From Patescibacteria group bacterium (GTDB lineage: Bacteria; Patescibacteriota; Patescibacteriia; 2-12-FULL-60-25): a stretch of DNA of 64,000 nt. The stretch spans positions 7,210-71,209 of the forward strand of contig JBAYJJ010000001.1 of assembly GCA_041665165.1 (NCBI GenBank), written 5' to 3'. This document shows, one piece after another, positions 1 through 64,000 of this stretch. A program made the translations under genes and the position numbers. The notes below the pieces were generated by a model that was not told the origin of the DNA, searched no databases, and saw nothing but the letters and a program-made list of their open reading frames with translations. Numbering within the stretch: position 1 is the stretch's first letter; every line of letters starts with the position of its first letter.

Positions 1-691
1 GCATCATGCTCAGGATAACGACTGATGAAAGGATGGCTACACTGCCATATGCCTTAAGGTCGAGCGGTTTGCCGGCTTCAGCCTTGCCCATCAGCTTGGC
101 CACGAGCAAAGATCCGATGGTGGATCCGCCATACCAAGCAAAGATGAACTGGAAAACCGTCAAACCCTTGAGCGCGAAATACCTTTCGGCAAAACCCACG
201 ACTCCCCAGATGACGCTGTAAATTGCGATCCAGCCGAAGATCTTGAGCGGATAGCCTTTTTGGGACTTATCTCGGTTGCGCATGACCGTGAAAACCAGGG
301 CTCCGCCCAAGCACAATGCCACGCCCAGCAAAAGAACTGGTTTGACCAAGCTGCCCTCGCCCAGGATGATGAGTCCCAAGGAAATGGCGATCAGGTCATC
401 GGCCTGCGTGAACAATGACGTGCCGCTCAGGCTGATATCCATAGCCCTCCATTGGGCATAGGCACCGAAACTGTTGGCGATCCCCAAGCCTGCCACGAGC
501 AGCATGGTGTGGCCCAAGGTCAAAGGCGTCCTTGTCACAAGCAGGAGAATCGCGGACAGGATGAAGCAGAACAGGAACTGGAACGTCAACCGTCTGGTCC
601 GCGAAGGAAGGCCCACCATTCTTTTCAGGATAATGGGAGCAACGCAATAGACAAAAAAGACTCCACAGATAACTACTGCTTGCCACGGCAT
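1..691 (-). CDS. EamA/DMT-family permease; N-terminal ~230 aa, 3' end lies beyond the left edge
   Basis: The minus-strand frame is open from the ATG at 691-689 (preceded by GGAGGAAAGCC) to the window edge. It is absent from the ORF track because it has no stop in the window. Hand translation MPWQAVVICGVFFVYCVAPIILKRMVGLPS...LVAGLGIANSFGAYAQWRAMDISLSGTSLFTQADDLIAISLGLIILGEG is multi-pass hydrophobic and EamA-like. Confidence 0.55.
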   Translation of the reverse strand, partial: MPWQAVVICGVFFVYCVAPIILKRMVGLPSRTRRLTFQFLFCFILSAILLLVTRTPLTLGHTMLLVAGLGIANSFGAYAQWRAMDISLSGTSLFTQADDLIAISLGLIILGEGSLVKPVLLLGVALCLGGALVFTVMRNRDKSQKGYPLKIFGWIAIYSVIWGVVGFAERYFALKGLTVFQFIFAWYGGSTIGSLLVAKLMGKAEAGKPLDLKAYGSVAILSSVVILSMM

Positions 692-816
692 GGCTTTCCT
701 CCAAGTTTCTTATTTCGATGTCCGGCCTCAGCTTACACTCTAAACCGCTTTTGTCAAGGGCAAAACCACTCGAATTTTTGTAATTCTAGCCTTTTTTCGC
801 TTTCATAGAGTTCAGC

Positions 817-845
817 TTGCTTTTAGCCTTGTTTTGGGCTAAGAT
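817..845 (+). promoter_or_regulatory. Possible sigma70-type promoter for the pseI operon
   Basis: TTGCTT (817-822), a 17-nt spacer, then TAAGAT (840-845), 20 nt upstream of the ATG at 866. Confidence 0.3.
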
Positions 846-865
846 TAGAGAATTCATCAAGAGAT

Positions 866-1951
866 ATGCCCCAGCCCATGTTAATCAAAACGCCCAAAGG
901 AGACAGGAAAATCGGGCCTGGATATCCGACTTTTATAATTGCCGAACTTTCTGGTAACCACCAGCAAAGTTATGAGCGCATACTCAAACTGATCGACGCA
1001 GCGATTGAGGCTGGAGTGGATGCCGTAAAGACCCAAACATTCAAACCTGAAACCATAACCCTGGAATCTGACAAAGAATATTTTCAAGTCAAAGTCAATG
1101 ATGCCTGGGCAGGCCAGACCTTGTTCAGCCTTTATCAAAAAGTCGTCACGCCCTGGGAATGGCAGCCGAAGATGAAAGAATATTGCGAATCACGCGGCGT
1201 CTTGTTTTTCTCCACGCCTTTTGACCCTTCGGCTGTAGATTTTTTGGAAAGCTTGGATGTCCCTTTGTATAAAATCGCATCGTTCGAGACCGGCGACATC
1301 GGGCTTCTGCGCAAAATCGGACAGACAAAAAAGCCAGTCATCATGTCGCGCGGCTTATCGACCGAAGAGGATATCAAGCTCGCGTTAGAGACTTTGAAAC
1401 AGGCCGGTTCTCCCAGCGTCTCGGTTCTGCATTGCGTCAGCTCTTACCCAGCCACGATAGACCAGATGAACATAGCCACCATCCCGGATATTACAAAGCG
1501 TTTTGACGTGGTGTCCGGATTGTCCGATCACTCCTTGGGGACGACCGCGGCCGTGGCCAGTGTTGCGCTCGGGGCCAGCATCATAGAAAAGCATCTGACC
1601 CTGCGCCGGACTGACGGCGGACCAGATGCGGCCTTCTCGCTTGAACCCGAGGAAATGAAAGATTTGGTAAAGACTATTCGCGAGGTTGAATCAGCTATAG
1701 GTGTTCCATCATACACACCAGATAAAAAAGAATCCGAAAATATTATCTTTAGGCGTTCTCTTTTTGTGACCAAAGACATCAAGAAAGGTGAAAAATTCAC
1801 AAACGAGAATGTGCGCTCAATCCGCCCGGGCAATGGCCTGCACCCCAAATTCCTGGACGATGTGCTTGGGAAGTCAGCCACGCAAGACATTGAATATGCG
1901 ACTCCTTTAGCCTGGGAAATGGTGGACAAAGAATCAAATAAAAAAATATGA
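866..1951 (+). CDS. pseI: Pseudaminic acid synthase (NeuB/PseI family, with C-terminal SAF domain)
   Basis: 361 aa. Motifs IAELSGNH, KTQTF, YKIASFE and GLSDHSLG are present. The C-terminal RSLFVTKDIKKGEKFTNENVRSIRPGNGLHPKF closely resembles PseI proteins. pseB and pseC lie in the same locus. Confidence 0.8.
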   Translation: MPQPMLIKTPKGDRKIGPGYPTFIIAELSGNHQQSYERILKLIDAAIEAGVDAVKTQTFKPETITLESDKEYFQVKVNDAWAGQTLFSLYQKVVTPWEWQPKMKEYCESRGVLFFSTPFDPSAVDFLESLDVPLYKIASFETGDIGLLRKIGQTKKPVIMSRGLSTEEDIKLALETLKQAGSPSVSVLHCVSSYPATIDQMNIATIPDITKRFDVVSGLSDHSLGTTAAVASVALGASIIEKHLTLRRTDGGPDAAFSLEPEEMKDLVKTIREVESAIGVPSYTPDKKESENIIFRRSLFVTKDIKKGEKFTNENVRSIRPGNGLHPKFLDDVLGKSATQDIEYATPLAWEMVDKESNKKI

Positions 1952-2880
1952 AAAAAATAAACCGAATACTTTTCACTTGTGCCGGCGGCAGCGGCCCGTT
2001 GTACTTGGCAAAAAAGATGCGGAAAAAATACAAAGTCTTTTTGGTTGATGCCAGCCCCAATTCCCCTGCCCCGCAGCTTGGTTTGCCCTTCAGGGTCGTG
2101 CCCTTCGGCAGCGACCCCAAATACATAAATAAACTCAGTGCCTTGATCCGCCAGTGGCGCATCCAGTGCATCGTGCCTGGTGCGGATGAGGAGCTTTTGC
2201 CGGTCAGGCAGCTGTGCGAAAAAATCCCTGGCTTAATGGCTGTGATGCCCAGCGCCAGTTTCACCCGGCTTTGCCTAAACAAAAAAAATCTCATGGTGGC
2301 GCTCGAAAAACTCGGGATTTCATCCATCGAAACTTACCGCAGCCCAGGCCAAGTCAGATATCCGGCCATCATCAAGCCCATTTTTGGGCGCGGCTCAAGA
2401 GGCGTGCACACGGTCAAGGATAAAAAACAACTCTCTGGATATTTGGCGCTTTACAATAAAAAATTCAATGACCTGTTGGTCCAGCCCTATATCCCTGGCG
2501 ACGAGTATACTGTTTCTTTGATAGTAAACAATCGCAACCAATTGCAAGGCATTGCACCCAAGAAAATCATCCAAAAAACCGGGATTACCAAAGCCGCTGT
2601 TTCCCAAGGCCAGCCTGCGATAACGAAAGCCTGCAAAAAAATCGTGGAAAAACTAAAACCTATGGGGCCATGCAACATCCAGCTCAAGATCTGGAAAGGC
2701 AAAGCCTATATCTTCGAAATCAATCCCCGTTTATCGACCACTTCAGTATTGACGGACAAGTGCATGGGCAATGAGGTTGAGCTTTACATCCAATCCTATG
2801 ATGCGCAACCTAAAAAGATGGGCTTTATTCAGGGCATCAAGCTTTTCAGATACGATGAAAATGTTTTTCAGAATCCATGA
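1948..2880 (+). CDS. ATP-grasp domain protein (carboxylate-amine ligase type)
   Basis: 310 aa with a 4-nt ATGA overlap onto pseI. YPAIIKPIFGRGSRGV...LVQPYIPGDEYTV...IFEINPRLSTT matches the ATP-grasp fold pattern. Confidence 0.7.
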   Translation: MKKINRILFTCAGGSGPLYLAKKMRKKYKVFLVDASPNSPAPQLGLPFRVVPFGSDPKYINKLSALIRQWRIQCIVPGADEELLPVRQLCEKIPGLMAVMPSASFTRLCLNKKNLMVALEKLGISSIETYRSPGQVRYPAIIKPIFGRGSRGVHTVKDKKQLSGYLALYNKKFNDLLVQPYIPGDEYTVSLIVNNRNQLQGIAPKKIIQKTGITKAAVSQGQPAITKACKKIVEKLKPMGPCNIQLKIWKGKAYIFEINPRLSTTSVLTDKCMGNEVELYIQSYDAQPKKMGFIQGIKLFRYDENVFQNP

Positions 2881-3569
2881 ACTACATAATTGGAGACATC
2901 CACGGCAATTTTACGGAACTGGAAAAACTACTGACCATCATAAAACCCCAGGCGAACGACCGACTGATTTTTCTTGGTGACTACCTAGACAAGAACTCAG
3001 GCACGAAACGTACGCTAGACCTGCTTCACCAGCTCGCTGATACTCATGACTGCGTTTTCCTTAAAGGCAACCATGAATACGTGTGGGAAAAATATTTGCT
3101 TGGCCATGAATTGCAGCGTCGGGATTTCTTGCTGAAGTTCGGCGGACTTGAGATGCTCAAGGAATTTTCGCCTGAAGCAGAGCGTTTATTGCTCGAGGAC
3201 AAGATTGATGCTATTTCGGTATTTCTAAAGGAATATCTAAATCTACTTCCGCACATGAAAAATTATGCGACTGTTGGATCTTATTTAGCACTTCATGCAG
3301 GAATCACGGATGAACAAATGGATTCGACCCCTCTGGTCTTTGATGAACCTAACTACTTTTTGCGGCCTGATCACATTCCGACTGAGCTCAAATATCTCGG
3401 CCAATACACACTAGTGGCCGGCCATACGCATTTAAGCCCAGAGCCAGTAAAGCTCCCGGGCTACATTAATGTTGATTTAGGCGCTGGCTTTGGCAAATAT
3501 CTAGGCGCTTTTTGCCCTGAAACAAGCCAAGTCATCCGGTCTGACGGCAAAATCTTTGAACTGGGCTAG
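2877..3569 (+). CDS. Metallophosphoesterase (calcineurin-like, PP1/ApaH type)
   Basis: 230 aa. Carries the canonical GDIHGN...GDYLDKN...GNHE...GHTH motif series and has a 4-nt overlap with the upstream gene. Confidence 0.8.
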   Translation: MNYIIGDIHGNFTELEKLLTIIKPQANDRLIFLGDYLDKNSGTKRTLDLLHQLADTHDCVFLKGNHEYVWEKYLLGHELQRRDFLLKFGGLEMLKEFSPEAERLLLEDKIDAISVFLKEYLNLLPHMKNYATVGSYLALHAGITDEQMDSTPLVFDEPNYFLRPDHIPTELKYLGQYTLVAGHTHLSPEPVKLPGYINVDLGAGFGKYLGAFCPETSQVIRSDGKIFELG

Positions 3570-3613
3570 CCCTTGAACTTGTTTGATGGATATGGTAATA
3601 AAAGACAGACATT

Positions 3614-4288
3614 ATGCCTAAAAACATACTAGTCGTAGCCGCCCATCCGGATGACGAGCTGCTGGGAGCCGGGGCCACGCTCCGCAGACATGTCGAGAAC
3701 AACGACCAGGTTTTTGTATTGATACTGGGCCAGGGTGCTTTATCGCGCGATCCCAAGGCGCAAGACGAGGTAAAGAACCTGCAGGAACAAACTCGCCGAG
3801 CAAGCGAGATCATCGGTTTCAAAGGAATATTTTTTGCAGGTCTACCGGACAATGCTTTTGATGCAGTAAGCCTTCTTTCGATCACAAAAGAGATTGAAGA
3901 AGTTTTGGCCAAAATCAAACCTGCGATAGTCTACACTCATCATGAATACGATTTAAATATAGACCACCAACTTGCTTTCCAAGCCGTGCTCACAGCCTGC
4001 CGCCCGTGCAACCCCTGTGCGCCCAAAACAATCTATTCTTTCGAAACTTTGTCCTCGACAGAGTGGCAGACCAAAGACAGCAAGCAGTTCGCACCGAATG
4101 TTTATGTTGATATCGGGCAGCAACTCGAGAAAAAAATCCAGGCGCTCAAATGCTACACATCTGAAATGAGGGAATATCCGCACTCCAGGTCCGAGCAAGG
4201 CGTGCGCATTCTTGCCCAATATCGCGGGCTGGAATCAGGTTTGCGCGCAGCCGAGGCTTTTCGCTTAATCCGCAAAATACAGAAATGA
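3614..4288 (+). CDS. PIG-L/LmbE-family N-acetyl-sugar deacetylase
   Basis: 224 aa. The N-terminal VVAAHPDDELLGAGATL motif and a later HHEYDLNIDH motif are typical of the PIG-L family. Confidence 0.8.
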   Translation: MPKNILVVAAHPDDELLGAGATLRRHVENNDQVFVLILGQGALSRDPKAQDEVKNLQEQTRRASEIIGFKGIFFAGLPDNAFDAVSLLSITKEIEEVLAKIKPAIVYTHHEYDLNIDHQLAFQAVLTACRPCNPCAPKTIYSFETLSSTEWQTKDSKQFAPNVYVDIGQQLEKKIQALKCYTSEMREYPHSRSEQGVRILAQYRGLESGLRAAEAFRLIRKIQK

Positions 4289-4872
4289 ACTCTTTAGCCG
4301 CAGAACTCCAAGACATGGTGCTGGCACAGCCTCCTTGCAAAGCTGACGCCATTATTTGGCTCCAAGGGGACAGGTTTAATCGCGCCCAAAAATGCCTGAA
4401 TCTTTATCAGGCTGGCTTTGCGCCATTACTGGTGCTGACTGGAAACAATCAACTTTTAGGAAAAGACGTACGGCCCGAAGAAGACAATGTCTCGCTCCAA
4501 CAGATGCAAGACTGGCTGATGGAGCGCGGCGTTCCAGAGGGCGACATCTTGATCGAAGATAAATCCTTGAACACACGGGATCAGGCTGTCCAGATGATCG
4601 ACTTGGCAGTTTCAAGAAACTGGTCTGCCTTGCTTTTGGTCGGCTCATCCTACTATCAGATGCGCGCCTTCCTGACTTTCTTGAAATACGCGCAAGAAAT
4701 GAATTGGACAGGAAGAATAGTGAATCAACCTGTCATCATCCCGACTGAATCTATTCCCCAAGGACGCGAAAAAACCGCAGCCGAATATTTTACGCTTGAA
4801 TTGGAAAAAATAAACAAGTACCAAGACCACGTGGCCAGCATCCAGGCTGGCGTGGACTATTTGAACAAATAA
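4285..4872 (+). CDS. DUF218/YdcF-like protein
   Basis: 195 aa. ADAIIWLQGD...LLVLTGN...DKSLNTRDQA...LLLVGSSYYQMRAF fits the DUF218 pattern (E/D-x-S-x-NT...A, then H/Y-x-x-R). Confidence 0.6.
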   Translation: MNSLAAELQDMVLAQPPCKADAIIWLQGDRFNRAQKCLNLYQAGFAPLLVLTGNNQLLGKDVRPEEDNVSLQQMQDWLMERGVPEGDILIEDKSLNTRDQAVQMIDLAVSRNWSALLLVGSSYYQMRAFLTFLKYAQEMNWTGRIVNQPVIIPTESIPQGREKTAAEYFTLELEKINKYQDHVASIQAGVDYLNK

Positions 4873-4896
4873 AAAACCCGGGATTTGGCACCGGGC
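4871..4896 (-). terminator. Hairpin plus T-run downstream of the GNAT gene
   Basis: CCCGG (4877-4881) pairs with CCGGG (4891-4895). On the minus strand this is followed by TTTTTT (the complement of 4871-4876). It lies directly after the GNAT stop codon at 4900-4902. Confidence 0.45.
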
Positions 4897-4899
4897 AAG

Positions 4900-5349
4900 C
4901 TACCGCAGATTCAGGCGGTAATAATTGACATCAAGGCGTTCGAAGCCCAACGAAAGGTAGAGCCTGTTCGCAGCCTCGCGGTCCGGCCAAGTCGTGAGCA
5001 CGACCCTCTTTACGCCCCGCACTTGGGCGATTTTGAGCAACTGCAGCATCATTTCTTTGCCGATTCCGCGGCCTTCATAAGACTGGCTGACAACAACGTC
5101 CTCAACGACTGCTTCATGGCCAACCAGCATCGGCACTTCGATGAGGCGCGCCATGCCGACAAGCAAGCCATTAGCTTCCGGGTCCTTGGCCAATACAATG
5201 TGCATGCCAACAATGGCGCTGATCCGCTTCAGGTCAGCCTCAGTAAGTACCGGGCTATTCGGGCTCAAGCGCTTCAGGAGGCTGTTGATAGCCTCCAGAT
5301 CCTCGTGGCCAATGGAGCTCGGGCTTTCGCTCAGTAAAAGGTAAATCAT
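4900..5349 (-). CDS. GNAT-family N-acetyltransferase (candidate PseH-like step)
   Basis: 149 aa. Has the acetyl-CoA motif YEGRGIGKEMMLQLLKIAQVRG and a GAGGAG ribosome-binding site 4 nt upstream of the ATG. Confidence 0.75.
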   Translation of the reverse strand: MIYLLLSESPSSIGHEDLEAINSLLKRLSPNSPVLTEADLKRISAIVGMHIVLAKDPEANGLLVGMARLIEVPMLVGHEAVVEDVVVSQSYEGRGIGKEMMLQLLKIAQVRGVKRVVLTTWPDREAANRLYLSLGFERLDVNYYRLNLR

Positions 5350-5363
5350 AACTCCTCTTGGGC

Positions 5364-6656
5364 TTATCTGACCTTAAAAATATTGGTTATCGGTTCACCG
5401 ACCAGCTCTTTTTTGAGCGTGCCTTTTTCAAGCACTTGCTTCAGCTTGGGCAGGACTTTGGCATAAGCCCGGATGGTCGTATCCAGATCTTTCTGCGAAT
5501 GGCTGAAGCTCATGTTGTGCTGGCCATACCAAAGGATGCCTTCTTGCAAAATTTCCTGTTGCACATAGCTCTTTATCTCTAAGTCTGAAAAACCATTTGA
5601 CGGCGTAAAGAAAATAACTTGCCAGCATGGTTTGCCTTTTATTTTGATGACCGAGTCCAGGCCGTTCTTCTTGATGAGCGCATTCACTTTCTCCTTAAGA
5701 TATGTGCCTTTTTTCCAGATAGTCGGAATCACATTCTTTTTTTCCATTTCCTTGATGGTGGCAATGGCCGCAGCCAACGAAAGCGCCTCACCTCCATTGG
5801 TGAAAGAATAGAATATGTCTGCCACGCGCTTCATATATATCTTTTTTCCGACCAAGGCGGAGATAGGCATACCATTAGCCATGGATTTTCCGAAAGTCGC
5901 AAGGTCAGGCGTAATCCCGAAATATTTTTGGGCGCCGCCCAGGCCCCAGCGGAAACCGGTTATGACTTCGTCAAAAACCAGGAGCGCTCCGTTTTTATGC
6001 GCGATTTCCTTGACCTGCTTCAAAAAATCCTTGTCCGGCTCATAATAATTCATGGGTTCCATTATTACAGCCGCGATTTTCCCGTGATATTTCTTGAAAA
6101 GCTTTTTAAGCGAGGCAATGTCATTGTAGGCGAACGGGTGGGTCAATTTTTGGGTCGACACCGGAACGCCCAGTTTCCTGGTCGTGGATCCGATATACCA
6201 ATCGTGCCAGCCGTGATAACCGCAAGCAGCCACGTGTTCGCGGCCTGTGACTGCCCTGGCCACGCGAATCGCTCCGGAAGTGACATCGCTGCCGTTCTTT
6301 CCGTAGCGCACCATCTCAGCGCAAGGGATGTGCTTTATGAGAAGCTTGGCCAGCTCATCTTCCAAGGGCGAAGGCAATGGGAAAGCAATCCCCTTTTTAA
6401 GTTGTTTTTTTATGGCCTCGTCCACCGGCCCGTAGCAATGGCCCAAAATGACAGGCAAAAGCCCGTTGATGAAATCAATATACTCATTCCCATCCACATC
6501 CCAGACATGCGAGCCTTTGGCATGGGTCACGAACAACGGAGAGCCGCCTTTGACGTATTGCAGATAGCATTTACTGAAAGTCTGCGCAGCCAAAGGGATC
6601 CTCTCCTTGACAGAGCTGAACATCTTTTGGCTTTTGGCAAATGAACGTTTTTTCAT
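5364..6656 (-). CDS. Class III PLP aminotransferase (glutamate-1-semialdehyde aminomutase-like)
   Basis: The track ORF begins at a TTG at 6740 and overlaps the upstream gene. The first ATG at 6656 gives MKKRSFAKS.... Motifs GSHVWDVDGNEYIDF, EPMNYY, LVFDEVITGFR and FGKSMANG (the PLP lysine) are present. Confidence 0.8.
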   Translation of the reverse strand: MKKRSFAKSQKMFSSVKERIPLAAQTFSKCYLQYVKGGSPLFVTHAKGSHVWDVDGNEYIDFINGLLPVILGHCYGPVDEAIKKQLKKGIAFPLPSPLEDELAKLLIKHIPCAEMVRYGKNGSDVTSGAIRVARAVTGREHVAACGYHGWHDWYIGSTTRKLGVPVSTQKLTHPFAYNDIASLKKLFKKYHGKIAAVIMEPMNYYEPDKDFLKQVKEIAHKNGALLVFDEVITGFRWGLGGAQKYFGITPDLATFGKSMANGMPISALVGKKIYMKRVADIFYSFTNGGEALSLAAAIATIKEMEKKNVIPTIWKKGTYLKEKVNALIKKNGLDSVIKIKGKPCWQVIFFTPSNGFSDLEIKSYVQQEILQEGILWYGQHNMSFSHSQKDLDTTIRAYAKVLPKLKQVLEKGTLKKELVGEPITNIFKVR

Positions 6657-6664
6657 ATTTTCGG

Positions 6665-7621
6665 TTAAGAAAGAATATTTTCTAAAGTCATGGTAGCAAA
6701 AGCGATGGGATTTTGCGAGGCTTTTCTTGTGTTGATGCAAGATAAAAATTCCGACACTTCCTTCAGATACATGTTGTTGTTGTCCGCTTTTTTGAACTCA
6801 ACTATTTTTTTTGTGGTATTTTTTGTTTCCAGCCAGACTGCATTCTGGTTCATATCCCAATTCAAGCTGCCTTTTTCTCCGATGACCCTGCATTTGCGCG
6901 AGTAAGACTGCTGCAGATAATCGCAGGATACGGAACCGATGACCTTGTTCTTGAATTGATAAGCGGCAATGCACATATCCTCGGTCTGGATGCTCAATCC
7001 CCCGACCTTATCGGAAATCAGCGCGCGCTTCTGGACAGGCGAGAAACCATTCAACCAAAACAGCAGATCAAACTCATGGATATCATCCAGGATTATGCCG
7101 CCGCCCGTAGATTTTTTGGCTGCATAGTTCTTCCTGTAATCCTGATGCGGCCTCCAATACGGCAAAAAATAACCAAACTCGTGCCTGATGCTGTAGATTT
7201 TACCCAGCCTGCCTGAATCCAGGTATTTCTTGATGAAGGCTGGCCCAGGATGAAACCTTATGTTGCATCCTACCATGGTAATAAGTTTCTTCCTCTTGCA
7301 TTCGTCGCCCAGCGCCCGGACTCCGTTCAGGTTATGGGACAGTGGTTTTTCAATGAACAAATCGCACCCAGCCTTGGCGCAGATGGCAGCATGTTTGATG
7401 TGCAGGTTATTCGGCGTGCATATAAAAGCGACCTTGAATTTCTTGGCTGTCGCAATATCAAATTTCTGGATCCGGCCGATGACAGCTTGGCTATCAAAAG
7501 CCGAATCCAGCGGGTCAAAGACCGCGATATTCGTGTAGCCCAAAGCCATCAGATTGCTATAATGCCTTTTGCCGATAGACCCGAAGCCTGCGATTAAGAT
7601 TGGCGTAGATTTGCTCAGCAT
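6665..7621 (-). CDS. Gfo/Idh/MocA-family NAD(P) oxidoreductase
   Basis: The track start at 7633 is a TTG; the ATG at 7621 sits right after the pseC stop. Has the N-terminal Rossmann motif ILIAGFGSIGKRH, the EKP motif (LFIEKPL) and a C-terminal alpha/beta domain. Confidence 0.8.
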   Translation of the reverse strand: MLSKSTPILIAGFGSIGKRHYSNLMALGYTNIAVFDPLDSAFDSQAVIGRIQKFDIATAKKFKVAFICTPNNLHIKHAAICAKAGCDLFIEKPLSHNLNGVRALGDECKRKKLITMVGCNIRFHPGPAFIKKYLDSGRLGKIYSIRHEFGYFLPYWRPHQDYRKNYAAKKSTGGGIILDDIHEFDLLFWLNGFSPVQKRALISDKVGGLSIQTEDMCIAAYQFKNKVIGSVSCDYLQQSYSRKCRVIGEKGSLNWDMNQNAVWLETKNTTKKIVEFKKADNNNMYLKEVSEFLSCINTRKASQNPIAFATMTLENILS

Positions 7622-7622
7622 A

Positions 7623-8753
7623 TTATTGGGCAAGGATGTTTTTTAGAGTCTGGATCACAAAATCCTGATCTGTTCCGCTCAGCCCCGGAAACATGGGCAA
7701 AGATATTTCAGCCGCATAATAGTCCTCGGCCTTGGGGCACAGGCCTTTGGCATAGCCGAGCTTTTGGTAGTATGGATGCAGATGAACCGGGATATAATGG
7801 ACTTGTACACCGATGTTGGCCGCGCGCAGGGCTTCAAACACCTCTCTACGGCGCTTGATCCATTCACCCTGCAAGCGCACAGGGTACAAGTGCCAGCCCG
7901 AACGTGCGCCCTGGTGGACTGTCGGCAACTTTAATTCTTTGATGTCTTGGAAGGCTTCGTCGTATCTTAAAGCGATCTTCTCGCGCGCAGAAATGAACTG
8001 ATCGAGTTTTTTCAGCTGGCTCAGACCCAAAGCGCATTGGAAGTCAGTCAGCCTGAAATTTTCTCCCAAAGCCTGCATTTCATAATACCAAGGCCCGTCT
8101 GGCTCGTGTTCAAAATTCTCTTTTGTTATTCCGTGCGTCCGGAAAAGCTTCAGTCTGCGCGCAAAATCAGGATTGTCCGTCAGCACTGCGCCGCCTTCGC
8201 CTGTAGTGATGGGTTTGACCGGATGGAAACTGAAAACCGTCATATCAGACAAGGTTCCGACTTTTTTTCCGTTTTGCGAGGCGCCGAGCGCATGGCAAGC
8301 ATCTTCGATGACGATCAACCCGTGTTCTTTCGCGATTTTATTTATTTCCTCGTGCTGGATCGGGTTGCCTGAATAGTCTATGGGCACGATAGCCTTTGTT
8401 TTCGGCGTAATCAAAACCTTGATCTTTTCAGGATCAATGTTCCCCGTCTCAGGATCAATATCCGCAAATATTGGTTTGCCGCCCTGCCAGATGCCGGCAT
8501 TGGATGTGGCAGCAAAAGTCAGAGGTGAAGTGATGAACTCATCGCCCGGCTGGAAATCAGCGGCAAAATAAGCTGCCTGGAGCGCAGACGTGCCGTTGTT
8601 GAAGACGATTGCGAAAGAAGCTCCGCAATAATCTGCCAGCGCTTTTTCGAATTCTTCGACTTTAGGCCCCTGGGTCAGCCAATCAGAACGCAAAACATCG
8701 GCAACAGCCTTAATGTCCTCTTCGTCTATGGATTGGTGGCCGTAAGGAATCAT
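7623..8753 (-). CDS. pseC: UDP-4-amino-4,6-dideoxy-N-acetyl-beta-L-altrosamine transaminase (DegT/PseC type)
   Basis: 376 aa. Features are IPYGHQSIDEEDIKAV..VLRSDWLTQGPKV, FSFHPVKPITTGEGG (the PLP lysine), NFRLTDFQCALGLSQLKKL, and a C-terminal AEISLPMFPGL. Confidence 0.8.
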   Translation of the reverse strand: MIPYGHQSIDEEDIKAVADVLRSDWLTQGPKVEEFEKALADYCGASFAIVFNNGTSALQAAYFAADFQPGDEFITSPLTFAATSNAGIWQGGKPIFADIDPETGNIDPEKIKVLITPKTKAIVPIDYSGNPIQHEEINKIAKEHGLIVIEDACHALGASQNGKKVGTLSDMTVFSFHPVKPITTGEGGAVLTDNPDFARRLKLFRTHGITKENFEHEPDGPWYYEMQALGENFRLTDFQCALGLSQLKKLDQFISAREKIALRYDEAFQDIKELKLPTVHQGARSGWHLYPVRLQGEWIKRRREVFEALRAANIGVQVHYIPVHLHPYYQKLGYAKGLCPKAEDYYAAEISLPMFPGLSGTDQDFVIQTLKNILAQ

Positions 8754-8754
8754 A

Positions 8755-9933
8755 TTATTTGCTCCCGATTAAATATTTAATCTCGCTGTTTTCTTCAAAG
8801 ATTTTTTTTACGGATATTATCCGCATCTTTCCGCCCAGGCCCTCAAGGAAACTTGTGATTTCGCGGTCATAATCTATGGCGCAGACGAAAATCACGTCTA
8901 CTGGGTCGGACAGCAGATTCTGCGGAGGCTCCACAGGCTGGGCTGAGCACGACATGAACTTGCCTTGCTTGGCCGCGTCCGTGTCGAACAATCGCGGCTC
9001 TACCTTGAATTCAAGCGACCCAATCAATACGTCGCTGCCGGCATACATACCGATTGTCTTGCCGTTATTTTCAAAAACATCAATCAGGGCCTGCAAGCCA
9101 GAAAGATTCTTCTTGAGATTCTGCTGAAAGCTCTCAAATATCTCAAGACCGTCCGCCTGGACAAGATTCTCGCTTTTTTTTGCGTCCTTATTCGAGCCCC
9201 AAGCATAGAGCATGGACCGTTCATCTGAGCTGATGACTTCAACCTCAGAAAATCCGGCGGCTTCCAGGATATTCGTCAGCGAACTTTTTGTGAAATAATT
9301 CAAGTGCTGGTGCGAGATGATGGAAGGATCGCCGATGCGCAATTTCTTCTCGCAATCCGGGACAGCGAAAAAAGCCAAGCCATCGGGAGCTAATATCCGC
9401 TTCATTTCTTGGATAAAAACTTCGGGCTGCTCGACATGCTCCAGCACAAGGTGAGTCAAAGCCACGTCATACTTTTCAATTATCTGATCTGAAGGAAAAA
9501 AATCCCTGAGCATGGGAATGTGATACTTTTCTGAGCCACTTATCCCCTCTTTCCCGGGCTCCACTCCAAGTATTGATTTGGCGCCGGCTTTTCCCAAAAG
9601 ATGCAGCAAATACCCATAAGCGCAGCCTATTTCGATGAAGCTTGAGCCCTGAATTGTTTTATCGGCTTTTTCCAGAGCCTGCTCCAAAATCAAATAGACC
9701 TGGTCTGCCTGTTTGCTGGCGAACTCGCCTTCGCCCAAAGGGGTAGATCCATAGCCGCCCTGTTCATAATATTTGCGCAAGGCTGATTTGGTTTCCTGGT
9801 CAGGCACCTGAGTTATCAAACCGGTTTCTTCGTCAACCTGCAAAGTAAAAGGCAAAAACCGCGGAAAAACAATGCTCCTTTCAGCGCAATACCCGACATC
9901 GAACGGAAGGCGTGAAAGAAAGAGCTGCTTCAT
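8755..9933 (-). CDS. SAM-dependent methyltransferase with an NDP-hexose C-methyltransferase-type C-terminal domain
   Basis: 392 aa. Has the SAM motif FIEIGCAYGYLLHLL. The C-terminal ...FDTDAAKQGKFMSCSAQPVEPPQNLLSDPVDVIFVCAIDYDREI resembles the TylCIII-like C-methyltransferase tail. Confidence 0.6.
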   Translation of the reverse strand: MKQLFLSRLPFDVGYCAERSIVFPRFLPFTLQVDEETGLITQVPDQETKSALRKYYEQGGYGSTPLGEGEFASKQADQVYLILEQALEKADKTIQGSSFIEIGCAYGYLLHLLGKAGAKSILGVEPGKEGISGSEKYHIPMLRDFFPSDQIIEKYDVALTHLVLEHVEQPEVFIQEMKRILAPDGLAFFAVPDCEKKLRIGDPSIISHQHLNYFTKSSLTNILEAAGFSEVEVISSDERSMLYAWGSNKDAKKSENLVQADGLEIFESFQQNLKKNLSGLQALIDVFENNGKTIGMYAGSDVLIGSLEFKVEPRLFDTDAAKQGKFMSCSAQPVEPPQNLLSDPVDVIFVCAIDYDREITSFLEGLGGKMRIISVKKIFEENSEIKYLIGSK

Positions 9934-9936
9934 AAC

Positions 9937-10938
9937 TTATGAACGGATCAGGGCCAATAGCTCCTTCAGGCCAGCATCGTCCAGCCAGTTCGGATTTGTA
10001 TCGCTGCAAAAAGAGAACCCGCTCTCAAGCATCCGGCCGCCTACCCTTTCTTTTGCCTGCTGGTCAAACGAAAACTCCGGATAGATGACATATGTGCTTT
10101 CGAGTTCGACCGCATGGTGCGATTCTTCGGGCGTTATCAAGACTTCGTGCAGCTTCTCGCCAGGCCTGATGCCGATGATCTTCAATTCGCATTCAGGCGC
10201 CAAAGATGTAAGCAAGTCCTTTACCCGCATGCTCGGGATCTTTGGTATGAAAATCTCTCCGCCGTTCATGCATTCCATGCTGTTCATCACCAGCTCGACT
10301 CCTTGGTCCAGGGTAATCCAAAAACGCGTCATGTCCTCGTGAGTCAAAAGGACCACGCCTGTCTTGCGCTGGTCTTCGACCAATTTAAGCAAGCTGCCGC
10401 GGCTGCCCAGCACGTTACCGTATCTGACGGCGCTGAAAAGCGTCTTGTTGTTGGAATAGACGTTGGCGCTTATGCACAAACGTTCGGCGCAAAGTTTGGT
10501 TGCGCCATAAAGGTTCGCCGGATTGGCGGCTTTGTCCGTGGAAATCAACAGCACTTTTTCGACGCCGTTGTTTATGGCCGCAGTGATTACATTTTGAGTG
10601 CCGATGATATTCGTCTGAATGGCTTCAAACGGGTTGTATTCCAAAGCCGGGACTTGTTTGAGCGCGGCCGTATGGATCACAAAATCCACGTCGCGGAAAG
10701 CCAGCTGGAGGCGCGGCAGGTCGCGGACATCGCCCAGAAAAAAGCGAAGGTTGCTGTCCATGCCTTTGAAGGCAGTCTGCATCTGCGATTGCTTCAGCTC
10801 GTCGCGGCTGAAAACGATGATGCGCCTGGCCTGTGATTTTTCGATCAAAGTCCTGACTAGCCTCTGGCCCAATGAGCCTGTGCCGCCGGTCACCAAGATG
10901 GATTTGCCGTTGAGATATTCTAAGTTCATATGTTTCAT
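9937..10938 (-). CDS. pseB: UDP-N-acetylglucosamine 4,6-dehydratase, inverting (PseB/FlaA1 type)
   Basis: The track start at 10950 is a TTG; ATGs occur at 10938 and 10929. Motifs ILVTGGTGSLG, IIVFSRDELKQ, STDKAANPANLYGATK, MTRFWITL and GGEIFIPKIPS match PseB rather than CapE. Confidence 0.85.
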   Translation of the reverse strand: MKHMNLEYLNGKSILVTGGTGSLGQRLVRTLIEKSQARRIIVFSRDELKQSQMQTAFKGMDSNLRFFLGDVRDLPRLQLAFRDVDFVIHTAALKQVPALEYNPFEAIQTNIIGTQNVITAAINNGVEKVLLISTDKAANPANLYGATKLCAERLCISANVYSNNKTLFSAVRYGNVLGSRGSLLKLVEDQRKTGVVLLTHEDMTRFWITLDQGVELVMNSMECMNGGEIFIPKIPSMRVKDLLTSLAPECELKIIGIRPGEKLHEVLITPEESHHAVELESTYVIYPEFSFDQQAKERVGGRMLESGFSFCSDTNPNWLDDAGLKELLALIRS

Positions 10939-10952
10939 TTTAGAAGGCAAGA

Positions 10953-11954
10953 TTAGACGTTTTTCAGCACAATGTCAACAATTTTCAGGATAGTGCTTTC
11001 AGTGATTTCTTGGTGGCAAGGCAAACCGACGCATACCCGATAGTCAGGCTTAAGCATGTTCTGTCGAATGTCAAAATGGTAAAGCCCTGTTTCAATGCCG
11101 CTGGCCTTCAATTTATCAACTACACGTTTGGCTGAGCTGGGCTTCAGGAACAAAGGCATGGCCCAAGGCAAGACATCATCAACATATAAGGAGTGCACGT
11201 CGAACCGGGCAAAAGCCGACCTTAAAAGTTCATAATTTCTTTTCCGCTTCGCCAGCGCCCCTTCGTTCAAGCCTTGGCGTACGATGTTCAGCGATATCCC
11301 TGGGCAAGGAAACAGCCTGTCATAAATCGCGTAGTTCCTCTCGAGTTCGATGCTGTTTTCATGAGTGGAATTCTTTTCGCATAAGAATCTGCGCAAAAAA
11401 ACTTGTTTGGACAGTTTGTCTTCGTGTATTTTTAATTTATCAGCCACAAATCTTTTCAATGCCCTGTTTCTTGTCCAGATAGCGCCTCCGACCACGCTTG
11501 GGAAAAATTTAGCCAAGCTGAAGATTGAAGCGTCCCCCAGCGTGCCCAACCTCTGGTCTTGATAGTTGCTGAAAGCCGCGTGCGCGCAATCTTCTATGCA
11601 GAACAGATTCTTATCCGAACAGAATGCCTTAATGGCTTTCATGTCCTGCGGAAAGCCCCATTGGTGATAGACCAGGATGCCTTTCACTTTTTTATTGAAA
11701 ACCGTGGTCGGGAAACAATGCTTATGCATGGTCATGTACACCCAATAGCCTATCCATTCCGGGACTAAAACCTGCTCTGACTTATCTTTCAAGCGGCCTA
11801 TGCTCCGATAATATTGGAGCAAAATGGCCAGCGCTGACTTTCCGGAAAATGTATACAAGATATCCTTGTCGAGCCCGGCCCCAAAAATGTTGCCTGACAA
11901 GCGGGGCTTGATGGGTTTTATGGCCACTGGAAAAGGGTTGAAATTTATCCTCAT
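10953..11954 (-). CDS. Divergent DegT-like PLP enzyme (fold type I)
   Basis: 333 aa. ILVYHQWGFPQDMKAIKAF...FCIEDCAHA...GTLGDASIFSLAKFFPSVVGGAIWT follows the DegT pattern (vh..G.p.dm, iEDaAhA, fSf..K). It is shorter than canonical members. Confidence 0.55.
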   Translation of the reverse strand: MRINFNPFPVAIKPIKPRLSGNIFGAGLDKDILYTFSGKSALAILLQYYRSIGRLKDKSEQVLVPEWIGYWVYMTMHKHCFPTTVFNKKVKGILVYHQWGFPQDMKAIKAFCSDKNLFCIEDCAHAAFSNYQDQRLGTLGDASIFSLAKFFPSVVGGAIWTRNRALKRFVADKLKIHEDKLSKQVFLRRFLCEKNSTHENSIELERNYAIYDRLFPCPGISLNIVRQGLNEGALAKRKRNYELLRSAFARFDVHSLYVDDVLPWAMPLFLKPSSAKRVVDKLKASGIETGLYHFDIRQNMLKPDYRVCVGLPCHQEITESTILKIVDIVLKNV

Positions 11955-13075
11955 ATTTGCTCAGGCATCGAAAACAACAAAGCGTTATCAACGAACTGGC
12001 CTGTTTTCTGTTTTAATTCGGCTCTCATGGCACCATTGTCCAAATACCCCATCCATTTTATTTTTGGCAAAAACATGCCCCCGTACCGCTCCTTGAAAAC
12101 GCTGATGGAAAGCTCCTTTGCGCTGGGAACATGATAAAGCTGGGGCGTAAAATACCTCTCGCCGATTTCATAGTATTTGAAACCTTTTTGTTTGTAATAC
12201 AGTATCGCTTCCCATTCCAACAAATGCCGTGGTGAATACTCTTTCTCGAATTCATCCAAATTGATTTGGGACCAGCCAAAGGCCATGCAATCGAATTCGC
12301 CGCAATACAAAAAACTGATTGCCTCGTCTTTCAGGTATGTTACGAACAGCGTGGCCTTGCCCTGGCGCATGCCGTCAAGCATGGAATCCCACGTCGCTTG
12401 CGGCCTGGTCATGCGGCCAGCCGACTTGATGTGCGTATCTTCGAAAATCTTGAAGATCCGATCGATTTGGTCCGCGTTGTTCTCTCTATTGAATACACGG
12501 ACCGCTAAGCCCTTTTTGTAACCGCGCTTTATATGCCTCAAATGGTACTTGCTCACATCCGCGCTCAAGTCCTCGATTTTCTTTTCCAGATCAACAGCGA
12601 TTGTGTTCTCGACCTCATAAATCAGGTTGTAGCGGAGCAGCTCGAACGTCGCGGGCTGGATGACTCCTCCCTCGTGCATAAACAGAGTGTTTAACGGATC
12701 CCAAAAAAAAGAAACTTCACTCGCCTTGTTTTCTTTGGCGAAGGCAAGGATTTCCGAAATAATGTTGTCCAGTATTTTCTTACGGTCTTGCCTGGGCATA
12801 GGCGCTACCACCGGCACGCCGCAAGGAGCATGGCCGAACGAAATAGAATGCACGCCCCTGTCTTTCAGATAACTGGACGCCAAGCTACAGATGGCGAGCG
12901 GCTTGCCTGTATGGTCGATGAACGCGAAAGAAGCGTTTTTTTCCACTTCCTCGAATTTCGAAAAATAGTCCAGCAGAGCCGCGGAATGAAAATGACAAGA
13001 ACCTGGCACGTTCAGCACCCAGGCATCCCACTCTTTTGCCGAAACATCAGAAAAAAGTACTTTTTTATACTCCAT
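11951..13075 (-). CDS. FemAB-like / BioF2-like GNAT-fold acyl(aminoacyl)transferase
   Basis: 374 aa with an ATGA overlap onto the next gene. The layout is W..W....HF.....L, then YHLRHIKRGYKKGL, then ATLFVTYLKDEAISFLYCGE....SPRHLLEWEAILYYKQKGFKYYEIGE. This is typical of the FemX/FemAB fold. Confidence 0.6.
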   Translation of the reverse strand: MEYKKVLFSDVSAKEWDAWVLNVPGSCHFHSAALLDYFSKFEEVEKNASFAFIDHTGKPLAICSLASSYLKDRGVHSISFGHAPCGVPVVAPMPRQDRKKILDNIISEILAFAKENKASEVSFFWDPLNTLFMHEGGVIQPATFELLRYNLIYEVENTIAVDLEKKIEDLSADVSKYHLRHIKRGYKKGLAVRVFNRENNADQIDRIFKIFEDTHIKSAGRMTRPQATWDSMLDGMRQGKATLFVTYLKDEAISFLYCGEFDCMAFGWSQINLDEFEKEYSPRHLLEWEAILYYKQKGFKYYEIGERYFTPQLYHVPSAKELSISVFKERYGGMFLPKIKWMGYLDNGAMRAELKQKTGQFVDNALLFSMPEQI

Positions 13076-13077
13076 AC

Positions 13078-14868
13078 CTACTGCCTTACATTATATACCT
13101 TATAAAAATATGATTCTGGATCTTTGAGCAAGTCCTGCGGTGCTCCTTGTTCGATGATTTTCCCTTCGGATAAAGCCATAATCCTATCCGCGCACAATAC
13201 GGTCGAGAGTCTGTGGGCGATGATGAGCACGGTTATCTTGCCCTTGAGCGACTCGATTACGTTTTGGATCTGCACCTCGGACTCGTTGTCCAATGCGCTC
13301 GTAGCCTCGTCCAAAACAAGCAACTTCGGCTTGCGGGCAAGGATTCTTGCGATAATGATCCTCTGGCGCTGCCCGTTCGAGAGCATGGTCCCGCGTTCGC
13401 CGACCAGCGTCTCGAATTTATTCGGCAAAGTCTGGATGAAATCGTATATATTGGCGCTCTTCGCCGCTTCCTCGATCTCGGCGTCGGAAATGCGCTTGTA
13501 GAAACGGATATTCTCCGCAATGGTGCCGTTCAGCAAAAACATGTCCTGTGATACATAGCCGATGCTGTTGCGCCATTTATCGAGGTTTATTTCGCTCACA
13601 TCGCGGCCATCCAACAGGATTTTTCCGGATGACGGATCAAGCAAACGCAAGGCCAAATCCATAAGCGTTGTCTTGCCCGCACCTGAAGGCCCGACTATGC
13701 CCACTATCTCTCCCCGCTTCACCGAAAAACTGACGCTGTTCAAGATTGGCCTGTCTTGGGCATAGGCAAAACCGACATCATCGAAATCAAAACTTTTCTT
13801 GAAGACAAAATCCGAAGCCGAACCCGTCTTTTCCTTACGTGATTTCATCTCATCTTCCAGCATATTCACTGACTGGAGGTAAGGCGCATACTCATTCAAC
13901 GCCCGATAATTGGATTGCATGGCCTGAAAATAAGTAAAAATGCGCTGGATCAAATAGACAATGGCTGCAAAAGCGCCGAGCTGGAAAGCTGCGGTCTTAT
14001 AATAAAATGCGAACAAGAAACAAATAAAGACAACCCCCATCGGCTGCATCAAGGCATCTCCCAGGGAGCGCTGAAATGCGATCTTGACGTAAGCATTCCG
14101 GTACTGTTCAAAATCATTTTTGCCCACGGTCGCGATTGAGTTGGCCACGGCCATGGTCTTGACAGTTTTCATGCCCATGACATTCTCGTTCAAAAAATGG
14201 GCAATGGTTTTGTTAACGGTTTCCATAATCCGCGAATTTTTGCGTGTTTTTCCGAAACTGGATTTCAAGAACCAGAAAAATACGACCCCGAGAATCAAGG
14301 TCATGGCCGTAATCGGCGCAGAGATGCTGAAAGCGATCAGCACATATACGGCCAAATTAGTGACGATTATGATTAGGGAACTGGTGTTCTCCAGAACCAA
14401 GGTCGCATAACGGACATTGGTCATTAAGACAGTTTCCAAATGACCCAAGCGCTGTTTGAGCAAAAACGACCAATCCGCATCCAAAAACAGTTCAAGCAAG
14501 GCCTGCCGCTTGTGATACTCATAGTTTGCCGAAATTCTGACTTTTATCCAGTTGCTCAAAATCAACATCAATGACCTTAAGATAAACAGACCGGCTATGA
14601 AAAGCAAAAGATATTTGAGGGTAAAACTCAATCCCAAAAGATTAAAAAAGCTTCCGATGAATTGGGTGAGCGCGTCTTGAGCGCCTGGGCCGCCAGAACT
14701 TTTGGTCAACAGCGAGAACAGCGGTATGAGCGAGCCCACGCCCACGCCTTCGAGCAAGCCGCTGAAAAAACCCAAAAAGACCATGACCCCGATACCCCAT
14801 TTGTATTTGCCAAATCCGTTGCTGACAAGCTTGATGAAGCGGACTGCGCGCAGTTGGTTCCAAGACAT
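13078..14868 (-). CDS. ABC exporter, fused permease-ATPase (MsbA/PglK type)
   Basis: The track start at 14892 is a GTG; the ATG at 14868 avoids overlap. It has six N-terminal hydrophobic segments, Walker A GPSGAGKTT, signature LSNGQRQR and Walker B LLVLDEATSALD. Confidence 0.85.
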   Translation of the reverse strand: MSWNQLRAVRFIKLVSNGFGKYKWGIGVMVFLGFFSGLLEGVGVGSLIPLFSLLTKSSGGPGAQDALTQFIGSFFNLLGLSFTLKYLLLFIAGLFILRSLMLILSNWIKVRISANYEYHKRQALLELFLDADWSFLLKQRLGHLETVLMTNVRYATLVLENTSSLIIIVTNLAVYVLIAFSISAPITAMTLILGVVFFWFLKSSFGKTRKNSRIMETVNKTIAHFLNENVMGMKTVKTMAVANSIATVGKNDFEQYRNAYVKIAFQRSLGDALMQPMGVVFICFLFAFYYKTAAFQLGAFAAIVYLIQRIFTYFQAMQSNYRALNEYAPYLQSVNMLEDEMKSRKEKTGSASDFVFKKSFDFDDVGFAYAQDRPILNSVSFSVKRGEIVGIVGPSGAGKTTLMDLALRLLDPSSGKILLDGRDVSEINLDKWRNSIGYVSQDMFLLNGTIAENIRFYKRISDAEIEEAAKSANIYDFIQTLPNKFETLVGERGTMLSNGQRQRIIIARILARKPKLLVLDEATSALDNESEVQIQNVIESLKGKITVLIIAHRLSTVLCADRIMALSEGKIIEQGAPQDLLKDPESYFYKVYNVRQ

Positions 14869-14872
14869 AGGT

Positions 14873-15124
14873 TTACCATTTATTGATTTCACTCACGACT
14901 TTGCTCTTGACCTTCAGGTATGATTTCACGGCATTTTTTTCGGCTTCGGGTGAAACCAGCCTCAAGATTTCTTTGCCCAAAATACGGTACTGACGTCCGA
15001 TTTTATTGGCTCTGATCAGGCCCTTTTTCAACAACCTCTTGATTGTACTATTGCTGATGTTAAGAATCGCCTGTGCTTCGCCAGTCGTATAGATAGCCAT
15101 GGGCTTGATTTCTTCTTTAACCAT
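14873..15124 (-). CDS. Small excisionase/MerR-type HTH DNA-binding protein
   Basis: The track start at 15172 is a TTG inside the predicted -35 element; ATGs occur at 15124 and 15100. YTTGEAQAILNISNSTIKRLLKKGLIRANKIGRQYRI is a classic HTH_17-type motif. Confidence 0.6.
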   Translation of the reverse strand: MVKEEIKPMAIYTTGEAQAILNISNSTIKRLLKKGLIRANKIGRQYRILGKEILRLVSPEAEKNAVKSYLKVKSKVVSEINKW

Positions 15125-15143
15125 ACAATAGCAAGTATGGGAC

Positions 15144-15172
15144 AGTTTATCCTGAGTGCCATAAGGTGTCAA
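15144..15172 (-). promoter_or_regulatory. Sigma70-type promoter for the HTH gene and the long minus-strand sugar operon
   Basis: On the minus strand: TTGACA (15172-15167), an exact 17-nt spacer, then TAAACT (15149-15144). Confidence 0.55.
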
Positions 15173-15182
15173 TAAGGTTCAC

Positions 15183-15211
15183 TTGATGCTATATCTTACA
15201 TCTGTTATAGT
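15183..15211 (+). promoter_or_regulatory. Sigma70-type promoter for the kpsS-like operon
   Basis: TTGATG (15183-15188), an exact 17-nt spacer, then TATAGT (15206-15211), 17 nt upstream of the ATG at 15229. Confidence 0.55.
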
Positions 15212-15228
15212 TTTGTTCGAAATAGCAT

Positions 15229-16740
15229 ATGTCTGAACTACAAGGCAAAAAAATCCTCCTTTTACAGCAACGCAGATGGGCCACGAATATCGGCCATTTT
15301 TTAGCCATAAAACTACAGGCCCAAGGTTGCAGGCTCGCTGCGCTGACACTAAAAAGATCTGCCCATGAATTCATCCTTTCGCAAACCGAGGTCCGTTACG
15401 ATTTGGTGATAGGCAACGACGAAATCATGGATGACCCAAAAAAATATCTTGGTAACGACAACATTACCCTTAAGCAGGTCTGTGACGATTTAGGGATTGA
15501 CTCGGTTTGGCCGATAGCAAATGCGCTCAGGAACCATGTGCGCACATACCGCGATAAATTTTATTATGGCTACATGCAGAACGTATCCGATGAAGGAATC
15601 GCGGATTATGTTAAAGCTGTTTATAAATATACTGTATTGATATTTAATGAGTTCAGCCCTGATATAATAATCTCGCCGAACTTCGTATCCCTGCCCCATA
15701 TAATGCTCAGGCTGTATGCTGCAAAAAAAGGAATCAAGATGTTCGGACTGACGGATTCGAAAGTCAAGCACGTTAATATTTTCACTTACGGTGAATACGA
15801 CGACCGAGGTCCTTTTTTCGACCGTTTAGATGACCTGAACAACGGAAAAGCTACGAGCGACAACTTAGAAAAAGCTATCTCATACATCTCGGACTTCAGG
15901 CAACAATTCAGACAACCTACCTACGCTGTCAATCCGGATGCCAAAAAAACCTTGTACCGCGCGATCCGCAACGAACTGAGCCCTTATAAACAGATTTGGT
16001 CATGGTATACCAAGCCGCAAAAAAATTATCTCAAAAGTACTGGCATAACTTTGGATTACCGCCCCCCACGCATTATATTGCGCGATTTTTACTATAGTAA
16101 ATACTACCGGCATGCTGCAAAAAAATTCCCTTACGAGAAAATTGAAAACATCGATAAATGTATTTATTTCCCACTCCAGTTCCAGCCAGAAATTTCAATA
16201 GAAGTCATGGCGCCTTATTTCTGCAATCAGCTGGAAGTAGCGAGGCAGATAGCTATGTCCCTCCCGGACGATTACACTCTGATGGTGAAAGAACACCCGG
16301 CAATGGTAGGCTTAAGACCGCCTTCATCCATGATAAAACTCTCCAGGACACCAAACGTCAAAGTCATTGATTATCATGTCCCGAGCGATGTCGCCCTGAA
16401 AAAAGCCGACTTAGTCATAAGCCCAAACAGCACGGCGCTTGTTGAGGCCTCGTTCTACCATAAGCCAGCAATCCAATTAGGTAATCTTGGCACAACACAG
16501 ATGCTGCCGAATGTAGTCAGACATACGGACATGACTACCCTCTCAGGCACCATTAAACGGCTTTTGACGACCGACTTCAAGACCGAAGATTACGAGATGC
16601 GGTTAAGAAATTATATTGCAGCGGCTTATGATACGGGTTTTTCCATCGATTACACTGCTATCTGGGAAGAGGGCAACAAAAAAGAACTGGAAACGCTGCT
16701 GAATATCTACATAGAGGAAGTTAGGAAAAATATAAAATGA
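15229..16740 (+). CDS. KpsS/KpsC-like capsule-synthesis-family transferase (ulosonic acid transferase family)
   Basis: 503 aa. GKKILLLQQRRWATNIGHFLAIKL at the N-terminus and IYFPLQFQPEISI....LMVKEHPAMVG match the FPLQ...D/E and KEHP signatures of the capsule polysaccharide biosynthesis (KpsS/LpsZ) family. Confidence 0.55.
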   Translation: MSELQGKKILLLQQRRWATNIGHFLAIKLQAQGCRLAALTLKRSAHEFILSQTEVRYDLVIGNDEIMDDPKKYLGNDNITLKQVCDDLGIDSVWPIANALRNHVRTYRDKFYYGYMQNVSDEGIADYVKAVYKYTVLIFNEFSPDIIISPNFVSLPHIMLRLYAAKKGIKMFGLTDSKVKHVNIFTYGEYDDRGPFFDRLDDLNNGKATSDNLEKAISYISDFRQQFRQPTYAVNPDAKKTLYRAIRNELSPYKQIWSWYTKPQKNYLKSTGITLDYRPPRIILRDFYYSKYYRHAAKKFPYEKIENIDKCIYFPLQFQPEISIEVMAPYFCNQLEVARQIAMSLPDDYTLMVKEHPAMVGLRPPSSMIKLSRTPNVKVIDYHVPSDVALKKADLVISPNSTALVEASFYHKPAIQLGNLGTTQMLPNVVRHTDMTTLSGTIKRLLTTDFKTEDYEMRLRNYIAAAYDTGFSIDYTAIWEEGNKKELETLLNIYIEEVRKNIK

Positions 16741-16747
16741 GTATTTT

Positions 16748-18646
16748 ATGATGAACCCTGAACAGATACTGAGTTGCCCAAACTGCAAAAATAATTTCAC
16801 ACAGAACACATGCCGAAATTGCGGTTTTATTCTGGATCAAGTCAACGGCGGCATCTATCAGATGGCTAAAAACAAGAACTTCTATTTCCGCGAGAAAATG
16901 CCCCAACCGATCTTGGCGGAAATAAATAAGTCCGAGGATATATTCGCGGCGACTTATGCGGCATTCAAAAAAACCTTGCCTTGGAAGTACGACTTTTATG
17001 CGCTCGAATCAAACCGCGGGGCCGGCACGATTTTGAGCAAATTAGGTCCTGATTCAATCGTATTGGATTACGGAGCAGGCTGGGGCAACTTGGCAAAATT
17101 CGCCTCTTTATACTGCAAGCATGTTTTCGCCATGGACCTGACTTTGGAAAGCCTAGAGTTCTGCGACAAGACGTCGAAGCATGAGAACATGACATTCATC
17201 CACGGCGGAGACTACAAATATCTTCCTTTCAAGGATAAGTCGCTTGATGCCGTATTTTTGAATGGTGTTTTGGAATGGATACCGGAATATGACCTTTCAG
17301 CGCCCCCGCGCACGATTCAACTCAATTTTCTGAAAGAAATCCGTCGGGCGTTGAAAGATGATGGCCAAGTATTCATCGGCATCGAAAATCGTATCGGATT
17401 CCCCTATTTTTTCGGAAAGTCAGACGAACACTCTAAAATCAGGTTCGGCACTCTCATGCCCCGTGTTCTGGCGGACTTAGTCTCCAGGATAAAATTCCAC
17501 AAACCCTACCGTACATTTACTTATGGGCCTCGCGGCTATAAGCATCTTTTGAAAGAAGCTGGCTTTGAAGACAACGCCATAAATGTCCCCGCGTCTGACT
17601 ACAGGGAAATCATACAGATATTTTTACCTGAAGCTAAAAAAAGCTCAGTCTCGGCTCCGGAAGGTGACCTTAATTGGAAAAGGAAGGTCAAAAACCTTGC
17701 CCGGCGCTTATTCTACCCCTCATTTTTATCCAAATACTTTGCCCACGCGTTCTTGATAACTTCGAACTGGCACGAACCAAACCTGCTTAAAGATGTCTTG
17801 CTTATGAAAGGAGAGCATCTTAAAGATGCCAAAAAAGTGGTCAATAACAATCTCAAAGGCACAATCTTGGTTGAAACGGAAAATTATATCTATAAAATCC
17901 CAGCTCACTCAAAAGCCAGCGCAAATCTTAAAACCGAAATCAACACAATCGAAGAACTCGCAAAATCAGGCTGGATAAGCCCTTATTTGCCGAAGATCGA
18001 GCTTGCATCCATCAACAGCACGAACATCCAAATAATCACTAAGGAAAAACAGGTTAAAAAAGATAAAGGATATTTCGTGGAGATAAAAAAGTTCCTTGAC
18101 CTAAAAAACCGTGACGCTCAATATAAATCGCTTTCAGACGCAATCCAAGACCTGGATCTGCAAAATGTGAGGGGATATCTAAGACTGAACGAAAAAAGCG
18201 ATTTGATTGATCGGCTCATAGCCAAATCCACTGAAATAAAAACTCCAGTCGCGTTCGCTCATGGAGACCTCCATACTAACAATATTTTGGCGACCGCTGG
18301 AGGCATCAAAATCATAGACTGGGAATTTTATGCTAAAAAGGCGCCTACGGAATTCGATTTGATCAGCTTGGTCCTATATGAGGAGACCTTTGTCAAAAAA
18401 ACTCCTTATCACGATTTGATGGAGCGGTTCTTAAACCAGACATTTGTCCCGTCGCCTGAAAATAATTTCTCTGAACTTTTTCCAATCATCAAGGCAGCGC
18501 ATCCCCTGGTGCTGGTTGGACATTTCCTATATCAACTCAGCCAAGCACTAGGAAGATATGAAAACGTGGCGTTCGTACCTTATCAAAAAGATCAAAAATA
18601 TAAGAAAACCTTGGAAATCATCGAAAAATACATGGAATCCATATGA
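16748..18646 (+). CDS. Fusion protein: Zn-ribbon + class I SAM methyltransferase + APH/choline-kinase-like kinase
   Basis: 632 aa. Contains CPNCKNNFTQNTCRNCGF, the methyltransferase motif I VLDYGAGWGNL with LDAVFLNGVLEWIP, and a C-terminal kinase catalytic loop HGDLHTNNIL...IKIIDWEF. Confidence 0.7.
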   Translation: MMNPEQILSCPNCKNNFTQNTCRNCGFILDQVNGGIYQMAKNKNFYFREKMPQPILAEINKSEDIFAATYAAFKKTLPWKYDFYALESNRGAGTILSKLGPDSIVLDYGAGWGNLAKFASLYCKHVFAMDLTLESLEFCDKTSKHENMTFIHGGDYKYLPFKDKSLDAVFLNGVLEWIPEYDLSAPPRTIQLNFLKEIRRALKDDGQVFIGIENRIGFPYFFGKSDEHSKIRFGTLMPRVLADLVSRIKFHKPYRTFTYGPRGYKHLLKEAGFEDNAINVPASDYREIIQIFLPEAKKSSVSAPEGDLNWKRKVKNLARRLFYPSFLSKYFAHAFLITSNWHEPNLLKDVLLMKGEHLKDAKKVVNNNLKGTILVETENYIYKIPAHSKASANLKTEINTIEELAKSGWISPYLPKIELASINSTNIQIITKEKQVKKDKGYFVEIKKFLDLKNRDAQYKSLSDAIQDLDLQNVRGYLRLNEKSDLIDRLIAKSTEIKTPVAFAHGDLHTNNILATAGGIKIIDWEFYAKKAPTEFDLISLVLYEETFVKKTPYHDLMERFLNQTFVPSPENNFSELFPIIKAAHPLVLVGHFLYQLSQALGRYENVAFVPYQKDQKYKKTLEIIEKYMESI

Positions 18647-21333
18647 TTAATTCTATCCTGCTGATAAGGCCTTTCGCAGCGGAGAAAAAACAATTTCCTT
18701 TAGGCTTGCTGTATGTAGGCACTGCCTTAAAGCGCAAAGGCTATCAAGTCCAGATAATCGATTTGCAGGACGAACCCGAGCGTGAGAACGAAATCATCGA
18801 AACACTCAAGTCCCGGCCAGACATGCTGCTCGGCATAAGCGCACTAGCCCCCCAATATCATTGGGTAAAGCGTTTTACGCTCCGCCTGAAACAGATCATC
18901 CCACAGACCCCCGTGGTCATCGGCGGCCATATCGCAATCTGTCGCAAACAACTCCTGGAAAATACTGGGATTGATTATGTGTGCGTAGGCGAAGGCGAAG
19001 AAATGCTCCCCGAGCTGATTGAGGCGCTGAACAATGGTTCTTCGCTCGAAAATATCACAGGAATGGCTTTTAGAGGCAAGGATAGTGCGATGCTGAAAAC
19101 CGCTTGGCGACCACAGATAAAGGATTTCGGATTGCCGGATTACGACCTGATCAATGTCGAAAAATATATAATCCATCCGGATGAGGACAGTTTTTTCCAT
19201 AAATCAACCGAATACCAGAAACAAGCCACTCCGCAAGATAAGTCGTGCGTGATCATGTTCTCAAGAGGCTGTATCGGGCATTGCGGCTTCTGCTACAGGC
19301 ATCATGCTGGCTATCGGCAGCTCACGATTGAGGAAAGCTGGGAGAACCTGATGATCCTTTACCATAAGTATGGGGTCAGATATTTCAGGATCGATGATGA
19401 GCTCTTCACGAATAATCCGGAATGGCTAAAGGCGATTTGCGAAAAAATCCGCGAATCCGGGCTTGGCATAATGTTCAGGATCACCGGGTTGCGTGTTGAT
19501 ACTGTTGACGATGAACGCCTAGAAATACTCAAACAATCCGGCTGTATCGCTATCAATTATGGCATCGAATCCCTGTCCCAAACCACGCTGAACACTATGC
19601 TTAAAGGCGTGTCAGTCCAGCAAAACGAGGACGCTTTGCGCAAGACCCTGGCTCATGGCATGGCGACCATGGCTTATATCATTTGGGGTTACCAGGGAGA
19701 AAACAAAAAAACCATCCTGGAAACCATCGATACCCTGATTTCTTTAGGGCTCCCACCCCACCTGGTATCTATCTTTTATCTTGTCGCCCTGCCTGGCACT
19801 ACCATGTACGCCTATGCTTTGCGCACCAAAAAAATCACGGACGAAGATGCTTACTTGGATTCTTTGAACATACTCATGCAGAAGTGGGGCGGATTCCATA
19901 AACGATATCTCATCAACTATTCCGAGTTGTCGCGCAAAGAACTCAAAAAATACGAAGAGATGCTGATGCTCATCCTTAAGCTGCGCGTTCGTTTCGGAAA
20001 GAATAGTATCTTGTCGAAAATCGTACGCCAAACAGTTCCGAGCCTGCCAGCCAGCCTCTTTCTGGGCCTCACGAACGCCACATACTCGATTTTCAGGAAA
20101 ACTAAATCTTTTTTCGCCCCTAAAAAACCAAGAGCACAAAAAAAACCTGGTTCGCCTCTCTGTGTCTTATGCCTGTCGTTCAGGACCCCTCCTGCCGTGC
20201 GGCCGCAAGCGATATTGATCGGCAAAATGATACCCGAGTGGATCAGGCAAGGTGTCCAGCCTGTTATCGTCAACTACGACAACAATGGCGACTGGGGCAT
20301 TGACGTGCCGATATACAGCGTCCCCTTTTTCAGGATCAACCGTTTCGCAGCCAAGCTGCCTTTTGTGCGCGAAACTTTGGAATACATATATTTGAGGCGC
20401 CTGTGCCGAAAGCTCAAGCCCATAATCCATGAACATGAAATAGATCTGATTTTTTCCTTTGCCAATCCACAAGCCAGCAACGCGCTTGGAGCAATGTTGA
20501 AAAAACAGACCCGTTTGCCGTTCGTAGCCCATTTCAGCGACCCTTGGTATGACATGCCTCTTGAAAAAAAATCCTGGGTTTCCAACCGGCTGGTGCGGGC
20601 TTGGGAAAAATATGTCATCAAGAACAGTGATCGCGTAATTTTTGTTAACCCTATTTTGCGCGATTTGGTCATGAAAAAATATCCGACGGCTTGGGCTGAA
20701 AAAACCAGCATCATACCCCACTGCTTCGATCCTAAGCTATATGCCAAGGTTGAAAAACCAGCCGGTCGTCCTTTCCTCTTCAGCCATCTTGGGGCTTTTT
20801 ATGAGCAGCGTCGGCCAGAGCCTTTGCTGGAAGTCATGTCTAGAGTCGAAAAATCCGGCTTGAATAACTTCAAACTCGAACTCGTGGGCGCAGATCAGGC
20901 CTATACAGGCTTCGCGACCAAAGAGTTGAGCGGTTCTATCCAAAGCTTCGGACTTGCAGACATGGTTGAGGTCAAGCCGGCCGTTAACTATATCGAAAGC
21001 CTGAGGTTGATGTCCGAAGCCGACTGTTTGCTGGTCATGGACGCCAACTTGGCCTCAAGCCCGTTCTTGCCGTCCAAGCTGATTGATTATGCGGGTAGCG
21101 GCACAATGATCGTGGGCTTTACGCCACAGGGCAGCCCGACCCAGCACTTCCTGGAGAAGCTTGGTTACAGATCTTTCAACTATCAACAGATCGACCAAGC
21201 AGCCCAATATCTGGCTGACCTAGTCCAGACAAAAAAACAAATCATTCCGAACCGCGAATACCTGGAAGCTTTCGACGTGAAGCAAACCACCTCTGGATTG
21301 ATTGATGTTTTCAAACAAGCGCAAAAAAGATAG
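18643..21333 (+). CDS. Fusion protein: B12-binding radical SAM enzyme + GT-B (GT4-like) glycosyltransferase
   Basis: 896 aa. The N-terminal B12-binding-like domain is LLIRPF...GLLYVGTAL...VVIGGH. The radical SAM cluster motif is SRGCIGHCGFCY (CxxxCxxC). The C-terminal ~390 aa (DLIFSFANPQASN...FLPSKLIDYAGSG) is GT-B-like. Confidence 0.7.
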   Translation: MINSILLIRPFAAEKKQFPLGLLYVGTALKRKGYQVQIIDLQDEPERENEIIETLKSRPDMLLGISALAPQYHWVKRFTLRLKQIIPQTPVVIGGHIAICRKQLLENTGIDYVCVGEGEEMLPELIEALNNGSSLENITGMAFRGKDSAMLKTAWRPQIKDFGLPDYDLINVEKYIIHPDEDSFFHKSTEYQKQATPQDKSCVIMFSRGCIGHCGFCYRHHAGYRQLTIEESWENLMILYHKYGVRYFRIDDELFTNNPEWLKAICEKIRESGLGIMFRITGLRVDTVDDERLEILKQSGCIAINYGIESLSQTTLNTMLKGVSVQQNEDALRKTLAHGMATMAYIIWGYQGENKKTILETIDTLISLGLPPHLVSIFYLVALPGTTMYAYALRTKKITDEDAYLDSLNILMQKWGGFHKRYLINYSELSRKELKKYEEMLMLILKLRVRFGKNSILSKIVRQTVPSLPASLFLGLTNATYSIFRKTKSFFAPKKPRAQKKPGSPLCVLCLSFRTPPAVRPQAILIGKMIPEWIRQGVQPVIVNYDNNGDWGIDVPIYSVPFFRINRFAAKLPFVRETLEYIYLRRLCRKLKPIIHEHEIDLIFSFANPQASNALGAMLKKQTRLPFVAHFSDPWYDMPLEKKSWVSNRLVRAWEKYVIKNSDRVIFVNPILRDLVMKKYPTAWAEKTSIIPHCFDPKLYAKVEKPAGRPFLFSHLGAFYEQRRPEPLLEVMSRVEKSGLNNFKLELVGADQAYTGFATKELSGSIQSFGLADMVEVKPAVNYIESLRLMSEADCLLVMDANLASSPFLPSKLIDYAGSGTMIVGFTPQGSPTQHFLEKLGYRSFNYQQIDQAAQYLADLVQTKKQIIPNREYLEAFDVKQTTSGLIDVFKQAQKR

Positions 21334-21342
21334 AATCAGTCT

Positions 21343-22440
21343 ATGAAAGTCGCAATCATAATCGGCACTAGGCCTGAAATAATCAAAATGTCCCCCTTGA
21401 TTAGGACCTGCACCGAAAAAAGGCTTGATTTTTTTATTGTCCATACCGGCCAGCACTATGATTATGAGCTTGACGGAAAAATGTTCAAGGACCTTGGCCT
21501 GCCCAAGCCAAAATACAATCTGAACGTCGGCGGCAAGCCATACCGCATCCAAAAAAGCCTGATGATCAGGGAGATGGCTGATATTTTTAAACGCGAAGGA
21601 GTTGATGTAGTAGTGGTCCAAGGCGATACCAACAGCGTGCTGGCCGGGACCCTGGCCGGCCTCAAGACCAATTGCAGGGTCGCCCACCACGAGGCTGGTT
21701 TACGCAGCCACGATCTGGGTATGCTGGAAGAAGTGAATCGCATTATCACGGATAACGTGGCTGATTATCTATTCGCTCCGACCAAGACAGCGCTGAAGAA
21801 CCTCGAGCAAGAGGGTTTGAAAAAGCATTCTTATTTGACAGGCAACACGATTACTGACGCGGTTATCCAGAACTCAGAAATTGCCCGAAAAAAATCCATG
21901 ATCTTGCGCAAACTGAAACTGAAAAAATCAAGCTTTGTCTTGGTCACGACCCATCGTGCCGAAAACGTCGATGACAAAAATAAGCTCAGTAATATTTTGG
22001 CTGGATTGGACGCAGTCTCCAAAAAACTAAAACTCCCGGTCATTCTCCCCTTGCACCCGCGCACAAAATCCAATATCGAAAAATTCAGCCTCAAAAAACC
22101 CAAATCCATCAAATTCATCAAGCCTTTAGGCTATTTGGACTTCCTTAATCTGGAAGCTAATGCCAAATTGATAATCACCGACTCCGGCGGCATCCAGGAA
22201 GAGGCTAGTATCCTGAAAATACCCTGCGTGACCATCCGCGAGAATACTGAACGGCCTGAAACCATAAAAGCCGGGATAAACTTATTGGCCGGCACTGACC
22301 CGAAAAAAATCCTGGCATGTTCTGAACGGATCATAAAAAACAAAAAAAAATGGGGCAACTTGTACGGCAATGGCGATGCAGCTGAAAAAATAATGGACCA
22401 TATCATAAGGTTGGAAGCAGAATATGGCAATTTATATTAG
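21343..22440 (+). CDS. wecB: UDP-N-acetylglucosamine 2-epimerase
   Basis: 365 aa. Motifs are MKVAIIIGTRPEIIKMSPLI, VVVQGDTNS, HHEAGLRS and TDSGGIQEE. Whether it is hydrolysing or non-hydrolysing cannot be decided by eye. Confidence 0.85.
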   Translation: MKVAIIIGTRPEIIKMSPLIRTCTEKRLDFFIVHTGQHYDYELDGKMFKDLGLPKPKYNLNVGGKPYRIQKSLMIREMADIFKREGVDVVVVQGDTNSVLAGTLAGLKTNCRVAHHEAGLRSHDLGMLEEVNRIITDNVADYLFAPTKTALKNLEQEGLKKHSYLTGNTITDAVIQNSEIARKKSMILRKLKLKKSSFVLVTTHRAENVDDKNKLSNILAGLDAVSKKLKLPVILPLHPRTKSNIEKFSLKKPKSIKFIKPLGYLDFLNLEANAKLIITDSGGIQEEASILKIPCVTIRENTERPETIKAGINLLAGTDPKKILACSERIIKNKKKWGNLYGNGDAAEKIMDHIIRLEAEYGNLY

Positions 22441-23146
22441 GCCGTCAAAAACATTCTTTTTCTCTTTCCTGACGAAAGAGATCCAAACCGTAGGCAACGG
22501 CATAGGCTTGGACGCTGCCTGCGCAAACATGAAAAACAGGCACATGTTCAGGACTGCAAGTTATTACGGGGTTGATATCAATCTTGAACTCGTCAAAACC
22601 GGTCTAAACAAATATCAAGATTCCTCGACTTTTGGCATCTTGGCTGACATGTCCAAGCTCAATCCTATCCCCGAAGGCAGCGTTGATCTGATTGTTTCAA
22701 GCAATACTTTGTATACGATACCTGATGCGCAAAGGATTGATGCTATCCAACATTTGATTCGCATCACTGCTCCATCAGGCAAGCTGATATTAGAAGTTCC
22801 GATAGCAAATGATTTTGTGACTATACAAAAATTGACGAACGAATACTTTGAGCAAGTCCAAATAGTCCATTACCAAAACTTCCTGAGCTTAGCTTATGAA
22901 AAGATCTTTGAAAGAAACGGGAACTTAGGATCTCACCCGATTGCCGGATCCAAACCCTTTCTAGTACTGTCTTGGCTGATTAGCCGAGCCGAGTATCTGA
23001 CCAGGTATTTCAGATTCTTGAATAAGCATGTCGTTTTTATTTGCACGCACAAAAAATCACAAATCAAAAATGAGTTTGACTTAAAAAACCTGCCTGTATT
23101 GTCTGATAAAATCTACGTCCTCCCTGGGGTCAAAGCCACTTCCTGA
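22424..23146 (+). CDS. Class I SAM-dependent methyltransferase (tentative)
   Basis: 240 aa with a 17-nt overlap onto wecB. GIGLDAACAN (motif I-like) and VDLIVSSNTLYTIPDAQRIDAIQHLIRITAPSGKLILEVP (motifs II-III) are present. Confidence 0.5.
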   Translation: MAIYIRPSKTFFFSFLTKEIQTVGNGIGLDAACANMKNRHMFRTASYYGVDINLELVKTGLNKYQDSSTFGILADMSKLNPIPEGSVDLIVSSNTLYTIPDAQRIDAIQHLIRITAPSGKLILEVPIANDFVTIQKLTNEYFEQVQIVHYQNFLSLAYEKIFERNGNLGSHPIAGSKPFLVLSWLISRAEYLTRYFRFLNKHVVFICTHKKSQIKNEFDLKNLPVLSDKIYVLPGVKATS

Positions 23147-26039
23147 GCCAAGCCTTCAATTTTTCTGGTGGCTTGATATTGCTTTGGCGCAAACTGCGGC
23201 TCAAACGTTTGAAAGATGTCACTAAGACGATTGATACCGGACTTACGACACTTGCCCAAACTCTCCAAAAACCTTTGGCACGTCCCAAAGAATCAAGGCT
23301 AAGCTTATTTTTGCTTAAAACGTATTCGCCCTGTTTTAAGGCGCTTAAAATCGCGCCAGGATTTAAGTTTGCAGCGTTGACCTTAATTGACGGTCCGCCC
23401 AAATGTTCCTTGCGGTGCATATCCAAACCAGCAAAAGCTTTGAGCTCTGGATCGCTCTTGCGCAAAGTATCCAAGAGCTTGATGGCCTTGGTACGCGGCG
23501 CGTATTTGCCGTCATAATGCGCGTTCCAGATTTCTATGCCATCAAGCAATGCGCCGAATTGTCCTGTCGTAAATTTGTTTCTGTGCGGATGAGCTAGGAC
23601 CACAAGCGCTCCGTCTTTTTTCGCTGTCTCAATCATCTCAAGCGGCGACAGGTTGAGATCCAAATCAGTAACATTGATGAGCATCACGTGCTGGCCATTG
23701 CATGGCACCTCAAAACCAGGGATGAAAACAAAATCCGGATCGCTCTGCTCATGACAGCGACGAATATACTCCTGGACTTTGTCTTGAGCAAAATTCTCAA
23801 TATGCTCAGTCAAACATACAAAAGATACTCCTCGGGACTTAAAAATAGACTTTAGTTGCTCCAGATCCAGTTTCGCATCATAAGAATAGGCTGAATGCAC
23901 ATGCATCACGCCTTTATATCCAGTCTCCGTAGATTTTCCCCGCTGCATCACATCAAACGGTTCAACCAAAGCAGGCTTTAGATCAACCCAAGAAAAAATA
24001 TCACCTTTTGATTCGCTTCTGAAAAAATCAAAAATAAAATCTTTCAAAGAAACCCACTTTGACGGTTGGGGTAAGCCGCTTATTTTTCCACCAAACCAAA
24101 CAGACGTCAGATGCTTTACGTCAGCCAACAAGTGTCGCGAGGTAACTCCCTTCCTATATCCGGACGCGACAACATTGTGTCCTTGAGCCATTCCTAGGAG
24201 CAAAGCCGGAAAATCAACTCCAGAATGGATAGCCAAGGGCAAAGACCCCCAGAAACGCCCATTGATTTCCATGAGCACAAGCTTGCCAAATGCATCTCTC
24301 TTGAACTCGACCATGGCCACACCCGTCCAATCCAGAGCTTTGAGCAGATCAAGCGATGCTTTTCTCATATCTGCCGGCATTTCAATACTCTCACGCACAC
24401 AGCTCGCACCACCATAAGGCGAAATAGATCGGACGCGGCGATGAGCGAATTCTGACTTGACTTCTCCGTTCTGCATAAGGAAAAAGGCTCCGAATTCCTC
24501 GCCTTGGACATATCTCTGGATCAGCGGCCACTCCCCTGTCTTGTCTGCGATCTCTTGGGCTTTTTCTCCCAATTCCTGGGCATTTTGGATAGTGATTGTC
24601 CTACCCGAGGCTCCGCGACCGTTTTTCCACTGACAACTGTGTCGAGGTTTCAGTATGCAAGGAAAATTGACCTCAACTCCCGCAGCTTCTGCTTGTTCGC
24701 GGGATTCTGGCTTTTTTGTCCCAGGAATCGCAATCCCAAGTCTTTGAGCAAGCTCAAGCGTCTTAGACTTATCGAACGCGACCTCAACGCTTTCCGGCGT
24801 GGGCAATATTTTTTCTAAACCTGTAAATAGGTTTCTGTTTTTTGAAAGTGGCAAAAATGTAGCGTCGCTGCACGATAGAACCATCATATTCCCGCCATTG
24901 TCATCGTAGACTTGTTTGATTGCCTTGATAAAACCTTCCGGATCTGTGATTGGCGACGGATAAACAAAGGATTGCGTGCAATATCTTGAATGCAAGGCCA
25001 TGCCTGTTTTTCTTTCTGCTCCGCAAATGACTCTTATGTCTTTCGACCCCAGTGACCTCACAATAGCTAATGCGCTTTGCACACTTCCATCCAAAACCAT
25101 GACAGACTGTCTTGCTGTCGCGAGTTGACCAATTTCGCCCATCACGACCTGATCCATCAAACCCTGACGTTTAAGCTCAGCCACGCGCGCAAATATTTGG
25201 TCCAAGCCGCGCAATAATTCATCCGGGTTTGATGCCAAATTGAACGGATGGAACCAAAGATGAAAAACTTTTTTCTCTTTGACAGCTCGATCTATTCCAA
25301 GCAGGACTTTAGAAACCCGAAATGAAACCGGAAGATATTTCGCCCAGCCGCGTGCATGCGGATAAAAATAACTGCCTGGAATTGACGTCAAGCCGTCTTG
25401 TTGTTTTGGCGATACTGATCGGACTGGAAACACAAGGTAGTTGTCCAAAACGTGCGCAAGTCTTTTTAAGATGCCGGACAACCCCGCGTACCAATTCTCA
25501 TCAGGGGCGCGAAAGACCTCAATCCCCTGCTCTTTCAAGATCGAAGTATGAGCTACATGATTTTTTGGATAAACAAAAGACCTCAACTCCAAGCCTCTAC
25601 TTGAGGCCAAGTTCTTACACGCGATAAGCTCTGACCTGAACCATTCAGGGGTACAGGCAGGATCATCAGCAATGACATGCGAGAAAGTGTGGCACCCGAT
25701 TTCTTGTTTGACCGGACAGGAAAGGATCCGATCGATGATATCTTTGCCATACCAAATCGGATCGGATTGGATGTTTGAATGCGGGTCAATATCAAACCAA
25801 TTCGCTGGTGCAAAAATTTCAGGATGATTGTTGCATGAATCCAAAAATAAATGCCCGACCGTTGCCCAAGTGGCCTTGATGTCGTATTTGACGAACAGTT
25901 CCAGCAAACGAGTGATGGCTTGTCTCGTGTTCAGATAATCGTTTTTCAGATGGTCTGCGCCGCGCGTGCCCCAGGCTAATTCAAAATCAAGAGACAAAAC
26001 AAATGCTCCTTTTTTCAGCTCCAAATCGCGGCTTTGCAT
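23130..26039 (-). CDS. Three-domain protein: CE4 polysaccharide deacetylase + ATP-grasp + PHP phosphoesterase
   Basis: 969 aa. The N-terminal LSLDFELAWG...ATWATVGHLF...CHTFSH is NodB/CE4-like. The middle ILKPRHS...LIQRYVQGEEFGAFF...VAMVEFK...LMEINGRFWGS is ATP-grasp. The C-terminal VMHVHSAYSYD...LTEHIE...LAHPHR is PHP-like. Confidence 0.7.
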   Translation of the reverse strand: MQSRDLELKKGAFVLSLDFELAWGTRGADHLKNDYLNTRQAITRLLELFVKYDIKATWATVGHLFLDSCNNHPEIFAPANWFDIDPHSNIQSDPIWYGKDIIDRILSCPVKQEIGCHTFSHVIADDPACTPEWFRSELIACKNLASSRGLELRSFVYPKNHVAHTSILKEQGIEVFRAPDENWYAGLSGILKRLAHVLDNYLVFPVRSVSPKQQDGLTSIPGSYFYPHARGWAKYLPVSFRVSKVLLGIDRAVKEKKVFHLWFHPFNLASNPDELLRGLDQIFARVAELKRQGLMDQVVMGEIGQLATARQSVMVLDGSVQSALAIVRSLGSKDIRVICGAERKTGMALHSRYCTQSFVYPSPITDPEGFIKAIKQVYDDNGGNMMVLSCSDATFLPLSKNRNLFTGLEKILPTPESVEVAFDKSKTLELAQRLGIAIPGTKKPESREQAEAAGVEVNFPCILKPRHSCQWKNGRGASGRTITIQNAQELGEKAQEIADKTGEWPLIQRYVQGEEFGAFFLMQNGEVKSEFAHRRVRSISPYGGASCVRESIEMPADMRKASLDLLKALDWTGVAMVEFKRDAFGKLVLMEINGRFWGSLPLAIHSGVDFPALLLGMAQGHNVVASGYRKGVTSRHLLADVKHLTSVWFGGKISGLPQPSKWVSLKDFIFDFFRSESKGDIFSWVDLKPALVEPFDVMQRGKSTETGYKGVMHVHSAYSYDAKLDLEQLKSIFKSRGVSFVCLTEHIENFAQDKVQEYIRRCHEQSDPDFVFIPGFEVPCNGQHVMLINVTDLDLNLSPLEMIETAKKDGALVVLAHPHRNKFTTGQFGALLDGIEIWNAHYDGKYAPRTKAIKLLDTLRKSDPELKAFAGLDMHRKEHLGGPSIKVNAANLNPGAILSALKQGEYVLSKNKLSLDSLGRAKGFWRVWASVVSPVSIVLVTSFKRLSRSLRQSNIKPPEKLKAWLRKWL

Positions 26040-26040
26040 A

Positions 26041-28122
26041 TTAAGCGCTCATTTCGTCAATCAATTTGTTGATCAACCTCTTCAAATCATGCTCTTGCAC
26101 GATTCCCTGCCTGGCTCGTTCATCAGTGATTGGATTGGACAACAACCCTGCGAGTTTAACCAGAGCCGCCTCGTGATCAATCAAGGATGTGACTCCTGGC
26201 AATCCAAAATATTCTTCACCTTGAGCGAACACGGGCGTACCACAAGCCAAAGCCTCAAGCACGACCTTATCCAAGCTCCCGGTTTGGCTGGTGCTAATAA
26301 AGGCTGTTGCGCGCGCATAAATTTCCGGAAGATCCTCGCGCTTAATCGCACCAGTAAAAATCAGATGACCATCAACCCCAAGCTCGATTGCTTTTTTCTT
26401 CATCAGCTCCAGATAATCTTCGTGTCCCTCTGCTGTTCCGATCACTTTTAGTTTCCAATTAACATCCGGATGTTTGTGTTTAAACTCAGACATGAACTCC
26501 AGAGTATCTTCCAAGTGCTTGCGCGGATGAATGCGTGAAATCCAAAGAAGTTGAGGTTCGCGTTTCACGTCGAGTACTTTGAATTGTTCTGTGTCGATGC
26601 CATGGCCTACAATCGTCTTTTTCGGATGAGGAAGTCGTAAGCTCAAATCTGAAGCTGTAAAAGTCTTTTTGTTGAACCAGAGCGCGACCTTCAGCCACCA
26701 GGTGACGCTGCGGTGCATATACCACATGTACTTGCGCTTACCCAGCAAAATCCAAATAGGCGCGCCCAAAACCATAAGCTGGGGCGTCATATGCACCAGC
26801 ACAGCATCATATTGTTTGCGCAAGCGGAATGAGTAGTACCAGAGCTTCAGAACGCGCATGATTACTGATTTGCCCAAATCCTGACCCACAGCACCGCGCG
26901 GAAGGTCGGCAACCACCATGTGCCGCGTAAAGACAGCCATCTCACAGCCAGCATCCAAGAATTCTTGGATCCAACCGGCTGTAAACGCCAAAATCGGGTC
27001 ATTCTTATCAACAGACTGAGTCACGAACAATAATCGCAATTTTTTGTGGTTTTGGATTGCTGTTTGTAAAAAATCCATCATCTTGAACTGCGACGCGTTC
27101 CAAACAAATTCTTGTGCGCCTTGTTTGAATGCTTCTTGATTTTGGACAAGCGATTCCATGGCCTCAGCGAATTTTAGGGCATTGTCGATTGGCACAATCA
27201 GCCCGTTCTTCCCTGGCATGATGATTTCTTCAGCGCACCCCACGTCAGTCATGATCACAGGCGTTTTGTTTATCAATGATTCCAAGGCTGTCATGCCAAA
27301 ACCTTCGCGATCTGAAGTGATTAAGGTCGCGGTTGCGTTTCGGTAATAATCCGTCAAACTGTCTGCCCAAGGAATCAATTCAACCCTGTCCTCGAGTTTA
27401 AAATCCGCAATCAAACTTTTGATTTCAGCTACAAGCTGCCCAGATCCGATAATCAGCAGCTTGTATTCAGGCTGATTCGCTGAAAAAATCTTAAAAGCCT
27501 GGATGGCCAGGTCGATGCGTTTGATTTTAGTAAATCTGGCAACCAATAGAAAATACGGTTTCTTGTCTTCTAAATTAAGGCCGACTGGAACTGAATGAGT
27601 ATTCATCAAAGCTACCGGGAACCTCATAATTTTGTCTTGGCGAACTCCAAGCCTTAGCAAAGCTAGTTCTGTTTTTTTGCTTACAGCCCTGATCGCATCG
27701 GCGCGCTTTATTGCCCAGTGCGCAAAAATCGAGCGCAATCGGTTTGAGAATGATTCGCGCGCATAATAATCTCTATGAAAATGGTAGCCATGGTCTTGGA
27801 TGGCGAGCGCGCACTTAAAATATTTAGACGCGAACCAGCCTGCCAAAGCCGATTCTGCCGGGTCATATGTTGTCACAACATCAAACTTTTCTTGGCGCAT
27901 ACGGCGCGCGATCCGAATCGCGTCCCAGACATAAAACCAGCGGCTTTTTGAATTGGTCGAGATTATCCTGGTATTGCCGATGGCTTGGTCGAATTTGTTT
28001 TTAGCAAAAACCAAAATGACTGCTTTCTCAACTTCGTCCAGCTGCTCCAAAATCCTGCGCCTGATCGGCCCATCTTCAAACAGCTTTTTTTCTATGCTGA
28101 TGGATAAGACGCGGATTGCCAT
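26041..28122 (-). CDS. Two-module glycosyltransferase (GT4-like N-terminal half plus second GT-B module)
   Basis: The ATG at 28122 (MAIRVLS...) sits directly after the upstream stop at 28124; the track start at 28173 overlaps. The first module ends with ...LITSDREGFGMTALESL...PVIMTDVGCAEE. The second ends with ...STSQTGSLDKVVLEALACGTPVF. Confidence 0.7.
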   Translation of the reverse strand: MAIRVLSISIEKKLFEDGPIRRRILEQLDEVEKAVILVFAKNKFDQAIGNTRIISTNSKSRWFYVWDAIRIARRMRQEKFDVVTTYDPAESALAGWFASKYFKCALAIQDHGYHFHRDYYARESFSNRLRSIFAHWAIKRADAIRAVSKKTELALLRLGVRQDKIMRFPVALMNTHSVPVGLNLEDKKPYFLLVARFTKIKRIDLAIQAFKIFSANQPEYKLLIIGSGQLVAEIKSLIADFKLEDRVELIPWADSLTDYYRNATATLITSDREGFGMTALESLINKTPVIMTDVGCAEEIIMPGKNGLIVPIDNALKFAEAMESLVQNQEAFKQGAQEFVWNASQFKMMDFLQTAIQNHKKLRLLFVTQSVDKNDPILAFTAGWIQEFLDAGCEMAVFTRHMVVADLPRGAVGQDLGKSVIMRVLKLWYYSFRLRKQYDAVLVHMTPQLMVLGAPIWILLGKRKYMWYMHRSVTWWLKVALWFNKKTFTASDLSLRLPHPKKTIVGHGIDTEQFKVLDVKREPQLLWISRIHPRKHLEDTLEFMSEFKHKHPDVNWKLKVIGTAEGHEDYLELMKKKAIELGVDGHLIFTGAIKREDLPEIYARATAFISTSQTGSLDKVVLEALACGTPVFAQGEEYFGLPGVTSLIDHEAALVKLAGLLSNPITDERARQGIVQEHDLKRLINKLIDEMSA

Positions 28123-28123
28123 A

Positions 28124-30358
28124 TTAAATTTCGCTGACCAAAACCTCCAAAGTTGATTTGGCCATGTCCTCAAAACTATTTTGCTTCATGTTTTGCCCTG
28201 ATATAGAGTTCTGGGCTTGCAAAGCCTCAACCCAGGCCCGCTGGTCCAGATAAGGCAAGACCTTTACGCATCCAGGAAACAATTCAGCGGTTTCAGGATT
28301 GCCTCCGCGATCGCTCACCAAGCAAAATAGATTTTTAGAAACCGCCTCGACTACCACATGCGGAAAACCTTCATAGCCAGACGGCAAAACAAACACATCC
28401 GCGGCTGTGTACCATTTTGCCATTTGGTCCCTGGAGACACGGCCTAAAAACTTGACCCGATTGGAAACGTTTTTCGTTTCTGCAGAGTGTTTCAGATCTT
28501 CCAGCAAGGGGCCGTCGCCAGCCACGATAAGTATATAGTCGCTCGGCAAATCAGCGATGCATGAAACCAAAAAATCAACGTTCTTCCAAGGCACTGCCCT
28601 GACAGCAGTCAAGATCGCTTTTTTGCCGACAAGGCCGAACTCTTGCCTTATCTGCTCGCGGTCTGCGGTCAAAGCCAAAGGCGCAATGCTGTTGTAAATG
28701 ACTTTGATCTTGTCTGGCTTTACTCCCCACTTTTCCACGATTGTCTTCAAGTATTTGCTCGGCACAATCACAGCATCAGACCTTTTTGCCACAAATCTCT
28801 CAATCCCTTCCAAAATCCTGATGCTTCCTGAATGTTTGTGCGCGACAAACTCATCCAACAATTCTAATTTACGTCCTGCGTCGCTCGTCCCACGTCCTGC
28901 GTCAGTTTGATACTTTTCCCAAGCTTGGTCGCCGACGACTTTGATGACAAAACGGACGTTGCGGAGACGCGCGGCAAAATACGCCGGAAGACCGTCTGAG
29001 GCCGCACCCATGGCATATACTACATCCGCGCCTTTGACCTGTTTATAGACTTCCTTGAAAAACCGCCAAAACCTTAGTGCGGATTTGCGCCCAATCCTGA
29101 TGACTGGAAACTCTGTGTTGGTTTTTTCCGGCCTGTCTCCATATGCAACTACAAATGGAGCGTGCCCTATTTTCACAAGCTCTGTTGAAAAGCCTTTGAC
29201 ATATCCAGCTGGCCCGCCAATATCCGGCGGATAAATGCTGGAGGCAAACACAATCCTTTTTTGCGCAGCAAGCTTATCCCAAAGCGTATGGTATTTTGAG
29301 ATACAGGCTGCCCAATCGAAGTTCTCGGCGAATAACTGACCCTCTTTGCCCATTTGTTCTGCGAGTTGTTGGTCGTTGAGCAAAGTGATTAATTTCTCGG
29401 CCGCGGCCTGGTAATCATCGCGTTCGACGAGATAACCAGTCTTGCCATCAATCAATGCTTCTGGGATTCCGCCGACCCTTGTTGCTACTGTCGGCAAACC
29501 CGCAGCCGCGGCCTCAAGCAAAACAATACCTTGACCTTCGCCGCGCGACAAAAGCGAGAAGACAGAGCCTGTACGCAACACGCGCATTGCACCTTCATGA
29601 TCTTTTTTGCCGGTGAATGTCACTTTCTCAGAACAGCCCTGATCTTTTGCAAGCTGCTCAAGTGATGATTGCTCATCACCGTATCCGACCAAGTAGAGCT
29701 CTGCTTGCGGAACTTGTTTCAAGACCAGTGCAAAAGCTTTTATCAGACAGTCCACGCCTTTTTCTTTGGAGTAGCGCGCAATGCACACGATGCGATTTGG
29801 AGTTTTTTGTTCAGGAAGATTCTTGACCAAGTTCAAATCAACGCCATTGGGGATGACCTCGACATTACCGCCACCCCTGATCTTAAGTGCGCGATTTGCC
29901 AAAAATTGGCTGATGGCCGTGACTTCATCTGGCACGGTGTGGATTTTTTCCCAAAGCCAACTCATGGGCCATTTTCTCAATTTAGGATCTTCATCCAAAT
30001 TGCCGCTTTGCAAAGTCAGGACTGCACGGATTTTCGGTCTCAGCCATTTGATCAAAATCAAACCCATGGCCGCATGGCTTTCCATGACTGCATGCACGAT
30101 TTGCGGCTTGAGCTTCAAAACCGGGATTACGCACAAAAACGGATATAGAAACTTATCGAAAAGATGCCCTACCCCAACCCGGATAATAAGCACCCCATTG
30201 TCATTTTCGCGCCTGGCCAGGCTCCTGTCCCTAAGGCCGGCTATGACCACAATCTGCCTGTCGCCATGCCTGTCTGCCAGCTCCTGGACGCATAATTCAG
30301 CCCCGCTGATGAAGGGCTTATAGAACGTGGTTAAGATGACAATCGGACTTTTTTGCAT
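28124..30358 (-). CDS. Two-module GT4 glycosyltransferase
   Basis: 744 aa. Module 1 carries ...LLSRGEGQGIVLLEAAAAGLPTVATRVGGIPE and module 2 carries ...LPSGYEGFPHVVVEAVSKNLFCLVSDRGGNPE (two EX7E-type motifs). The modules are joined by a linker that carries a heptamer array. Confidence 0.75.
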   Translation of the reverse strand: MQKSPIVILTTFYKPFISGAELCVQELADRHGDRQIVVIAGLRDRSLARRENDNGVLIIRVGVGHLFDKFLYPFLCVIPVLKLKPQIVHAVMESHAAMGLILIKWLRPKIRAVLTLQSGNLDEDPKLRKWPMSWLWEKIHTVPDEVTAISQFLANRALKIRGGGNVEVIPNGVDLNLVKNLPEQKTPNRIVCIARYSKEKGVDCLIKAFALVLKQVPQAELYLVGYGDEQSSLEQLAKDQGCSEKVTFTGKKDHEGAMRVLRTGSVFSLLSRGEGQGIVLLEAAAAGLPTVATRVGGIPEALIDGKTGYLVERDDYQAAAEKLITLLNDQQLAEQMGKEGQLFAENFDWAACISKYHTLWDKLAAQKRIVFASSIYPPDIGGPAGYVKGFSTELVKIGHAPFVVAYGDRPEKTNTEFPVIRIGRKSALRFWRFFKEVYKQVKGADVVYAMGAASDGLPAYFAARLRNVRFVIKVVGDQAWEKYQTDAGRGTSDAGRKLELLDEFVAHKHSGSIRILEGIERFVAKRSDAVIVPSKYLKTIVEKWGVKPDKIKVIYNSIAPLALTADREQIRQEFGLVGKKAILTAVRAVPWKNVDFLVSCIADLPSDYILIVAGDGPLLEDLKHSAETKNVSNRVKFLGRVSRDQMAKWYTAADVFVLPSGYEGFPHVVVEAVSKNLFCLVSDRGGNPETAELFPGCVKVLPYLDQRAWVEALQAQNSISGQNMKQNSFEDMAKSTLEVLVSEI
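28869..28903. repeat. Degenerate heptamer tandem array inside a CDS linker
   Basis: Plus-strand units are TTACGTC CTGCGTC GCTCGTC CCACGTC CTGCGTC. On the coding strand these read GACGCAG GACGTGG GACGAGC GACGCAG GACGTAA and encode TDAGRGTSDAGRK between the two GT modules. Confidence 0.7.
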
Positions 30359-30413
30359 ATTTTAGCCAAAAATCAGGCTTTAGCTTGAACTTATTCTACA
30401 GCCAATTAAGCGA

Positions 30414-30442
30414 AAAATACACTAGATTGCGCAATTAATCAA
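30414..30442 (-). promoter_or_regulatory. Possible promoter for the large glycosyltransferase operon
   Basis: On the minus strand: TTGATT (30442-30437), a 17-nt spacer, then TATTTT (30419-30414). Confidence 0.35.
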
Positions 30443-30456
30443 GACTGTTGCCAATT

Positions 30457-31953
30457 ATGCCTTTTCAGGACATAATGCCAAAAGATATGACCATCCTCAT
30501 CACTGGCGGAGCCGGCGCTTTAGGGTCTTACCTAGTCCGCAAATACCTGGCCGAAGGGCACAGGGTTATTTGTTTGGACAATCTGATGAAAACGCGGAAT
30601 ACGGAAAATATCGATGCATTCATGCACGACAAGAACTTCACGTTCATCAAACACGACATAAACGACAAAATAGACTTCTCGGAAAAAATCGATTGGATTT
30701 TCAATGCCGCTTGCCCGGTCTCGTGCATTTCTCTGCAGATCGATCCGATCCACACGGTCCAATCCTGCACAACCGGGGTAATCAACATGCTTGAGCTGGC
30801 GCGCAAGCACAACGCAAAGTTTTTGCAATGCTCTTCGGCTGATATTTATGGCGAGATGGGCGACCATCCGTTCAAGGAGACTGACCGCGGCTCAACCAAT
30901 ACCCTCTCCCCTCGCGCCTGTTATGAAGAGGGAAAAAGAATTGCCGAGACTCTTTGCATGGATTTCCACCGCAAATACGGAGTGGAAATCAAGATCGCAC
31001 GCATCTTCAACACTGCTGGTCCGCACACGCAGATGACGGACGGCCGCATACCTTCGATTTTCATCTACAATGCCTTGGCTCAACGCCCGCTCAGGATCTA
31101 TGGCGATGGAACACAAACACGCTGCTTTCAGCATGTAGAAGATTTGGTTGAGGGCATGGATAAATTCATGAAGACATCAGCTGACGTGACCGGCCCGATC
31201 AATATCGGCAACACGCAAGAAATCACAGTACTGGAGCTGGCCAAAAAGATAGTCGAAAAGACCAGATCAAAATCAGAGATAATCTTCGATCGTGCGGACG
31301 ATGCTCCGAAATTGCGCAAGCCTGACACGTCATTGGCCAAATCTGTTTTGAATTGGGAGCCAAAAAAATCTTTGGATGAATTATTGGATGACATGATTGC
31401 GCACTACAGGTCAAAAGGCCTGCCCGAAAGCACAGTGCTGGTTTTCGCGGTCACCTATTACCCGAACAACGGCCCAGCAGAAAATGCGCTCATGGCTTTG
31501 GCGCGTCAAATGCCAGAAACAGAGTTCCATGTCGTGACTACGCGCTTCAGCCGTGACAACCGCGCATTTGATCATTACGACAATGTCACGGTCTACCGCG
31601 TTGGCTTTGGCTCGCCTTTTGACAGGTTTTTGCTGCCGATTTTGGGCGCAATCAAAGCCAGAAGCCTTAACCGCAAATACCATTACCGTTTCATGTGGTC
31701 TATCATGGCCAGCTATGGCGCACTGATAGGGTTATTTTTAAAACTCCTGGGCAACAAAGCTTCGTTCATCCTCATGCACGATGACAGCGAAAAAATCTCA
31801 GGCTGGCGCAAAAAATTGGCAAACTATATTGAGAAGCGCTCAGACTCTGTGGTAGACAAGGCGCTCGAGACCGACATTTTTATCCATAAAATCCGCGAAA
31901 CATATCACGAGCTGACCGCCAAACAGGAAGGCAAATTACTGAGGCCACTGTAA
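30457..31953 (+). CDS. UDP-glucuronate decarboxylase-like SDR fused to a GT4 N-terminal-type half domain
   Basis: The track start at 30448 is a TTG; ATGs occur at 30457, 30475 and 30487 (MTILITGGAG). The SDR part has GGAGALGS and YEEGKR (YxxxK) with a UXS-like overall pattern. The last ~180 aa (VLVFAVTYYPNNGPAEN...HVVTTR...) resemble only the N-terminal half of a GT-B enzyme. Confidence 0.7.
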   Translation: MPFQDIMPKDMTILITGGAGALGSYLVRKYLAEGHRVICLDNLMKTRNTENIDAFMHDKNFTFIKHDINDKIDFSEKIDWIFNAACPVSCISLQIDPIHTVQSCTTGVINMLELARKHNAKFLQCSSADIYGEMGDHPFKETDRGSTNTLSPRACYEEGKRIAETLCMDFHRKYGVEIKIARIFNTAGPHTQMTDGRIPSIFIYNALAQRPLRIYGDGTQTRCFQHVEDLVEGMDKFMKTSADVTGPINIGNTQEITVLELAKKIVEKTRSKSEIIFDRADDAPKLRKPDTSLAKSVLNWEPKKSLDELLDDMIAHYRSKGLPESTVLVFAVTYYPNNGPAENALMALARQMPETEFHVVTTRFSRDNRAFDHYDNVTVYRVGFGSPFDRFLLPILGAIKARSLNRKYHYRFMWSIMASYGALIGLFLKLLGNKASFILMHDDSEKISGWRKKLANYIEKRSDSVVDKALETDIFIHKIRETYHELTAKQEGKLLRPL

Positions 31954-31965
31954 TTTAGATTTAAT

Positions 31966-32041
31966 CCTCTTCGCTTCTCCTTTTTGTAATTAATCAGTCA
32001 GTCCAGCTTTCAATTAATTAGGAAAGGAGACTTTAACGCAC
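31966..32041 (-). repeat. Repeat family B, copy 3 (reverse orientation, with an insert in the loop)
   Basis: CCTCTTCGCTTCTCCTTT (31966-31983) and AAAGGAGACTTTAACGCAC (32024-32041) are reverse complements of the two ends of the core GTACGTTAAAGTCTCCTT..AAAGGAGAAGCGAAGAGG found at 57385-57420 and 58268-58306. The two ends are separated by a 40-nt AT-rich palindromic insert. Confidence 0.6.
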
Positions 32042-32045
32042 AGGA

Positions 32046-32073
32046 AACAAAAAAGCCGCGAGAAGTTGCGGCT
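32046..32073 (-). terminator. Rho-independent terminator overlapping the stop codon
   Basis: Stem AGCCGCG/TGCGGCT (32054-32060 / 32067-32073). On the minus strand it is followed by TTTTTGTT. The stop codon of the 32072 gene lies inside the stem. Confidence 0.6.
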
Positions 32074-32773
32074 ACGATTCCAGCAGATGCGCCATATATT
32101 GGCGCATCTTTTCGAGATCAGCGAGGTGACCCTTGTCCGTGTAAGTCAGGCGCCGATCGACTTCGGCCTCAGCGGTCTTGACCAACCCGTCGATCCCCGA
32201 GGCGTATCCGGACTGTTTGTGGAGCTCGGAGGCGGCCTTGATCTGCGATCCGATGCCCGTGTCCACCAGCAACGGATAAATCCGCGGAAGCGGCAGACGC
32301 GCCTCGTCGAAGAGCTCAATGCAAGCCTGGATGAACGTGAGATATGAGCGCGGCGTATGCCACGAACCGCCGGTCTGCAGAACTATGCCAGTGGGCGGCT
32401 CGGCGACCAACCTCTTGGCCGCATTCATGGACTGCATGCGTGCGTGGTTTCCGACTTCGTCGGCTTCGATGCGGAAAAAGGGTGGATGAGCGACACCGCC
32501 AACAGCGGCCCACAACTTGTTAATGAGCTCTTTGTTGTACAATTCGCCCTTTTCCCTCTCCTCGGGATTGGTGCCAGTACAGATGAAGCGCTTGGCTTGA
32601 ACACGTTCTGCACACTTAAGCGCCTGGGATACTCGATTGCGCTCAAACACACCAGGCATGACCACCAAAATTTCCGCCCGGCGAATCGTGTTCGCATGAG
32701 TCATAAGGCACATAAGCAAACCGTCGATGATGGCGAGATCTTTCAAGGCCTTGAATTCGGCTTCTGTAGACAT
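32072..32773 (-). CDS. Hypothetical protein, weakly DUF218-like; G+C-rich single gene
   Basis: The start at ATG 32773 is preceded by GAAGGAGG, 6 nt upstream; the track start at 32818 is less likely. It has its own consensus promoter. ILVVMPG...EADEVGNHARMQSMNAAK...LQTGGSWHTPRSYLTF loosely follows the DUF218 pattern. A hand count on 32161-32220 gives 37/60 G+C. Confidence 0.55.
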   Translation of the reverse strand: MSTEAEFKALKDLAIIDGLLMCLMTHANTIRRAEILVVMPGVFERNRVSQALKCAERVQAKRFICTGTNPEEREKGELYNKELINKLWAAVGGVAHPPFFRIEADEVGNHARMQSMNAAKRLVAEPPTGIVLQTGGSWHTPRSYLTFIQACIELFDEARLPLPRIYPLLVDTGIGSQIKAASELHKQSGYASGIDGLVKTAEAEVDRRLTYTDKGHLADLEKMRQYMAHLLES

Positions 32774-32816
32774 CTTGTACCTCCTTCTGGTTGATGGGTC
32801 GAAACAGCGATTCCGC

Positions 32817-32845
32817 ATTTAAGCACTGTTTTTAAGGTTTGTCAA
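32817..32845 (-). promoter_or_regulatory. Sigma70-type promoter of the 32072-32773 gene
   Basis: On the minus strand: TTGACA (32845-32840), an exact 17-nt spacer, then TTAAAT (32822-32817). Confidence 0.5.
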
Positions 32846-32913
32846 TGGAGAAACCACATCAAATATAAGTAAAAATTTGACTAAATACAGCGTTTTCCTG
32901 TCTAATAGGCAGC

Positions 32914-34101
32914 ATGGACCAAAAAGGCCTGACAATGATCCTGGTCACGAGCCAGGATTGGGGCGGCGTACAAGCCTATGTTTTGGATTTGGCTCTGGCT
33001 CTAAAGTCACGGGGTTTGCCGGTGATTGTTTGTGCAGGAAGACCCGAGAAGTTAGAAGTTAGAAGTTTGAAGTTAGACGTAGGACGAGAACTGGGCGATA
33101 AATGTCTAGAAGCAGGAATTGAGTTTATCGAGTTAAAAAGAATGATCCGTGACATTAACCCGATCTCAAATACGCGCGCTTTATTTGAATTGATCTCTTT
33201 GTTTAAAAAACATCAGCCGCATACAGTCCACTTGAACTCCAGCATGATGGGCGCAGTCGGATCTTTGGCAGCAAGAATCGCTGGTATTCAGCGCGTTGTA
33301 TATTGCATTGGCGGCTGGGCATTCAATGAGCAGATCTCCAGCTGGAAAAAAAGTCTTTACATAACAATCGAAAAAATCTCAGCGCGCTGGAAAGATGTGA
33401 TCATCTGCGTACACCCTGGCGATGAAAAACTGGCGTTGGACATAAAAATCAAACCGCGCGAAAAAGTCATGACCATCCCAAATGGCATTGACGTCAACTT
33501 ATTCCAATCTCAACTTCGTGATCGCGAAACCGCGCATTCGTTGTTAGCTGAACGATGTACGATGTACGATGTACGATGTACGGTTGTTGGCACGGTCGCC
33601 AATTCTTATCCACCGAAAAATCTTTTTTGGTATCTTGAAGTGTGCAAAACAATCACAGACAAGCACCCTGATTTCAAATTCGTGATTATCGGAGATGGCC
33701 CGCAGTTTGAAGAGTTGAAAGCCAAGCATGCGTCTCTGAATCTACAAGACAAGGTGATTCTGACAGGCCGCTTTGAATCAAAACTGCTTTACACGGCTTT
33801 TGATATTTCTGTCTTGCCTTCAACCAAAGAAGGCATGCCACTTGCAGTCTTAGAATCCATGGCTGCCAAAGTCCCCTGCGTCGTGACTGACGTCGGCGGG
33901 TGCAGATGGATGCTGCAGGACGAACAAGGCAGCGCTGGACTCGTGATCCCGCCAAACGACGACAAAGCCCTTGAGCAAGCTATCGAAAAACTTGCGTCAA
34001 ATTCCCTATTACGCCAAGAATTAAGCCAGCGCGCCTACAACCTAGTCACTGAGAAATTTAACTTGCAGGACACTCTGAACAAAACAATTGAAACACTGTG
34101 A
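32914..34101 (+). CDS. GT4 glycosyltransferase carrying two in-frame heptamer arrays
   Basis: 395 aa. MILVTSQDWGGVQAYV (an alternative start at 32935 is possible), then ...LPSTKEGMPLAVLESMAAKVPCVVTDVGG (EX7E). Two low-complexity inserts, KLEVRSLKLDVGRE and ERCTMYDVRCTVVG, are encoded by period-7 DNA. Confidence 0.8.
   Translation: MDQKGLTMILVTSQDWGGVQAYVLDLALALKSRGLPVIVCAGRPEKLEVRSLKLDVGRELGDKCLEAGIEFIELKRMIRDINPISNTRALFELISLFKKHQPHTVHLNSSMMGAVGSLAARIAGIQRVVYCIGGWAFNEQISSWKKSLYITIEKISARWKDVIICVHPGDEKLALDIKIKPREKVMTIPNGIDVNLFQSQLRDRETAHSLLAERCTMYDVRCTVVGTVANSYPPKNLFWYLEVCKTITDKHPDFKFVIIGDGPQFEELKAKHASLNLQDKVILTGRFESKLLYTAFDISVLPSTKEGMPLAVLESMAAKVPCVVTDVGGCRWMLQDEQGSAGLVIPPNDDKALEQAIEKLASNSLLRQELSQRAYNLVTEKFNLQDTLNKTIETL
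33048..33089. repeat. Heptamer array, 6 units (42 nt, in frame)
   Basis: GAAGTTA GAAGTTA GAAGTTT GAAGTTA GACGTAG GACGAGA. Confidence 0.8.
33552..33586. repeat. Heptamer array: (ACGATGT)x4 perfect plus one degenerate unit
   Basis: ACGATGT ACGATGT ACGATGT ACGATGT ACGGTTG, inside the GT4 coding frame. Confidence 0.85.
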
Positions 34102-34123
34102 TTTGCACTAGTTTCGAATCTTG

Positions 34124-34151
34124 AGTTACAAGTTACGAGCTACGAGTATTA
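34124..34151. repeat. Heptamer array in a spacer, reaching the stop codon of the convergent gene
   Basis: AGTTACA AGTTACG AGCTACG AGTATTA. The last unit contains the TAA (34149-34151, minus strand) of the Wzy_C-TPR gene. Confidence 0.7.
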
Positions 34152-36545
34152 GCGTCTCGGTCCGCCCTGGGTCGGTTCCTGGACAGTAGTGACAGGCGAA
34201 GCTTGAGTCTGGACTACGTTTATGCCTGTTGGCAACTGAGAAGTGCCGGGCGTGGTGGTAGTAGCCAACTTGATGGATTCATCTATTGTCTTAGCGCGTC
34301 CGTCAATCAAAGCCTGAAATTTAGGCTGGGATGTCGGGTCCATTTTGATGACTGCGCCCAAAATCATATCCCTTTGTTCCATAAGGCCCTGGTGTTCCAT
34401 GCTCTTGGCGATTTCTATATAACTTGCGGCCGGAGCAGCGGCTAAATTAGGAAGCATATCAAAAAGTTTTTTCAATCCTTCTTTGTCGTTTTCCATATCA
34501 TAAGCTTGAGCTACTAAAACCGCATCCTGGCCGCCGCGTAAACTAAACGGATGGGCAGCACTCATGGATTTGATTATATATTTTGCGCCCTCTTTCTGGT
34601 TGCCTAGGTCAAACCAGGTGCTCACGCCCACATACCACCAGCCCTCACCGATGCTCTCGTCAAACGAAGCAGCTTCTTTATATTTGTCCAAACCCTCTTG
34701 CGCTCTGCCCATTTGTATGAGCAGGCGGCCGTAGGCGAAGTACAACTGCTGTCTTTTCGGGCTCGTTTCAATAGCTCGCTTAAAATACGTCTCAGCTTCC
34801 TGATATAGTGCCGTGTTGTTAGTGGCCTGGCCTACGCTTTGTAAAAGGCTGGCATAAATAAACAGCGGATGGGTATTCATTCCATGCGATGCCAAGTGCC
34901 TCTTTGAAACATCCTGGATTAGGGCAAACATCTCTTTCCATTTCGGCCACTGCTGCAATGCTCCTCCATCTATCATGTTGATCATGTTCCTGGAATGCAG
35001 GAACGTCTGTTCATCCAGATACGGGGTTTGAATGACTGCTGCTTCTTTTGCATATGCCAACCACGATTCAGCATCTCCGCTTGCAAACGCATTATTGGAT
35101 TTTATACTCAGATACGAAGCATACGCAGGTAGTACTGAGGTGAAATACGCGATTAGGATAAAAATAACCTGCAAAATACCGAACGTAATCCAGGGTACTG
35201 GTTTTTGGGACGGAACTTTTTGAACGGCATTCGGGTCGGGCTGGCCTGAGAATATCGGAAACCCGATGCAAATCACAAAAGCATATAAGAGGAAGCTCAT
35301 GCTGAACGCAGCCGGATGGTCGAACACGAACAGGTTCTGCAGAAAATATCCGGCAGGCAAACCCATGAGAATTGCCGTGGTCGTAATGTCTATGAAGCGT
35401 TTTTTACGTGCACGAATGATTGACGCGTAAAGCAGGACCCAAACAGCAGCAAAAGTCAGGAAGCCCACGATGCCTGTCATGCTGATAACATCAAAAACCG
35501 TATTGTGCGCCCGGTCAAACCAGGTTTCATAATATCCGCTTTCCAAAGATTTTGGATTATAGTATTTATTGAACAGGATGTGAAAATCATCAAGGCCCCA
35601 GCCTGTTAAAGGCCGGGCTATAAAGCCCTCCCAGGCAATATTCCAGGCAATAAACCGCCCGGTTGTGCCGGTCTGCAAGCTGAACATGCGGGAAGCGGTT
35701 GGAAATTCTTTTGAAAACGATTGGAAAGCTTGGGTCTTGATGCCAACGGTCACAATTCCGACGTAACACAAGACGCCGGCAAAAATCACGGAAAATAGTA
35801 TTATCTTGATTTTTTTACTGCCCACCAGCACACCGACAGTGATTGCGGAAACGGCAATACCGAAAATCAAACCCATGAAAGGGCCTCTGGAACCGGCCGC
35901 GAACATGGCTCCCATGGAAAAAATAAAGGCCACGACATACCAAGCCCTCCATGCTACGGATTTATTTTTTACCCAGAGCAAGGCCAAGAAAAATAAGATG
36001 AAAATCTGGTATGCCCCCATGTAAATCGGGTTGTCCAGCAAGCCCCCTACTCTGCTGGCGGCCGGAAAAAGCAATAAGGCCGGGTAAGGTTTTTGGAGCA
36101 AAGCGACAATGGCCATGAACACGCCGAGAATCACTTGGTAATTCAGGAGCTTGTTCCACTGGGTCCAAGTTTTGATCACTGAAACCGTCATTGTCAGCCA
36201 AATGAAGAAATGCAAAAGCGTAAAAAAGCCGTTCATCCTTTCTTGATTTCCCCACCAGGCACGCACAGGATCCACAGCAAAGATAACCGACAAAAGCAGG
36301 GCTAAAAAATAGGCGCAGATGGCCAGATACAACATAGACTTTTTTGGCCGGAATTCAGGTTCGATCCAGGCTAAAATAATATATGCCGGAAAAGTCAGGC
36401 CGATCAAAACCTGGAAAAAAATCAATTTGGAGAAAACGAACGGGAAGATCACGACCGGCACAAACATCAGAGGCATAAGCAAGCCTCCGTAAATCCCTAC
36501 GTAAACCAATGCTTTCAGCATTTTAATGGCAGATTGTCTTTGCAT
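34149..36545 (-). CDS. O-antigen ligase/Wzy_C-domain membrane protein with C-terminal TPR repeats
   Basis: 798 aa. It has about 12 hydrophobic segments and a central FAAGSRGPFMGLI... region typical of Wzy_C. A soluble C-terminal TPR-like region (AETYFKRAIETSPKRQQLYFAYGRLLIQMGRAQEGLDKYKEA...) and a T/P/Q-rich tail follow. Confidence 0.7.
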   Translation of the reverse strand: MQRQSAIKMLKALVYVGIYGGLLMPLMFVPVVIFPFVFSKLIFFQVLIGLTFPAYIILAWIEPEFRPKKSMLYLAICAYFLALLLSVIFAVDPVRAWWGNQERMNGFFTLLHFFIWLTMTVSVIKTWTQWNKLLNYQVILGVFMAIVALLQKPYPALLLFPAASRVGGLLDNPIYMGAYQIFILFFLALLWVKNKSVAWRAWYVVAFIFSMGAMFAAGSRGPFMGLIFGIAVSAITVGVLVGSKKIKIILFSVIFAGVLCYVGIVTVGIKTQAFQSFSKEFPTASRMFSLQTGTTGRFIAWNIAWEGFIARPLTGWGLDDFHILFNKYYNPKSLESGYYETWFDRAHNTVFDVISMTGIVGFLTFAAVWVLLYASIIRARKKRFIDITTTAILMGLPAGYFLQNLFVFDHPAAFSMSFLLYAFVICIGFPIFSGQPDPNAVQKVPSQKPVPWITFGILQVIFILIAYFTSVLPAYASYLSIKSNNAFASGDAESWLAYAKEAAVIQTPYLDEQTFLHSRNMINMIDGGALQQWPKWKEMFALIQDVSKRHLASHGMNTHPLFIYASLLQSVGQATNNTALYQEAETYFKRAIETSPKRQQLYFAYGRLLIQMGRAQEGLDKYKEAASFDESIGEGWWYVGVSTWFDLGNQKEGAKYIIKSMSAAHPFSLRGGQDAVLVAQAYDMENDKEGLKKLFDMLPNLAAAPAASYIEIAKSMEHQGLMEQRDMILGAVIKMDPTSQPKFQALIDGRAKTIDESIKLATTTTPGTSQLPTGINVVQTQASPVTTVQEPTQGGPRR

Positions 36546-36574
36546 ATGGGCAATAGAATAACAGCCGGTATATA

Positions 36575-36608
36575 CAAAAACAAGACCCTTTGCAGGGTCT
36601 TGTTTTTT
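36575..36608 (-). terminator. Rho-independent terminator after the giant surface-protein gene (bidirectional shape)
   Basis: 8-bp stem CAAGACCC/GGGTCTTG (36581-36602) flanked by A5 and T6 runs. A second small hairpin TGCTTC-TTGC-GAAGCA sits next to it. Confidence 0.7.
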
Positions 36609-36643
36609 GCTTCTTGCGAAGCAGAGCCTATTTCCTTGCGGAA

Positions 36644-39600
36644 TTAGTTGCTCAATGAAGCGCTCGATGAGAGGTCTTCGACGTTGACGTCGTTGGACCA
36701 GTCGCGAGAGATGGTCGAAGGAATGCTACCCACTAATACTGCCGTTGAGGCATGTGGGACTTCCGAGTTGTCTGACCAGACAAACGTACCGAGCTTGAGG
36801 CTTGCACCTGGTGCACCGCCAGCAGCAGATTGATCTAAGTTGAAGATCGATGTGCTGGAGACAGCGAAGATGCCCGTGCTCTTGGTTGACAAGTAGCCAG
36901 TGACCACCGGGGCCGTTGGGTCGCGGTAGAATGAAGTGGTTACGTTGTTACCAGTGCCAGTGTAGGCCACAGTGGCGCGGAGCGAATAGATATTGCCCGA
37001 GCCGCTGATTGAATCCTCACCAGTGAAAGCAACGATAGCCTTAAAGCTGTTGACGCCAGCTTGGGTCTCCTGCTGCGCTGCCTTGATATCCGTGGCCGAA
37101 GTTGAGTTCACGATTGTGTACTCACCGGTCGGGACCAAGGTTGAGCCGCGATACAACCTGAATGAGCTCAAGCCCACGTTGGCTGACTTGGAGATGTTGA
37201 ACACCATCTGTTTCAAGGCAATGGAACCGGCTGAATCAGCGCCCACCTGAGCGCGATAGAGTTCGAGTTCACCGGCCGAGAGAACAGTGTTGGTCAAGTT
37301 CTGCTTGGTGACAACAGGCTTTGTCTTGCGGATGACCTGGGTGTTGCCAGCTGCTGCGCCTGAAGCTGCGTACACGCGCTCACCAGACGAAACGCCTGTG
37401 GTGCGGATGTTGAGCTTGGAAGCATAGTTGGTATCCCATTCACCAGTCTGCAAGTTGTCGCGGATGCCGATGCCAGGAGCATGGCCAGAGCGAGCCACAT
37501 TGGTGGTTGCGCCGTTGACCGAAGATGATGGCGAGACATTGGAAAGCTTGGCCCACAATTCAAAGTTGGTCGAGCTATCCTTAAGAACCGTGAACTCATT
37601 GCCTGTTAAATCAATGTCCACGCTGCCAATTGCGCCAGACGATAATACGTTGGAGCTCTTGATTGCGCCGCCTGTAGCTATGCCGATGGCTACGAAGTCT
37701 GCGTTATCGCCGCCGGTGGTCGAGCTGACCGTGATGCGATCGATCTGCATGTCTTCGTACTGAGCTGTAGCCTTATAGCGAGCAAACGGTACCCAGACGT
37801 CCTTACCAGCCACGACGATTGAAGTGGAAGGATGAGCGTCAGCAGACACCGTAATGTTACCCTTGGACAAGATTGTGGTGTAGACAGAAGGAGCGGCGCC
37901 CAACTGAGTGGTCTTCAAAGCGGTTGAAACGCTTGCAGTCACTGTGTTGGCGTCGTCGTCCTGAGCTGTGATATCACCGTTTGCAGCAATACCGACTTCA
38001 ACCTTGTCAAACGGTGCCGTTGTAGCTGCCGTTGAGGTGAAGGTGGCTTTGACTGTCAAATCCTTGGTCGTGCCCTTGAGAACCTTCAAATTCATGTTTG
38101 TGATTTGTGCGGTTCCAAGAGTCGTGTCCGGAGCCTTGGCAATACCGACTTGCGTGGCGCCATCCCACAGGGAGAGCGAAGCAACGCGGCTTACGCAAGA
38201 ACCAACGGCATAAGCCACACCAGCCAAGCTAGCCTTACAAGTCAAGGTCAGGTTAGTGATCGTGACATCAGACTGAGCACCGGCTGAGAGGGAAATGCCG
38301 ACTACTGACTTATTGATGGACTTTTTAACCACAGTGGCTGACACCGGGTTAGAGGCCAAATCAGCAGTCAAACTGGATGACTTGATGGTTTGCACGTTAC
38401 CAGCTGTTGAAGCATTCGGGACGATCTTGGTGATATCCAGGCTTTCACCAGTGGATACGACCTTGACATCGCCAGCGATGAACGGGCTGAAAGTAGCCTT
38501 GTACTTGTGCGTGCCATTCAAGTAGAACTCGTTGATTACATCTTCAGTGTTAGAGAGGTCAGCGGCCAGAGCCAAATTTAAGGTCGTGCCAGCCTTCAGG
38601 GTGAAGGTGTCATTGAAGACCAAAGCCTCGCTGGTTGAAGAAGCTGCCGAGGTCAATTCCTTGGGACCCATTATTGTTGCGCCCGTATCAAGATTATAAA
38701 TCTTGATGTTGCGGAAGTACTTTGTGCTGGCTGAGCCTACGATCAAGTCGTTGGCTGAGTTGCCGGCCAAAGTAAAGCGCAGATAGCGGATTTCCAAATC
38801 ATTGTCAGCAGATGTGAGTGCGAACTTGTAGAACGGAACTGACAATTTGCCCTTGGCTACGTTAGCCGACGGAGGACCGTTGAAAGCAAATGACAAGTTG
38901 CCGCCCTGAGTTGTGACTGATACGCCCTCAGCTGAAGTATCGAACGCAGAAATCGTGATGCTTGCACCTGAGTTATAGACAGTGTCTGTGGCGTTGATAT
39001 CAGCAGCGTACTCAATGTAGGTAACGATTGTGCGACCAGAGCGGCCAGCCACATCGCCACGGAGTGAGAATACGCGCGTCACACCATTCGGGATGAGATA
39101 CGCAGTGTCGAAAGTGAGCACGATCTGGCCCTTGGCATTGATCGAAGCGGCAGAAGCCACCTTGGTCGAACCCTGGTACAGTTCAAAGTTGCTCAAATCC
39201 GAGTTGTCCACCGTGCCGCCCTGATACAGAGCCACGCGGTTGACGCGGATATCATTGGTGTTGGCTGTGAGTTTGAAGCTTGAGATCTCAACATTCTTGG
39301 AACCGATGACCGGGTTGGCCGGGGTCGGGCCTGGTTGAATGGTGAGTGTGCCGGCCGATGAAGCACCGATGACAAACACATTGCCGCGGACCGGGAAAGA
39401 ACCCGAGACCGTGCCTGTGCCTGTGAGCACTACACTGGCTGCATCAACCAATTCGAAAGCATGATTGCCTCCGGTTACGGTTGGGCTGTTGAAGTCAGCA
39501 TAAACATAGTATGACTTCATGCCTCCAGCCGGAATCGTGACGTTCAACGAGTTGAACTCAGTGACATTGGTGGTGGCATTTACCGAGCGGCCCGTGGTTA

Positions 39601-40519
39601 AACGGTTGCCGTCCTGGTCATACAAGTAGACGTTGGCGAAATCTGAAGTTGAACCGACACCTACGCGATGGAAGCGCATGCCGGAGACCAAAGCGTCAGC
39701 ACTGCCGGCAGTCAAGTTGACCTTGACCATCGGGACGCCCATGGCGTTCTTCGGAACTGTTGCGCCAGACGGGGTATCAGAGGCCAAGGCCACTGTTACG
39801 CTGCCGTTGACTGAAGTTGAACCGCTGCCGCATGAAACGGACCAGAAGTTATCAGCTTCCAAGCCAGTCACGTCTGCACCGTCAGGATACGAGATCGTGG
39901 TGGTGATGACATTGATGGCATTGAACTTGTTGTCTGTTAAAGCAGTACCAGCAAGCTTGCGCTTCTGTCCATTCATTACTACGTAGCGATTTGCATCGCC
40001 GGCATAGGTAACGAGCGAACCATCCGGGTGGACGTTCGATGAGACTGAAGCACCAGTCGTGTAGTTGACGAAGAATGAATCAGGCACGTCGATGACGCGC
40101 GTGGCCCAAGCATCTCCATAGAGGGCCTTGGCAATGGCTTCGGATTCGATCCAATGCAAGGTTCCGCACTTGGTGACGGCATAGGTCTTAGGGTCTGTGG
40201 TGATCTTCACGAGCTTGGTGCCCGGGCGGACCGTCACATTGCCCCCAATCATGATGGCAGCGAGTTCTGCATCTGTAATTGTTTTAACAGCTGAGAAATC
40301 GTTATACCAAGAGAAGTACGTCTTTTCATCTGGGAAAACATAGCGTTTTCCATCGGTGGCGTAGAAGTACACTGCTGGACCCGAAGCCTTGATCAAGTCG
40401 CCATTTACTAAAGTGGCTGCCTGAGCTGAGACTGGGAAAGCTAATGCACCGGCTCCGACTGACCAAAGAATGGTCACGAAAGAGACGACCGCGGAAAAGA
40501 CTTTCTTTAATGAATTCAT
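36644..40519 (-). CDS. Giant secreted surface protein (S-layer/adhesin-like, S/T/A/G/V/N-rich)
   Basis: 1291 aa. Has an N-terminal signal peptide MNSLKKVFSAVVSFVTILWSVGAGALAFPVSAQA and no other hydrophobic segments. Beta-rich repetitive modules are of the type (...SGATV...VKVNLTA..., ...FKLTAN..., ...FALTSAD...). It is moderately G+C-rich (33/60 on 37081-37140). Confidence 0.8.
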   Translation of the reverse strand: MNSLKKVFSAVVSFVTILWSVGAGALAFPVSAQAATLVNGDLIKASGPAVYFYATDGKRYVFPDEKTYFSWYNDFSAVKTITDAELAAIMIGGNVTVRPGTKLVKITTDPKTYAVTKCGTLHWIESEAIAKALYGDAWATRVIDVPDSFFVNYTTGASVSSNVHPDGSLVTYAGDANRYVVMNGQKRKLAGTALTDNKFNAINVITTTISYPDGADVTGLEADNFWSVSCGSGSTSVNGSVTVALASDTPSGATVPKNAMGVPMVKVNLTAGSADALVSGMRFHRVGVGSTSDFANVYLYDQDGNRLTTGRSVNATTNVTEFNSLNVTIPAGGMKSYYVYADFNSPTVTGGNHAFELVDAASVVLTGTGTVSGSFPVRGNVFVIGASSAGTLTIQPGPTPANPVIGSKNVEISSFKLTANTNDIRVNRVALYQGGTVDNSDLSNFELYQGSTKVASAASINAKGQIVLTFDTAYLIPNGVTRVFSLRGDVAGRSGRTIVTYIEYAADINATDTVYNSGASITISAFDTSAEGVSVTTQGGNLSFAFNGPPSANVAKGKLSVPFYKFALTSADNDLEIRYLRFTLAGNSANDLIVGSASTKYFRNIKIYNLDTGATIMGPKELTSAASSTSEALVFNDTFTLKAGTTLNLALAADLSNTEDVINEFYLNGTHKYKATFSPFIAGDVKVVSTGESLDITKIVPNASTAGNVQTIKSSSLTADLASNPVSATVVKKSINKSVVGISLSAGAQSDVTITNLTLTCKASLAGVAYAVGSCVSRVASLSLWDGATQVGIAKAPDTTLGTAQITNMNLKVLKGTTKDLTVKATFTSTAATTAPFDKVEVGIAANGDITAQDDDANTVTASVSTALKTTQLGAAPSVYTTILSKGNITVSADAHPSTSIVVAGKDVWVPFARYKATAQYEDMQIDRITVSSTTGGDNADFVAIGIATGGAIKSSNVLSSGAIGSVDIDLTGNEFTVLKDSSTNFELWAKLSNVSPSSSVNGATTNVARSGHAPGIGIRDNLQTGEWDTNYASKLNIRTTGVSSGERVYAASGAAAGNTQVIRKTKPVVTKQNLTNTVLSAGELELYRAQVGADSAGSIALKQMVFNISKSANVGLSSFRLYRGSTLVPTGEYTIVNSTSATDIKAAQQETQAGVNSFKAIVAFTGEDSISGSGNIYSLRATVAYTGTGNNVTTSFYRDPTAPVVTGYLSTKSTGIFAVSSTSIFNLDQSAAGGAPGASLKLGTFVWSDNSEVPHASTAVLVGSIPSTISRDWSNDVNVEDLSSSASLSN

Positions 40520-40822
40520 AATAATACTAATGTATTGTTGTTTTGCAGGAATAAATTTCCCGCTAATTTTGAATGAGTGACCCTTCCCTCCCGCCGTTGG
40601 CGGGAATCGACCTTTTTTGGAGGATCGTGGTACGTCATTTTTACGAACGACGTGTCGTGGCGAGGATTTAACATCTGCGGGCGCTGGAGTTCGAGATCCC
40701 TGTGTTTGTGGGAGTCCGGCAAGGATACGTTCAAGGCAAACGCCGAGTCCGCAACCAAGCTCTTCTTCCCCCGCCCGTCAAGGCATCCGTCTGAGACAGG
40801 TGCCTTGTTTAGAGGGGAAGAC
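40520..40822 (-). other. 303-nt G+C-rich untranslated spacer upstream of the surface-protein gene (candidate structured leader)
   Basis: There is no convincing ORF. On the minus strand, nested hairpins are CTTCCCC..AAGGCA-loop-TGCCTT..GGGGAAG and CCCGCC-AA-CGGCGGG. There is no Shine-Dalgarno sequence before the ATG, and TAGTAT lies 4 nt upstream of the ATG. Confidence 0.4.
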
Positions 40823-41959
40823 TTATTTTGTTTGTGTTTGTGTTGAGCTGGATGTGTTAACGGGCGATGTGCTGCTGCCTGACGCTGTGCCAGGAAGCGC
40901 CCCCGACGTACTCGAGGCTGCTCCAGCCACCAATTTCACATCGCTTTCCTCTAATGTTTTTTGGGCCGTGAAGACTTGCGTGGTTCCGGTTTTTATTAAA
41001 TCCACTGCTTCATCAATTTTATTTTCTGATACGAGCTTATCTGCACTGGAAAATGTTTTCTGAGCCTCTGCAACCTGCTTGATGGCTGTGCTGGCTGGCG
41101 TTGATGTGCCAGACGCTTGCAACAGATTGCAATTACCGCAAGTAGTGCTGGTCGCCAAACTCAAAGTCTCGGCGATTGTGCGCACCACAGATTCATTGTG
41201 GTTCTTTATGGCATCAACCATATCTTGCTGGGTGACTGCGCCTGAATCTTGCTGATGAGCGTCGGCTAGCACTTCCAAAGCTTTCACAGCCGTATCAGAT
41301 GCGGCCATTTGCGCTTCAGAAACTTTTGCCTTATCTTCGGGAGACAAGTCCTGCTTGCTCTCCTGCAAAGTCTGGACAACCGTAGCAGCCTGTTGATCAA
41401 CAACCTTGGCCACGTCTTTAACCTTGTCCGGCGAAACAACATTCTTCGTATCTTCCAATTGCTGCTTCAGTGTATGCAAATCGCGCTTGAGAACCTCAGC
41501 GGTTTGGACAATTTTATTTGACCTGTCAGCCGAGGGCTTGGCAATCGCCAGCTTCATTTCATCAACGCGGCGGCCCGTAAATTCGGATTTAAGCAAAACT
41601 TTATCTTCTGGATTTTTAGCCAAAGCCAAGCGCGCTTGTTCGGTTGCGAGCTTGACGCTGTATAAAAGATCACCAGGCAAAGATTGTTCTGCCGCAGAAA
41701 CAGAAAGCAACGAGCCGCCGAAAAGGGCTAGCAAAATGCCGACGATCGCGAATGCAGGAGTGCGCAACCATTTGAACGAAAAAACCGGAGCTAAATATTT
41801 CATCAGATCCAAAGGTGAGCTGGCTGTTTCTTTCGGCAATGTATTTTTTACCTGCATCAACAAAATAGACCGAGTGTCTTTCTTCCACTGTTCGTTCGGT
41901 TCGACTTGGCGCACGGCCAGTCTTATATCTTTAATTTTCTTGAAAAGATTGTAGTTCAT
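40823..41959 (-). CDS. DUF5667-type membrane-anchored protein (putative anti-sigma partner)
   Basis: 378 aa with an ATGA overlap onto the sigma gene. It has one TM segment (FAIVGILLALFGGSLLSV) followed by the hallmark LPGDLLYSVKLATEQARLAL, a coiled-coil-like extracytoplasmic region, and an S/T-rich tail. Confidence 0.55.
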   Translation of the reverse strand: MNYNLFKKIKDIRLAVRQVEPNEQWKKDTRSILLMQVKNTLPKETASSPLDLMKYLAPVFSFKWLRTPAFAIVGILLALFGGSLLSVSAAEQSLPGDLLYSVKLATEQARLALAKNPEDKVLLKSEFTGRRVDEMKLAIAKPSADRSNKIVQTAEVLKRDLHTLKQQLEDTKNVVSPDKVKDVAKVVDQQAATVVQTLQESKQDLSPEDKAKVSEAQMAASDTAVKALEVLADAHQQDSGAVTQQDMVDAIKNHNESVVRTIAETLSLATSTTCGNCNLLQASGTSTPASTAIKQVAEAQKTFSSADKLVSENKIDEAVDLIKTGTTQVFTAQKTLEESDVKLVAGAASSTSGALPGTASGSSTSPVNTSSSTQTQTK

Positions 41960-42519
41960 GTTTCAAAACCTTTCATGGCTTTTAAAGCTTTCATGCCCCG
42001 GTGATAAATGACCCTGACATTCCCTGGCGCCTTGCCCAAGACAATGCCGATATCAGAGAATGACAACTGGTCAATCAACCTCAAGGCAAGCACGTCGCGA
42101 TAATCTTCCTTTAACATCTCTAACTGTTTAAGAATCAATGACACCTCTGATCTGGCTTCCATAATCTCTTTACCGCGGCCTACGTCATCTAACAGAGTAG
42201 ACGCGAATTCAGCCTGTTCTGTTACAGAGTCCAAACTAGTAGTCTTGTCTGAGTTGCGATAAAAATCAGCTATTTGGTTCCTGCAAATCCTGTAGAGTAG
42301 GGCCCGAATATTAGTAACTGGCTTAGGTTGTTGCAAAAATTGCCATAATTTAGTAAAAACTTCAGCCGTAATATCCTGTGCATCTTCTTGCTTAGGCAGC
42401 TTCAAAATCGCGAATCTATAAATAGAGGACACGTAGTTATCGTAAATTTTAGCAAAAGCTTCAGGGTCCTTCTTGACCTTAAGCCGGTATAATAAATAAC
42501 GGTCTATTAATTGGCTCAT
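41956..42519 (-). CDS. ECF-type sigma-70 family RNA polymerase sigma factor
   Basis: The track start at 42546 is a GTG lying inside a heptamer array; the ATG at 42519 gives MSQLIDRYLL.... Region 2 is SSIYRFAILKL...AQDITAEVFTKLW and region 4 is DVLALRLIDQLSFSDIGIVLGKAPGNVRVIYHRGMKALK. Confidence 0.8.
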   Translation of the reverse strand: MSQLIDRYLLYRLKVKKDPEAFAKIYDNYVSSIYRFAILKLPKQEDAQDITAEVFTKLWQFLQQPKPVTNIRALLYRICRNQIADFYRNSDKTTSLDSVTEQAEFASTLLDDVGRGKEIMEARSEVSLILKQLEMLKEDYRDVLALRLIDQLSFSDIGIVLGKAPGNVRVIYHRGMKALKAMKGFET

Positions 42520-42530
42520 TTTGCTTATCT

Positions 42531-42607
42531 TAAACGCTGAACGCACAACGCTAAACCCTAAACGCGTCGAAGCCTAAGGGTTAAGGGTTAAGCTTTAAGG
42601 GTTAAGC
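42531..42607. repeat. Heptamer array, 11 units in two sub-arrays, immediately upstream of the sigma gene
   Basis: TAAACGC TGAACGC ACAACGC TAAACCC TAAACGC GTCGAAG CCTAAGG GTTAAGG GTTAAGC TTTAAGG GTTAAGC. Confidence 0.8.
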
Positions 42608-42678
42608 TGATTTAGTAGGTCTAGATTGCCAGAAAAACCCATAAATATCAATGCCTAAAGCACTTATTTTGATGATAC

Positions 42679-42718
42679 TTGACGTTTTTTCTTTTTATGT
42701 CTAATCTATTCTAGACAT
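42679..42718 (+). promoter_or_regulatory. Sigma70-type promoter with an overlapping inverted repeat (possible operator) for the HTH gene
   Basis: TTGACG (42679-42684), an exact 17-nt spacer, then TAATCT (42702-42707). The inverted repeat ATGTCTA-N8-TAGACAT (42697-42718) overlaps the -10 element. Confidence 0.5.
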
Positions 42719-42722
42719 AACT

Positions 42723-42995
42723 ATGGAAAACTCGCCTATCCGTTTAAGTATTTCCCAGGCCGCACGCCTTTTTGGCATATCTGATCGCACTCTGCGCCGA
42801 GCAATCAGCTCTAACCAAATTAGATATGTAGTCGTGAAAAATCGATATCAACTTAACTTCGAATCCGTGCTGTCTTGGTCACAATCCAAACCCAAAGTTT
42901 TAAATAAACTTGAAAAGCAAGGCATAGGCCAATGGGTGGAGAAGTGGAAGATCAAAAATCCAAAATTCTCTCCTCGTCCGCCCCAAACCAACTGA
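42723..42995 (+). CDS. Small excisionase/MerR-type HTH DNA-binding protein
   Basis: 90 aa. LSISQAARLFGISDRTLRRAISSNQIRY is a helix-turn-helix, and the C-terminal tail is basic. Confidence 0.6.
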   Translation: MENSPIRLSISQAARLFGISDRTLRRAISSNQIRYVVVKNRYQLNFESVLSWSQSKPKVLNKLEKQGIGQWVEKWKIKNPKFSPRPPQTN

Positions 42996-43059
42996 CAACT
43001 CTAAACTTACAACTTACAAGAGCGTTCTGGTTACTCTTGTCAGTTGTACGTTGTCAGTT
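42990..43059. repeat. Inverted pair of heptamer arrays forming a long imperfect hairpin between convergent genes
   Basis: The left array is AACTGAC AACTCTA AACTTAC AACTTAC AAGAG and the right array is CTCTT GTCAGTT GTACGTT GTCAGTT. The reverse complement of the right array (AACTGAC AACGTAC AACTGAC) mirrors the left one. The left array includes the TGA at 42993-42995. Confidence 0.75.
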
Positions 43060-43071
43060 TTTGGTGTTTGA

Positions 43072-44289
43072 TCAAATAATTGACTTGTAGATTTTTTCGA
43101 GTTTATCGAGATGGTCATTCCAATTGAATTTTTTAACAAATTCTCCAGCCGCTTTTCCCATTGCGATCCTTTCGCCTTGATACATCCTTTCCATTTTTGA
43201 GATTGCAGCCACCCAAGATTCTACCTGGCCTGGTTCGGCCAAGAAGCCGGTCTTGCCATCCTCAACCATTTCTGGCAGGCCGCCGATTCTTGATGCAATC
43301 ACCGGCAGATTCATGCCCATGGCTTCGAGGACCGTGAGCGGCGCATTTTCATACCAGACCGACGGTATGAGCATGGCCTTTGCATTCACCCGAATGTTTT
43401 CCAGATCTTTGCCTGTTTTAAATCCCAAAAATTCTATGCACCCAGGCGCCAATCCGCGCGCCAAAGTCTCAAGCCTGATTTTTTCCGGGCCCGAACCTAT
43501 GATCTGAACTTTTATGTCTTTCAATAAAGCTGCGGCGCGAATTATTGTTTCAACGCCTTTTTCAGGGTACAGCCGGCCGACAAAAATATACGATCCATTC
43601 TCATTCCCCAGCGCTTTGACAGAATTTTCGTCAGCTGGATTCGGCACATACTGAAATTTGCCGGGTGGCTCGCCCCATTCAACCATCTTGTCCATCAAAA
43701 AGCGCGAAGGCGAAATAAACGTTGAGATTGTTTTTTCGTATGACTGAGAAACTTTAGTCATGCCCATTTCTAAAGCGCCCAAAATATTCGGCGCTATTCC
43801 GTTGAATAAGCATTGATGTGCGATCGCCTGATAATATTTCCCTCCCTTGCATCTTTCGCAAACTTGGCCTTGTGTGAACATCTTATAATTCGGACAAGCC
43901 AGCTTGTAATCATGCAAAGTCTGGACTGCTGGCACTTGCTTTTGCCTGATCACTTTAAGGATGCTGCTTGATAGATGGTGATAGATGTTGTGCAAATGAA
44001 CCACATCCGGCTTGACTTCATCGATCATCCTGGCAAGTTCGCGCGCCGCCTCGCTGTTCCATAAAAAGTTTTTAGCTTTTTTCGCATCTTTCGCCAGACC
44101 TTCGCGCTTGTCATAGGCATAGCGCGTAACGAAGTACTGGCTATCAAGGGATGGACGATTGCCTTCGCTCTTGGTGGAAAATATATGGACTTCATGCCCT
44201 CTGGCCTTTAATTTTTCCATCAAGGCAGGTATGTAAAACTCCGGCCCGCCGCGGTAATCAAAAAATTTATTTACTTGCAAGATTTTCAT
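43072..44289 (-). CDS. GT4 glycosyltransferase with a Cys-rich insertion
   Basis: 405 aa. MKILQVNKFFDYRGGPE, a CPNYK...CERCKGGKYYQAIAHQC insertion, and ...IPSVWYENAPLTVLEAMGMNLPVIASRIGGLPE (EX7E). Confidence 0.8.
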   Translation of the reverse strand: MKILQVNKFFDYRGGPEFYIPALMEKLKARGHEVHIFSTKSEGNRPSLDSQYFVTRYAYDKREGLAKDAKKAKNFLWNSEAARELARMIDEVKPDVVHLHNIYHHLSSSILKVIRQKQVPAVQTLHDYKLACPNYKMFTQGQVCERCKGGKYYQAIAHQCLFNGIAPNILGALEMGMTKVSQSYEKTISTFISPSRFLMDKMVEWGEPPGKFQYVPNPADENSVKALGNENGSYIFVGRLYPEKGVETIIRAAALLKDIKVQIIGSGPEKIRLETLARGLAPGCIEFLGFKTGKDLENIRVNAKAMLIPSVWYENAPLTVLEAMGMNLPVIASRIGGLPEMVEDGKTGFLAEPGQVESWVAAISKMERMYQGERIAMGKAAGEFVKKFNWNDHLDKLEKIYKSII

Positions 44290-46037
44290 ACATGGAAGAT
44301 GGTTGATGTTTTAATGGCTTCGGCCGAAAAAGGCGCCGGTAAATCCCCTTGTCCCAACATTTTTCGATAGAGGCCGGCATAGGCCTGAGCCATTTTTTCT
44401 TCGGAAAACTCATTCCACTTTTCTTTCATGGCCGTGGCATTGGCTTTAGCCACAAAATACATTGGCTTGTTCAGTACCTCTGCCAGCGCCTGCTGCAAAT
44501 CCTCCTCGCTGTTCGGTTTAACGAAAAGGACTTCATCTTGGTCAAATAGTTCTTTCAGCGGCCCTATGTCCGAAGCCACAATCGGCAAGCCAGCGACTGC
44601 AGCTTCAATCACAGCCAGGCCCAAGCCCTCCCACAAAGAGGGGAAGACAAAGACATCGTATTCAGCATACAAGTCAGCTGTGCTCACATTGCCCAAAAAT
44701 CTGACCCTGGCTTCAAGACTGAGCTGAGCGACTAAGCCTTCGAGCGCTGGTCGCAAACTGCCGCTGCCAGCGATATCCAATTTCCAGGGTCGTTTGATAT
44801 TGGCCAAAGCGCGCAAAAGCAGGATTGGATTTTTTTGTTCTTCCAGCCGTCCGACAAACAAGACGCGCGGCACGTCATGGAAAGGGCTAGCTGACCTTTT
44901 TTTGATTTTTGATAGGTCAATGCCGTTGTAAATGACTTTTATCTTTTCCTTTTTTATCCAGTAATCGCGCGCCATGTGTATTTTGACCTGATTGGAAACC
45001 GCCACATATGCGTCGCTGAAGCCGGAAAGCAGAATCAAGCTGACGCGCCCCAAAGTTCCATAATCGCAAAAAACATTATGCTCGGTCGTGATAACTCTTT
45101 CTGCTCCGGCAAACTTGGCTGCCAGCCTGCCCCAAGTATCAGACGCGAAAAGATGGGTATGCACGATCTGCGGCTTAAGATTTTTCAGGATATTGATCAG
45201 CTCGAAAAATATCTTGATTCGGCCATAACCTGGCACACGCTCAAGCTTGATGTAGTTTATGCCTTTGCTTTTTATCCTAGATTCAAGCGCGCCGCCGCTG
45301 ACTAAGCTGAGCATCATTGTCTCAAAACCGAGCTCTGGCAGTTTCTCGGACAGGTTCATGGCCACGATTTCTGCGCCGCCCATCAAAAAAGTCGGGAGCA
45401 CTTGCAAAACCAACGGGGATTCGGAAGAAGGGAAGAGCTCCAAGAGCCAGGCCCTGGAAAAATATTCAGGCAAACAGGCGGCAGTCAGCCCGTCCAGCCA
45501 ATCTGTAAGATGGAAATATTTATCTTTTTTCAAGCCTTTGCTACCGGACGCAATCCCTAAATTCATTGATCTAAAAACTCTAAAAGCATGTCCTCTTGTC
45601 GCATCTCTGATTTTTTCAAGCTTTTCCTTTTTCGATTCGACTTTGACGAACAGCCGGCCATTGTCTTTGATCTTGTTTTTTAATGCATCCAAAACAGACA
45701 AATCAAAATCAGGGGACACGATTGAATTGAATGTCTTGTTCGGCAGCTGCTCAAAATTGCCGATTATTCCGTTGAGTTCCAAGCCCGCGGCCGCAGCGAT
45801 TTCCTTGGCTTGTTCAAGATCCTTGTCCGAATCAAATGTCGCGGTCACTTGCATGCCCAAGGCCAAAAACGGAAGCGCGAGCTGAGGATCTTTGTTGCAC
45901 AAAATCGCGATGCCACAAGCTTCGTCGCTTGATTCCCAATGCCGGAGCGCGCCTTGCACGTAAAAATCCAACTCGCGCAGACCACCGAGCCGACGGTAGT
46001 GATTGCTTAAAGAGTGATAAGGTTGAGTTGGACGCAT
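44286..46037 (-). CDS. GT4 glycosyltransferase with an N-terminal Rossmann/methyltransferase-like domain
   Basis: The track start at 46046 is a TTG; the first ATG is at 46037. The N-terminal ~200 aa is GIAILCNKD...LGMQVTATFDSDKDLEQAKEI.... The C-terminal part is LQVLPTFLMGGAE...FPSLWEGLGLAVIEAAVAGLPIVASDIGPLKE. Confidence 0.7.
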   Translation of the reverse strand: MRPTQPYHSLSNHYRRLGGLRELDFYVQGALRHWESSDEACGIAILCNKDPQLALPFLALGMQVTATFDSDKDLEQAKEIAAAAGLELNGIIGNFEQLPNKTFNSIVSPDFDLSVLDALKNKIKDNGRLFVKVESKKEKLEKIRDATRGHAFRVFRSMNLGIASGSKGLKKDKYFHLTDWLDGLTAACLPEYFSRAWLLELFPSSESPLVLQVLPTFLMGGAEIVAMNLSEKLPELGFETMMLSLVSGGALESRIKSKGINYIKLERVPGYGRIKIFFELINILKNLKPQIVHTHLFASDTWGRLAAKFAGAERVITTEHNVFCDYGTLGRVSLILLSGFSDAYVAVSNQVKIHMARDYWIKKEKIKVIYNGIDLSKIKKRSASPFHDVPRVLFVGRLEEQKNPILLLRALANIKRPWKLDIAGSGSLRPALEGLVAQLSLEARVRFLGNVSTADLYAEYDVFVFPSLWEGLGLAVIEAAVAGLPIVASDIGPLKELFDQDEVLFVKPNSEEDLQQALAEVLNKPMYFVAKANATAMKEKWNEFSEEKMAQAYAGLYRKMLGQGDLPAPFSAEAIKTSTIFHV

Positions 46038-46043
46038 AACTAT

Positions 46044-46155
46044 CAATTAAAAATTCAAAATTGATAATTCAAAATTCAGGAGGCCTTTGGCTTTTATCTG
46101 GTAATCCGCGAAGCGGCACATGAACTTTGAATTTTGCATTTTTAATTTTGAATTA
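46044..46155. repeat. Inverted pair of AT-rich heptamer arrays flanking a 42-nt core
   Basis: The left array (46044-46078) is CAATTAA AAATTCA AAATTGA TAATTCA AAATTCA. The right array (46121-46155) is TGAACTT TGAATTT TGCATTT TTAATTT TGAATTA. TGAATTT is the exact reverse complement of AAATTCA. The right array covers the stop codon and last codons of the 46142 gene. Confidence 0.75.
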
Positions 46156-47647
46156 TTTCAGTTTCATTCGTCTCAAATATCTTAAGCGCAGCGAACAGGA
46201 TTCCGATGGGCAGCCAAAGATGGGCCGTCCAATAAGCTGTGTTGAAAAACTGATAGATGACAGCGCCCGCGGCACTGGCCGCCAAAATCACGCACACAAT
46301 CCGGGCCGTATCCTTCATGGGCTTGATTTTGGAAAACGCCAGCCAAAAACTTTCCAAAAGCACTAAGGCATAGGCAATGAGCCCCAGCGCGCCGGTTTCA
46401 GTCATAAGCTTTTGCGCAAACCCGTGCGCATCCAGCGGGGCGCCGAATTCCTGGGCAAACACTTGGGCATTAGCCACGCGCCCCAAAAAAGTGCCGGCAC
46501 CGCTGCCAATGACGGGCTGTTCCAAAAAAGAATAATAAGCGATTTCAGACAGCATCAAGCGCGTTGCATTTGAATCTTGCGCTGTGCGCGAAAAACTGAA
46601 ATATAATTGGAAGATGGCGAGCGGCGTGATGATCAAAATCAAAGTCGCGATCTCAAAAGCATATTGTTTTATCTTGTGCCTCCACAGAGTCAGCATCAAA
46701 AACACGATCTGGATGATCAGCACGATCCAGGCTGTGCGCGCCAAAGTCAGCAATGCGACAAGAGCTTGGAGGGCCGCCGCACCATACAGAAGATGGCGCG
46801 TGCGTGATTTTTTCGCCAGATATGCCAAAGCCAAAGTGCTCGGCGCAGTGAACAATAAAGTCTCAGCCAAAAGATTATGATTGTTGCCGAACAAATCAAA
46901 TCCAAACAAAGGTATGGGATGGGCGCGCCTGATTGTTTGGTTTGTGAACTCAAGGCTTACCAAAGACAACAACCCATCAACAGATGCGATAAGCCCAACT
47001 GTTGTCAAAATGCCCAGCGCGGCTTTAAGGCGCCGCAGAGATCTGATCAAATTGGCTGGCAAAGCAATGAATGCCACATAGCAAAAAACTACGGGTCGTA
47101 AAATAAATTTCAAGATTAAAACCGGATCCGGGCCATACGAGCTAAAAATTGAAATCAGATGTGCTGCAACCAATCCCAGATACGAACGCCAGATTGGCAA
47201 TTGAGGTTTCCAATTCGTGTCCCTGCGTCTGAACCAAAGAATGAAAACTTTAATGGCCCACGCCCCTATCACTAAGACCAAAAAGATTTCCCCCAGAAAA
47301 AGATCAATTGATCCGGCAAAGGCACTTTCTGCTGTGTCTGAAGTTCCTAATGGCACAGATACGGTCAAACCCAGCATGCAAGACAAAAAAAGCGCTATAT
47401 ATAGAAAAAAATACGTATATCTGTATGCCAAAATCATGCCTAAAATGGCGCAACCCAGCAAAACTGGGCCAAAAGGTAGGCCAAAAGCGACTAAAACTGA
47501 ACCAATGAACAAGACTAAAAACACTCCCCAGGAAAGCAAGGGCAAACTCCTGATTTTTTCGCTCAACCAAGGCGTTTTTAAGGCTTTAACGCTTTCCTCC
47601 ATTGTCCTAAAAGCATACCATGAGTTAGCCCTGGTAAAAAAGTGCAT
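46142..47647 (-). CDS. O-antigen ligase/polymerase-like (Wzy_C) membrane protein
   Basis: 501 aa with at least 10 hydrophobic segments. The central LTLARTAWIVLIIQ... region is typical of the O-antigen ligase family. Confidence 0.65.
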   Translation of the reverse strand: MHFFTRANSWYAFRTMEESVKALKTPWLSEKIRSLPLLSWGVFLVLFIGSVLVAFGLPFGPVLLGCAILGMILAYRYTYFFLYIALFLSCMLGLTVSVPLGTSDTAESAFAGSIDLFLGEIFLVLVIGAWAIKVFILWFRRRDTNWKPQLPIWRSYLGLVAAHLISIFSSYGPDPVLILKFILRPVVFCYVAFIALPANLIRSLRRLKAALGILTTVGLIASVDGLLSLVSLEFTNQTIRRAHPIPLFGFDLFGNNHNLLAETLLFTAPSTLALAYLAKKSRTRHLLYGAAALQALVALLTLARTAWIVLIIQIVFLMLTLWRHKIKQYAFEIATLILIITPLAIFQLYFSFSRTAQDSNATRLMLSEIAYYSFLEQPVIGSGAGTFLGRVANAQVFAQEFGAPLDAHGFAQKLMTETGALGLIAYALVLLESFWLAFSKIKPMKDTARIVCVILAASAAGAVIYQFFNTAYWTAHLWLPIGILFAALKIFETNETEIIQN

Positions 47648-47774
47648 AAACTACTTAAAAAAATGACACAGCTTTCCAAAGCTCCCCTCTTGACAAAGGA
47701 GCCAAATTACTGGTAAGAAGCTCTCACTAGAGATGAAGGAGCGATCCTTCGACAACTCAAACAGGAGGTTGGTG

Positions 47775-49694
47775 ATGCGACGTCAGAATGCGATTCGGTA
47801 CATGTTGTTGGGAGGGATCGTTCTTGCGGGATCGATCGACACCGGGTGCCAAGGGAGCTACGACCACAAGGAGCAGTACAGCCAGGTGCAACAGGCCTTG
47901 TCCTGCGCACCGGGTGTTTTCACCCACGGATGTACCTACGAGCAGCAGAACGAGACTTGCTATTTCGACGGCAAGCCCCTCGTCTGCGCGAACTGCATCT
48001 GGTGGGACCAAGCAGCTCTGACCAAGAGCGGTGGGCACATCCCCGATAATTCCAAATGCCAGCCCAGCGAAGCTGGTGCCGGTGGAACGTCCACGGGCGG
48101 GACTGGTGGAAACCAGGACGCCTCGGCTGGCTCTGGAGGTACGTCTGTCGGAGGAACGGGCGGAACCTCAACCGGAGGCACGGGTGGTACCGACCAGGAT
48201 GCGGCAGCTGGAAGCGCAGGAACCGGTGGAACCGTTTGCTCCTGCACACCAGGAACCAAGTTCGGTCCGTGCGAAGGTGATGGCTGGCAGTACTGTCTTG
48301 CGGACTGCATCAACCTGACCGCTTGTCTCCACACTGGAGCAGGAGGCTCGGGCGGCAGCTCGACCGGCGGCGCAGCAGGCAGCGGCGCTGGCGGGACCAC
48401 GACTGGCGGCAACGCGGGCGCAGCAACCGGAGGCACGGCTGGTGTCGGCGGAACTTCCACAGGTGGATCGTCCGGAACCGGAGGCACAGCAACCGGCGGA
48501 AGCGCAGGTGCAGCTGGTGCTTTGACTGGCGGATCTGGCGGCACGGCTGGCACGGGCGGAACCTCTACCGGAGGAACTGCAGGCCAGGCTGGTGTGGCTG
48601 GAAGTGCGGGGTCCTCGACCGGAGGCACGAACGCTGGCGGCGCTGGCGGGACCACGACTGGCGGCAGTGCAGGCGCAGCAGGTGCTTTGACCGGTGGATC
48701 TGGCGGCACGAGCGCAGGCGGAAGCGCAGGCGCAGCTGGCACGGGCGGAACGTCAGGAGATTGCAAGGGTGGCCAGGAATGCGCCACGTATTCCTTCCCC
48801 CCGGACTACAGCTGCAAGGAAACACTGCCTCAAGAGCCAGGATCAGACGCCGGACTGGAAGTCGTGACGTTCGGCTGCGTCTGTGGCTGGGTTATGTCGA
48901 TCGACGCCATCCCGTACATGGTCTGCCAAGATGGCGGAGCAGGAGGCTCGGGCGGCACCGGAGGCACTTCGTCGACCGGCGGAAGCGCTGGCGCAGCTGG
49001 TGCTTTGACCGGCGGCGCAGGCGGAACGACAGCCGGTGGTTCAGGTGGCACGAGCACGGGTGGCACGGCAGGCAATGCCGGTTCATCCACTGGTGGCACG
49101 TCGGCCGGAGGTGCAGGCGGATCTGGCGGTGTTCTGCCGGACGCAGGTTCCTCGCTCAAGAATCCCGAATTCCTGACCGACCCATGCGTGGACGCGGATC
49201 GCGCGATCTCGCCGACCACGCTCCCCGCAATCGGACTCTGGCTCCAATACCAGGCGCCGATCAAGCTACCGGACACGCTGCTCGGCGAGTACGACTGGAC
49301 CAACTACACTACGCCAGGGTACACGGATACCAAGTGGCAGATTCGAACAGCCACTTCCTCGACCGCGGCCACGAGCATCTTCGCCCTGCTCATCAACACC
49401 CCGGGCCTGTCCTATGACCGCTGGTTCATGGTCAAGCAGATCGACCCTCTGTCCACGCAGGATTGCCTGTTCTACAACAGCGACGGGTACTACTGCAACT
49501 ACTCACCGGATGCCACGCAGACCGGAACCCTGTTCTGCTCTGGCACCTGGACCCTGTGGCTGGACAATGTCCAGGTCACGACCTACACGGATGCGGCAGG
49601 TGTGACACCCGCTCTGCCCTTCGTCAAAACCTTCACGTTCAAGGATGGAAATTGGGCGCCCAAGATCGGCGTCCGTCTCCCCCTCGCTACGTGA
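47775..49694 (+). CDS. Secreted Gly/Thr/Ser/Ala-repeat protein with Cys-rich modules (possible lipoprotein)
   Basis: The ATG at 47775 is preceded by AGGAGG with a 6-nt spacing; the track start at 47733 lacks a ribosome-binding site. It has the signal-like MRRQNAIRYMLLGGIVLAGSIDTGC, then four GGTSTGG/GGSAGAAGALTGG tracts separating Cys-containing modules. It is very G+C-rich. Confidence 0.7.
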   Translation: MRRQNAIRYMLLGGIVLAGSIDTGCQGSYDHKEQYSQVQQALSCAPGVFTHGCTYEQQNETCYFDGKPLVCANCIWWDQAALTKSGGHIPDNSKCQPSEAGAGGTSTGGTGGNQDASAGSGGTSVGGTGGTSTGGTGGTDQDAAAGSAGTGGTVCSCTPGTKFGPCEGDGWQYCLADCINLTACLHTGAGGSGGSSTGGAAGSGAGGTTTGGNAGAATGGTAGVGGTSTGGSSGTGGTATGGSAGAAGALTGGSGGTAGTGGTSTGGTAGQAGVAGSAGSSTGGTNAGGAGGTTTGGSAGAAGALTGGSGGTSAGGSAGAAGTGGTSGDCKGGQECATYSFPPDYSCKETLPQEPGSDAGLEVVTFGCVCGWVMSIDAIPYMVCQDGGAGGSGGTGGTSSTGGSAGAAGALTGGAGGTTAGGSGGTSTGGTAGNAGSSTGGTSAGGAGGSGGVLPDAGSSLKNPEFLTDPCVDADRAISPTTLPAIGLWLQYQAPIKLPDTLLGEYDWTNYTTPGYTDTKWQIRTATSSTAATSIFALLINTPGLSYDRWFMVKQIDPLSTQDCLFYNSDGYYCNYSPDATQTGTLFCSGTWTLWLDNVQVTTYTDAAGVTPALPFVKTFTFKDGNWAPKIGVRLPLAT

Positions 49695-49724
49695 TTCTCG
49701 ACGCGTTCCTAGAACGTGTCTCTC

Positions 49725-49751
49725 GACGCCCTTAAGCAAGGCGTCTTTTTT
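49725..49751 (+). terminator. Rho-independent terminator
   Basis: Stem GACGCC/GGCGTC (49725-49730 / 49740-49745) followed by TTTTTT (49746-49751), 30 nt after the stop codon. Confidence 0.65.
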
Positions 49752-49765
49752 ATTCGCTTCGCTCG

Positions 49766-49799
49766 TACGAATTACGAATTTGTATACGAATATACGAAT
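49766..49799. repeat. Four copies of TACGAAT (two in strict 7-nt tandem)
   Basis: TACGAAT occurs at 49766, 49773, 49785 and 49793. The region is also partly palindromic (ACGAATTCGT). Confidence 0.6.
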
Positions 49800-49824
49800 T
49801 CGTTTGCAAAAAAAACGAGGCATA

Positions 49825-49940
49825 CCAGAGGCTGCCAGTTGGCTCCCCTCCTCCTTCTGTCATTTCGAGCGCTTCCTCCCCTTTTTGTCATTTCGAGCGG
49901 AGTTTGACGGAGTCGAGAAATCGTCGATTCTTGTGTTACC
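49825..49940 (+). repeat. Repeat family A, copy 1 (composite palindromic element)
   Basis: CCAGAGGCTGCCAGTTGGCTCCCCTCCTCC is followed by two TGTCATTTCGAGCG boxes and GAGTCGAGAAATC. It aligns with the reverse complement of 50245-50428 over about the first 75 nt. Confidence 0.7.
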
Positions 49941-49982
49941 ATTTTTCTGCCAAATCTTCCCAAGTCGGATTCATTGAAGTAA

Positions 49983-50216
49983 TCAAATCACCTTCTTTGT
50001 TCTTGACCAGCGCTTTATTTGCTTCTCACGTTCAATTACTGCCATGACATCATTGCCAACTTCAAAATAAACTAGGCGATCACATCCATATTTTTTAGTA
50101 AAACCAGGAACAGCATGCATTCTATGTTCTGCGATACGCCTATTTAGATCATTAGTCATCCCGACATACAAAGTACCCGAAGGAGATGACGTGATATAGA
50201 TAAAATAATCCTTCAT
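49983..50216 (-). CDS. Small GIY-YIG nuclease-family protein
   Basis: The ATG at 50216 gives MKDYFIYITSSPSGTLYVGMTNDLNRRIAEHRMHAVPGFTKKYGCDRLVYFE...AIEREKQIKRWSRTKK, a classic GIY...YVG...R..EH...E.K motif series. The upstream part of the track ORF is read through repeat A and was discarded. Confidence 0.8.
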   Translation of the reverse strand: MKDYFIYITSSPSGTLYVGMTNDLNRRIAEHRMHAVPGFTKKYGCDRLVYFEVGNDVMAVIEREKQIKRWSRTKKVI

Positions 50217-50244
50217 ATAATTAGAATAAACAAAATTTGCATTC

Positions 50245-50428
50245 TTGTCATTTCGAGCGAAACGAAGTGAAGTCGAGAAATCTCCGAATCCAACGTTACC
50301 AAGTAACTTCAGTTTCCGAGATCTCTCGACTGACGCTCGAGATGACAAAAGGGGGTACAGTCGAGATGACAAGGGGAGGAAATAGTCAAGATGACAAAGC
50401 AGGCGGGGAACCAACTAGCAGCCTGTGG
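50245..50428 (-). repeat. Repeat family A, copy 2 (longest copy)
   Basis: Its reverse complement reads CCACAGGCTGCTAGTTGGTTCCCC...TTGTCATCTTGAC...TTGTCATCTCGAC...TTTGTCATCTCGAGCG...GAGAGATCTCGGAAACTGAAGTTACTTGGTAACGTTGGATTCGGAGATTTCTCGAC...CGCTCGAAATGACAAG. Confidence 0.75.
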
Positions 50429-50550
50429 TTATCAAACCGTCCCATTATCAAGGGGACAGCTTTGATGCCCGCATCAAAGCAGGGGATCTTCGGGTATAAA
50501 AAGAGGGCGCGCACAGAGTCGTACGCGCCCAAAGGAAGTTAACTAAGCTT

Positions 50551-52422
50551 TCACCAGTCAGTCACACCGTTGCAGTTCGCATCCGGGCCGCCGACCAAGT
50601 CAGTCGCACCAGGGTGCGTGTCACCGCTCAGGTCATTACAATCGTGAGGAAGAACGAAACCGTCCGTGTCCCAGTCCGTGGCGCCAGAAGCCTGGACCAT
50701 GACCCTGAGATTGCATCCATTGTGCTGGTTGTTCCATACGCCCTGCACTTCGGGAGTGGCATACTTGTTGCCGTTCTTCTCGATGTAGCAGGCGAATTCG
50801 AACTGCAGTTGGGAAGGATTGTCCCACTGACAGCCAGCATACTGCCAGATGTTATTGCTCGGCGGGTCGCGGTAGGTGCTGAACAAGAACTCGTCGTTCT
50901 CCTTGGGGTTCTGCACCGTGAACGTGCCCCACACAGCATTGTATGTTGGCACGGTCTGCGAGCCAGCGCCCCACAGCACGGCATAGTAGTCGTGCTTGGC
51001 AACGTCCGGCAGAAACACGCGGTAGAAGCACACGAGCTTGGTTGCGCTCGGCGTGCCGCAGCCTTCGTCGATCTGCCCGTCGCAATCGTTGTCCTTGCCA
51101 TCGCAGAGCTCAGTCGCGGCTGGCTGATTTCCGTTGGGGCCAAAGATGTTTGCATCGTTGTCGTTGCAATCACCCTGGGCCACGGTCCTGCCGTCGCCAT
51201 CCTTGTCCTGCGAAACGCTGCAGCCTTCGTCCGTCTGGCCGTTGCAGTTGTCGTCGACTCCGTTGCACTGTTCGGCCGCGCCGGGATTGACATCCGACTT
51301 GGTGTCGTCGCAGTCGCCAATCTTGAGGACGTAGCCCTGAGGCTGAAGGTTGGTATACTGCCAGATCGAGCTGACACCATACCCGTCTCCGTCAACATCC
51401 CTGTACCACATCTGTGGCGGAACGCCGCAGCCTTCGTCAACCAACCCGTTGCAGTCATTGTCTTTGCCATCGCAGGACTCGTACGAAACCCCGGGGTTCA
51501 TCGCCGGGTCGTTGTCGTTGCAGTCGCCCTGGGCCACGGTGAAACCGTCACCATCCTTGTCCTGCGAGACACTGCAGCCTTCGTCAATCTGGTTGTTGCA
51601 GTTGTCGTCGACTCCGTTGCAGAGCTCGACGGCCTTGGGATGGACGCTGGCGTTGTTATCGTCGCAATCGTCGTTGCCAGTAATCCAGTTTACGTAGCCC
51701 GGGAGCCACGCGTCGCAGGGGCTGACGAACAAGTAATCGTTCGGGTCCCCGTAGCCATCGCCGTCCTTGTCGTGCAAACGCCGTTCCTTGGTGTTGCAGG
51801 AGTTCCATCCGCCTGTGCCGCCAGTTCCGGATGATCCGCCTTGCGCGGTTCCACCGGTTCCGGACGATCCACCCGTGGGAGTTCCGCCAACACCAGCTGA
51901 ACCTCCTTGCGAGGTCCCTGCTGTGCCGCCAGTCGAGCTTCCGCCCGTGGAAGTTCCGCCGACGCCACTCGATCCTCCTTGTGAGGATCCTCCAGTTGAC
52001 GAGCCTCCAGTCGAGCTTCCGCCCTGACTCGAACCGCCGGCGCCGCCGGCAGACGTGCCGCCGGTTCCACTGGACCCGCCTGTGGAGGGCTGGCCTGACC
52101 CACCCGCACCGGATGTTCCGGCATCGGGCTGGGTGCAATCGCAAGCGCCGTACGTGTTCTGCGCGTTGCAGACCTGAACGCCCTTGAGGCCTCCAGCGCA
52201 ATCACAGACGATCTGCTGTCCCTGCACGCACTTTGCAGGTGTTCCAGCTGATCCGCCTTGTGCGGTTCCGCCGACACCGGACGAGCCTCCGATTGAGGTG
52301 CCGGCGCTTCCTGCACTGCCTGCAGCAGCCGGAAACTCGGCTTCGTCGCCACTGGTGTCGATGCCGCATCCGACTGCAAGAACCGAAAGCACAACCACGG
52401 ACAATGCCTTGATATTTCTCAT
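50551..52422 (-). CDS. Lipoprotein with a Gly/Ser/Thr linker and five MopE-like putative metal-binding motif repeats
   Basis: 623 aa. Has the lipobox MRNIKALSVVVLSVLAVGC and a GGSSGTGGT linker. Repeats follow the pattern D(K/V)DGDG..........DC(D/N)D......PG..E.C(N/D)G.D(D/N)(N/D)C(N/D)G..DEGC, for example DCDDNNASVHPKAVELCNGVDDNCNNQIDEGC. Confidence 0.75.
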   Translation of the reverse strand: MRNIKALSVVVLSVLAVGCGIDTSGDEAEFPAAAGSAGSAGTSIGGSSGVGGTAQGGSAGTPAKCVQGQQIVCDCAGGLKGVQVCNAQNTYGACDCTQPDAGTSGAGGSGQPSTGGSSGTGGTSAGGAGGSSQGGSSTGGSSTGGSSQGGSSGVGGTSTGGSSTGGTAGTSQGGSAGVGGTPTGGSSGTGGTAQGGSSGTGGTGGWNSCNTKERRLHDKDGDGYGDPNDYLFVSPCDAWLPGYVNWITGNDDCDDNNASVHPKAVELCNGVDDNCNNQIDEGCSVSQDKDGDGFTVAQGDCNDNDPAMNPGVSYESCDGKDNDCNGLVDEGCGVPPQMWYRDVDGDGYGVSSIWQYTNLQPQGYVLKIGDCDDTKSDVNPGAAEQCNGVDDNCNGQTDEGCSVSQDKDGDGRTVAQGDCNDNDANIFGPNGNQPAATELCDGKDNDCDGQIDEGCGTPSATKLVCFYRVFLPDVAKHDYYAVLWGAGSQTVPTYNAVWGTFTVQNPKENDEFLFSTYRDPPSNNIWQYAGCQWDNPSQLQFEFACYIEKNGNKYATPEVQGVWNNQHNGCNLRVMVQASGATDWDTDGFVLPHDCNDLSGDTHPGATDLVGGPDANCNGVTDW

Positions 52423-52492
52423 CTCTCACTCAGCCTTTCAAGGTGCTTTTTGCACCAATCTGCCAGTTGTAATCCATTACTGTTAACGCGTC

Positions 52493-52521
52493 AATATAGC
52501 ACAAAATGAAGGTTTTGTCAA
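52493..52521 (-). promoter_or_regulatory. Near-consensus sigma70 promoter of the lipoprotein gene
   Basis: On the minus strand: TTGACA (52521-52516), an exact 17-nt spacer, then TATATT (52498-52493). The leader is about 65 nt and contains the hairpin GGTGC-AAAAA-GCACC. Confidence 0.6.
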
Positions 52522-52638
52522 CCCTCTATGCCAGAATTTGGCTAATTATACACAACCTATAAAATGTCTATTTTATAACAAAAATTGAGTTTTTGGCTCA
52601 ATCATGCGCATTCTTCTTCCAATGTCTGTTAGCGCTGG

Positions 52639-52667
52639 TTGACAATAAGGCAAAATGGTGTTAAATT
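52639..52667 (+). promoter_or_regulatory. Near-consensus extended -10 promoter with no annotated gene downstream
   Basis: TTGACA (52639-52644), an exact 17-nt spacer ending in TGT, then TAAATT (52662-52667). It is divergent from the lipoprotein promoter. Confidence 0.5.
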
Positions 52668-52673
52668 CGAAAC

Positions 52674-53040
52674 GTCCCTCAAAAGGTACCTGATGAATTC
52701 GGGACATGCTCGTTAGGAGAAGTGTCATGTTGTAACTAGCGCCATTGCAAAATATTTTCCGCCGGATCCACAAGTACAGCTGCGGCTTGGAAAGCGGGTC
52801 CAACTCAATGGAATGACATCTCCCGAAAGGGGGAGGCCATGGACTACATTTTGCTCGATGGACAAAAGATACGGGACGGCAAACGTCCCCGAAAACCGTG
52901 GATGAATCTAGTTCGAGCTCCAGGAAGCCCTCTCGGGGGTTAGCCAGGCTCGCATTGAATATAAGCGCGGAAAAGGCCGTTCACTCGTGCCGACGCGCTC
53001 ACTCCAATTGGTACACTCGTTCATTTTTTCAACCTCAGAG
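52674..53040 (+). ncRNA. Candidate structured non-coding transcript or small-peptide RNA (class unknown)
   Basis: It lies downstream of the orphan promoter and has no ORF of 60 aa or more with coding character. Tetraloop-capped hairpins are TCTCCC-GAAA-GGGGGA (52819-52834) and GGGACG-GCAAA-CGTCCC (52873-52889). The box AAACGTCCC occurs twice (52670, 52881). A T-run lies at 53024-53029. Confidence 0.3.
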
Positions 53041-53050
53041 TTTGACGAAC

Positions 53051-53076
53051 AAAAATAAATCCCGGCCCTCCGGGAT
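53051..53076 (-). terminator. Rho-independent terminator of the TrmB/GT4 operon
   Basis: 7-bp stem ATCCCGG/CCGGGAT (53059-53076) with a 4-nt loop. On the minus strand it is followed by TTATTTTT. Confidence 0.65.
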
Positions 53077-53120
53077 CTGTCCTCAAGCGCCTACATGCGC
53101 ACCCTGCGCAACCAGGCGCT

Positions 53121-53894
53121 TTATTTGTTTTCCGATTCAATTGGTTTTGCAATTCTCCAGGCAGATTCAAACATTGCCCTCAATAAATTGTATATTTCTT
53201 TGCTTTCAATCAAAAATATGATTGGCTTAGCTTTCATTACATCAAGCGTTACTTTGTTTCCGTCAAAAAAAATCACTTCGCCTGTAAAAGGAAACTCGGC
53301 ATATGGGATTTCGCGCGTGGGAAAGTTCTTAAAATTGACCCAAGGGAGCTTAGAGCCTTGTTTTATGGCGACTATATTCCTTCCTCTGAGATTATTGTTC
53401 AATTCTATTCTTCTTTGTTCATCAACCCTGATTGAATACGCTTCGGCCGTTTCATCAATAGCTAAAAAACAAAGCATTTCATCTTTTGTCTGCGCATACA
53501 TTTCGCGAACTGTCTTGAACCCCTCATCACCCTCAAAAAACCTGATGGCTGGCTTTTCCTGAGACGAGGAATTGAAAAGCGCCATGAAATTCGGCATTAT
53601 GTTGGCCAAGCGATCTTCTTTTTCCTGAGCCGCGTGCAATTCCGTATCTGCCAAGCGCTTTAATTTGTCTGGTGACTCTGCGACAAATACCGTCTTCCTG
53701 CCCTTTTCATAAGTTGACATCAATCCCCTCTTTTTCAAGGCTTCTATCATCACATATGTTGTCGCGCGATTCACGCCGGCTTTTTTCGCGATGTCCTGGA
53801 CGCTAGCCGGGCCAAGCTCCAACATGGACAAATAAACTTTGGACTCTTTGTCCGAAAGTCCATACTCAGCCAGGATGTCGATTAATTCTTTCAT
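53121..53894 (-). CDS. TrmB-family transcriptional regulator
   Basis: 257 aa. The N-terminal winged helix is LSDKESKVYLSMLELGPASVQDIAKKAGVNRATTYVMIEALKKRGL, followed by a C-terminal effector-type domain. Confidence 0.7.
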   Translation of the reverse strand: MKELIDILAEYGLSDKESKVYLSMLELGPASVQDIAKKAGVNRATTYVMIEALKKRGLMSTYEKGRKTVFVAESPDKLKRLADTELHAAQEKEDRLANIMPNFMALFNSSSQEKPAIRFFEGDEGFKTVREMYAQTKDEMLCFLAIDETAEAYSIRVDEQRRIELNNNLRGRNIVAIKQGSKLPWVNFKNFPTREIPYAEFPFTGEVIFFDGNKVTLDVMKAKPIIFLIESKEIYNLLRAMFESAWRIAKPIESENK

Positions 53895-53903
53895 ATGTTT
53901 AGA

Positions 53904-55034
53904 TTAATTCCATGTTGTTAAAACAGGCAAAGTTTTTTGGGCCGTATTTTTCCAAGTAAAGATTGCGGCACGACTCAACCCGGCAGTCCGTAATTTCTGG
54001 CGCAATTCAGGTTCGCTTAAAATGCGATTCATGCAATTGGCCATTGGTTCAAGCTGGTCTGGCGGAAAAAACAAACCTGCATCCGGCCCGATTACTTCGG
54101 GCAAAGATGCGGCGTTGGATGATAATACTGGACAGCCGCAAGCCATGGCTTGCACTGGCGGAATGCCAAAACCCTCATACCAAGATGGATGGATGAGCGC
54201 TTCAGCCGCATTGATCAAAGCCGGCAAATCAACCTCAGGCACATAGCCGAGCTGGATGATATCCTGCTTCACAGGCGATGTCTCAATTTCTTTTTTGATT
54301 TCTTCGTATCTGAAACCAGGGTTACCGATCAAGACCAGTTTGACTGGATCGCCAATGCCGCGCCGCGCTTTGAGCAGATTGAATGCGCGCACCAAGTTCA
54401 CGATATTTTTTTTGGCTTCCAAGCGGCCGATGCACAAAAAATAAGGCTTGGGCACTTGGTAGCGCCTGAGCTTATCCTCTATCTCAAACATGTCTGCGAT
54501 CGGGCGGTACACATCATGGTCAACTCCATTGTAGGTGATAGCAATGCGAGAAGGATCGATCCCATAGGCCTGGGAGATTTCGCGGCCGGAAAATTCTGAG
54601 ACTGTGATGATCCTGGCTGCGCGCTTGGCAATATCCTTAGTGCTCCATTCATGGAAAGCTTTGTCGCGCGGTTTGTACAGCGCTGGAAATTTATGGAAAC
54701 CAATGTCATGGACAGTGACCACGGATTTTTTCGGACACACGCGCGGCAGAACATGGGCTGGCACGAAAAATACTTCAGTCGGCCTGCGCCACAGTTCCCA
54801 CGAGAGCCTGACCTGGGTCCAGCCTTTGCCTACTGGCCAGTGCGCGCGCACTTCATACCAAGCCTCAGGCAATTTTTCCAAGCCGTTTTTGAGCATTTCA
54901 TTGGTATACAAAACCCAAGAATTGCCATCCCCTGGTGTAATCTTTTTCAATTCCTGGATCAAGTGCCAAGAATACCATTCCACCCCGGTCTTATTGCTTT
55001 TGTTGGCGCGTGAAGCATCAATGCCGATTAACAT
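53904..55034 (-). CDS. GT4 glycosyltransferase (mannosyltransferase-like)
   Basis: 376 aa. MLIGIDASRANKSNKTGVEWYSWHL and ...HPSWYEGFGIPPVQAMACGCPVLSSNAASLPE (EX7E). Confidence 0.8.
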   Translation of the reverse strand: MLIGIDASRANKSNKTGVEWYSWHLIQELKKITPGDGNSWVLYTNEMLKNGLEKLPEAWYEVRAHWPVGKGWTQVRLSWELWRRPTEVFFVPAHVLPRVCPKKSVVTVHDIGFHKFPALYKPRDKAFHEWSTKDIAKRAARIITVSEFSGREISQAYGIDPSRIAITYNGVDHDVYRPIADMFEIEDKLRRYQVPKPYFLCIGRLEAKKNIVNLVRAFNLLKARRGIGDPVKLVLIGNPGFRYEEIKKEIETSPVKQDIIQLGYVPEVDLPALINAAEALIHPSWYEGFGIPPVQAMACGCPVLSSNAASLPEVIGPDAGLFFPPDQLEPMANCMNRILSEPELRQKLRTAGLSRAAIFTWKNTAQKTLPVLTTWN

Positions 55035-55126
55035 GTCAACATTATAACATACCCCCTCTATCCGTCCCTCTATTTACTATACTGCGGGACTGCCTTTCCC
55101 CCCGCCGCAGGGGAAAGGCTGGTTAA

Positions 55127-55155
55127 CCAGAGGCGGCTAGTTGGTTCCCCTCCTC
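55127..55155 (+). repeat. Repeat family A, terminal fragment (copy 4)
   Basis: CCAGAGGCGGCTAGTTGGTTCCCCTCCTC matches the outer end of copies 1-3. It is flanked by the hairpins CCTTTCCCC..GGGGAAAGG and CCTCCTC-AACT-GAGGAG. Confidence 0.55.
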
Positions 55156-55217
55156 AACTGAGGAGCGGGCTAGGGGTGGTCGATACTAAAAAAGCTCATC
55201 AACTGATGAGCTCGAGA

Positions 55218-56015
55218 CTAGGATTTGACCGTGATGTAGCCGTGCGGCTTGAGCCAGCGTTCGGTCACGATTGCGTGATTGATGAGGCCGATGATGCCGC
55301 CGGCCAGCGCGCCAATGATGGCATGGTGTGCCATGTAACCAATGGCCGTGCCAAGCATGGCATCCACTCCGCAGATCAAACGCTTCTCCGAATGGATGCG
55401 GATGAACATCTGCCAGGCAAAGCGTTTGCAGAAACGGGCGAGCCCACCCACGGCCCAGGCTATGCTCATGCAAATAGCAATGGCTGCGCCAGGCAATTTG
55501 CGAGCAAACCAGACCAGTGCGCGCGGAATGTGCCAAAAAACCACGACCGGAGGGAAAGTGGCAATTGCGATTTTCCGTACCTTGGGCCAATCATCTTTCA
55601 TGTCCTCATGGACTGTGCTCACAAACAACATCACTGTGAAGATGCACGCGGAAATGGAGAAGGGCAAGATGATGAGGACCTTGAATAAGGGCGACGTATA
55701 TGAAAGGGGCAGTGACTTGAAAATCATTTCAGATGCACACAGGATGGACACCCAAAACATAAAGTTCCAAGTCAAGACGCCCAGCCCAAATGATATCGCG
55801 AAGCCAGGTCTTGGCAGACGGGCTTTTATTGCTGCGCGGAAAGCGTGCGGCACAGCTTGGACCACAGCCTTCCACTCGTATGAGAGATAGCCGACGATTC
55901 CGCCGACCAGCAAACCCACCCACCAGAACCAGTGGCTGAGCTGGAGCGCGACAAGCGACCCGATCCCGGCGCCGAATGCACAAGCCAAAAACACCTTCCA
56001 AGACTCTTTCTGCAT
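55218..56015 (-). CDS. Multi-pass membrane protein of unknown function
   Basis: 265 aa with about 7 hydrophobic segments. The ribosome-binding site AAGGAGGA lies 6 nt upstream of the ATG. No family was recognised. Confidence 0.6.
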   Translation of the reverse strand: MQKESWKVFLACAFGAGIGSLVALQLSHWFWWVGLLVGGIVGYLSYEWKAVVQAVPHAFRAAIKARLPRPGFAISFGLGVLTWNFMFWVSILCASEMIFKSLPLSYTSPLFKVLIILPFSISACIFTVMLFVSTVHEDMKDDWPKVRKIAIATFPPVVVFWHIPRALVWFARKLPGAAIAICMSIAWAVGGLARFCKRFAWQMFIRIHSEKRLICGVDAMLGTAIGYMAHHAIIGALAGGIIGLINHAIVTERWLKPHGYITVKS

Positions 56016-56100
56016 GGCGATCCTCCTTGAGTTGTAGGTACGAAATCAGGAGTATTTAGACTGAAAACAGAAGGGAAGTCAAGTCTGAAACCTGTCCCCA

Positions 56101-56243
56101 CCACAGGCTGCTAGCTAGTTCCACTCCTTTTGTCATCTCGACTGCAGCGGAGCGAAATGGAGAGATCTCGGAAACAGAAGTTACCTGGCCACGTTAGATT
56201 CGGAGATTTCTCGATTACGTCTGACTTCACTCGAAAAGACAGG
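56101..56243 (+). repeat. Repeat family A, copy 3
   Basis: CCACAGGCTGCTAGCTAGTTCC...TTTTGTCATCTCGAC...GAGAGATCTCGGAAACAGAAGTTACCTGGCCACGTTAGATTCGGAGATTTCTCGAT...CACTCGAAAAGACAGG is colinear with the reverse complement of copy 2. Confidence 0.75.
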
Positions 56244-56254
56244 AATGAGGGGCT

Positions 56255-57262
56255 CTATGAATTTCCAAGTATGCTTCTCTTGTAGGACTCGAGGTTCTCA
56301 AGCGCAATGCCTGTGCCTTTGGCCACGCAATATTGGGGCTCATCAGCTACGAAGGCTGGGATGCCTGTGGCCTCGGAAACAATGCGATCAAGATTCCTAA
56401 GTTGAGCTGAGCCACCAGAGAGCACCACGCCCTTTTCCATGACATCAGCCGAAAGCTCTGGCGGCGTGTTGCGCAAAACTTCTTTCATGGTATCGATAAT
56501 GCCTTGGAGCTCATGCTGGATGGCGTCTGTAATATCATCGGAATTGATGCCGACTGTGCGCGGCAAACCAGTGATCATGTCGCGGCCCTTCACATCCATT
56601 TCCAGTTTGTTCTCCAAATACAAGGCTGAGCCGATGCGGATCTTGGCATCTTCAGATGTGCGTTCGCCAATGGCCAAACCATACTTGCGGCGCACATGCT
56701 CTTGGATGGCCAAGTCCATTTTATTGCCTCCAATCCTGACTGAGGCTGAAGAGACAATGCCGCCCAAAGAAATCACAGCGATTTCTGATGTGCCGCCGCC
56801 AATATCTGTAATCATGTGGCCGGACGGTGATCCGATCGGTATATCAGCGCCAATAGCTGCGACGATTGGTTCTTTGATGATATAGGCTGCGCGCGCTCCA
56901 GCCGCGATGGTCGCGTCAATGACAGCGCGGCGTTCAGTTGATGTGATGCCGCCTGGCACTGCGACCATGACCTCGGGGCGGAAAAACCTGACACTGCCCA
57001 AAGCCTTGTTAAGAAAATACCGAAGCATGGCCTCGGTGGTGTGATAGTCGGCGATTACTCCGTCTTTGAGCGGGCGGCGTGCGACAATAGTGTCTGGCGT
57101 GCGCCCAAGCATGTCTTTTGCTTCCTTGCCCACGGCCAGCACGCGCTTGTCAGCCAAAGATATGGCAACAACCGAGGGCTCGTTCATCACAATGCCCTTT
57201 TTCGGGATATAGACCAAAACGGTCGTTGTCCCCAGGTCAATCGCCACCTTTTTGCCAAACAT
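56255..57262 (-). CDS. mreB: Rod shape-determining actin homologue MreB
   Basis: 335 aa. VAIDLGTTTVLVY, NEPSVVA, VMVAVPGGITSTERRAV, ITDIGGGTSEIAVISLGGIV and VLSGGSAQLRNLD form the canonical MreB motif series. Confidence 0.9.
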   Translation of the reverse strand: MFGKKVAIDLGTTTVLVYIPKKGIVMNEPSVVAISLADKRVLAVGKEAKDMLGRTPDTIVARRPLKDGVIADYHTTEAMLRYFLNKALGSVRFFRPEVMVAVPGGITSTERRAVIDATIAAGARAAYIIKEPIVAAIGADIPIGSPSGHMITDIGGGTSEIAVISLGGIVSSASVRIGGNKMDLAIQEHVRRKYGLAIGERTSEDAKIRIGSALYLENKLEMDVKGRDMITGLPRTVGINSDDITDAIQHELQGIIDTMKEVLRNTPPELSADVMEKGVVLSGGSAQLRNLDRIVSEATGIPAFVADEPQYCVAKGTGIALENLESYKRSILGNS

Positions 57263-57317
57263 AACGGCCTCATCTCACCATCTAAACAACCGCCTGGCAA
57301 GACGCTTTATTAACACA

Positions 57318-57428
57318 GAAAACCCTTGGCCCCTTTCTCAAGGGGCTGTGACCCTGCATGTTAAAACTTTATTGATTAGCCAGTACGTAAAAATCTCCTT
57401 GTGAAAGGAGAAGCGAAGAGGTTTTCCG
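57318..57428 (+). repeat. Repeat family B, copy 1
   Basis: GAAAACCC..GCCCCTTTCTCAAGGGGC...GTACGTAAAAATCTCCTTGTGAAAGGAGAAGCGAAGAGGTTTTCCG. It is a direct repeat of 58228-58313 with a ~27-nt indel. Confidence 0.75.
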
Positions 57429-57509
57429 AGTCTTGCGTATTAAAATAACCCCGCAGTTGACGCAAATCCAAGTTTCGGATTTTTGCATCAAACGGGGGTG
57501 AGAGAATGC

Positions 57510-58094
57510 CTAGGCCGCGAGCTCTTCCTCTTTGCGGACACAGAGGAACCGGTCGTTGCCATGCCAGTCACTGTCGAACCAAACCAGGCGGAGGCGCTGG
57601 CCAGCGCCATCGCTCCACAGACACGCGACATTGCGGTGACCGTCAACGTCCGTCTCGGAGCCGAGAGCGACCATCGGAAACTTTATCTTTTCCTCGGGGT
57701 ACTTGGCATCAAGTGCGAGAAGCTCCTCGGGCAGTGCGGACCGGAGACCGCGCTTATCAATCTCAGCCAGCACTTCCTCATAGGATGCGTTACGATTCAT
57801 GCAGACGTACTCGAACTCAACTTCGCGCGTCTCTCGGATGACATTCTCACAGGCCTTGATAGGTTTGAAAGCGATGCCGTCATAGGCCTGGTTGACGTAG
57901 TCCGGGAACCGGCGCTTCAGCTCGTCCATAGCCGGAATGGCGTAGACGACCAAGGCGACGAACTTTTCGGGTTGCCCTACATCCTCCAGCGCAATCCTCT
58001 TGGTTCGGCTGAGTACAGCATCTACTGCTGTCTCACCGCCGATCATATTGAAAACTGCTTCTACCTGACCAAGCGTATACTTTCCATACTTCAT
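57510..58094 (-). CDS. Hypothetical protein (G+C-rich single gene between direct repeats)
   Basis: 194 aa. The ribosome-binding site AAGGAG lies 6 nt upstream of the ATG, and the gene has its own consensus promoter. A hand count on 57541-57600 gives 38/60 G+C. No family was recognised (C-terminal ...WFDSDWHGNDRFLCVRK). Confidence 0.6.
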   Translation of the reverse strand: MKYGKYTLGQVEAVFNMIGGETAVDAVLSRTKRIALEDVGQPEKFVALVVYAIPAMDELKRRFPDYVNQAYDGIAFKPIKACENVIRETREVEFEYVCMNRNASYEEVLAEIDKRGLRSALPEELLALDAKYPEEKIKFPMVALGSETDVDGHRNVACLWSDGAGQRLRLVWFDSDWHGNDRFLCVRKEEELAA

Positions 58095-58182
58095 GGCGCG
58101 CTCCTTTTGGGCTGAAAGCCCATCCGGTCTTTACCCTTGCCCGGGGTCCAGGGCTCTCGACATAGGTGTAAAGAGCAGTGTT

Positions 58183-58211
58183 TGTATAGCAAAAAAAGGA
58201 CGGGGTGTCAA
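58183..58211 (-). promoter_or_regulatory. Sigma70-type promoter of the 57510-58094 gene
   Basis: On the minus strand: TTGACA (58211-58206), an exact 17-nt spacer, then TATACA (58188-58183). Confidence 0.55.
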
Positions 58212-58227
58212 GTGTAGCTATACCCCC

Positions 58228-58313
58228 GAAAACCCCGCAAGCCCCTTTCTCAAGGGGCAGCTTACTTGTACGTTAAAGTCTCCTTGAGAAAGGAGAAGCG
58301 AAGAGGTTTTCCG
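58228..58313 (+). repeat. Repeat family B, copy 2
   Basis: GAAAACCCCGCAAGCCCCTTTCTCAAGGGGCAGCTTACTTGTACGTTAAAGTCTCCTTGAGAAAGGAGAAGCGAAGAGGTTTTCCG. Confidence 0.75.
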
Positions 58314-58317
58314 TTTT

Positions 58318-60420
58318 CTAGTACTGCACTTCAAACATTCTGTCTTCCAGCGTATCAATTCTATATTCGTAGGCGTTATCTCCCCACTTGGCTTCTGCTT
58401 CGGCTGGGTCTGCTTTTTTGACTGTTGTCGGTAAAATTATTTTGACATCAATCTGAGTGTTGTCTGCGCCCGGTTGCTTGGGCCAATCAAGACGATAGTC
58501 GCCGCTCGTAACGTCCAGCGGCGGAAGTTGATAGGTAAAAGATAATTGACCGCTTTTGCCTGGTTCTATGGCCCAAAAAGCACCGTAGACTGTTTTGCCC
58601 AGCTCTTTCATGACATCTACTTTGCCTGCGACGAAGTTGCCGCCCGTGTTATGCAAATCATCGGCCATGGCGCCTTTGGCTGAAACAAAGGTGCTGCCAT
58701 CAGGTACATAAATGCGTGTGTAACTGCGATAGCGCGTATATCTCCAAGTGGATTGCTTGTTTGTATTCTTATAATTGAATGTGACGGTCGCTACTGGCTT
58801 TTGCGGATCGCGCGCATCCAAAACATATGAGACTGACTTTTGCATTACGCCATCAGTCTTAAGCGCCGCGAGATTCGCATCCACCACCCACAAGAAATCA
58901 CCAAGCGTTGGCTTAGCGCGCCCGCTCCAGCCATATTGATCCAGTTTTTTCTCAACATCCGCATTGCGCGAGTAGATGAGAATCTGCTTGCGGTTCAATG
59001 ACGTGGTCACAAGATCCAATAGCTCTGGCCAGCGCGACTTGGGCATATTTTGGATTTTGGCCATTATGGCCTGACCCACTTCGCCCATAAGCACCTTCCT
59101 ATCTTCGACTGAAATGCCTTGCTTGCCAAAACCGATTTCTACCTGATACTGCAAAGTATCAAAAAAGTTCTGGTCATTATATTCCTGGCCGCGGACATTT
59201 ACCGGCCCGGTTATCTTGAGTAGGGCTTCAAAAAACGCCGGCTCAAAAGCAACATAAACCGTTGGCTCAGAAATCTTGTTTCCAGCCAAGATGTTTTCTC
59301 TGGTATAAAAATCCAATACTTTATCGGCTGAAGTCGGGAAATCCGGCGACCAATTCGCATCGCGCATAAACCAAACTTTTGCCTTGAGATAATCCTGCAA
59401 AGGTTTCGGCGGAATTTCTTTCCAAGTTTGCGCTACTGGATTATCAACTTGATACACATCTGAAAAAACCATGTTCGTCATGTCCCCGCCTGTAACCTTG
59501 GCCGTGAACAAACTTCCGATAAAACCGCCCGAAGGGCGAATCTCGTCCGCATTCTGCAAAGCCACAAGATAATCTTGAGCATCTGGATAGCCAGCCAAAG
59601 GCACCATGACGTCGATCAAAGGAACGGCCTGGGTCAATGATTTTTGCATCACTGGCAAAGCATCAGCCAGTGGTTTCAAAGCTTGCTTGATGGGACCGGC
59701 GATCTGATTTTGCGGCAAAGCATTCCACAACCTGTAGGCCAAATCCATTTTGTCCCTGGCAAGCCTGATGTCTGGCAATGAATTGTATAAAACCCGAAGC
59801 AAGCTTAGTTTATTTTCCGGAGTCAGATCTTTCAGCCTGTCGCTGGGCGAAATCGGCACGCCGAGGCTATTGACTGCCTGCTGGCCAGTTGAAGCTGCAT
59901 CAAAAATCGCTGAAGCGACCTTAAGCAAATCCTCCATGCCTTCCATTGAATCCGCACTCACGACCGAGGCATCCTGCAGAATGCGCAACTGCGACCCTAT
60001 ATATGGGACATCTCTCCAAAAGCCCATGCCATTCAAAGCGACCTCCATGTTATTGAGTTCAAGTTTTGCCTTGGCCGAATACGCTTGGGCAGTGGCCATG
60101 TCCCCGGCCAGCAAAGCTGTCTGCATGTTAGAAAGCGCGACTCGGGCATTGTTGGCTGCCAAGCCAGCTTTAGCCAAAGCTATTCCCGGAGGCACGGTTG
60201 CAATCCCCAGCGCTATCACTAAAAACGCGACCACTATCCAAAAAAGCTTACGCTTCTTCCGCGGATTCGTAGCTCGTAGCTCGTAGCTCGTAGCTCGGTC
60301 TTTGTTTGTCGGCTGTGGTCTGTCGTCTGTGGTCTTAGTGTCGCGAAAAGCGTCCGCTTTGTGTGGCGGTTCGAGCTCGGGCACTCCCGGGCAAGTTAAA
60401 AAATTTGGATGCTCTTTCAT
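58318..60420 (-). CDS. DUF4012-type membrane-anchored protein
   Basis: The ATG at 60420 overlaps the upstream TAA by 1 nt (TAATG); the track start at 60540 overlaps 120 nt. It has one TM segment (LFWIVVAFLVIALGIATV) and then ...AKAGLAANNARVALSNMQTALLAGDMATAQAY..., typical of DUF4012. The N-terminal tail is encoded by a heptamer array. Confidence 0.7.
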   Translation of the reverse strand: MKEHPNFLTCPGVPELEPPHKADAFRDTKTTDDRPQPTNKDRATSYELRATNPRKKRKLFWIVVAFLVIALGIATVPPGIALAKAGLAANNARVALSNMQTALLAGDMATAQAYSAKAKLELNNMEVALNGMGFWRDVPYIGSQLRILQDASVVSADSMEGMEDLLKVASAIFDAASTGQQAVNSLGVPISPSDRLKDLTPENKLSLLRVLYNSLPDIRLARDKMDLAYRLWNALPQNQIAGPIKQALKPLADALPVMQKSLTQAVPLIDVMVPLAGYPDAQDYLVALQNADEIRPSGGFIGSLFTAKVTGGDMTNMVFSDVYQVDNPVAQTWKEIPPKPLQDYLKAKVWFMRDANWSPDFPTSADKVLDFYTRENILAGNKISEPTVYVAFEPAFFEALLKITGPVNVRGQEYNDQNFFDTLQYQVEIGFGKQGISVEDRKVLMGEVGQAIMAKIQNMPKSRWPELLDLVTTSLNRKQILIYSRNADVEKKLDQYGWSGRAKPTLGDFLWVVDANLAALKTDGVMQKSVSYVLDARDPQKPVATVTFNYKNTNKQSTWRYTRYRSYTRIYVPDGSTFVSAKGAMADDLHNTGGNFVAGKVDVMKELGKTVYGAFWAIEPGKSGQLSFTYQLPPLDVTSGDYRLDWPKQPGADNTQIDVKIILPTTVKKADPAEAEAKWGDNAYEYRIDTLEDRMFEVQY
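60267..60336. repeat. Heptamer array, 10 units, inside the DUF4012 coding sequence
   Basis: TCGTAGC x4 (perfect), then TCGGTCT TTGTTTG TCGGCTG TGGTCTG TCGTCTG TGGTCTT. On the coding strand the first block is (AGCTACG)n, the same unit as at 34138. It encodes ...TTDDRPQPTNKDRATSYELRATN.... Confidence 0.85.
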
Positions 60421-61298
60421 TAATCGATCGGACGAACGTGGGAATGCGGGTTTTTGGTCCCGCGGTACTTCCAGAAATAGTATACCGCACTTAAGATGTG
60501 TGCGCGCGCCGGCTTGTGGGTAATAAGGTGCCACGGCCAATCAATGGCACTTTCTCTTTGATGGTAATGAACAAGTTTGGCAGATGGCACATGCACCACT
60601 CTCCAGTTATAAACCCATGCCCTGCGGCAGATATCCAGCTCTTCCATGTACATGAAAAACTTTTCATCGAACACGCCAACTTCTTCCAAAGCTTTGCGCC
60701 TGATCATGATAGCCGAACCCATCATGGCATCCACTTCCAAAGGCTTTTGCTCGGACAAGACATCGCGCATGAAATAATGATGCAGATATCTTTTACCGGC
60801 CGATGTCTTACCCAAGATGGTGCGGCGGTAAAACGGCATCATGACTGTCGGGAATCTGTAGCAGGATTCTTGGCGCGTGCTATCCGGGTTATACAAAGCT
60901 GGGCCTGCCATTCCCACATCCGGGTGCGCATCCATAAACTCAACCAACTTCTCCATCTCGCCCGGAAAAATAGTGAGATCCGGATTGACTAGCATCACAT
61001 ACTCTCCCCTAGCTTGCCTTAAGGCCAGATTATTGCCCGCGCCAAAACCAACATTCCTGACAGAATCAATGACCTTGACCCACGAAAATCTTTCTTTGAC
61101 CATCTTGCCTGTGCCATCACCAACTGCGTTGTCCACCAAAAAATATTCAAAAGAAAAATCAAACTTAGCAGCCTCGGCGCCTTTGAGCAGCATACGGATA
61201 AGGCCCGGAGTGCGGAAGCAAACCGTAACAAAAGAAACTTTAGGATCAGGACCCCGCAACGGCTGTTGCGGGACTGAATTTTGGTTTATTTCGTTCAT
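60420..61298 (-). CDS. GT2 glycosyltransferase
   Basis: The track start at 61307 is a TTG; the ATG at 61298 forms an ATGA overlap with the upstream stop. Motifs are VSFVTVCFRT...YFLVDNAVGDGT...NVGFGAGNN...VMLVNPD (DxD). Confidence 0.8.
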   Translation of the reverse strand: MNEINQNSVPQQPLRGPDPKVSFVTVCFRTPGLIRMLLKGAEAAKFDFSFEYFLVDNAVGDGTGKMVKERFSWVKVIDSVRNVGFGAGNNLALRQARGEYVMLVNPDLTIFPGEMEKLVEFMDAHPDVGMAGPALYNPDSTRQESCYRFPTVMMPFYRRTILGKTSAGKRYLHHYFMRDVLSEQKPLEVDAMMGSAIMIRRKALEEVGVFDEKFFMYMEELDICRRAWVYNWRVVHVPSAKLVHYHQRESAIDWPWHLITHKPARAHILSAVYYFWKYRGTKNPHSHVRPID

Positions 61299-62356
61299 AC
61301 GAACCAAGGCCGGATTTTCTGCGCCCCCTCAGTGCAGATAGCCTTTAATTCTTTGCGCTTTTTCAGCATTTTTGGCAAACCGGCCAAAGCCGCTCCATAA
61401 CCCTTGAGCGATGACCATGAAAACAGCGCGGCAAGCATCTTACCTATTTCATACGGTAAAATCCAGAGCCCGTGCCATAAAAGGTCAGAAAAAGCCAGGT
61501 TCTTAGCCAAAACCCAGATATGATTGCGGCTCGAAAGATAGGTTACAAAAGCAGGATGCCCAAATCGCTTGAGCCAGACCGTAAAAACATTGGATCTTGG
61601 GCTGGAAGGCACACGGCGGTAGTGCCAGGCTACGGCCTTGGGCACTAAAGCTGATTTCATGCCCATGCGGCGCATGCGCCAAGCCACATCCACGTCTTCT
61701 TTATATGAATGGAAATCTTCATCAAAAAATTGACCATTGAGGCTGGAGCGCACCAAAGCTGAAGCGCGATAAAAAGCACAAGCGCCGGTCGGACCGAAAA
61801 TTTCCATTTCCTTGTCATACTGGCCCTCGTCGATTTGACCGGCTTTATCATCATAAGCGCGGCGCGCTTTTGTCATGTGTATGCCCAGCGAATCAATCAC
61901 ATTTGTTTTCTCTGTTTCTGCCCTGTCGCCAATGCCTGGACGCAAATGCGCCTTCAGAAGTTTTGGCATGGCGCTATCTATTTCCAAGTGGCTGTCCATG
62001 AAGCTGACCAATTCAAATATACAGTTTTGGTCCAGCACGATATCCGGATTGCATATCAAGATATAAGCGCGCGACAGATCTGAATCCTGCAGGCCTGAGA
62101 GAGCGAGTTGGATGGCCTGATTGTGAGCGCGCGTAAAACCATAGTTGCGCATGTTGCGCAAAACAGTCATACCCGGATATTCACTGGTCAGCCACTGCGC
62201 CACCCCATCAGTTGAGGCATTGTCCACCAAAATTATTCTATGCTGTTCGTTTTGGGCTTCAAGGCTTTCAAACAAGGATGGTAAATAAGCCATGGAGTTC
62301 CAGGCTACGATATTCACGGAAAGTCTTAGCTGATCCATATCTATTTCATGTAACAT
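61295..62356 (-). CDS. GT2 glycosyltransferase (rhamnosyltransferase-like)
   Basis: 353 aa. LSVNIVAWNS...IILVDNASTDG...NYGFTRAHNQ...ILICNPD. Confidence 0.8.
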   Translation of the reverse strand: MLHEIDMDQLRLSVNIVAWNSMAYLPSLFESLEAQNEQHRIILVDNASTDGVAQWLTSEYPGMTVLRNMRNYGFTRAHNQAIQLALSGLQDSDLSRAYILICNPDIVLDQNCIFELVSFMDSHLEIDSAMPKLLKAHLRPGIGDRAETEKTNVIDSLGIHMTKARRAYDDKAGQIDEGQYDKEMEIFGPTGACAFYRASALVRSSLNGQFFDEDFHSYKEDVDVAWRMRRMGMKSALVPKAVAWHYRRVPSSPRSNVFTVWLKRFGHPAFVTYLSSRNHIWVLAKNLAFSDLLWHGLWILPYEIGKMLAALFSWSSLKGYGAALAGLPKMLKKRKELKAICTEGAQKIRPWFV

Positions 62357-62410
62357 GTATCATATAACATATATCATCCGTCATGTTACATGTTGCGTGT
62401 TACATGTTTC
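62348..62410. repeat. Heptamer array, 9 units, spanning a gene junction
   Basis: ATGTAAC ATGTATC ATATAAC ATATATC ATCCGTC ATGTTAC ATGTTGC GTGTTAC ATGTTTC. It covers the start codon of the 61295-62356 gene, the 29-nt spacer, and the stop and last codons of the 62386-63903 gene. Confidence 0.8.
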
Positions 62411-63903
62411 GTGGATTCTTGTACGCGTTTAGGCGAAACATTAAAACCAAGCCGGCCAACACCTAGCATCATTCTGGTTTGGGCATCAATGGCCGGGAAC
62501 GCCCCGAAAATCACGAACGTCACAGGCAAAAGAAGCCACTGCAAGAATACGACTATCGGAGTCTGCCATTTAGAAACATGTTCTGGCCTGGGCGGTAGCA
62601 AAACCGCGGACAAGATAGCTGATGCGAACAAGCCAATCATGGCAAAACGCATAAGCCATTCCAAAGTAAACGGCGTGTTCTGAAAAATCGCATACGAACG
62701 GAAAGGCTCAGGTGCAAACCAAAACGGCAATCTGCCCAATAAAAAGATGAGCAAAGGCACAGTGGCCCAGGTATACATGCCCTCAACTTGCTTGAACATG
62801 AACCTGATTTTGACCATGAAAGGCATGGCCTTATCGCGCGAAAACTCCTGCGCCATGTAGGGAAAGTTTTCTACGCCCCAGGCCCAGCGCCGCATCTGCA
62901 GATACAGAGCTGTGAGAGCTTTTATATAAGATCCAGACATGACTGTGTCCATGGAAACTGGGAGATAAATAGGTGTGACGCGATAGTGGCCGTGGTACTT
63001 AATCAAACCTTTTAGAAAAATCCTGGAATCTTCATTCACCATATCATATGGATGAAAATCCACGTCCACCAGCATGCGCAAAGTCATGCTATGCGAAGAA
63101 AATGTCATCATGCCCTCGGACCTGGCCAACTCAGTCATGAGCCAAAATGTTGTACCGAACATGCAGACGCGCACCACGGCCGGTGATTCCCACAGATTGT
63201 TGTTATACAAAACAACCGGCTGGTAAGAGCTCCTATGCGGCTCAGGTATGGTCAAAAACTTATACGATACACAGGCCAAGTATTGAGGATGAGCCACTGT
63301 GTCAATATCAAAAGCCGAAACAATCACATCATCGATTTCAATGCCCATGCTCTTTATTTTTTCCAGCGCGGCCTGCTCCATCCAACGCATATTTGAACCT
63401 TTGCCCGGAATCTCCCCTGGCAGATCCTTAGGATGTACAGATGTGAGCAGAGCGGCAAATTTACCCCCGTATTCATTTACGATTGCTTTTGATTTTTCTT
63501 CAAAGCTTTCTTTGGCCCGTTCTTCGCCTCCCAACATCACAATCATCCTGTCTTTGGGATAGGTGGATTTAAGCAGCGAGTCCATGCAATCGCGAATTAC
63601 GATCAAATCTTCTTTGACCGTCGGAAGCATTATCAGATGATAGACTTTATCAAACCTGGGCAAAGCGCTGGCGTCTTTCAGCCAGTTACGCTTTGAGTCG
63701 CGACGGTAAGAATACCAGGCAACGACCACAAACGGCAGGTAGTAGATAACGCGGAACAGCCAATACAGATCGTACACGATCACGAAGTACACGATCCAAA
63801 GCGGCTGAAGAAAAGACAAAACCACCATGCCGATGATAGTAATCCAGACAAGAGCGCCTGGAATGATTTCGAAAAATCTTTTTTCCAATCTTGCTTTGTC
63901 CAT
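62386..63903 (-). CDS. Membrane-embedded processive-type GT2 synthase (cellulose/chitin-synthase-like)
   Basis: 505 aa. It has N- and C-terminal TM bundles around a cytoplasmic GT2 domain (VYHLIMLPTVKE...SAFDIDT...) and the QxxRW-type motif LQMRRWAWG. Confidence 0.7.
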   Translation of the reverse strand: MDKARLEKRFFEIIPGALVWITIIGMVVLSFLQPLWIVYFVIVYDLYWLFRVIYYLPFVVVAWYSYRRDSKRNWLKDASALPRFDKVYHLIMLPTVKEDLIVIRDCMDSLLKSTYPKDRMIVMLGGEERAKESFEEKSKAIVNEYGGKFAALLTSVHPKDLPGEIPGKGSNMRWMEQAALEKIKSMGIEIDDVIVSAFDIDTVAHPQYLACVSYKFLTIPEPHRSSYQPVVLYNNNLWESPAVVRVCMFGTTFWLMTELARSEGMMTFSSHSMTLRMLVDVDFHPYDMVNEDSRIFLKGLIKYHGHYRVTPIYLPVSMDTVMSGSYIKALTALYLQMRRWAWGVENFPYMAQEFSRDKAMPFMVKIRFMFKQVEGMYTWATVPLLIFLLGRLPFWFAPEPFRSYAIFQNTPFTLEWLMRFAMIGLFASAILSAVLLPPRPEHVSKWQTPIVVFLQWLLLPVTFVIFGAFPAIDAQTRMMLGVGRLGFNVSPKRVQESTKHVTRNM

Positions 63904-63905
63904 AC

Positions 63906-64000
63906 TTATTTGATGGTTATATTTGGTTCGCGATCGTACTCAGGAGCCACGAAAGCCTGAGGCTTCATGTGCTCGAGGTCCGCATTTGATATTTTACTCT
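63906..64000 (-). CDS. 3' end of an unidentified gene (runs off the right edge)
   Basis: The minus-strand frame ...SKISNADLEHMKPQAFVAPEYDREPNITIK stays open from the window edge to the TAA at 63906-63908. It is too short to classify. Confidence 0.3.
   Translation of the reverse strand, partial: SKISNADLEHMKPQAFVAPEYDREPNITIK

Follow-up and report, generated by a model that had tools for sequence, protein, structure and literature searches.

Degenerate 7-nt tandem arrays, often paired as hairpins, in a Patescibacteria genome and its relatives

A 64,000-nucleotide stretch of DNA (the window) from a member of the Patescibacteria (CPR) close to "Ca. Uhrbacteria" carries tandem arrays of 7-nt units that are far commoner than chance and characteristic of the lineage. 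We favor, with a probability of roughly 60%, the explanation that these are hypermutable long-unit simple-sequence repeats, which are shaped by slippage and arm-to-arm homogenisation and filtered by selection. Units are 7 nt long here, whereas the clade as a whole shows lengths of 7-9 nt. The first-pass annotation had described the 7-nt tandem pattern correctly, but the two most informative properties of the arrays, their pairing into inverted hairpins and their 21-nt (three-unit) step in coding sequence, had not been recognised.

The window was searched with Tandem Repeats Finder and with an autocorrelation-type scan, using third-order Markov shuffles as controls. Tandem Repeats Finder called period 7 (or 14) at window positions 28872, 33047, 33552, 34123, 42531, 42575, 42989, 46045, 46121, 60267, 60307, 62347 and 62382. 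In the autocorrelation-type scan, nine period-7 arrays reached a score of at least 10 (0.1 expected) and seven a score of at least 12 (0.0 expected), accompanied by weaker period-7 arrays. All other periods between 4 and 21 yielded only 0-2 arrays each and were not enriched. The degenerate period-7 arrays initially noted at many loci are thus real, and so is their excess over neighbouring periods. Single arrays hold about 3.5-5 units, and the 11 units first claimed are obtained only by merging neighbours (42531 with 42575, 60267 with 60307). The arrays of the window are as follows.

28869..28903, minus strand: coding array in a double GT4 glycosyltransferase gene (28124-30358, minus), from Tandem Repeats Finder and comparison with the sister species L086; coding strand GACGCAG GACGTGG GACGAGC GACGCAG GACGTAA, encoding DAGRGTSDAGR
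33047..33090, plus strand: coding array at insertion hot spot 1 of the GT4 gene 32914-34101, from both scans; AGAAGTT x3, TGAAGTT, then GACGTAG GACGAGA, with a polymorphic site at 33075
33549..33582, plus strand: coding array at insertion hot spot 2 of GT4, from both scans; perfect (ACGATGT) x4.4, encoding ERCTMYDVRCT immediately N-terminal of the conserved VGTVANxYPPKN motif
34124..34147, unstranded: AGTTACA AGTTACG AGCTACG AG between convergent GT4 and Wzy-like genes, from both scans
42531..42608, unstranded: two adjoining arrays, (TAAACGC-like) x5 and (TAAGGGT/TAAGCTT) x4.6, in the 5' end and divergent spacer that separate an ECF-type sigma gene (41956-42546, minus) from an HTH gene (42723-42995, plus), from both scans
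42989..43060, unstranded: long hairpin between convergent genes, made of an inverted pair of arrays (CAACTGA-like x4, TCAGTTG-like x3), from Tandem Repeats Finder
46045..46154, unstranded: inverted pair in which a 42-nt core is flanked by (AATTCAA) x4.9 and (TGAATTT) x4.9, separating two co-directional minus-strand genes, from both scans
49766..49799, unstranded: self-complementary TACGAAT/ATTCGTA array followed by an A8/T8 run, with no Rfam match
60267..60335, minus strand: two arrays that encode part of the cytoplasmic N-terminal tail of the DUF4012 protein (true start 60420), from both scans; coding strand (GACCACA/GACGACA) x4, then (GCTACGA) x4.4, encoding TKTTDDRPQPT...RATSYELRAT ahead of a K/R-rich transmembrane segment
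62347..62413, unstranded: inverted pair, (CATGTAA/CATATAA) x4.4 and (CATGTTA/CGTGTTA) x3.9, covering the stop codon of a 505-aa gene together with the spacer that precedes a GT2 gene, from both scans

The earlier list of loci was right as to the arrays; it overlooked that 42989/43039, 46045/46121 and 62347/62382 are inverted pairs. A strict 7-nt period does not apply at 49766, where the spacing mixes 7 and 8 nt and the array is palindromic in itself. The shared units were reported correctly: AGCTACG stands at 34138 and, on the minus strand, returns in the (GCTACGA)n array of 60267, and GACGNAG is found at 33076 and on the minus strand of 28869-28903.

In loci from 80 related species (1.38 Mb), all fetched around MreB so that most of the sampled DNA represents one neighbourhood type, we found 115 period-7 arrays compared to 42 of period 8 and 61 of period 9. 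Period-7 arrays were present in most of the related Patescibacteria species examined, and dozens of species are affected. Within the intergenic DNA of window and relatives (1.44 Mb), the counts were 0, 4, 73, 30, 21, 3, 7 and 3 for periods 5 to 12, respectively; in some relatives, periods 8 and 9 are also enriched between genes. Arrays are not restricted to the surface polysaccharide cluster: three further ones occur around rplJ/rplL in the 9.9 kb past the window edge and seven in 20 kb of additional L009 sequence, while 50 kb of the E. coli O-antigen/colanic-acid region contained none. All of these data stem from metagenome assemblies, and the arrays might accordingly be assembly or sequencing artefacts. 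They are, however, identical in the NCBI MAG, the ENA assembly and JGI contigs (L001, L082, L083, L091, L092 and L093 match the window arrays base for base), are shorter than one read, keep reading frames and appear in many independent MAGs from dozens of species, by which an artefact is refuted for practical purposes.

Tabulated against genes, the arrays lie in spacers, in open reading frames and across stop codons. Intergenic DNA makes up 13% of the sequence of window and relatives yet holds 59% of the period-7 arrays. Their density is about 11 times higher outside genes than inside and reaches about one array per kb of intergenic DNA. Convergent, divergent and co-directional spacers carry 1.17, 0.95 and 0.85 arrays per kb and are equal in this respect (chi-square p = 0.41). 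The distribution therefore tracks the available non-coding DNA, and any spacer type is occupied. Within genes, arrays persist only in tolerant tails and loops, such as the DUF4012 N-terminal tail, which is hypervariable in the orthologues of all relatives, and the two length-variable insertion hot spots of the GT4 family, where the GT4 arrays of the window sit.

The arrays turn over much faster than their flanking sequence. A sister species at about 85-90% identity has other units at the array sites or no array at all, and about 10 of 22 indels of at least 5 nt between sister genomes fall at array sites. L086 lacks three of the window's arrays: those at 33047..33090 and 33549..33582, and the entire 34124..34147 spacer, in place of which its convergent genes overlap. 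At the codon site of the 28869 array, its double GT4 protein has nearly identical flanks on both sides in the alignment but is encoded by other heptamers (AACGCAC AACGCTG AAGGCAC..., that is, GACGNNG versus AACGCNN). Similarly, L002 has (GTCACAA) x4 between nearly identical flanks where the DUF4012 gene of the window has four GCTACGA units, and an unrelated CGTAGCT array at the 62347..62413 site; its copy of 49766..49799 is about 99% identical, with flanking genes that are about 75% identical. Arrays are thus optional rather than conserved at orthologous sites.

Length changes proceed by whole units, one in spacers and three (21 nt, 7 aa) in genes. Close species show one-unit differences. The unit-number heterogeneity anticipated by the first-pass annotation was found between two assemblies of one species, in which a three-heptamer indel at 33075 is the sole difference in 21,188 aligned bases: L082 and L083 carry an additional 21 nt (GACGTAG GACGTGG GACGAGC), adding DVGRGTS. 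This was the one within-species polymorphism observed; the other coding differences examined in detail, judged by inspection, apparently also amount to 21 nt. The same 21-nt module, or its unit family, recurs in different genes and species, namely in this GT4 allele, in the second GT4 gene at 28869 and in the DUF4012 tails of L009 and L006.

These polymorphic, gene-associated arrays could be read as contingency loci, with coding and 5'-proximal arrays acting as adaptive switches of surface-polysaccharide genes. Since the unit length is not divisible by 3, a one-unit gain or loss would switch the GT4 and DUF4012 genes on or off, and three-unit changes would vary the peptide and diversify the cell surface of an episymbiont. 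The genes concerned (glycosyltransferase, Wzy-neighbouring and DUF4012 genes) do belong to a surface polysaccharide cluster, two arrays are perfect 4.4-copy tracts, and the indel at 33075 lies on an otherwise identical background. Contingency loci likewise consist of hypermutable repeats in or near surface-structure genes with unit-number polymorphism within species, and heptanucleotide repeats mediate phase variation elsewhere, e.g. at the H. influenzae locus of PMC12721329. Classical contingency loci, however, have long perfect tracts that switch out of frame. With 4-5 units, the tracts here are short, and most of them are degenerate, for which slippage rates should be low; the sole polymorphism is in-frame, and no out-of-frame allele was found. 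The lone split orthologue (L087) is broken outside its arrays, probably by long-read errors. In addition, arrays are genome-wide and equally common in housekeeping spacers, their density is highest outside genes, and several single genes hold 2-5 of them, which would be odd for a switch. We thus consider dedicated switching unlikely.

Many arrays form inverted pairs that yield long imperfect hairpins. Intergenic arrays had 39 inverted versus 8 direct partners (binomial p = 5.5e-6), while 0 of 45 genic period-7 arrays had an inverted partner. In the window, the 42989..43060 pair folds with -26.3 and -28.7 kcal/mol on the two strands (z -4.8 and -5.8), 62347..62413 with z -3.3 and -4.4, and 46045..46154 and 49766..49799 with z -2.4 each. 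The arms of 42531..42608 are weakly complementary (z -0.8), and the fold of 34124..34147 is not significant. The hairpins corresponding to 62347..62413 in L016 and L020 reach z -7.1 and -5.5. Between these two species, 5 of 23 stem pairs are changed on both sides and none is broken, and an identical change recurs at a distance of 7 nt. Such compensatory changes, together with the folding energies and the position of some hairpins between convergent genes or ahead of T/A runs, would fit functional RNA or DNA hairpins, i.e. REP-like terminators, mRNA stabilisers or processing sites whose tandem arms are incidental. Against this, divergent spacers are no poorer in inverted pairs (8/19) than others, and most orthologous spacers do without a hairpin; at the 62347..62413 spacer, a tandem-armed hairpin is present in 3 of 20 species, and the spacers mostly measure 5-25 nt. 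By coordinate comparison, none of the terminator-like sites from a simple scan coincides with an array hairpin, and the top scores for canonical GC-rich terminators fall in other spacers. Moreover, no partner was detected for many intergenic arrays. A general function as hairpins appears improbable to us.

Other hairpins are dispersed. In L006 and L009, period-8 and period-9 hairpins occur as copies that resemble each other in the loop and have the tail in common: at least five copies of an element of about 90 nt place a related A/C-rich loop between (GTCNTAAC)4 and (CGTTANGA)3 and carry a TTCCCTAA tail, and a period-9 family is likewise present at several sites. Between L016 and L020, one hairpin has been swapped wholesale for another of a different period. 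This may suggest small non-autonomous MITE- or REPIN-like elements that are spread by a transposase, with the arm repeats as iterated transposase-binding sites, and the L009 genome does encode a RAYT-like Y1 transposase. As in REP/BIME and REPINs with RAYT (PMC3733652), the hairpins are extragenic imperfect palindromes; unlike these, they lack a GTAG/CGTC head and have tandem-periodic arms. The RAYT-like gene has different REPs on its flanks, namely inverted repeats of the classical GTAG type that are not tandem-armed. Furthermore, each pair in the window has its own unit, so that no dispersed family exists there, the window ORFs that were scanned revealed no transposase, and target-site duplications are not evident in the inspected flanks of the dispersed L006/L009 copies. 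Since mobility would also leave the unpaired and the coding arrays unexplained, we regard it as quite unlikely to be the general cause.

The operators of omega and ParG-type systems are built of tandem 7-bp units, which may be direct or inverted. By analogy to this operator architecture, the period and the two orientations of the arrays could fit operators for omega-type ribbon-helix-helix repressors or partition sites. The unit differs at nearly every locus, however, and would demand dozens of cognate proteins in a small genome; tandem WATCACW heptads were not found, and arrays lie within ORFs and turn over between sister species. Protein-binding heptads are thus very improbable and close to refuted.

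Most likely, the window arrays are long-unit simple-sequence repeats akin to the STRR, TAACTGA and GGGAATC heptamers, and the initial statement that no standard feature class explains them was too strong. The units belong to none of the named heptamer families: tandem STRR1-3, TAACTGA, GGGAATC and GGGGAYT were absent from the 1.5 Mb searched. Our literature search returned no report of such heptamer repeats in CPR genomes. The early analogy to STRR is borne out by behaviour, as the cyanobacterial STRR and Nostoc GGGGAYT repeats are also tandem 7-nt units that are strongly enriched, mostly intergenic and lineage-characteristic, and about four units are common in them too (PMC4692102). STRR and GGGGAYT, however, comprise a few fixed units that recur at numerous loci in often perfect, sometimes extended arrays, whereas almost every CPR locus has its own degenerate unit and inverted pairing is frequent. 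The likeness to Rickettsia palindromic elements is limited to repeat DNA tolerated in-frame at permissive gene sites. These elements are dispersed, palindromic and about 100-150 bp long, while the CPR coding arrays are non-palindromic tandem repeats of 20-45 nt. Xanthomonas GGGAATC repeats are over-represented between genes, are not kept at the same genes in related species and occasionally form inverted pairs capable of stem-loops (Rehm et al. 2015, PMC4692102). They consist, however, of a single G-rich unit that has been read via G-quadruplex formation (PMC4692102), whereas CPR units are of many kinds, for the most part not rich in G, and ORFs also tolerate them in steps of 21 nt. In Beggiatoaceae, cyanobacteria and Bacteroidetes, TAACTGA direct repeats are found with 2-6 copies at many intergenic sites, ribosomal-protein operons among them (MacGregor 2015, PMC4679880). 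They differ in that a single exact unit is used, which mostly precedes a start codon by a few nucleotides and is hardly ever inverted (PMC4679880), while the CPR arrays have many units, no spacer-type preference and frequent inverted pairs. TIGR arrays are likewise poorly conserved tandem arrays in CPR genomes, but their 36-nt units with two spacers, their length and the adjoining Nop-domain Tas gene (PMC12045711) are all inapplicable to the window arrays. Overall, the CPR arrays resemble the poorly understood cyanobacterial heptamers.

If the arrays are hypermutable simple-sequence repeats, slipped-strand mispairing or unequal exchange would give birth to them and resize them. Repeated contraction and re-expansion may then homogenise the units, a concerted evolution because of which sister species would come to hold different units at the same site. 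Inverted pairs could keep their complementarity by copying one arm from the other through intrastrand template switching in quasi-palindromes; alternatively or in addition, the stem may be under weak selection. Purifying selection would subsequently purge arrays that break a reading frame or a folded domain. Several points count against slippage. Purely local slippage does not predict a 21-nt module or unit family common to different genes and species, and the dispersed period-8 and period-9 hairpins of L006 and L009 look like mobility. The sharp onset at 7 nt is a further such point. Growth from one to four units within a gene by single-unit slippage requires out-of-frame intermediates, of which none was seen. 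A repair deficiency via Exonuclease VII is not supported, as xseA and xseB are both present beside the window. Altogether, the arrays are probably mainly a mutational or selfish by-product rather than a device dedicated to regulation; such a by-product would incidentally furnish cell-surface polysaccharide proteins with length-variable peptides and transcripts with hairpins.

The heptamer arrays of the window organism are real, and the original observation is confirmed and extended. Tandem Repeats Finder reported arrays of period 7 (or 14) at these window positions:

28872, 33047 and 33552: arrays in GT4 glycosyltransferase genes
60267 and 60307: arrays in the DUF4012 gene
34123, 42531, 42575, 42989, 46045, 46121, 62347 and 62382: further arrays

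A strict scan of the window recovered just three near-perfect arrays, the degenerate ones being under-detected. In a calibrated match/mismatch scan, with expectations taken from third-order Markov shuffles of the window, nine period-7 arrays scored at least 10 (0.1 expected) and seven scored at least 12 (0.0 expected), while each of the remaining periods from 4 to 21 gave 0-2 arrays, which bears out the excess of period 7 over its neighbours. The first-pass annotation had described strict heptamer arrays of 4-11 units. Tandem heptamers are indeed present, but individual arrays hold about 3.5-5 units rather than 11 (3-5 copies, at most 4.4 perfect units, by Tandem Repeats Finder), and the array at 49766 exists with a spacing of mixed 7 and 8 nt. 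The listed arrays were found, several of them as inverted pairs, that is, two arrays with reverse-complement units, which had gone unnoticed. The recurrences of AGCTACG and GACGNAG are correct on sequence, and every window locus has a unit of its own. Taken as a whole, the earlier interpretation is supported in part. We rejected an artefact as the source of the arrays, as independent ENA and JGI contigs reproduce them and match the window exactly in every overlap examined, save for a 21-nt indel at 33075. All data are from metagenome-assembled genomes (MAGs), genes are crude ORF calls and the same-species contigs number a handful only.

Sequence comparison identifies the source organism as one of the Patescibacteria (CPR), close to "Ca. 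Uhrbacteria"; the nearest genomes are Patescibacteria / Ca. Uhrbacteria MAGs, so the host is not cyanobacterial. Among MreB-centred loci of species-representative genomes, MreB identity is 92-99% in about 20 species, and 60 species are more distant. The window is a cell-surface polysaccharide region with the following content:

First 28 kb: NeuB, aminotransferases and an ABC exporter, in tightly packed operons
Rest of the window (ORF/domain scan): many GT4 and GT2 glycosyltransferases, two Wzy-like proteins and a DUF4012 protein
Rest of the window (ORF/domain scan): an ECF-type sigma factor with a DUF5667 protein, and MreB
36644-40519, minus strand: ORF of 1291 aa, no Pfam match
62386-63903, minus strand: ORF of 505 aa, no Pfam match
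32072-32818, minus strand: ORF of 248 aa, no Pfam match
55218-56015, minus strand: ORF of 265 aa, no Pfam match
47733-49694, plus strand: ORF of 653 aa, no Pfam match, in a GC-rich stretch (62% vs about 48% elsewhere)

The 1291-aa and 505-aa genes are apparently conserved in relatives. At a position comparable to that of the 653-aa ORF, relatives' ORFs 3' of MreB (e.g. 17292-19154 of locus L008) contain long period-9 G/C-rich repeats (CCTGCTGTT-like). No Rfam family reached the gathering threshold in the whole window, and nothing credible was found at 49.6-50.5 kb.

The arrays recur in related genomes. The same scan of 80 relatives' loci (1.38 Mb, all from one neighbourhood type) gave 115 period-7, 42 period-8 and 61 period-9 arrays, with the adjacent periods far rarer. 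Period-9 arrays were mostly genic (40/61), 19 of them forming one G/C-rich genic cluster. Across window and relatives (1.44 Mb), intergenic arrays numbered 0 at period 5, 4 at period 6, 73 at period 7, 30 at period 8, 21 at period 9, 3 at period 10, 7 at period 11 and 3 at period 12; the array period has a sharp onset at 7 nt, and in some species the favoured period is 8 or 9.

Period-7 arrays per 100 kb.
Window: 14
Close relatives: 12.4
Distant CPR relatives: 6.8
E. coli O-antigen/colanic-acid region (50 kb): 0

Past the right end of the window, 9.9 kb with ribosomal L10, L7/L12, TsaD and ExoVII genes holds three more arrays around rplJ/rplL, and the genome of the relative L009 has seven in another 20 kb; the arrays therefore extend beyond the polysaccharide cluster. 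A 165-kb contig with a distant GT4 match of 27% identity (L085, JGI12316J15310_10000155) carries five period-7 and five period-9 arrays in 20 kb. Single-linkage clustering of the 7-mer unit families was uninformative, as everything chains together. Unusually long arrays, which would be the best candidates for copy-number polymorphism, were seen at three places:

L029 9081-9206: 15.7 perfect copies of GATGGAGT
L023 13464-13532: 7.6 perfect copies of GGTCTGTCA
L089 18306-18376 (L009 genome): about 10 copies of ACCAATT

Arrays in the window are found within genes and in the spacers separating them, as well as at gene 3' ends. By crude ORF calls, intergenic DNA makes up 13% of the sequence, yet it holds 59% of the period-7 and 71% of the period-8 arrays, at a density about 11 times that of coding DNA. 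Under a strict criterion, a reverse-complement unit lies within 150 nt of 16/73 (period 7), 14/30 (period 8) and 9/21 (period 9) intergenic arrays, and inverted partners are more numerous than direct ones (39 against 8, p = 5.5e-6). Genic period-7 arrays, 45 in number and 17-47 nt long, are all without an inverted partner. The window contains three clear pairs and one palindromic array as extragenic imperfect palindromes. Compared with shuffles, fold z values were -4.8/-5.8 for 42989/43039, -3.3 for 62347/62382 and -2.4 for both 46045/46121 and 49766; the coding arrays, 34124 and 42531/42575 folded no better than shuffles.

Such hairpins could be read as terminators or as having some other dedicated regulatory role, which our data do not support. 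Intergenic density per kb was 1.17 in convergent, 0.95 in divergent and 0.85 in co-directional spacers (chi-square p = 0.41), and both arrays and pairs are as common in divergent spacers as elsewhere. A consensus terminator scan placed canonical terminators at other spacers and flagged none of the array hairpins; on this result, together with the equal density in divergent spacers, we rejected a terminator function. The hairpins are also absent from most orthologous spacers: among 20 of these, mostly 5-25 nt long, the tandem-armed form occurs only in the window and in the relatives' loci L016 and L020. A single hypervariable column per unit was a modest effect (0.61 vs 0.51 simulated, p = 0.014) and was dismissed, since duplication of already-mutated units accounts for it.

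Arrays occur inside or just upstream of GT4, GT2 and DUF4012 genes of the polysaccharide cluster, with in-frame placement seen in GT4 and DUF4012 genes. In the DUF4012 protein, the peptides encoded by both arrays belong to the cytoplasmic N-terminal tail, immediately ahead of RKKRK and the transmembrane segment. Orthologues share a conserved MKExPNFLTCPxVPELPPP head followed by a hypervariable tail, often with array-derived peptides. The two arrays of the GT4 gene at 32914-34101 sit exactly at the two length-variable sites of 40 CPR homologues, one following 'CAGxx' (0 to about 130 aa) and one preceding 'VGTVANxYPPKN' (0 to about 45 aa), and several species have related peptides at both. Since three heptamer units amount to seven codons and pass through all three frames, the period-7 DNA repeat is not due to selection for a peptide repeat. 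In other species (2700-2900 of contig L087 in the L009 genome, and the proteins P0021, P0027, P0029 and P0034), the GT4 loop at the first of these sites bears in-frame palindromic insertions (e.g. CCGCCATAGGCGGATCCGCCTATGGCGG) and repeated peptides such as SPLVKEGHSMQSIES, a tolerance of hairpin DNA within an ORF resembling that of Rickettsia palindromic elements (RPEs).

Unit-number heterogeneity, which had been proposed as a check on the arrays, was found within the species as a three-unit, frame-preserving step. The ENA contig spans window positions 22914-44101 and differs by one event only, the 21-nt indel at 33075, with 0 substitutions in 21,188 bases; the additional module, GACGTAG GACGTGG GACGAGC, encodes DVGRGTS, and a JGI contig has the same longer allele. 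An exact look-up of the short 33075 allele found no record, and a metagenome scan for more alleles returned two distant loci only. Between the window and the sister species (contigs L002 and L086 of one MAG, 84-91% identity), arrays differ at several sites. At the DUF4012 site, (GCTACGA)x4 stands against (GTCACAA)x4 between nearly identical flanks, and at 28869 a GACGNNG array is matched by an AACGCNN array at the same codon position, again with nearly identical protein flanks. The sister species carries an unrelated single array in place of the 62.35-kb hairpin and lacks the arrays at 33047, 33552 and 34124; about 10 of the 22 indels of at least 5 nt between these genomes fall at array sites. 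Other close pairs differ by one unit, with coding differences of 21 nt by inspection. Between L016 and L020, a period-9 pair is wholly replaced by a period-7 pair. In their homologous hairpin, 5 of 23 base pairs are changed on both sides and none is broken, and one dinucleotide change is seen again at a distance of 7 nt and is mirrored in the opposite arm.

Variable tracts inside or just upstream of surface-structure genes, with unit-number polymorphism within the species, would fit adaptive phase variation, which is possible but unproven. Against it, the one polymorphism preserves the reading frame, tract length is low (at most 4.4 perfect units in the window) and P0076 in L087, the sole split orthologue, is broken at non-array positions in an apparently long-read MAG and was discarded as an 'off' variant. 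P0056 in L088 was discarded likewise: tblastn matched residues 4-395 in one frame, the called start being merely late. Out-of-frame alleles were not seen among the few assemblies.

The simplest reading that fits all observations is that the arrays are hypermutable long-unit simple-sequence repeats, and ordinary repeat instability is the likeliest mechanism, ahead of a new molecular system. That units change as wholes and are replaced in concert points to slipped-strand mispairing, with successive rounds of contraction and expansion. The repeats would colonise any DNA that tolerates them and, in genes, would be confined to permissive segments and to 21-nt steps. Arm complementarity may be kept by intrastrand template switching between the quasi-palindromic arms, by selection on the stem, or by both. 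As CPR genomes are tiny, the units diverse and no G-quadruplex motif involved, the 7-nt preference suggests a general mechanistic constraint rather than a sequence-specific function. A repair deficit is not supported for ExoVII, whose genes are present; both subunit genes, xseA and xseB, lie at 1432-2898 of the same-species contig L091, about 7-8.5 kb past the right end of the window.

Several observations sit uneasily with local slippage. The same unit family and 21-nt module occur in the window GT4 allele, in the second GT4 gene at 28869 and in the DUF4012 tails of L006 and L009. In these two relatives the period-8/-9 hairpins occur as scattered copies of about 90 nt that share a tail and have related loops, a pattern suggestive of mobility. 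The onset at 7 nt lacks a demonstrated cause, and growth from one to four units within a gene by single steps needs out-of-frame intermediates, of which none was seen. A dedicated lineage-specific process might instead write or copy 7-9-nt tandem units, also onto the opposite arm, reusing modules of the GACGTAG-GACGTGG-GACGAGC type, with the 7-residue GT4/DUF4012 blocks diversifying the episymbiont surface. We regard this as improbable; if true, it would be a new repeat- or diversity-generating system and could explain the STRR-type heptamers of other phyla.

Heptamer repeats have long been known in cyanobacteria, with the units CCCCAGT (STRR1), TTGGTCA (STRR2) and CAACAGT (STRR3), and later in Xanthomonas and Beggiatoaceae; their origin and function have no accepted account. 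Heptameric repeats are over-represented in intergenic DNA of several lineages, among them cyanobacterial STRR and GGGGAYT, GGGAATC of Xanthomonas, which is occasionally paired in inverted orientation (PMC4692102), and TAACTGA of Beggiatoaceae and others (PMC4679880). Tandem copies of STRR1-3, GGGGAYT, GGGAATC or TAACTGA were absent from 1.51 Mb. Like STRR, the CPR arrays are tandem 7-nt units in mostly intergenic positions; however, STRR reuses a few dominant units, whereas each window locus has its own. TAACTGA of the Beggiatoaceae type lies a few nt upstream of start codons, whereas the CPR arrays are even across spacer types, and the nearest window unit is CAACTGA at 42989. The CPR arrays work like the heptamer systems without being members by sequence. 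Unlike the named repeats, they comprise many different degenerate units in one genome, are often paired in inverted orientation and also have in-frame copies in coding DNA.

Four other known systems were excluded, because the arrays fail at least one defining feature of each. As extragenic imperfect palindromes they resemble REP/BIME (REPIN) elements, which carry a conserved GTAG or CGTC head (PMC3733652). By inspection, this head is absent from the array ends; similar dispersed copies do not occur in the window and are present for the period-8/-9 families of L006/L009. The L009 genome has a classical REP/RAYT unit inside its polysaccharide cluster:

L089 13229-14100: RAYT-like Y1 transposase, 195 aa, Pfam Y1_Tnp E = 1.9e-6, HUH-like motif MPNHIHGII

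This gene is flanked by its own inverted GTAGGGATAACCC...GGTTATCCGTAC repeats, which are GTAG-type and non-tandem, and we rejected a link to the arrays on that ground. RPEs are dispersed palindromes of about 100-150 bp. They share in-frame insertion into ORFs with the genic arrays, which differ in their shorter length and in having no inverted partner. TIGR arrays are long, with 36-nt dual-spacer units and an adjacent Tas (Nop-domain) gene (PMC12045711); here the units are 7 nt in 3-5 copies, and the window ORFs scanned contain no Tas. Omega/RHH heptad operators were set aside, as the units differ at each locus and no tandem WATCACW occurs.

Descriptions of such repeats in Patescibacteria were not found in the literature searched, whose incomplete coverage makes this absence of evidence only; the arrays, unreported there, offer a good comparative system for the old heptamer puzzle. 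With many close MAGs, repeat birth, concerted evolution and arm-to-arm compensation can be traced site by site. As the fastest-changing sites of these genomes, the arrays can be used to mark strains; they also give rise to surface-polysaccharide enzymes of differing length and are a source of mis-annotated starts, stops and protein tails.

Other repeat elements accompany the arrays. A hairpin element of about 90 nt has (GTCNTAAC)x4 on one side and (CGTTANGA)x3 on the other side of an A/C-rich loop of about 20 nt, followed by a TTCCCTAA tail; across two species there are at least five copies, in both orientations:

L006 1630-1870, 11630-11760 and 13080-13220
L009 10990-11130 and 11590-11730

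A second hairpin family consists of 9-mers (AAAGTTYAT / ACTTTAYAA) in L006, L009 and L016. Compared with the sister species, the spacers beside MreB have insertions of 176 nt at about 56083-56259, containing the CGAGAAATCTCC motif, and of 55 nt at about 55177, forming a GC-rich hairpin (CCCCTCCTCAACTGAGGAGCGGG). A block at window 49740-49860 (17000-17120 of the sister-species contig L002) contains the palindromic TACGAAT array, followed by a GACGCC...GGCGTC hairpin. Window and sister species are about 99% identical in this block, against about 75% in the flanking genes; of the fetched loci, L002 alone has it, and it has no credible Rfam match. The block is situated closely downstream of a gene for a small GIY-YIG nuclease (49983-50414, minus strand). 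A dispersed intergenic motif, TTGTCATTTCGA(A/G)CG (reverse complement CGCTCGAAATGACA), flanks the same gene at window 49830-49900 and 50337-50398, where it includes a 25-nt tandem repeat (TCGAGATGACAAAAGGAGGAAACAG x2.5). It recurs in many species, among them those of L005, L007, L018 and L002, and many of its copies are inverted and accompanied by GTGAGAAATCTCC; by its looks, it is a repeat-element family of its own.

Follow-up and report, generated by a model that had tools for sequence, protein, structure and literature searches.

Heptanucleotide arrays in a Patescibacteria glycosyltransferase gene are probably length-unstable dispersed repeats retained in frame within permissive loops

Two arrays of tandem heptamers lie in frame inside one GT4 glycosyltransferase gene of a Patescibacteria group bacterium, and we consider it likely that they are dispersed heptanucleotide repeats resembling the STRR of cyanobacteria, unstable in length and retained in a gene only in loops that permit them and only with the frame intact. 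It had been predicted from the sequence that they could form a slipped-strand phase-variation switch, but among the assemblies compared there was no evidence for on/off regulation of GT4 expression.

The gene that carries both arrays (32914..34101, plus strand) encodes a protein of 395 aa which is a GT4/GT-B glycosyltransferase according to its N-terminal GT4 and C-terminal Glycos_transf_1 profiles and its E-x7-E motif. The Pfam search gave Glycos_transf_1 at 7e-34 and Glyco_transf_4 at 5e-18 (PF00534, PF13439, and PF13579), the motif (E306-x7-E314) is invariant, and the AF2 model (pLDDT 90, pTM 0.89) presents alternating strands and helices in two Rossmann-like domains. An NCBI protein named as a Patescibacteria MAG GT4 is identical to the product, and its relatives in the PDB include WbnH, BshA, and PglA-like proteins, among others. 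Around it extends a large envelope-glycan region, where NeuB and aminotransferase genes are accompanied by many GT4 and GT2 genes and by Wzy-like genes, and no known RNA families or tRNAs were found within the window, that is, the whole 64-kb stretch of DNA analyzed here. The features discussed below are collected in Table 1.

Table 1. Heptamer arrays and related features in the window (positions in nt from its first letter)
Feature	Position	Strand	Description
Array 1a	33047..33075	+	(AAGTTAG)x4, one mismatch; encodes part of K46-L54; TRF, lag-7 scan
Codon TTG (Leu52)	33067..33069	+	T at 33068 is the sole mismatch of array 1a
Array 1b	33076..33089	+	GACGTAG GACGAGA, two-unit remnant of a GACGNNN-family array; adjoins array 1a
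Array 2	33552..33582	+	Perfect (ACGATGT)x4.4; encodes E213-T223 (ERCTMYDVRCT); TRF period 7, 100% matches
AGTTACA AGTTACG AGCTACG AG array	34124..34146	.	Intergenic, between convergent GT4 and Wzy-like genes; TRF 34123-34147, lag-7
GACG-family array	28869..28903	-	GACGCAG GACGTGG GACGAGC GACGCAG GACGTAA; TRF 28872-28903
Two adjacent arrays	60267..60335	-	(CGAGCTA)x4.4 perfect 60267-60297; imperfect 60307-60335; TRF
Intergenic array pair	42531..42606	.	TAAACGC/TAAACCC + TAAGGGT, roughly complementary; by sigma-70 gene start; TRF
Inverted AATTCAA / TGAATTT arrays	46045..46154	.	Intergenic; TRF; hairpin z -2.8
Adjacent inverted CATGTAA / CATGTTA arrays	62342..62413	.	Hairpin between two minus-strand genes; TRF

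The ORF list confirms that the frame stays open across both arrays, as had been claimed. The first of them had been described as six heptamers (42 nt), but it is a composite of two repeat families, four AAGTTAG units followed by two GACGNNN units; the 14 codons assigned to it, KLEVRSLKLDVGRE, are present, although their start was off by one and the true span is 33049-33090. TRF reports it at 33047-33077 with period 7, 4.4 copies, and 91% matches. If array 1a were perfect it would read an in-frame TAG at the Leu52 codon, and when its perfect units are duplicated in silico a stop arises that leaves a product of 51 aa, so array 1a is tolerated in the gene only because a point change removes the in-frame TAG. 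The second array does contain the four ACGATGT units described (TRF 33552-33582, 4.4 copies) and is indeed located in the inter-domain region, in the linker that leads into the C-terminal domain, ahead of its first strand, where the AF2 model places its peptide in a coil between H204-212 and E223-228.

Structure prediction agrees with the proposed location in loops, as both array peptides are low-pLDDT coil inside an otherwise confident GT-B model. At site 1, where pLDDT falls below 50, the array peptide takes the place of a turn of 2-4 residues from beta2 to alpha2 in array-free orthologues, which is the short N-terminal-domain loop that had been anticipated; the net insertion is ∼12 aa (+36 nt), and the length of this site ranges from 2 to 47 aa across orthologues. 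The linker segment at site 2 has 43 aa vs 38 aa in ∼40 orthologues, a net insertion of ∼5 aa (+15 nt). Both sites are variable in length among orthologues. The closest relative (L001/P0002, 76% identity) lacks both arrays, in accordance with lineage-specific insertion; array 1a is absent from the orthologous loci L001, L002, L003, and L004. Most orthologues lack both inserts, and unlike, unrelated peptides fill the same two loops. Site 2 may contain other heptamers (TCGAGAT in L002/L005, ACGTTAC in L102), duplications of period 16 (in L004 and L007), or inserts of unrelated sequence that add +9 to +64 aa. A search with the flank-N{10,40}-flank pattern of array 2 gave 0 matches in a metagenome collection that evidently lacks contigs of this strain. 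Furthermore, some orthologues have hairpin-type repeat insertions in the GT4 loops (...SPLVMGDL...HDKGGMGG in L010, ...GAIHELPLRG in L009), indicating that these loops accept repeat DNA generally. Both GT4 sites are permissive loops that different lineages have filled repeatedly.

The original prediction had offered as an alternative that the arrays are selfish insertions tolerated only at total lengths divisible by 3. This idea comes close to the data, but the arrays have no mobile-element termini and appear to be partly built locally, the array ends at site 2 matching ancestral local codons. Neither net insertion (+36 nt at site 1, +15 nt at site 2) is a simple multiple of 7 nt or of 21 nt, so that extra indels must be assumed, a point against our preferred reading. 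Palindromic MITE/REP-like insertions enter the same two loops in orthologues; the GT4 arrays differ from them, as their tandem units are direct repeats and they lack inverted termini, a stable hairpin, and conserved ends, and no target-site duplication was found at filled/empty sites. Their folds have z values of -0.04 and -0.09, and as there is no fold signal and most units are not G-rich, we rejected a single-stranded DNA hairpin or a G-quadruplex as the driver of these arrays.

The strain-level comparison used another assembly of the window strain (L081), in which 21,188 nt align to the window with 0 SNPs and one 21-nt indel. This sole difference consists of three units, in frame, in array 1b, and the long allele (GACGTAG GACGTGG GACGAGC GACGTAG GACGAGA) is also borne by L082, an independent JGI contig, whereas neither array 1a nor array 2 differs among the three assemblies. 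The polymorphism evidence is one event, observed in consensus assemblies, which cannot show minority out-of-frame alleles. As a three-unit array change is the only difference in 21 kb, the arrays are among the fastest-changing sites of the genome. According to our computations, a change of +/-21 nt in either array keeps the frame and one of +/-7 or +/-14 nt is predicted to leave a truncated product of 49-57 aa for array 1 and of 236-261 aa for array 2, so the expectation that gain or loss of a single unit shifts the frame was correct for both arrays.

The unit is not a multiple of 3, and these truncations, which fall before or within the catalytic domain, are what would be needed for a contingency locus of the NeuO type, in which 7-nt slippage would toggle the GT4 ON and OFF and thereby vary the surface glycan and evade phage or host recognition. 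The location of the gene in a large envelope-glycan region and the different lengths of array 1 in near-identical strains also speak for such a locus, and there is a precedent in neuO, the capsule O-acetyltransferase gene of E. coli K1, a surface-glycan enzyme gene with an in-frame heptamer VNTR (AAGACTC) that encodes a heptad peptide and gives the full-length protein only at frame-keeping repeat numbers, being ON only at multiples of 3 units (PMC13001214). However, neuO has 3-53 perfect units (20 being the most common) at its 5' end, measurable switching by +/-1 unit, and 66% OFF genotypes among sequenced genomes (PMC13001214), whereas the GT4 arrays have ∼4 units in internal loops, array 1a is imperfect, array 2 is invariant in the three assemblies, and only +/-3 units have been seen, that is, the single in-frame variant. 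No OFF allele of the host GT4 was found, all three consensus assemblies being in frame, and no verified case of a frame-broken gene was found at ∼110 arrays in related DNA, ∼75 of them intragenic, again in consensus assemblies. Nor are the repeats specific to the GT4, since the same ones occur in unrelated genes (a LeuRS-like gene in L087, the N-terminus of a deacetylase), in intergenic DNA, and in antisense orientation. All these data make a NeuO-type switch quite unlikely, and programmed phase variation of surface glycans in CPR bacteria is not currently evidenced by these arrays.

Several candidate broken genes were considered and rejected. The truncated gene call of L015 (P0072) has two frameshifts that are not at heptamer arrays; the MFD prefix of its record denotes a long-read project, so sequencing error may lie behind them. 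Five supposed split genes at arrays were also dismissed. The one at L007 7778 corresponds to codons 3-12 of a gene on the minus strand that resembles polysaccharide deacetylases, the L036 pair shares one frame and represents two neighboring genes, and in L044 and the two L073 cases a change of +/-7 or +/-14 nt restores no fused gene.

At least 12 heptamer arrays, the two of the GT4 gene among them, were detected in the window by TRF and a lag-7 scan. Period-7 arrays numbered 9 against 0.05 expected from Markov-1 simulations, and other periods were near 0 except for the multiples 14 and 21. The GACG-family array at 28869..28903 is in frame in a double-GT4 gene (28124..30358), in the loop WEKYQT[DAGRGTSDAGRK]LELLDEF, where orthologues have other heptamer peptides, and the two adjacent arrays at 60267..60335 are in frame in the N-terminal tail of a gene assigned to DUF4012 by Pfam (58318..60540), before its membrane helix. 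We extended the census to 80 related Patescibacteria loci (1.24 Mb) and found 103 period-7 arrays vs at most 9 for any other period, with an array density that is patchy by genome; the 64-kb window and these 1.24 Mb of glycan-locus neighborhoods are the sample in which the period-7 excess was seen. Head-to-tail units in at least 3 copies, an excess of period 7, and a recurring unit family support their classification as dispersed heptanucleotide SSR arrays.

The typical array has 3.5-4.5 units, with a length mode of 31 nt that is partly sharpened by the score threshold for imperfect arrays, as perfect runs spread over 24-33 nt. Frame selection alone, acting on a 10-nt seed plus 21 nt, is not supported as the origin of this mode, which is equal in non-coding arrays (13 coding and 10 non-coding arrays are exactly 31 nt long). 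Most arrays have unique units, and arrays of different families are often side by side. Long open frames contain 75 of the 110 arrays; the units of 67 of these 75 have no stop on the sense strand (75% would be expected for random 7-mers), and units with stops on both strands are enriched among the non-coding arrays (10/35 vs 7.5%).

One unit family recurs. GACGNNN arrays number 28 in the loci, two sites in the window strain included, and an ordered 21-nt module, GACGYRG GACGYGG GACGAGC (peptide D[VA]GRGTS), is found again in unrelated genes, including the tRNA-synthetase-like (LeuRS-like) gene. Its occurrences in 19 metagenome contigs are in both orientations and differ in reading frame. The window strain has this module twice, at 28869-28903 and at site 1, where it is whole in L081 and reduced to a two-unit remnant in the window; it is also present in L013, L072, L079, and L102, the last having the family at the same position as array 1b. 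Slippage alone fails to explain one ordered module at many unrelated sites, and it leaves unexplained the preference for ∼4 units outside genes; we count both points against our preferred reading.

It could be proposed instead that the arrays do not result from local slippage but are tiny modules, mobile or templated, which recombination, gene conversion, or some enzyme transfers between sites, with loops as preferred or tolerated targets. The dispersal of the GACG module, the stereotyped ∼4.4 units even outside genes, the adjacency of different families, and a 49-member family of the same architecture in Geobacter (PMC2700814) would fit this proposal. Nevertheless, no conserved termini, target sites, or shared flanks were found among the 28 GACG-family members, no flanking duplications were found, no candidate enzyme was identified, most arrays have units of their own, the ends of the site 2 array are of local origin, and with ∼6 GACG unit variants some coincidences are expected by our estimate, so we regard mobile modules as unlikely. 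We assign a similarly low probability to the broader idea that some Patescibacteria run an active process, templated or recombinational, that writes ∼four-heptamer arrays genome-wide, dispersed GACG modules included. If true, array writing would be a frame-independent source of loop insertions and 7-residue length polymorphism concentrated in envelope-glycan enzymes. Protein diversification by this route would be new for CPR bacteria, and it would hint at how STRR-type repeats, long unexplained in their origin, come about.

A functional role of the heptad peptides, in which selection would have kept them as flexible linkers or spacers for tuning the activity or interactions of the enzyme, seems highly improbable to us. 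The GACG-family peptide ...GRGT[SC]D[VA]GR stands immediately before ELG at site 1 in three proteins (window strain, L102, and P0019) despite ∼55% identity, and the arrays of L002 and L005 are identical in 32 of 32 positions in genes that are 80.9% identical, which may reflect homogenization or constraint and was counted for the preferred reading as well; moreover, a longer NeuO repeat region leads to higher catalytic activity (PMC13001214). Against this role, the inserts are missing from the closest relative and most orthologues, the same loops hold unrelated peptides and are modeled as disordered, and the same DNA is read elsewhere in other frames and antisense.

According to the reading that we prefer, length-unstable dispersed repeats that populate some Uhrbacteria-like Patescibacteria genomes within genes as well as between them, arrays would arise and change length through replication slippage or recombination between units, often seeded by local sequence. 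Because 3 x 7 = 21, the 7-residue repeat encoded by a heptamer array does not depend on which of the three frames is read, and the persistence of an array in a gene requires a stop-free unit, a permissive loop, and a net length change that is a multiple of 3, a filtering that our data show. The outcome would be a loop-length polymorphism of the GT4 enzyme.

An excess of heptameric SSRs, with polymerase slippage as the hypothesis for it, has been described previously (PMC4692102). The STRR of Calothrix, Nostoc, and Anabaena and the GGGNATC / GGGGAYT repeats of Xanthomonas/Nostoc are short tandem 7-nt arrays like those described here, with a genome-wide period-7 excess, several dispersed unit families, variability of length and sequence between close relatives, and some inverted pairs able to form stem-loops (PMC4692102). 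They differ in being mainly intergenic and in belonging to cyanobacteria and xanthomonads, whereas the arrays of this CPR host are not predominantly intergenic (∼2/3 are translated in frame) and most of their units are not G-rich. In Geobacter metallireducens, four (GGACCGG) or five (MTYCTGA) tandem heptamers occur within and between genes in a ∼4-unit architecture like the present one (PMC2700814), and the intragenic plus intergenic distribution found here fits this description better than that of STRR. However, the Geobacter families are from another phylum, have other units, and were read as putative regulatory RNA or protein-binding sites, and that paper, unlike this work, describes neither length polymorphism between strains nor a mapping to loops (PMC2700814).

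In the library that we searched, no paper combined heptamer repeats with CPR/Patescibacteria, and heptanucleotide families known from cyanobacteria, Xanthomonas, Beggiatoa, and Geobacter are now extended to the Candidate Phyla Radiation. The arrays explain a class of odd 7-residue-periodic peptides in Patescibacteria proteins, which should be annotated and modeled as repeat-derived loop inserts rather than conserved motifs. The arrays could serve as strain markers, and orthologous sites that are filled, empty, or differently filled could help to work out the origin of the repeats.

Finally, the intergenic arrays of the window differ in their folding. The array at 34124..34146 has no notable fold and the pair at 42531..42606, which is identical in L081, folds at -13.1 kcal/mol (z -1.6), while the hairpin at 62342..62413 reaches -12.1 kcal/mol with z -3.8, a stability matched in 0 of 200 shuffles.

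The gene that hosts both arrays encodes a GT4-type GT-B glycosyltransferase according to the Pfam matches of its product (Glycos_transf_1, 7e-34; Glyco_transf_4, 5e-18), and the nearest solved structures are WbnH, BshA-like and PglA-like enzymes. The exact protein is present in a public collection, with the NCBI name of a Patescibacteria MAG protein. NeuB, sugar aminotransferases, an ABC exporter, two Wzy-like genes and many GT4/GT2 genes mark the window overall as an envelope-glycan region. Tandem Repeats Finder reported period 7 at both sites, with 4.4 copies at 33047-33077 (array 1, 91% matches) and 4.4 copies at 33552-33582 (array 2, 100% matches), confirming that the heptamer arrays of the original prediction are real. 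Array 1, however, had been read as a single six-unit array and is instead a composite of two repeat families, (AAGTTAG)x4 with one mismatch (33047-33075, array 1a) followed directly by GACGTAG GACGAGA (33076-33089, array 1b).

An AlphaFold2 model based on an alignment of 22 orthologues was confident (mean pLDDT 90, pTM 0.89) and placed both encoded peptides in coil: K46-E59 between strand 37-42 and helix 58-66 (pLDDT <50 at 48-56), and E213-T223 after helix 204-212 and ahead of the strand that opens the C-terminal domain (223-228), with a mean pLDDT of 65 at residues 211-220. Length varies at both positions in the orthologue alignment. Site 1 has 2-4 residues in most orthologues (G-K-G before ELG) and up to 47 in others. 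At site 2, about 40 orthologues share a length of exactly 38 aa for the segment from NG[IVL] to ANxY, against 43 aa in the window. As the closest relative (protein P0002 of locus L001, 76% identity) lacks an insert at either of these length-variable sites, both arrays are insertions into surface loops and specific to this lineage, one of the possibilities raised beforehand.

Heptamer arrays are not peculiar to the GT4 gene. A lag-k self-match scan found nine period-7 arrays in the window against 0.05 expected from Markov-1 simulations, so they are not due to chance, and almost none of any other period except the multiples 14 and 21. In 80 GT4-orthologue loci (1.24 Mb, mostly from Uhrbacteria-like Patescibacteria MAGs and all centred on one glycan gene) there were 103 period-7 arrays versus no more than nine for each other period in the range 4-12, with an uneven density of 0 to 7 per 10 kb. 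Most arrays have their own distinct unit, and their length peaks at 31 nt, a value partly shaped by the score threshold set for imperfect arrays. A few longer ones (68-111 nt; loci L079 9851-9961, L072 5235-5325 and L015 18791-18858) have higher-order structure, with units such as TACATGC/TATGTGC variants or AATTACC-type units encoding …ITNNQLPITNNQSS… peptides. Each arm of the intergenic inverted pairs in the window is period-7 and the pairs fold into long hairpins; comparable pairs are found in L009 and L073, and they could be terminators or regulatory structures, or products of template switching.

Genes, open reading frames and repeats of the window
Feature	Position	Gene strand	Remarks
Double-GT4 gene	28124..30358	-	
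GACG-family array, five units	28869-28903	-	in frame in double-GT4 gene
248-aa ORF	32072..32818	-	flanks GT4/Wzy pair; no Pfam match; synteny kept in L081 and L102
GT4-type GT-B glycosyltransferase ORF	32914..34101	+	395 aa; host of both arrays
Heptamer array	34124-34146		intergenic, just past GT4 stop
1291-aa ORF	36644..40519	-	flanks GT4/Wzy pair; no Pfam match; synteny kept in L081 and L102
Heptamer arrays	42531-42606		intergenic, inverted pair; ssDNA fold z-score -1.6
Heptamer array	42989-43019		intergenic
Heptamer arrays	46045-46154		intergenic, inverted pair; ssDNA fold z-score -2.8
653-aa ORF	47733..49694		no Pfam match
25-nt tandem repeat, 2.5 copies	50337-50398		TCGAGATGACAAAAGGAGGAAACAG; just downstream of 3' end of MopE-like gene
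MopE-like metal-binding-motif gene	50551..52422	-	25-nt repeat just beyond 3' end
DUF4012 gene	58318..60540	-	
Two heptamer arrays	60267-60335	-	in frame, N-terminal tail of DUF4012 protein
Heptamer arrays	62342-62413		intergenic, inverted pair; ssDNA fold z-score -3.8

The same loops hold other repeats in related loci. Site 2 carries a perfect (TCGAGAT)x4.4 in L002 and L005, ACGTTAC ACGTTAC ACGATAC ACGTTAC ACGTT in L102 (protein P0003), and period-16 tandem duplications instead of heptamers in L004 (10529-10669, 2.6 copies) and L007 (10508-10666, 3 copies; 3 x 16 = 48 nt, which keeps the frame). In L009, L053, L072 and L079 it is occupied by unrelated insertions, +12 to +64 aa in size, some resembling translated palindromic repeats. 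Translated palindromic/MITE-like inserts were seen in both loops (L010 321-416, L009 10550-10699, L053 10508-10714, L015 ~10100-10330; for example KSPLVMGDL…HDKGGMGG, GAIHELPLRG and PLPLSPTMQGKGV…GRGVGGEGV), so repeat DNA of various kinds is evidently tolerated in both loops. At their 3' ends the arrays match ancestral local codons (for example, CAT TCG AT in the array-free L008, ...GAT TCG ATG in L002), and at site 2 the window array terminates on the ancestral Thr codon ACG, which argues that the arrays probably grew at least in part from local sequence. A second GT4-type gene nearby has a different heptamer-derived peptide in the loop WEQYQQ...ELLDEF in almost every genome. The array of the double-GT4 gene lies in the loop WEKYQT[DAGRGTSDAGRK]LELLDEF, where orthologues have other heptamer-derived peptides, and the two adjacent arrays of the DUF4012 gene, one of them perfect and 31 nt long, lie just before a predicted membrane helix (…KDRATSYELRATNPRKKRKLFWIVVAF…).

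At site 1, a GACG-family array, (GACGNNN)n, stands immediately before ELG in the window strain (DVGRGTSDVGR|ELG in its long allele), in L102 (GRGTCDAGR|ELG) and, judged by peptide, in protein P0019, yet the three proteins are only about 55% identical. The loci contain 28 arrays of this family, among which we found no common flanking sequence; many are built on a 21-nt super-unit, GACGYRG GACGYGG GACGAGC, encoding D[VA]GRGTS. A metagenome scan recovered this module in 19 further contigs, in unrelated genes, and it is read in sense frame 1 (DVGRGTSDVGR), in sense frame 2 (TRDAGRATQDV, inside a 1040-codon ORF whose motif TTRPDTLFGATYL we take to be leucyl-tRNA-synthetase-like) and in antisense (RPTSLVPRPTS). 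These unrelated genes and frames indicate that the repeats are not tied to glycosyltransferases. The ordered module might have been copied from site to site; by our own estimate some chance recurrence is also expected, since there are only about six common unit variants.

Several observations are evidence that translation acts as a filter on the arrays. Arrays in long open frames, which we count as coding irrespective of gene prediction, were 75 of 110, often several in one gene. Because 3 x 7 = 21, the same heptad peptide is read in every frame and what counts is a stop-free unit. Of the 75 coding arrays, 67 have sense-strand stop-free units, versus 75% for random genomic 7-mers, and units with stops on both strands are enriched among the non-coding arrays (10 of 35 versus 7.5%). 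A perfect AAGTTAG run would read ...AGA AGT TAG, and the sole mismatch of array 1a, T at 33068, changes the one TAG that would be in frame to TTG (Leu52), which shows directly the need for stop-free units. Furthermore, the arrays of L002 and L005 are identical at 32/32 positions in genes that share 80.9% identity (P about 0.001), which indicates ongoing homogenisation or constraint.

The window protein shares its 90%-identity cluster with P0121 (402 aa), whose sole difference is seven extra residues at site 1. Its DNA comes from an ENA assembly of the window strain (L081, a 53.9-kb contig with a name beginning k141); a JGI metagenome (L082) is a second, independent source. Window 22914-44101 aligned to L081 over 21,188 bases with no substitutions and one indel, 21 nt (GACGTAG GACGTGG GACGAGC) longer in L081, within array 1b. 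The long allele shows the five-unit layout canonical for the GACG family, so the simplest origin of the window allele would be a deletion between 11-nt direct repeats, GACGTAGGACG, 21 nt apart. Collapse during assembly would be an unlikely cause, because the 11-nt repeat is far below typical assembler k-mers and two assemblies share the long allele. The remaining arrays of this 21-kb stretch (28869, array 1a, array 2, 34124, 42531/42575 and 42989) did not differ between assemblies, and the instability estimate is that of one event.

The best-supported reading is that the arrays are heptanucleotide simple-sequence arrays like the cyanobacterial short tandemly repeated repetitive sequences (STRR), a mutational feature of the lineage. 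They would be unstable in length, and genes would keep them only where the loop is permissive, the unit lacks stop codons and the net length preserves the frame. Slipped-strand phase variation of the GT4 gene, also proposed originally, keeps a residual probability: its arithmetic is valid, as changes of +/-7 or +/-14 nt would give products of 49-57 aa (array 1) or 236-261 aa (array 2) and +/-21 nt leaves the frame intact, but contingency-locus signatures are absent from these tracts of about four units, the sole length variant observed is +/-3 units, and the consensus assemblies, in which minority alleles stay hidden, yielded no OFF allele. By comparison, neuO, the E. coli K1 capsule O-acetyltransferase gene, has 3-53 units of AAGACTC; its cultures contain subpopulations that differ by +/-1 unit, and 66% of sequenced genomes carry it in the OFF state (PMC13001214). 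Among the 110 arrays, five apparent gene splits at arrays were examined, none of which was upheld. The best of them, L007 7778, is actually codons 3-12 of a minus-strand polysaccharide-deacetylase-like gene, a perfect (GAATTTG)x4 at 7778-7806 directly after the start codon. This position is typical of classical phase-variable genes.

Such repeats are already known as a kind. An excess of heptameric SSRs has been described in many bacteria, with enrichment in intergenic DNA of Xanthomonas and Nostoc and inverted pairs, and 7 nt was proposed to reflect the DNA segment held by the polymerase (PMC4692102). Heptamer repeats also occur near Nostoc genes and in Beggiatoa (bioRxiv 10.1101/2022.06.06.494920), and the closest architectural match to the window arrays is the heptamer families of Geobacter metallireducens (PMC2700814). 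Our literature search found no paper linking heptamer repeats to CPR/Patescibacteria; what is added here is the mapping of the arrays to loops, their recurrence at the same sites, the 21-nt polymorphism between strains and the D[VA]GRGTS module. Elsewhere in the window, GC content rises to 0.55-0.62 at 48001-52000, versus ~0.48 for the window, over a stretch spanning the 653-aa ORF and most of the MopE-like gene, which may be foreign DNA.
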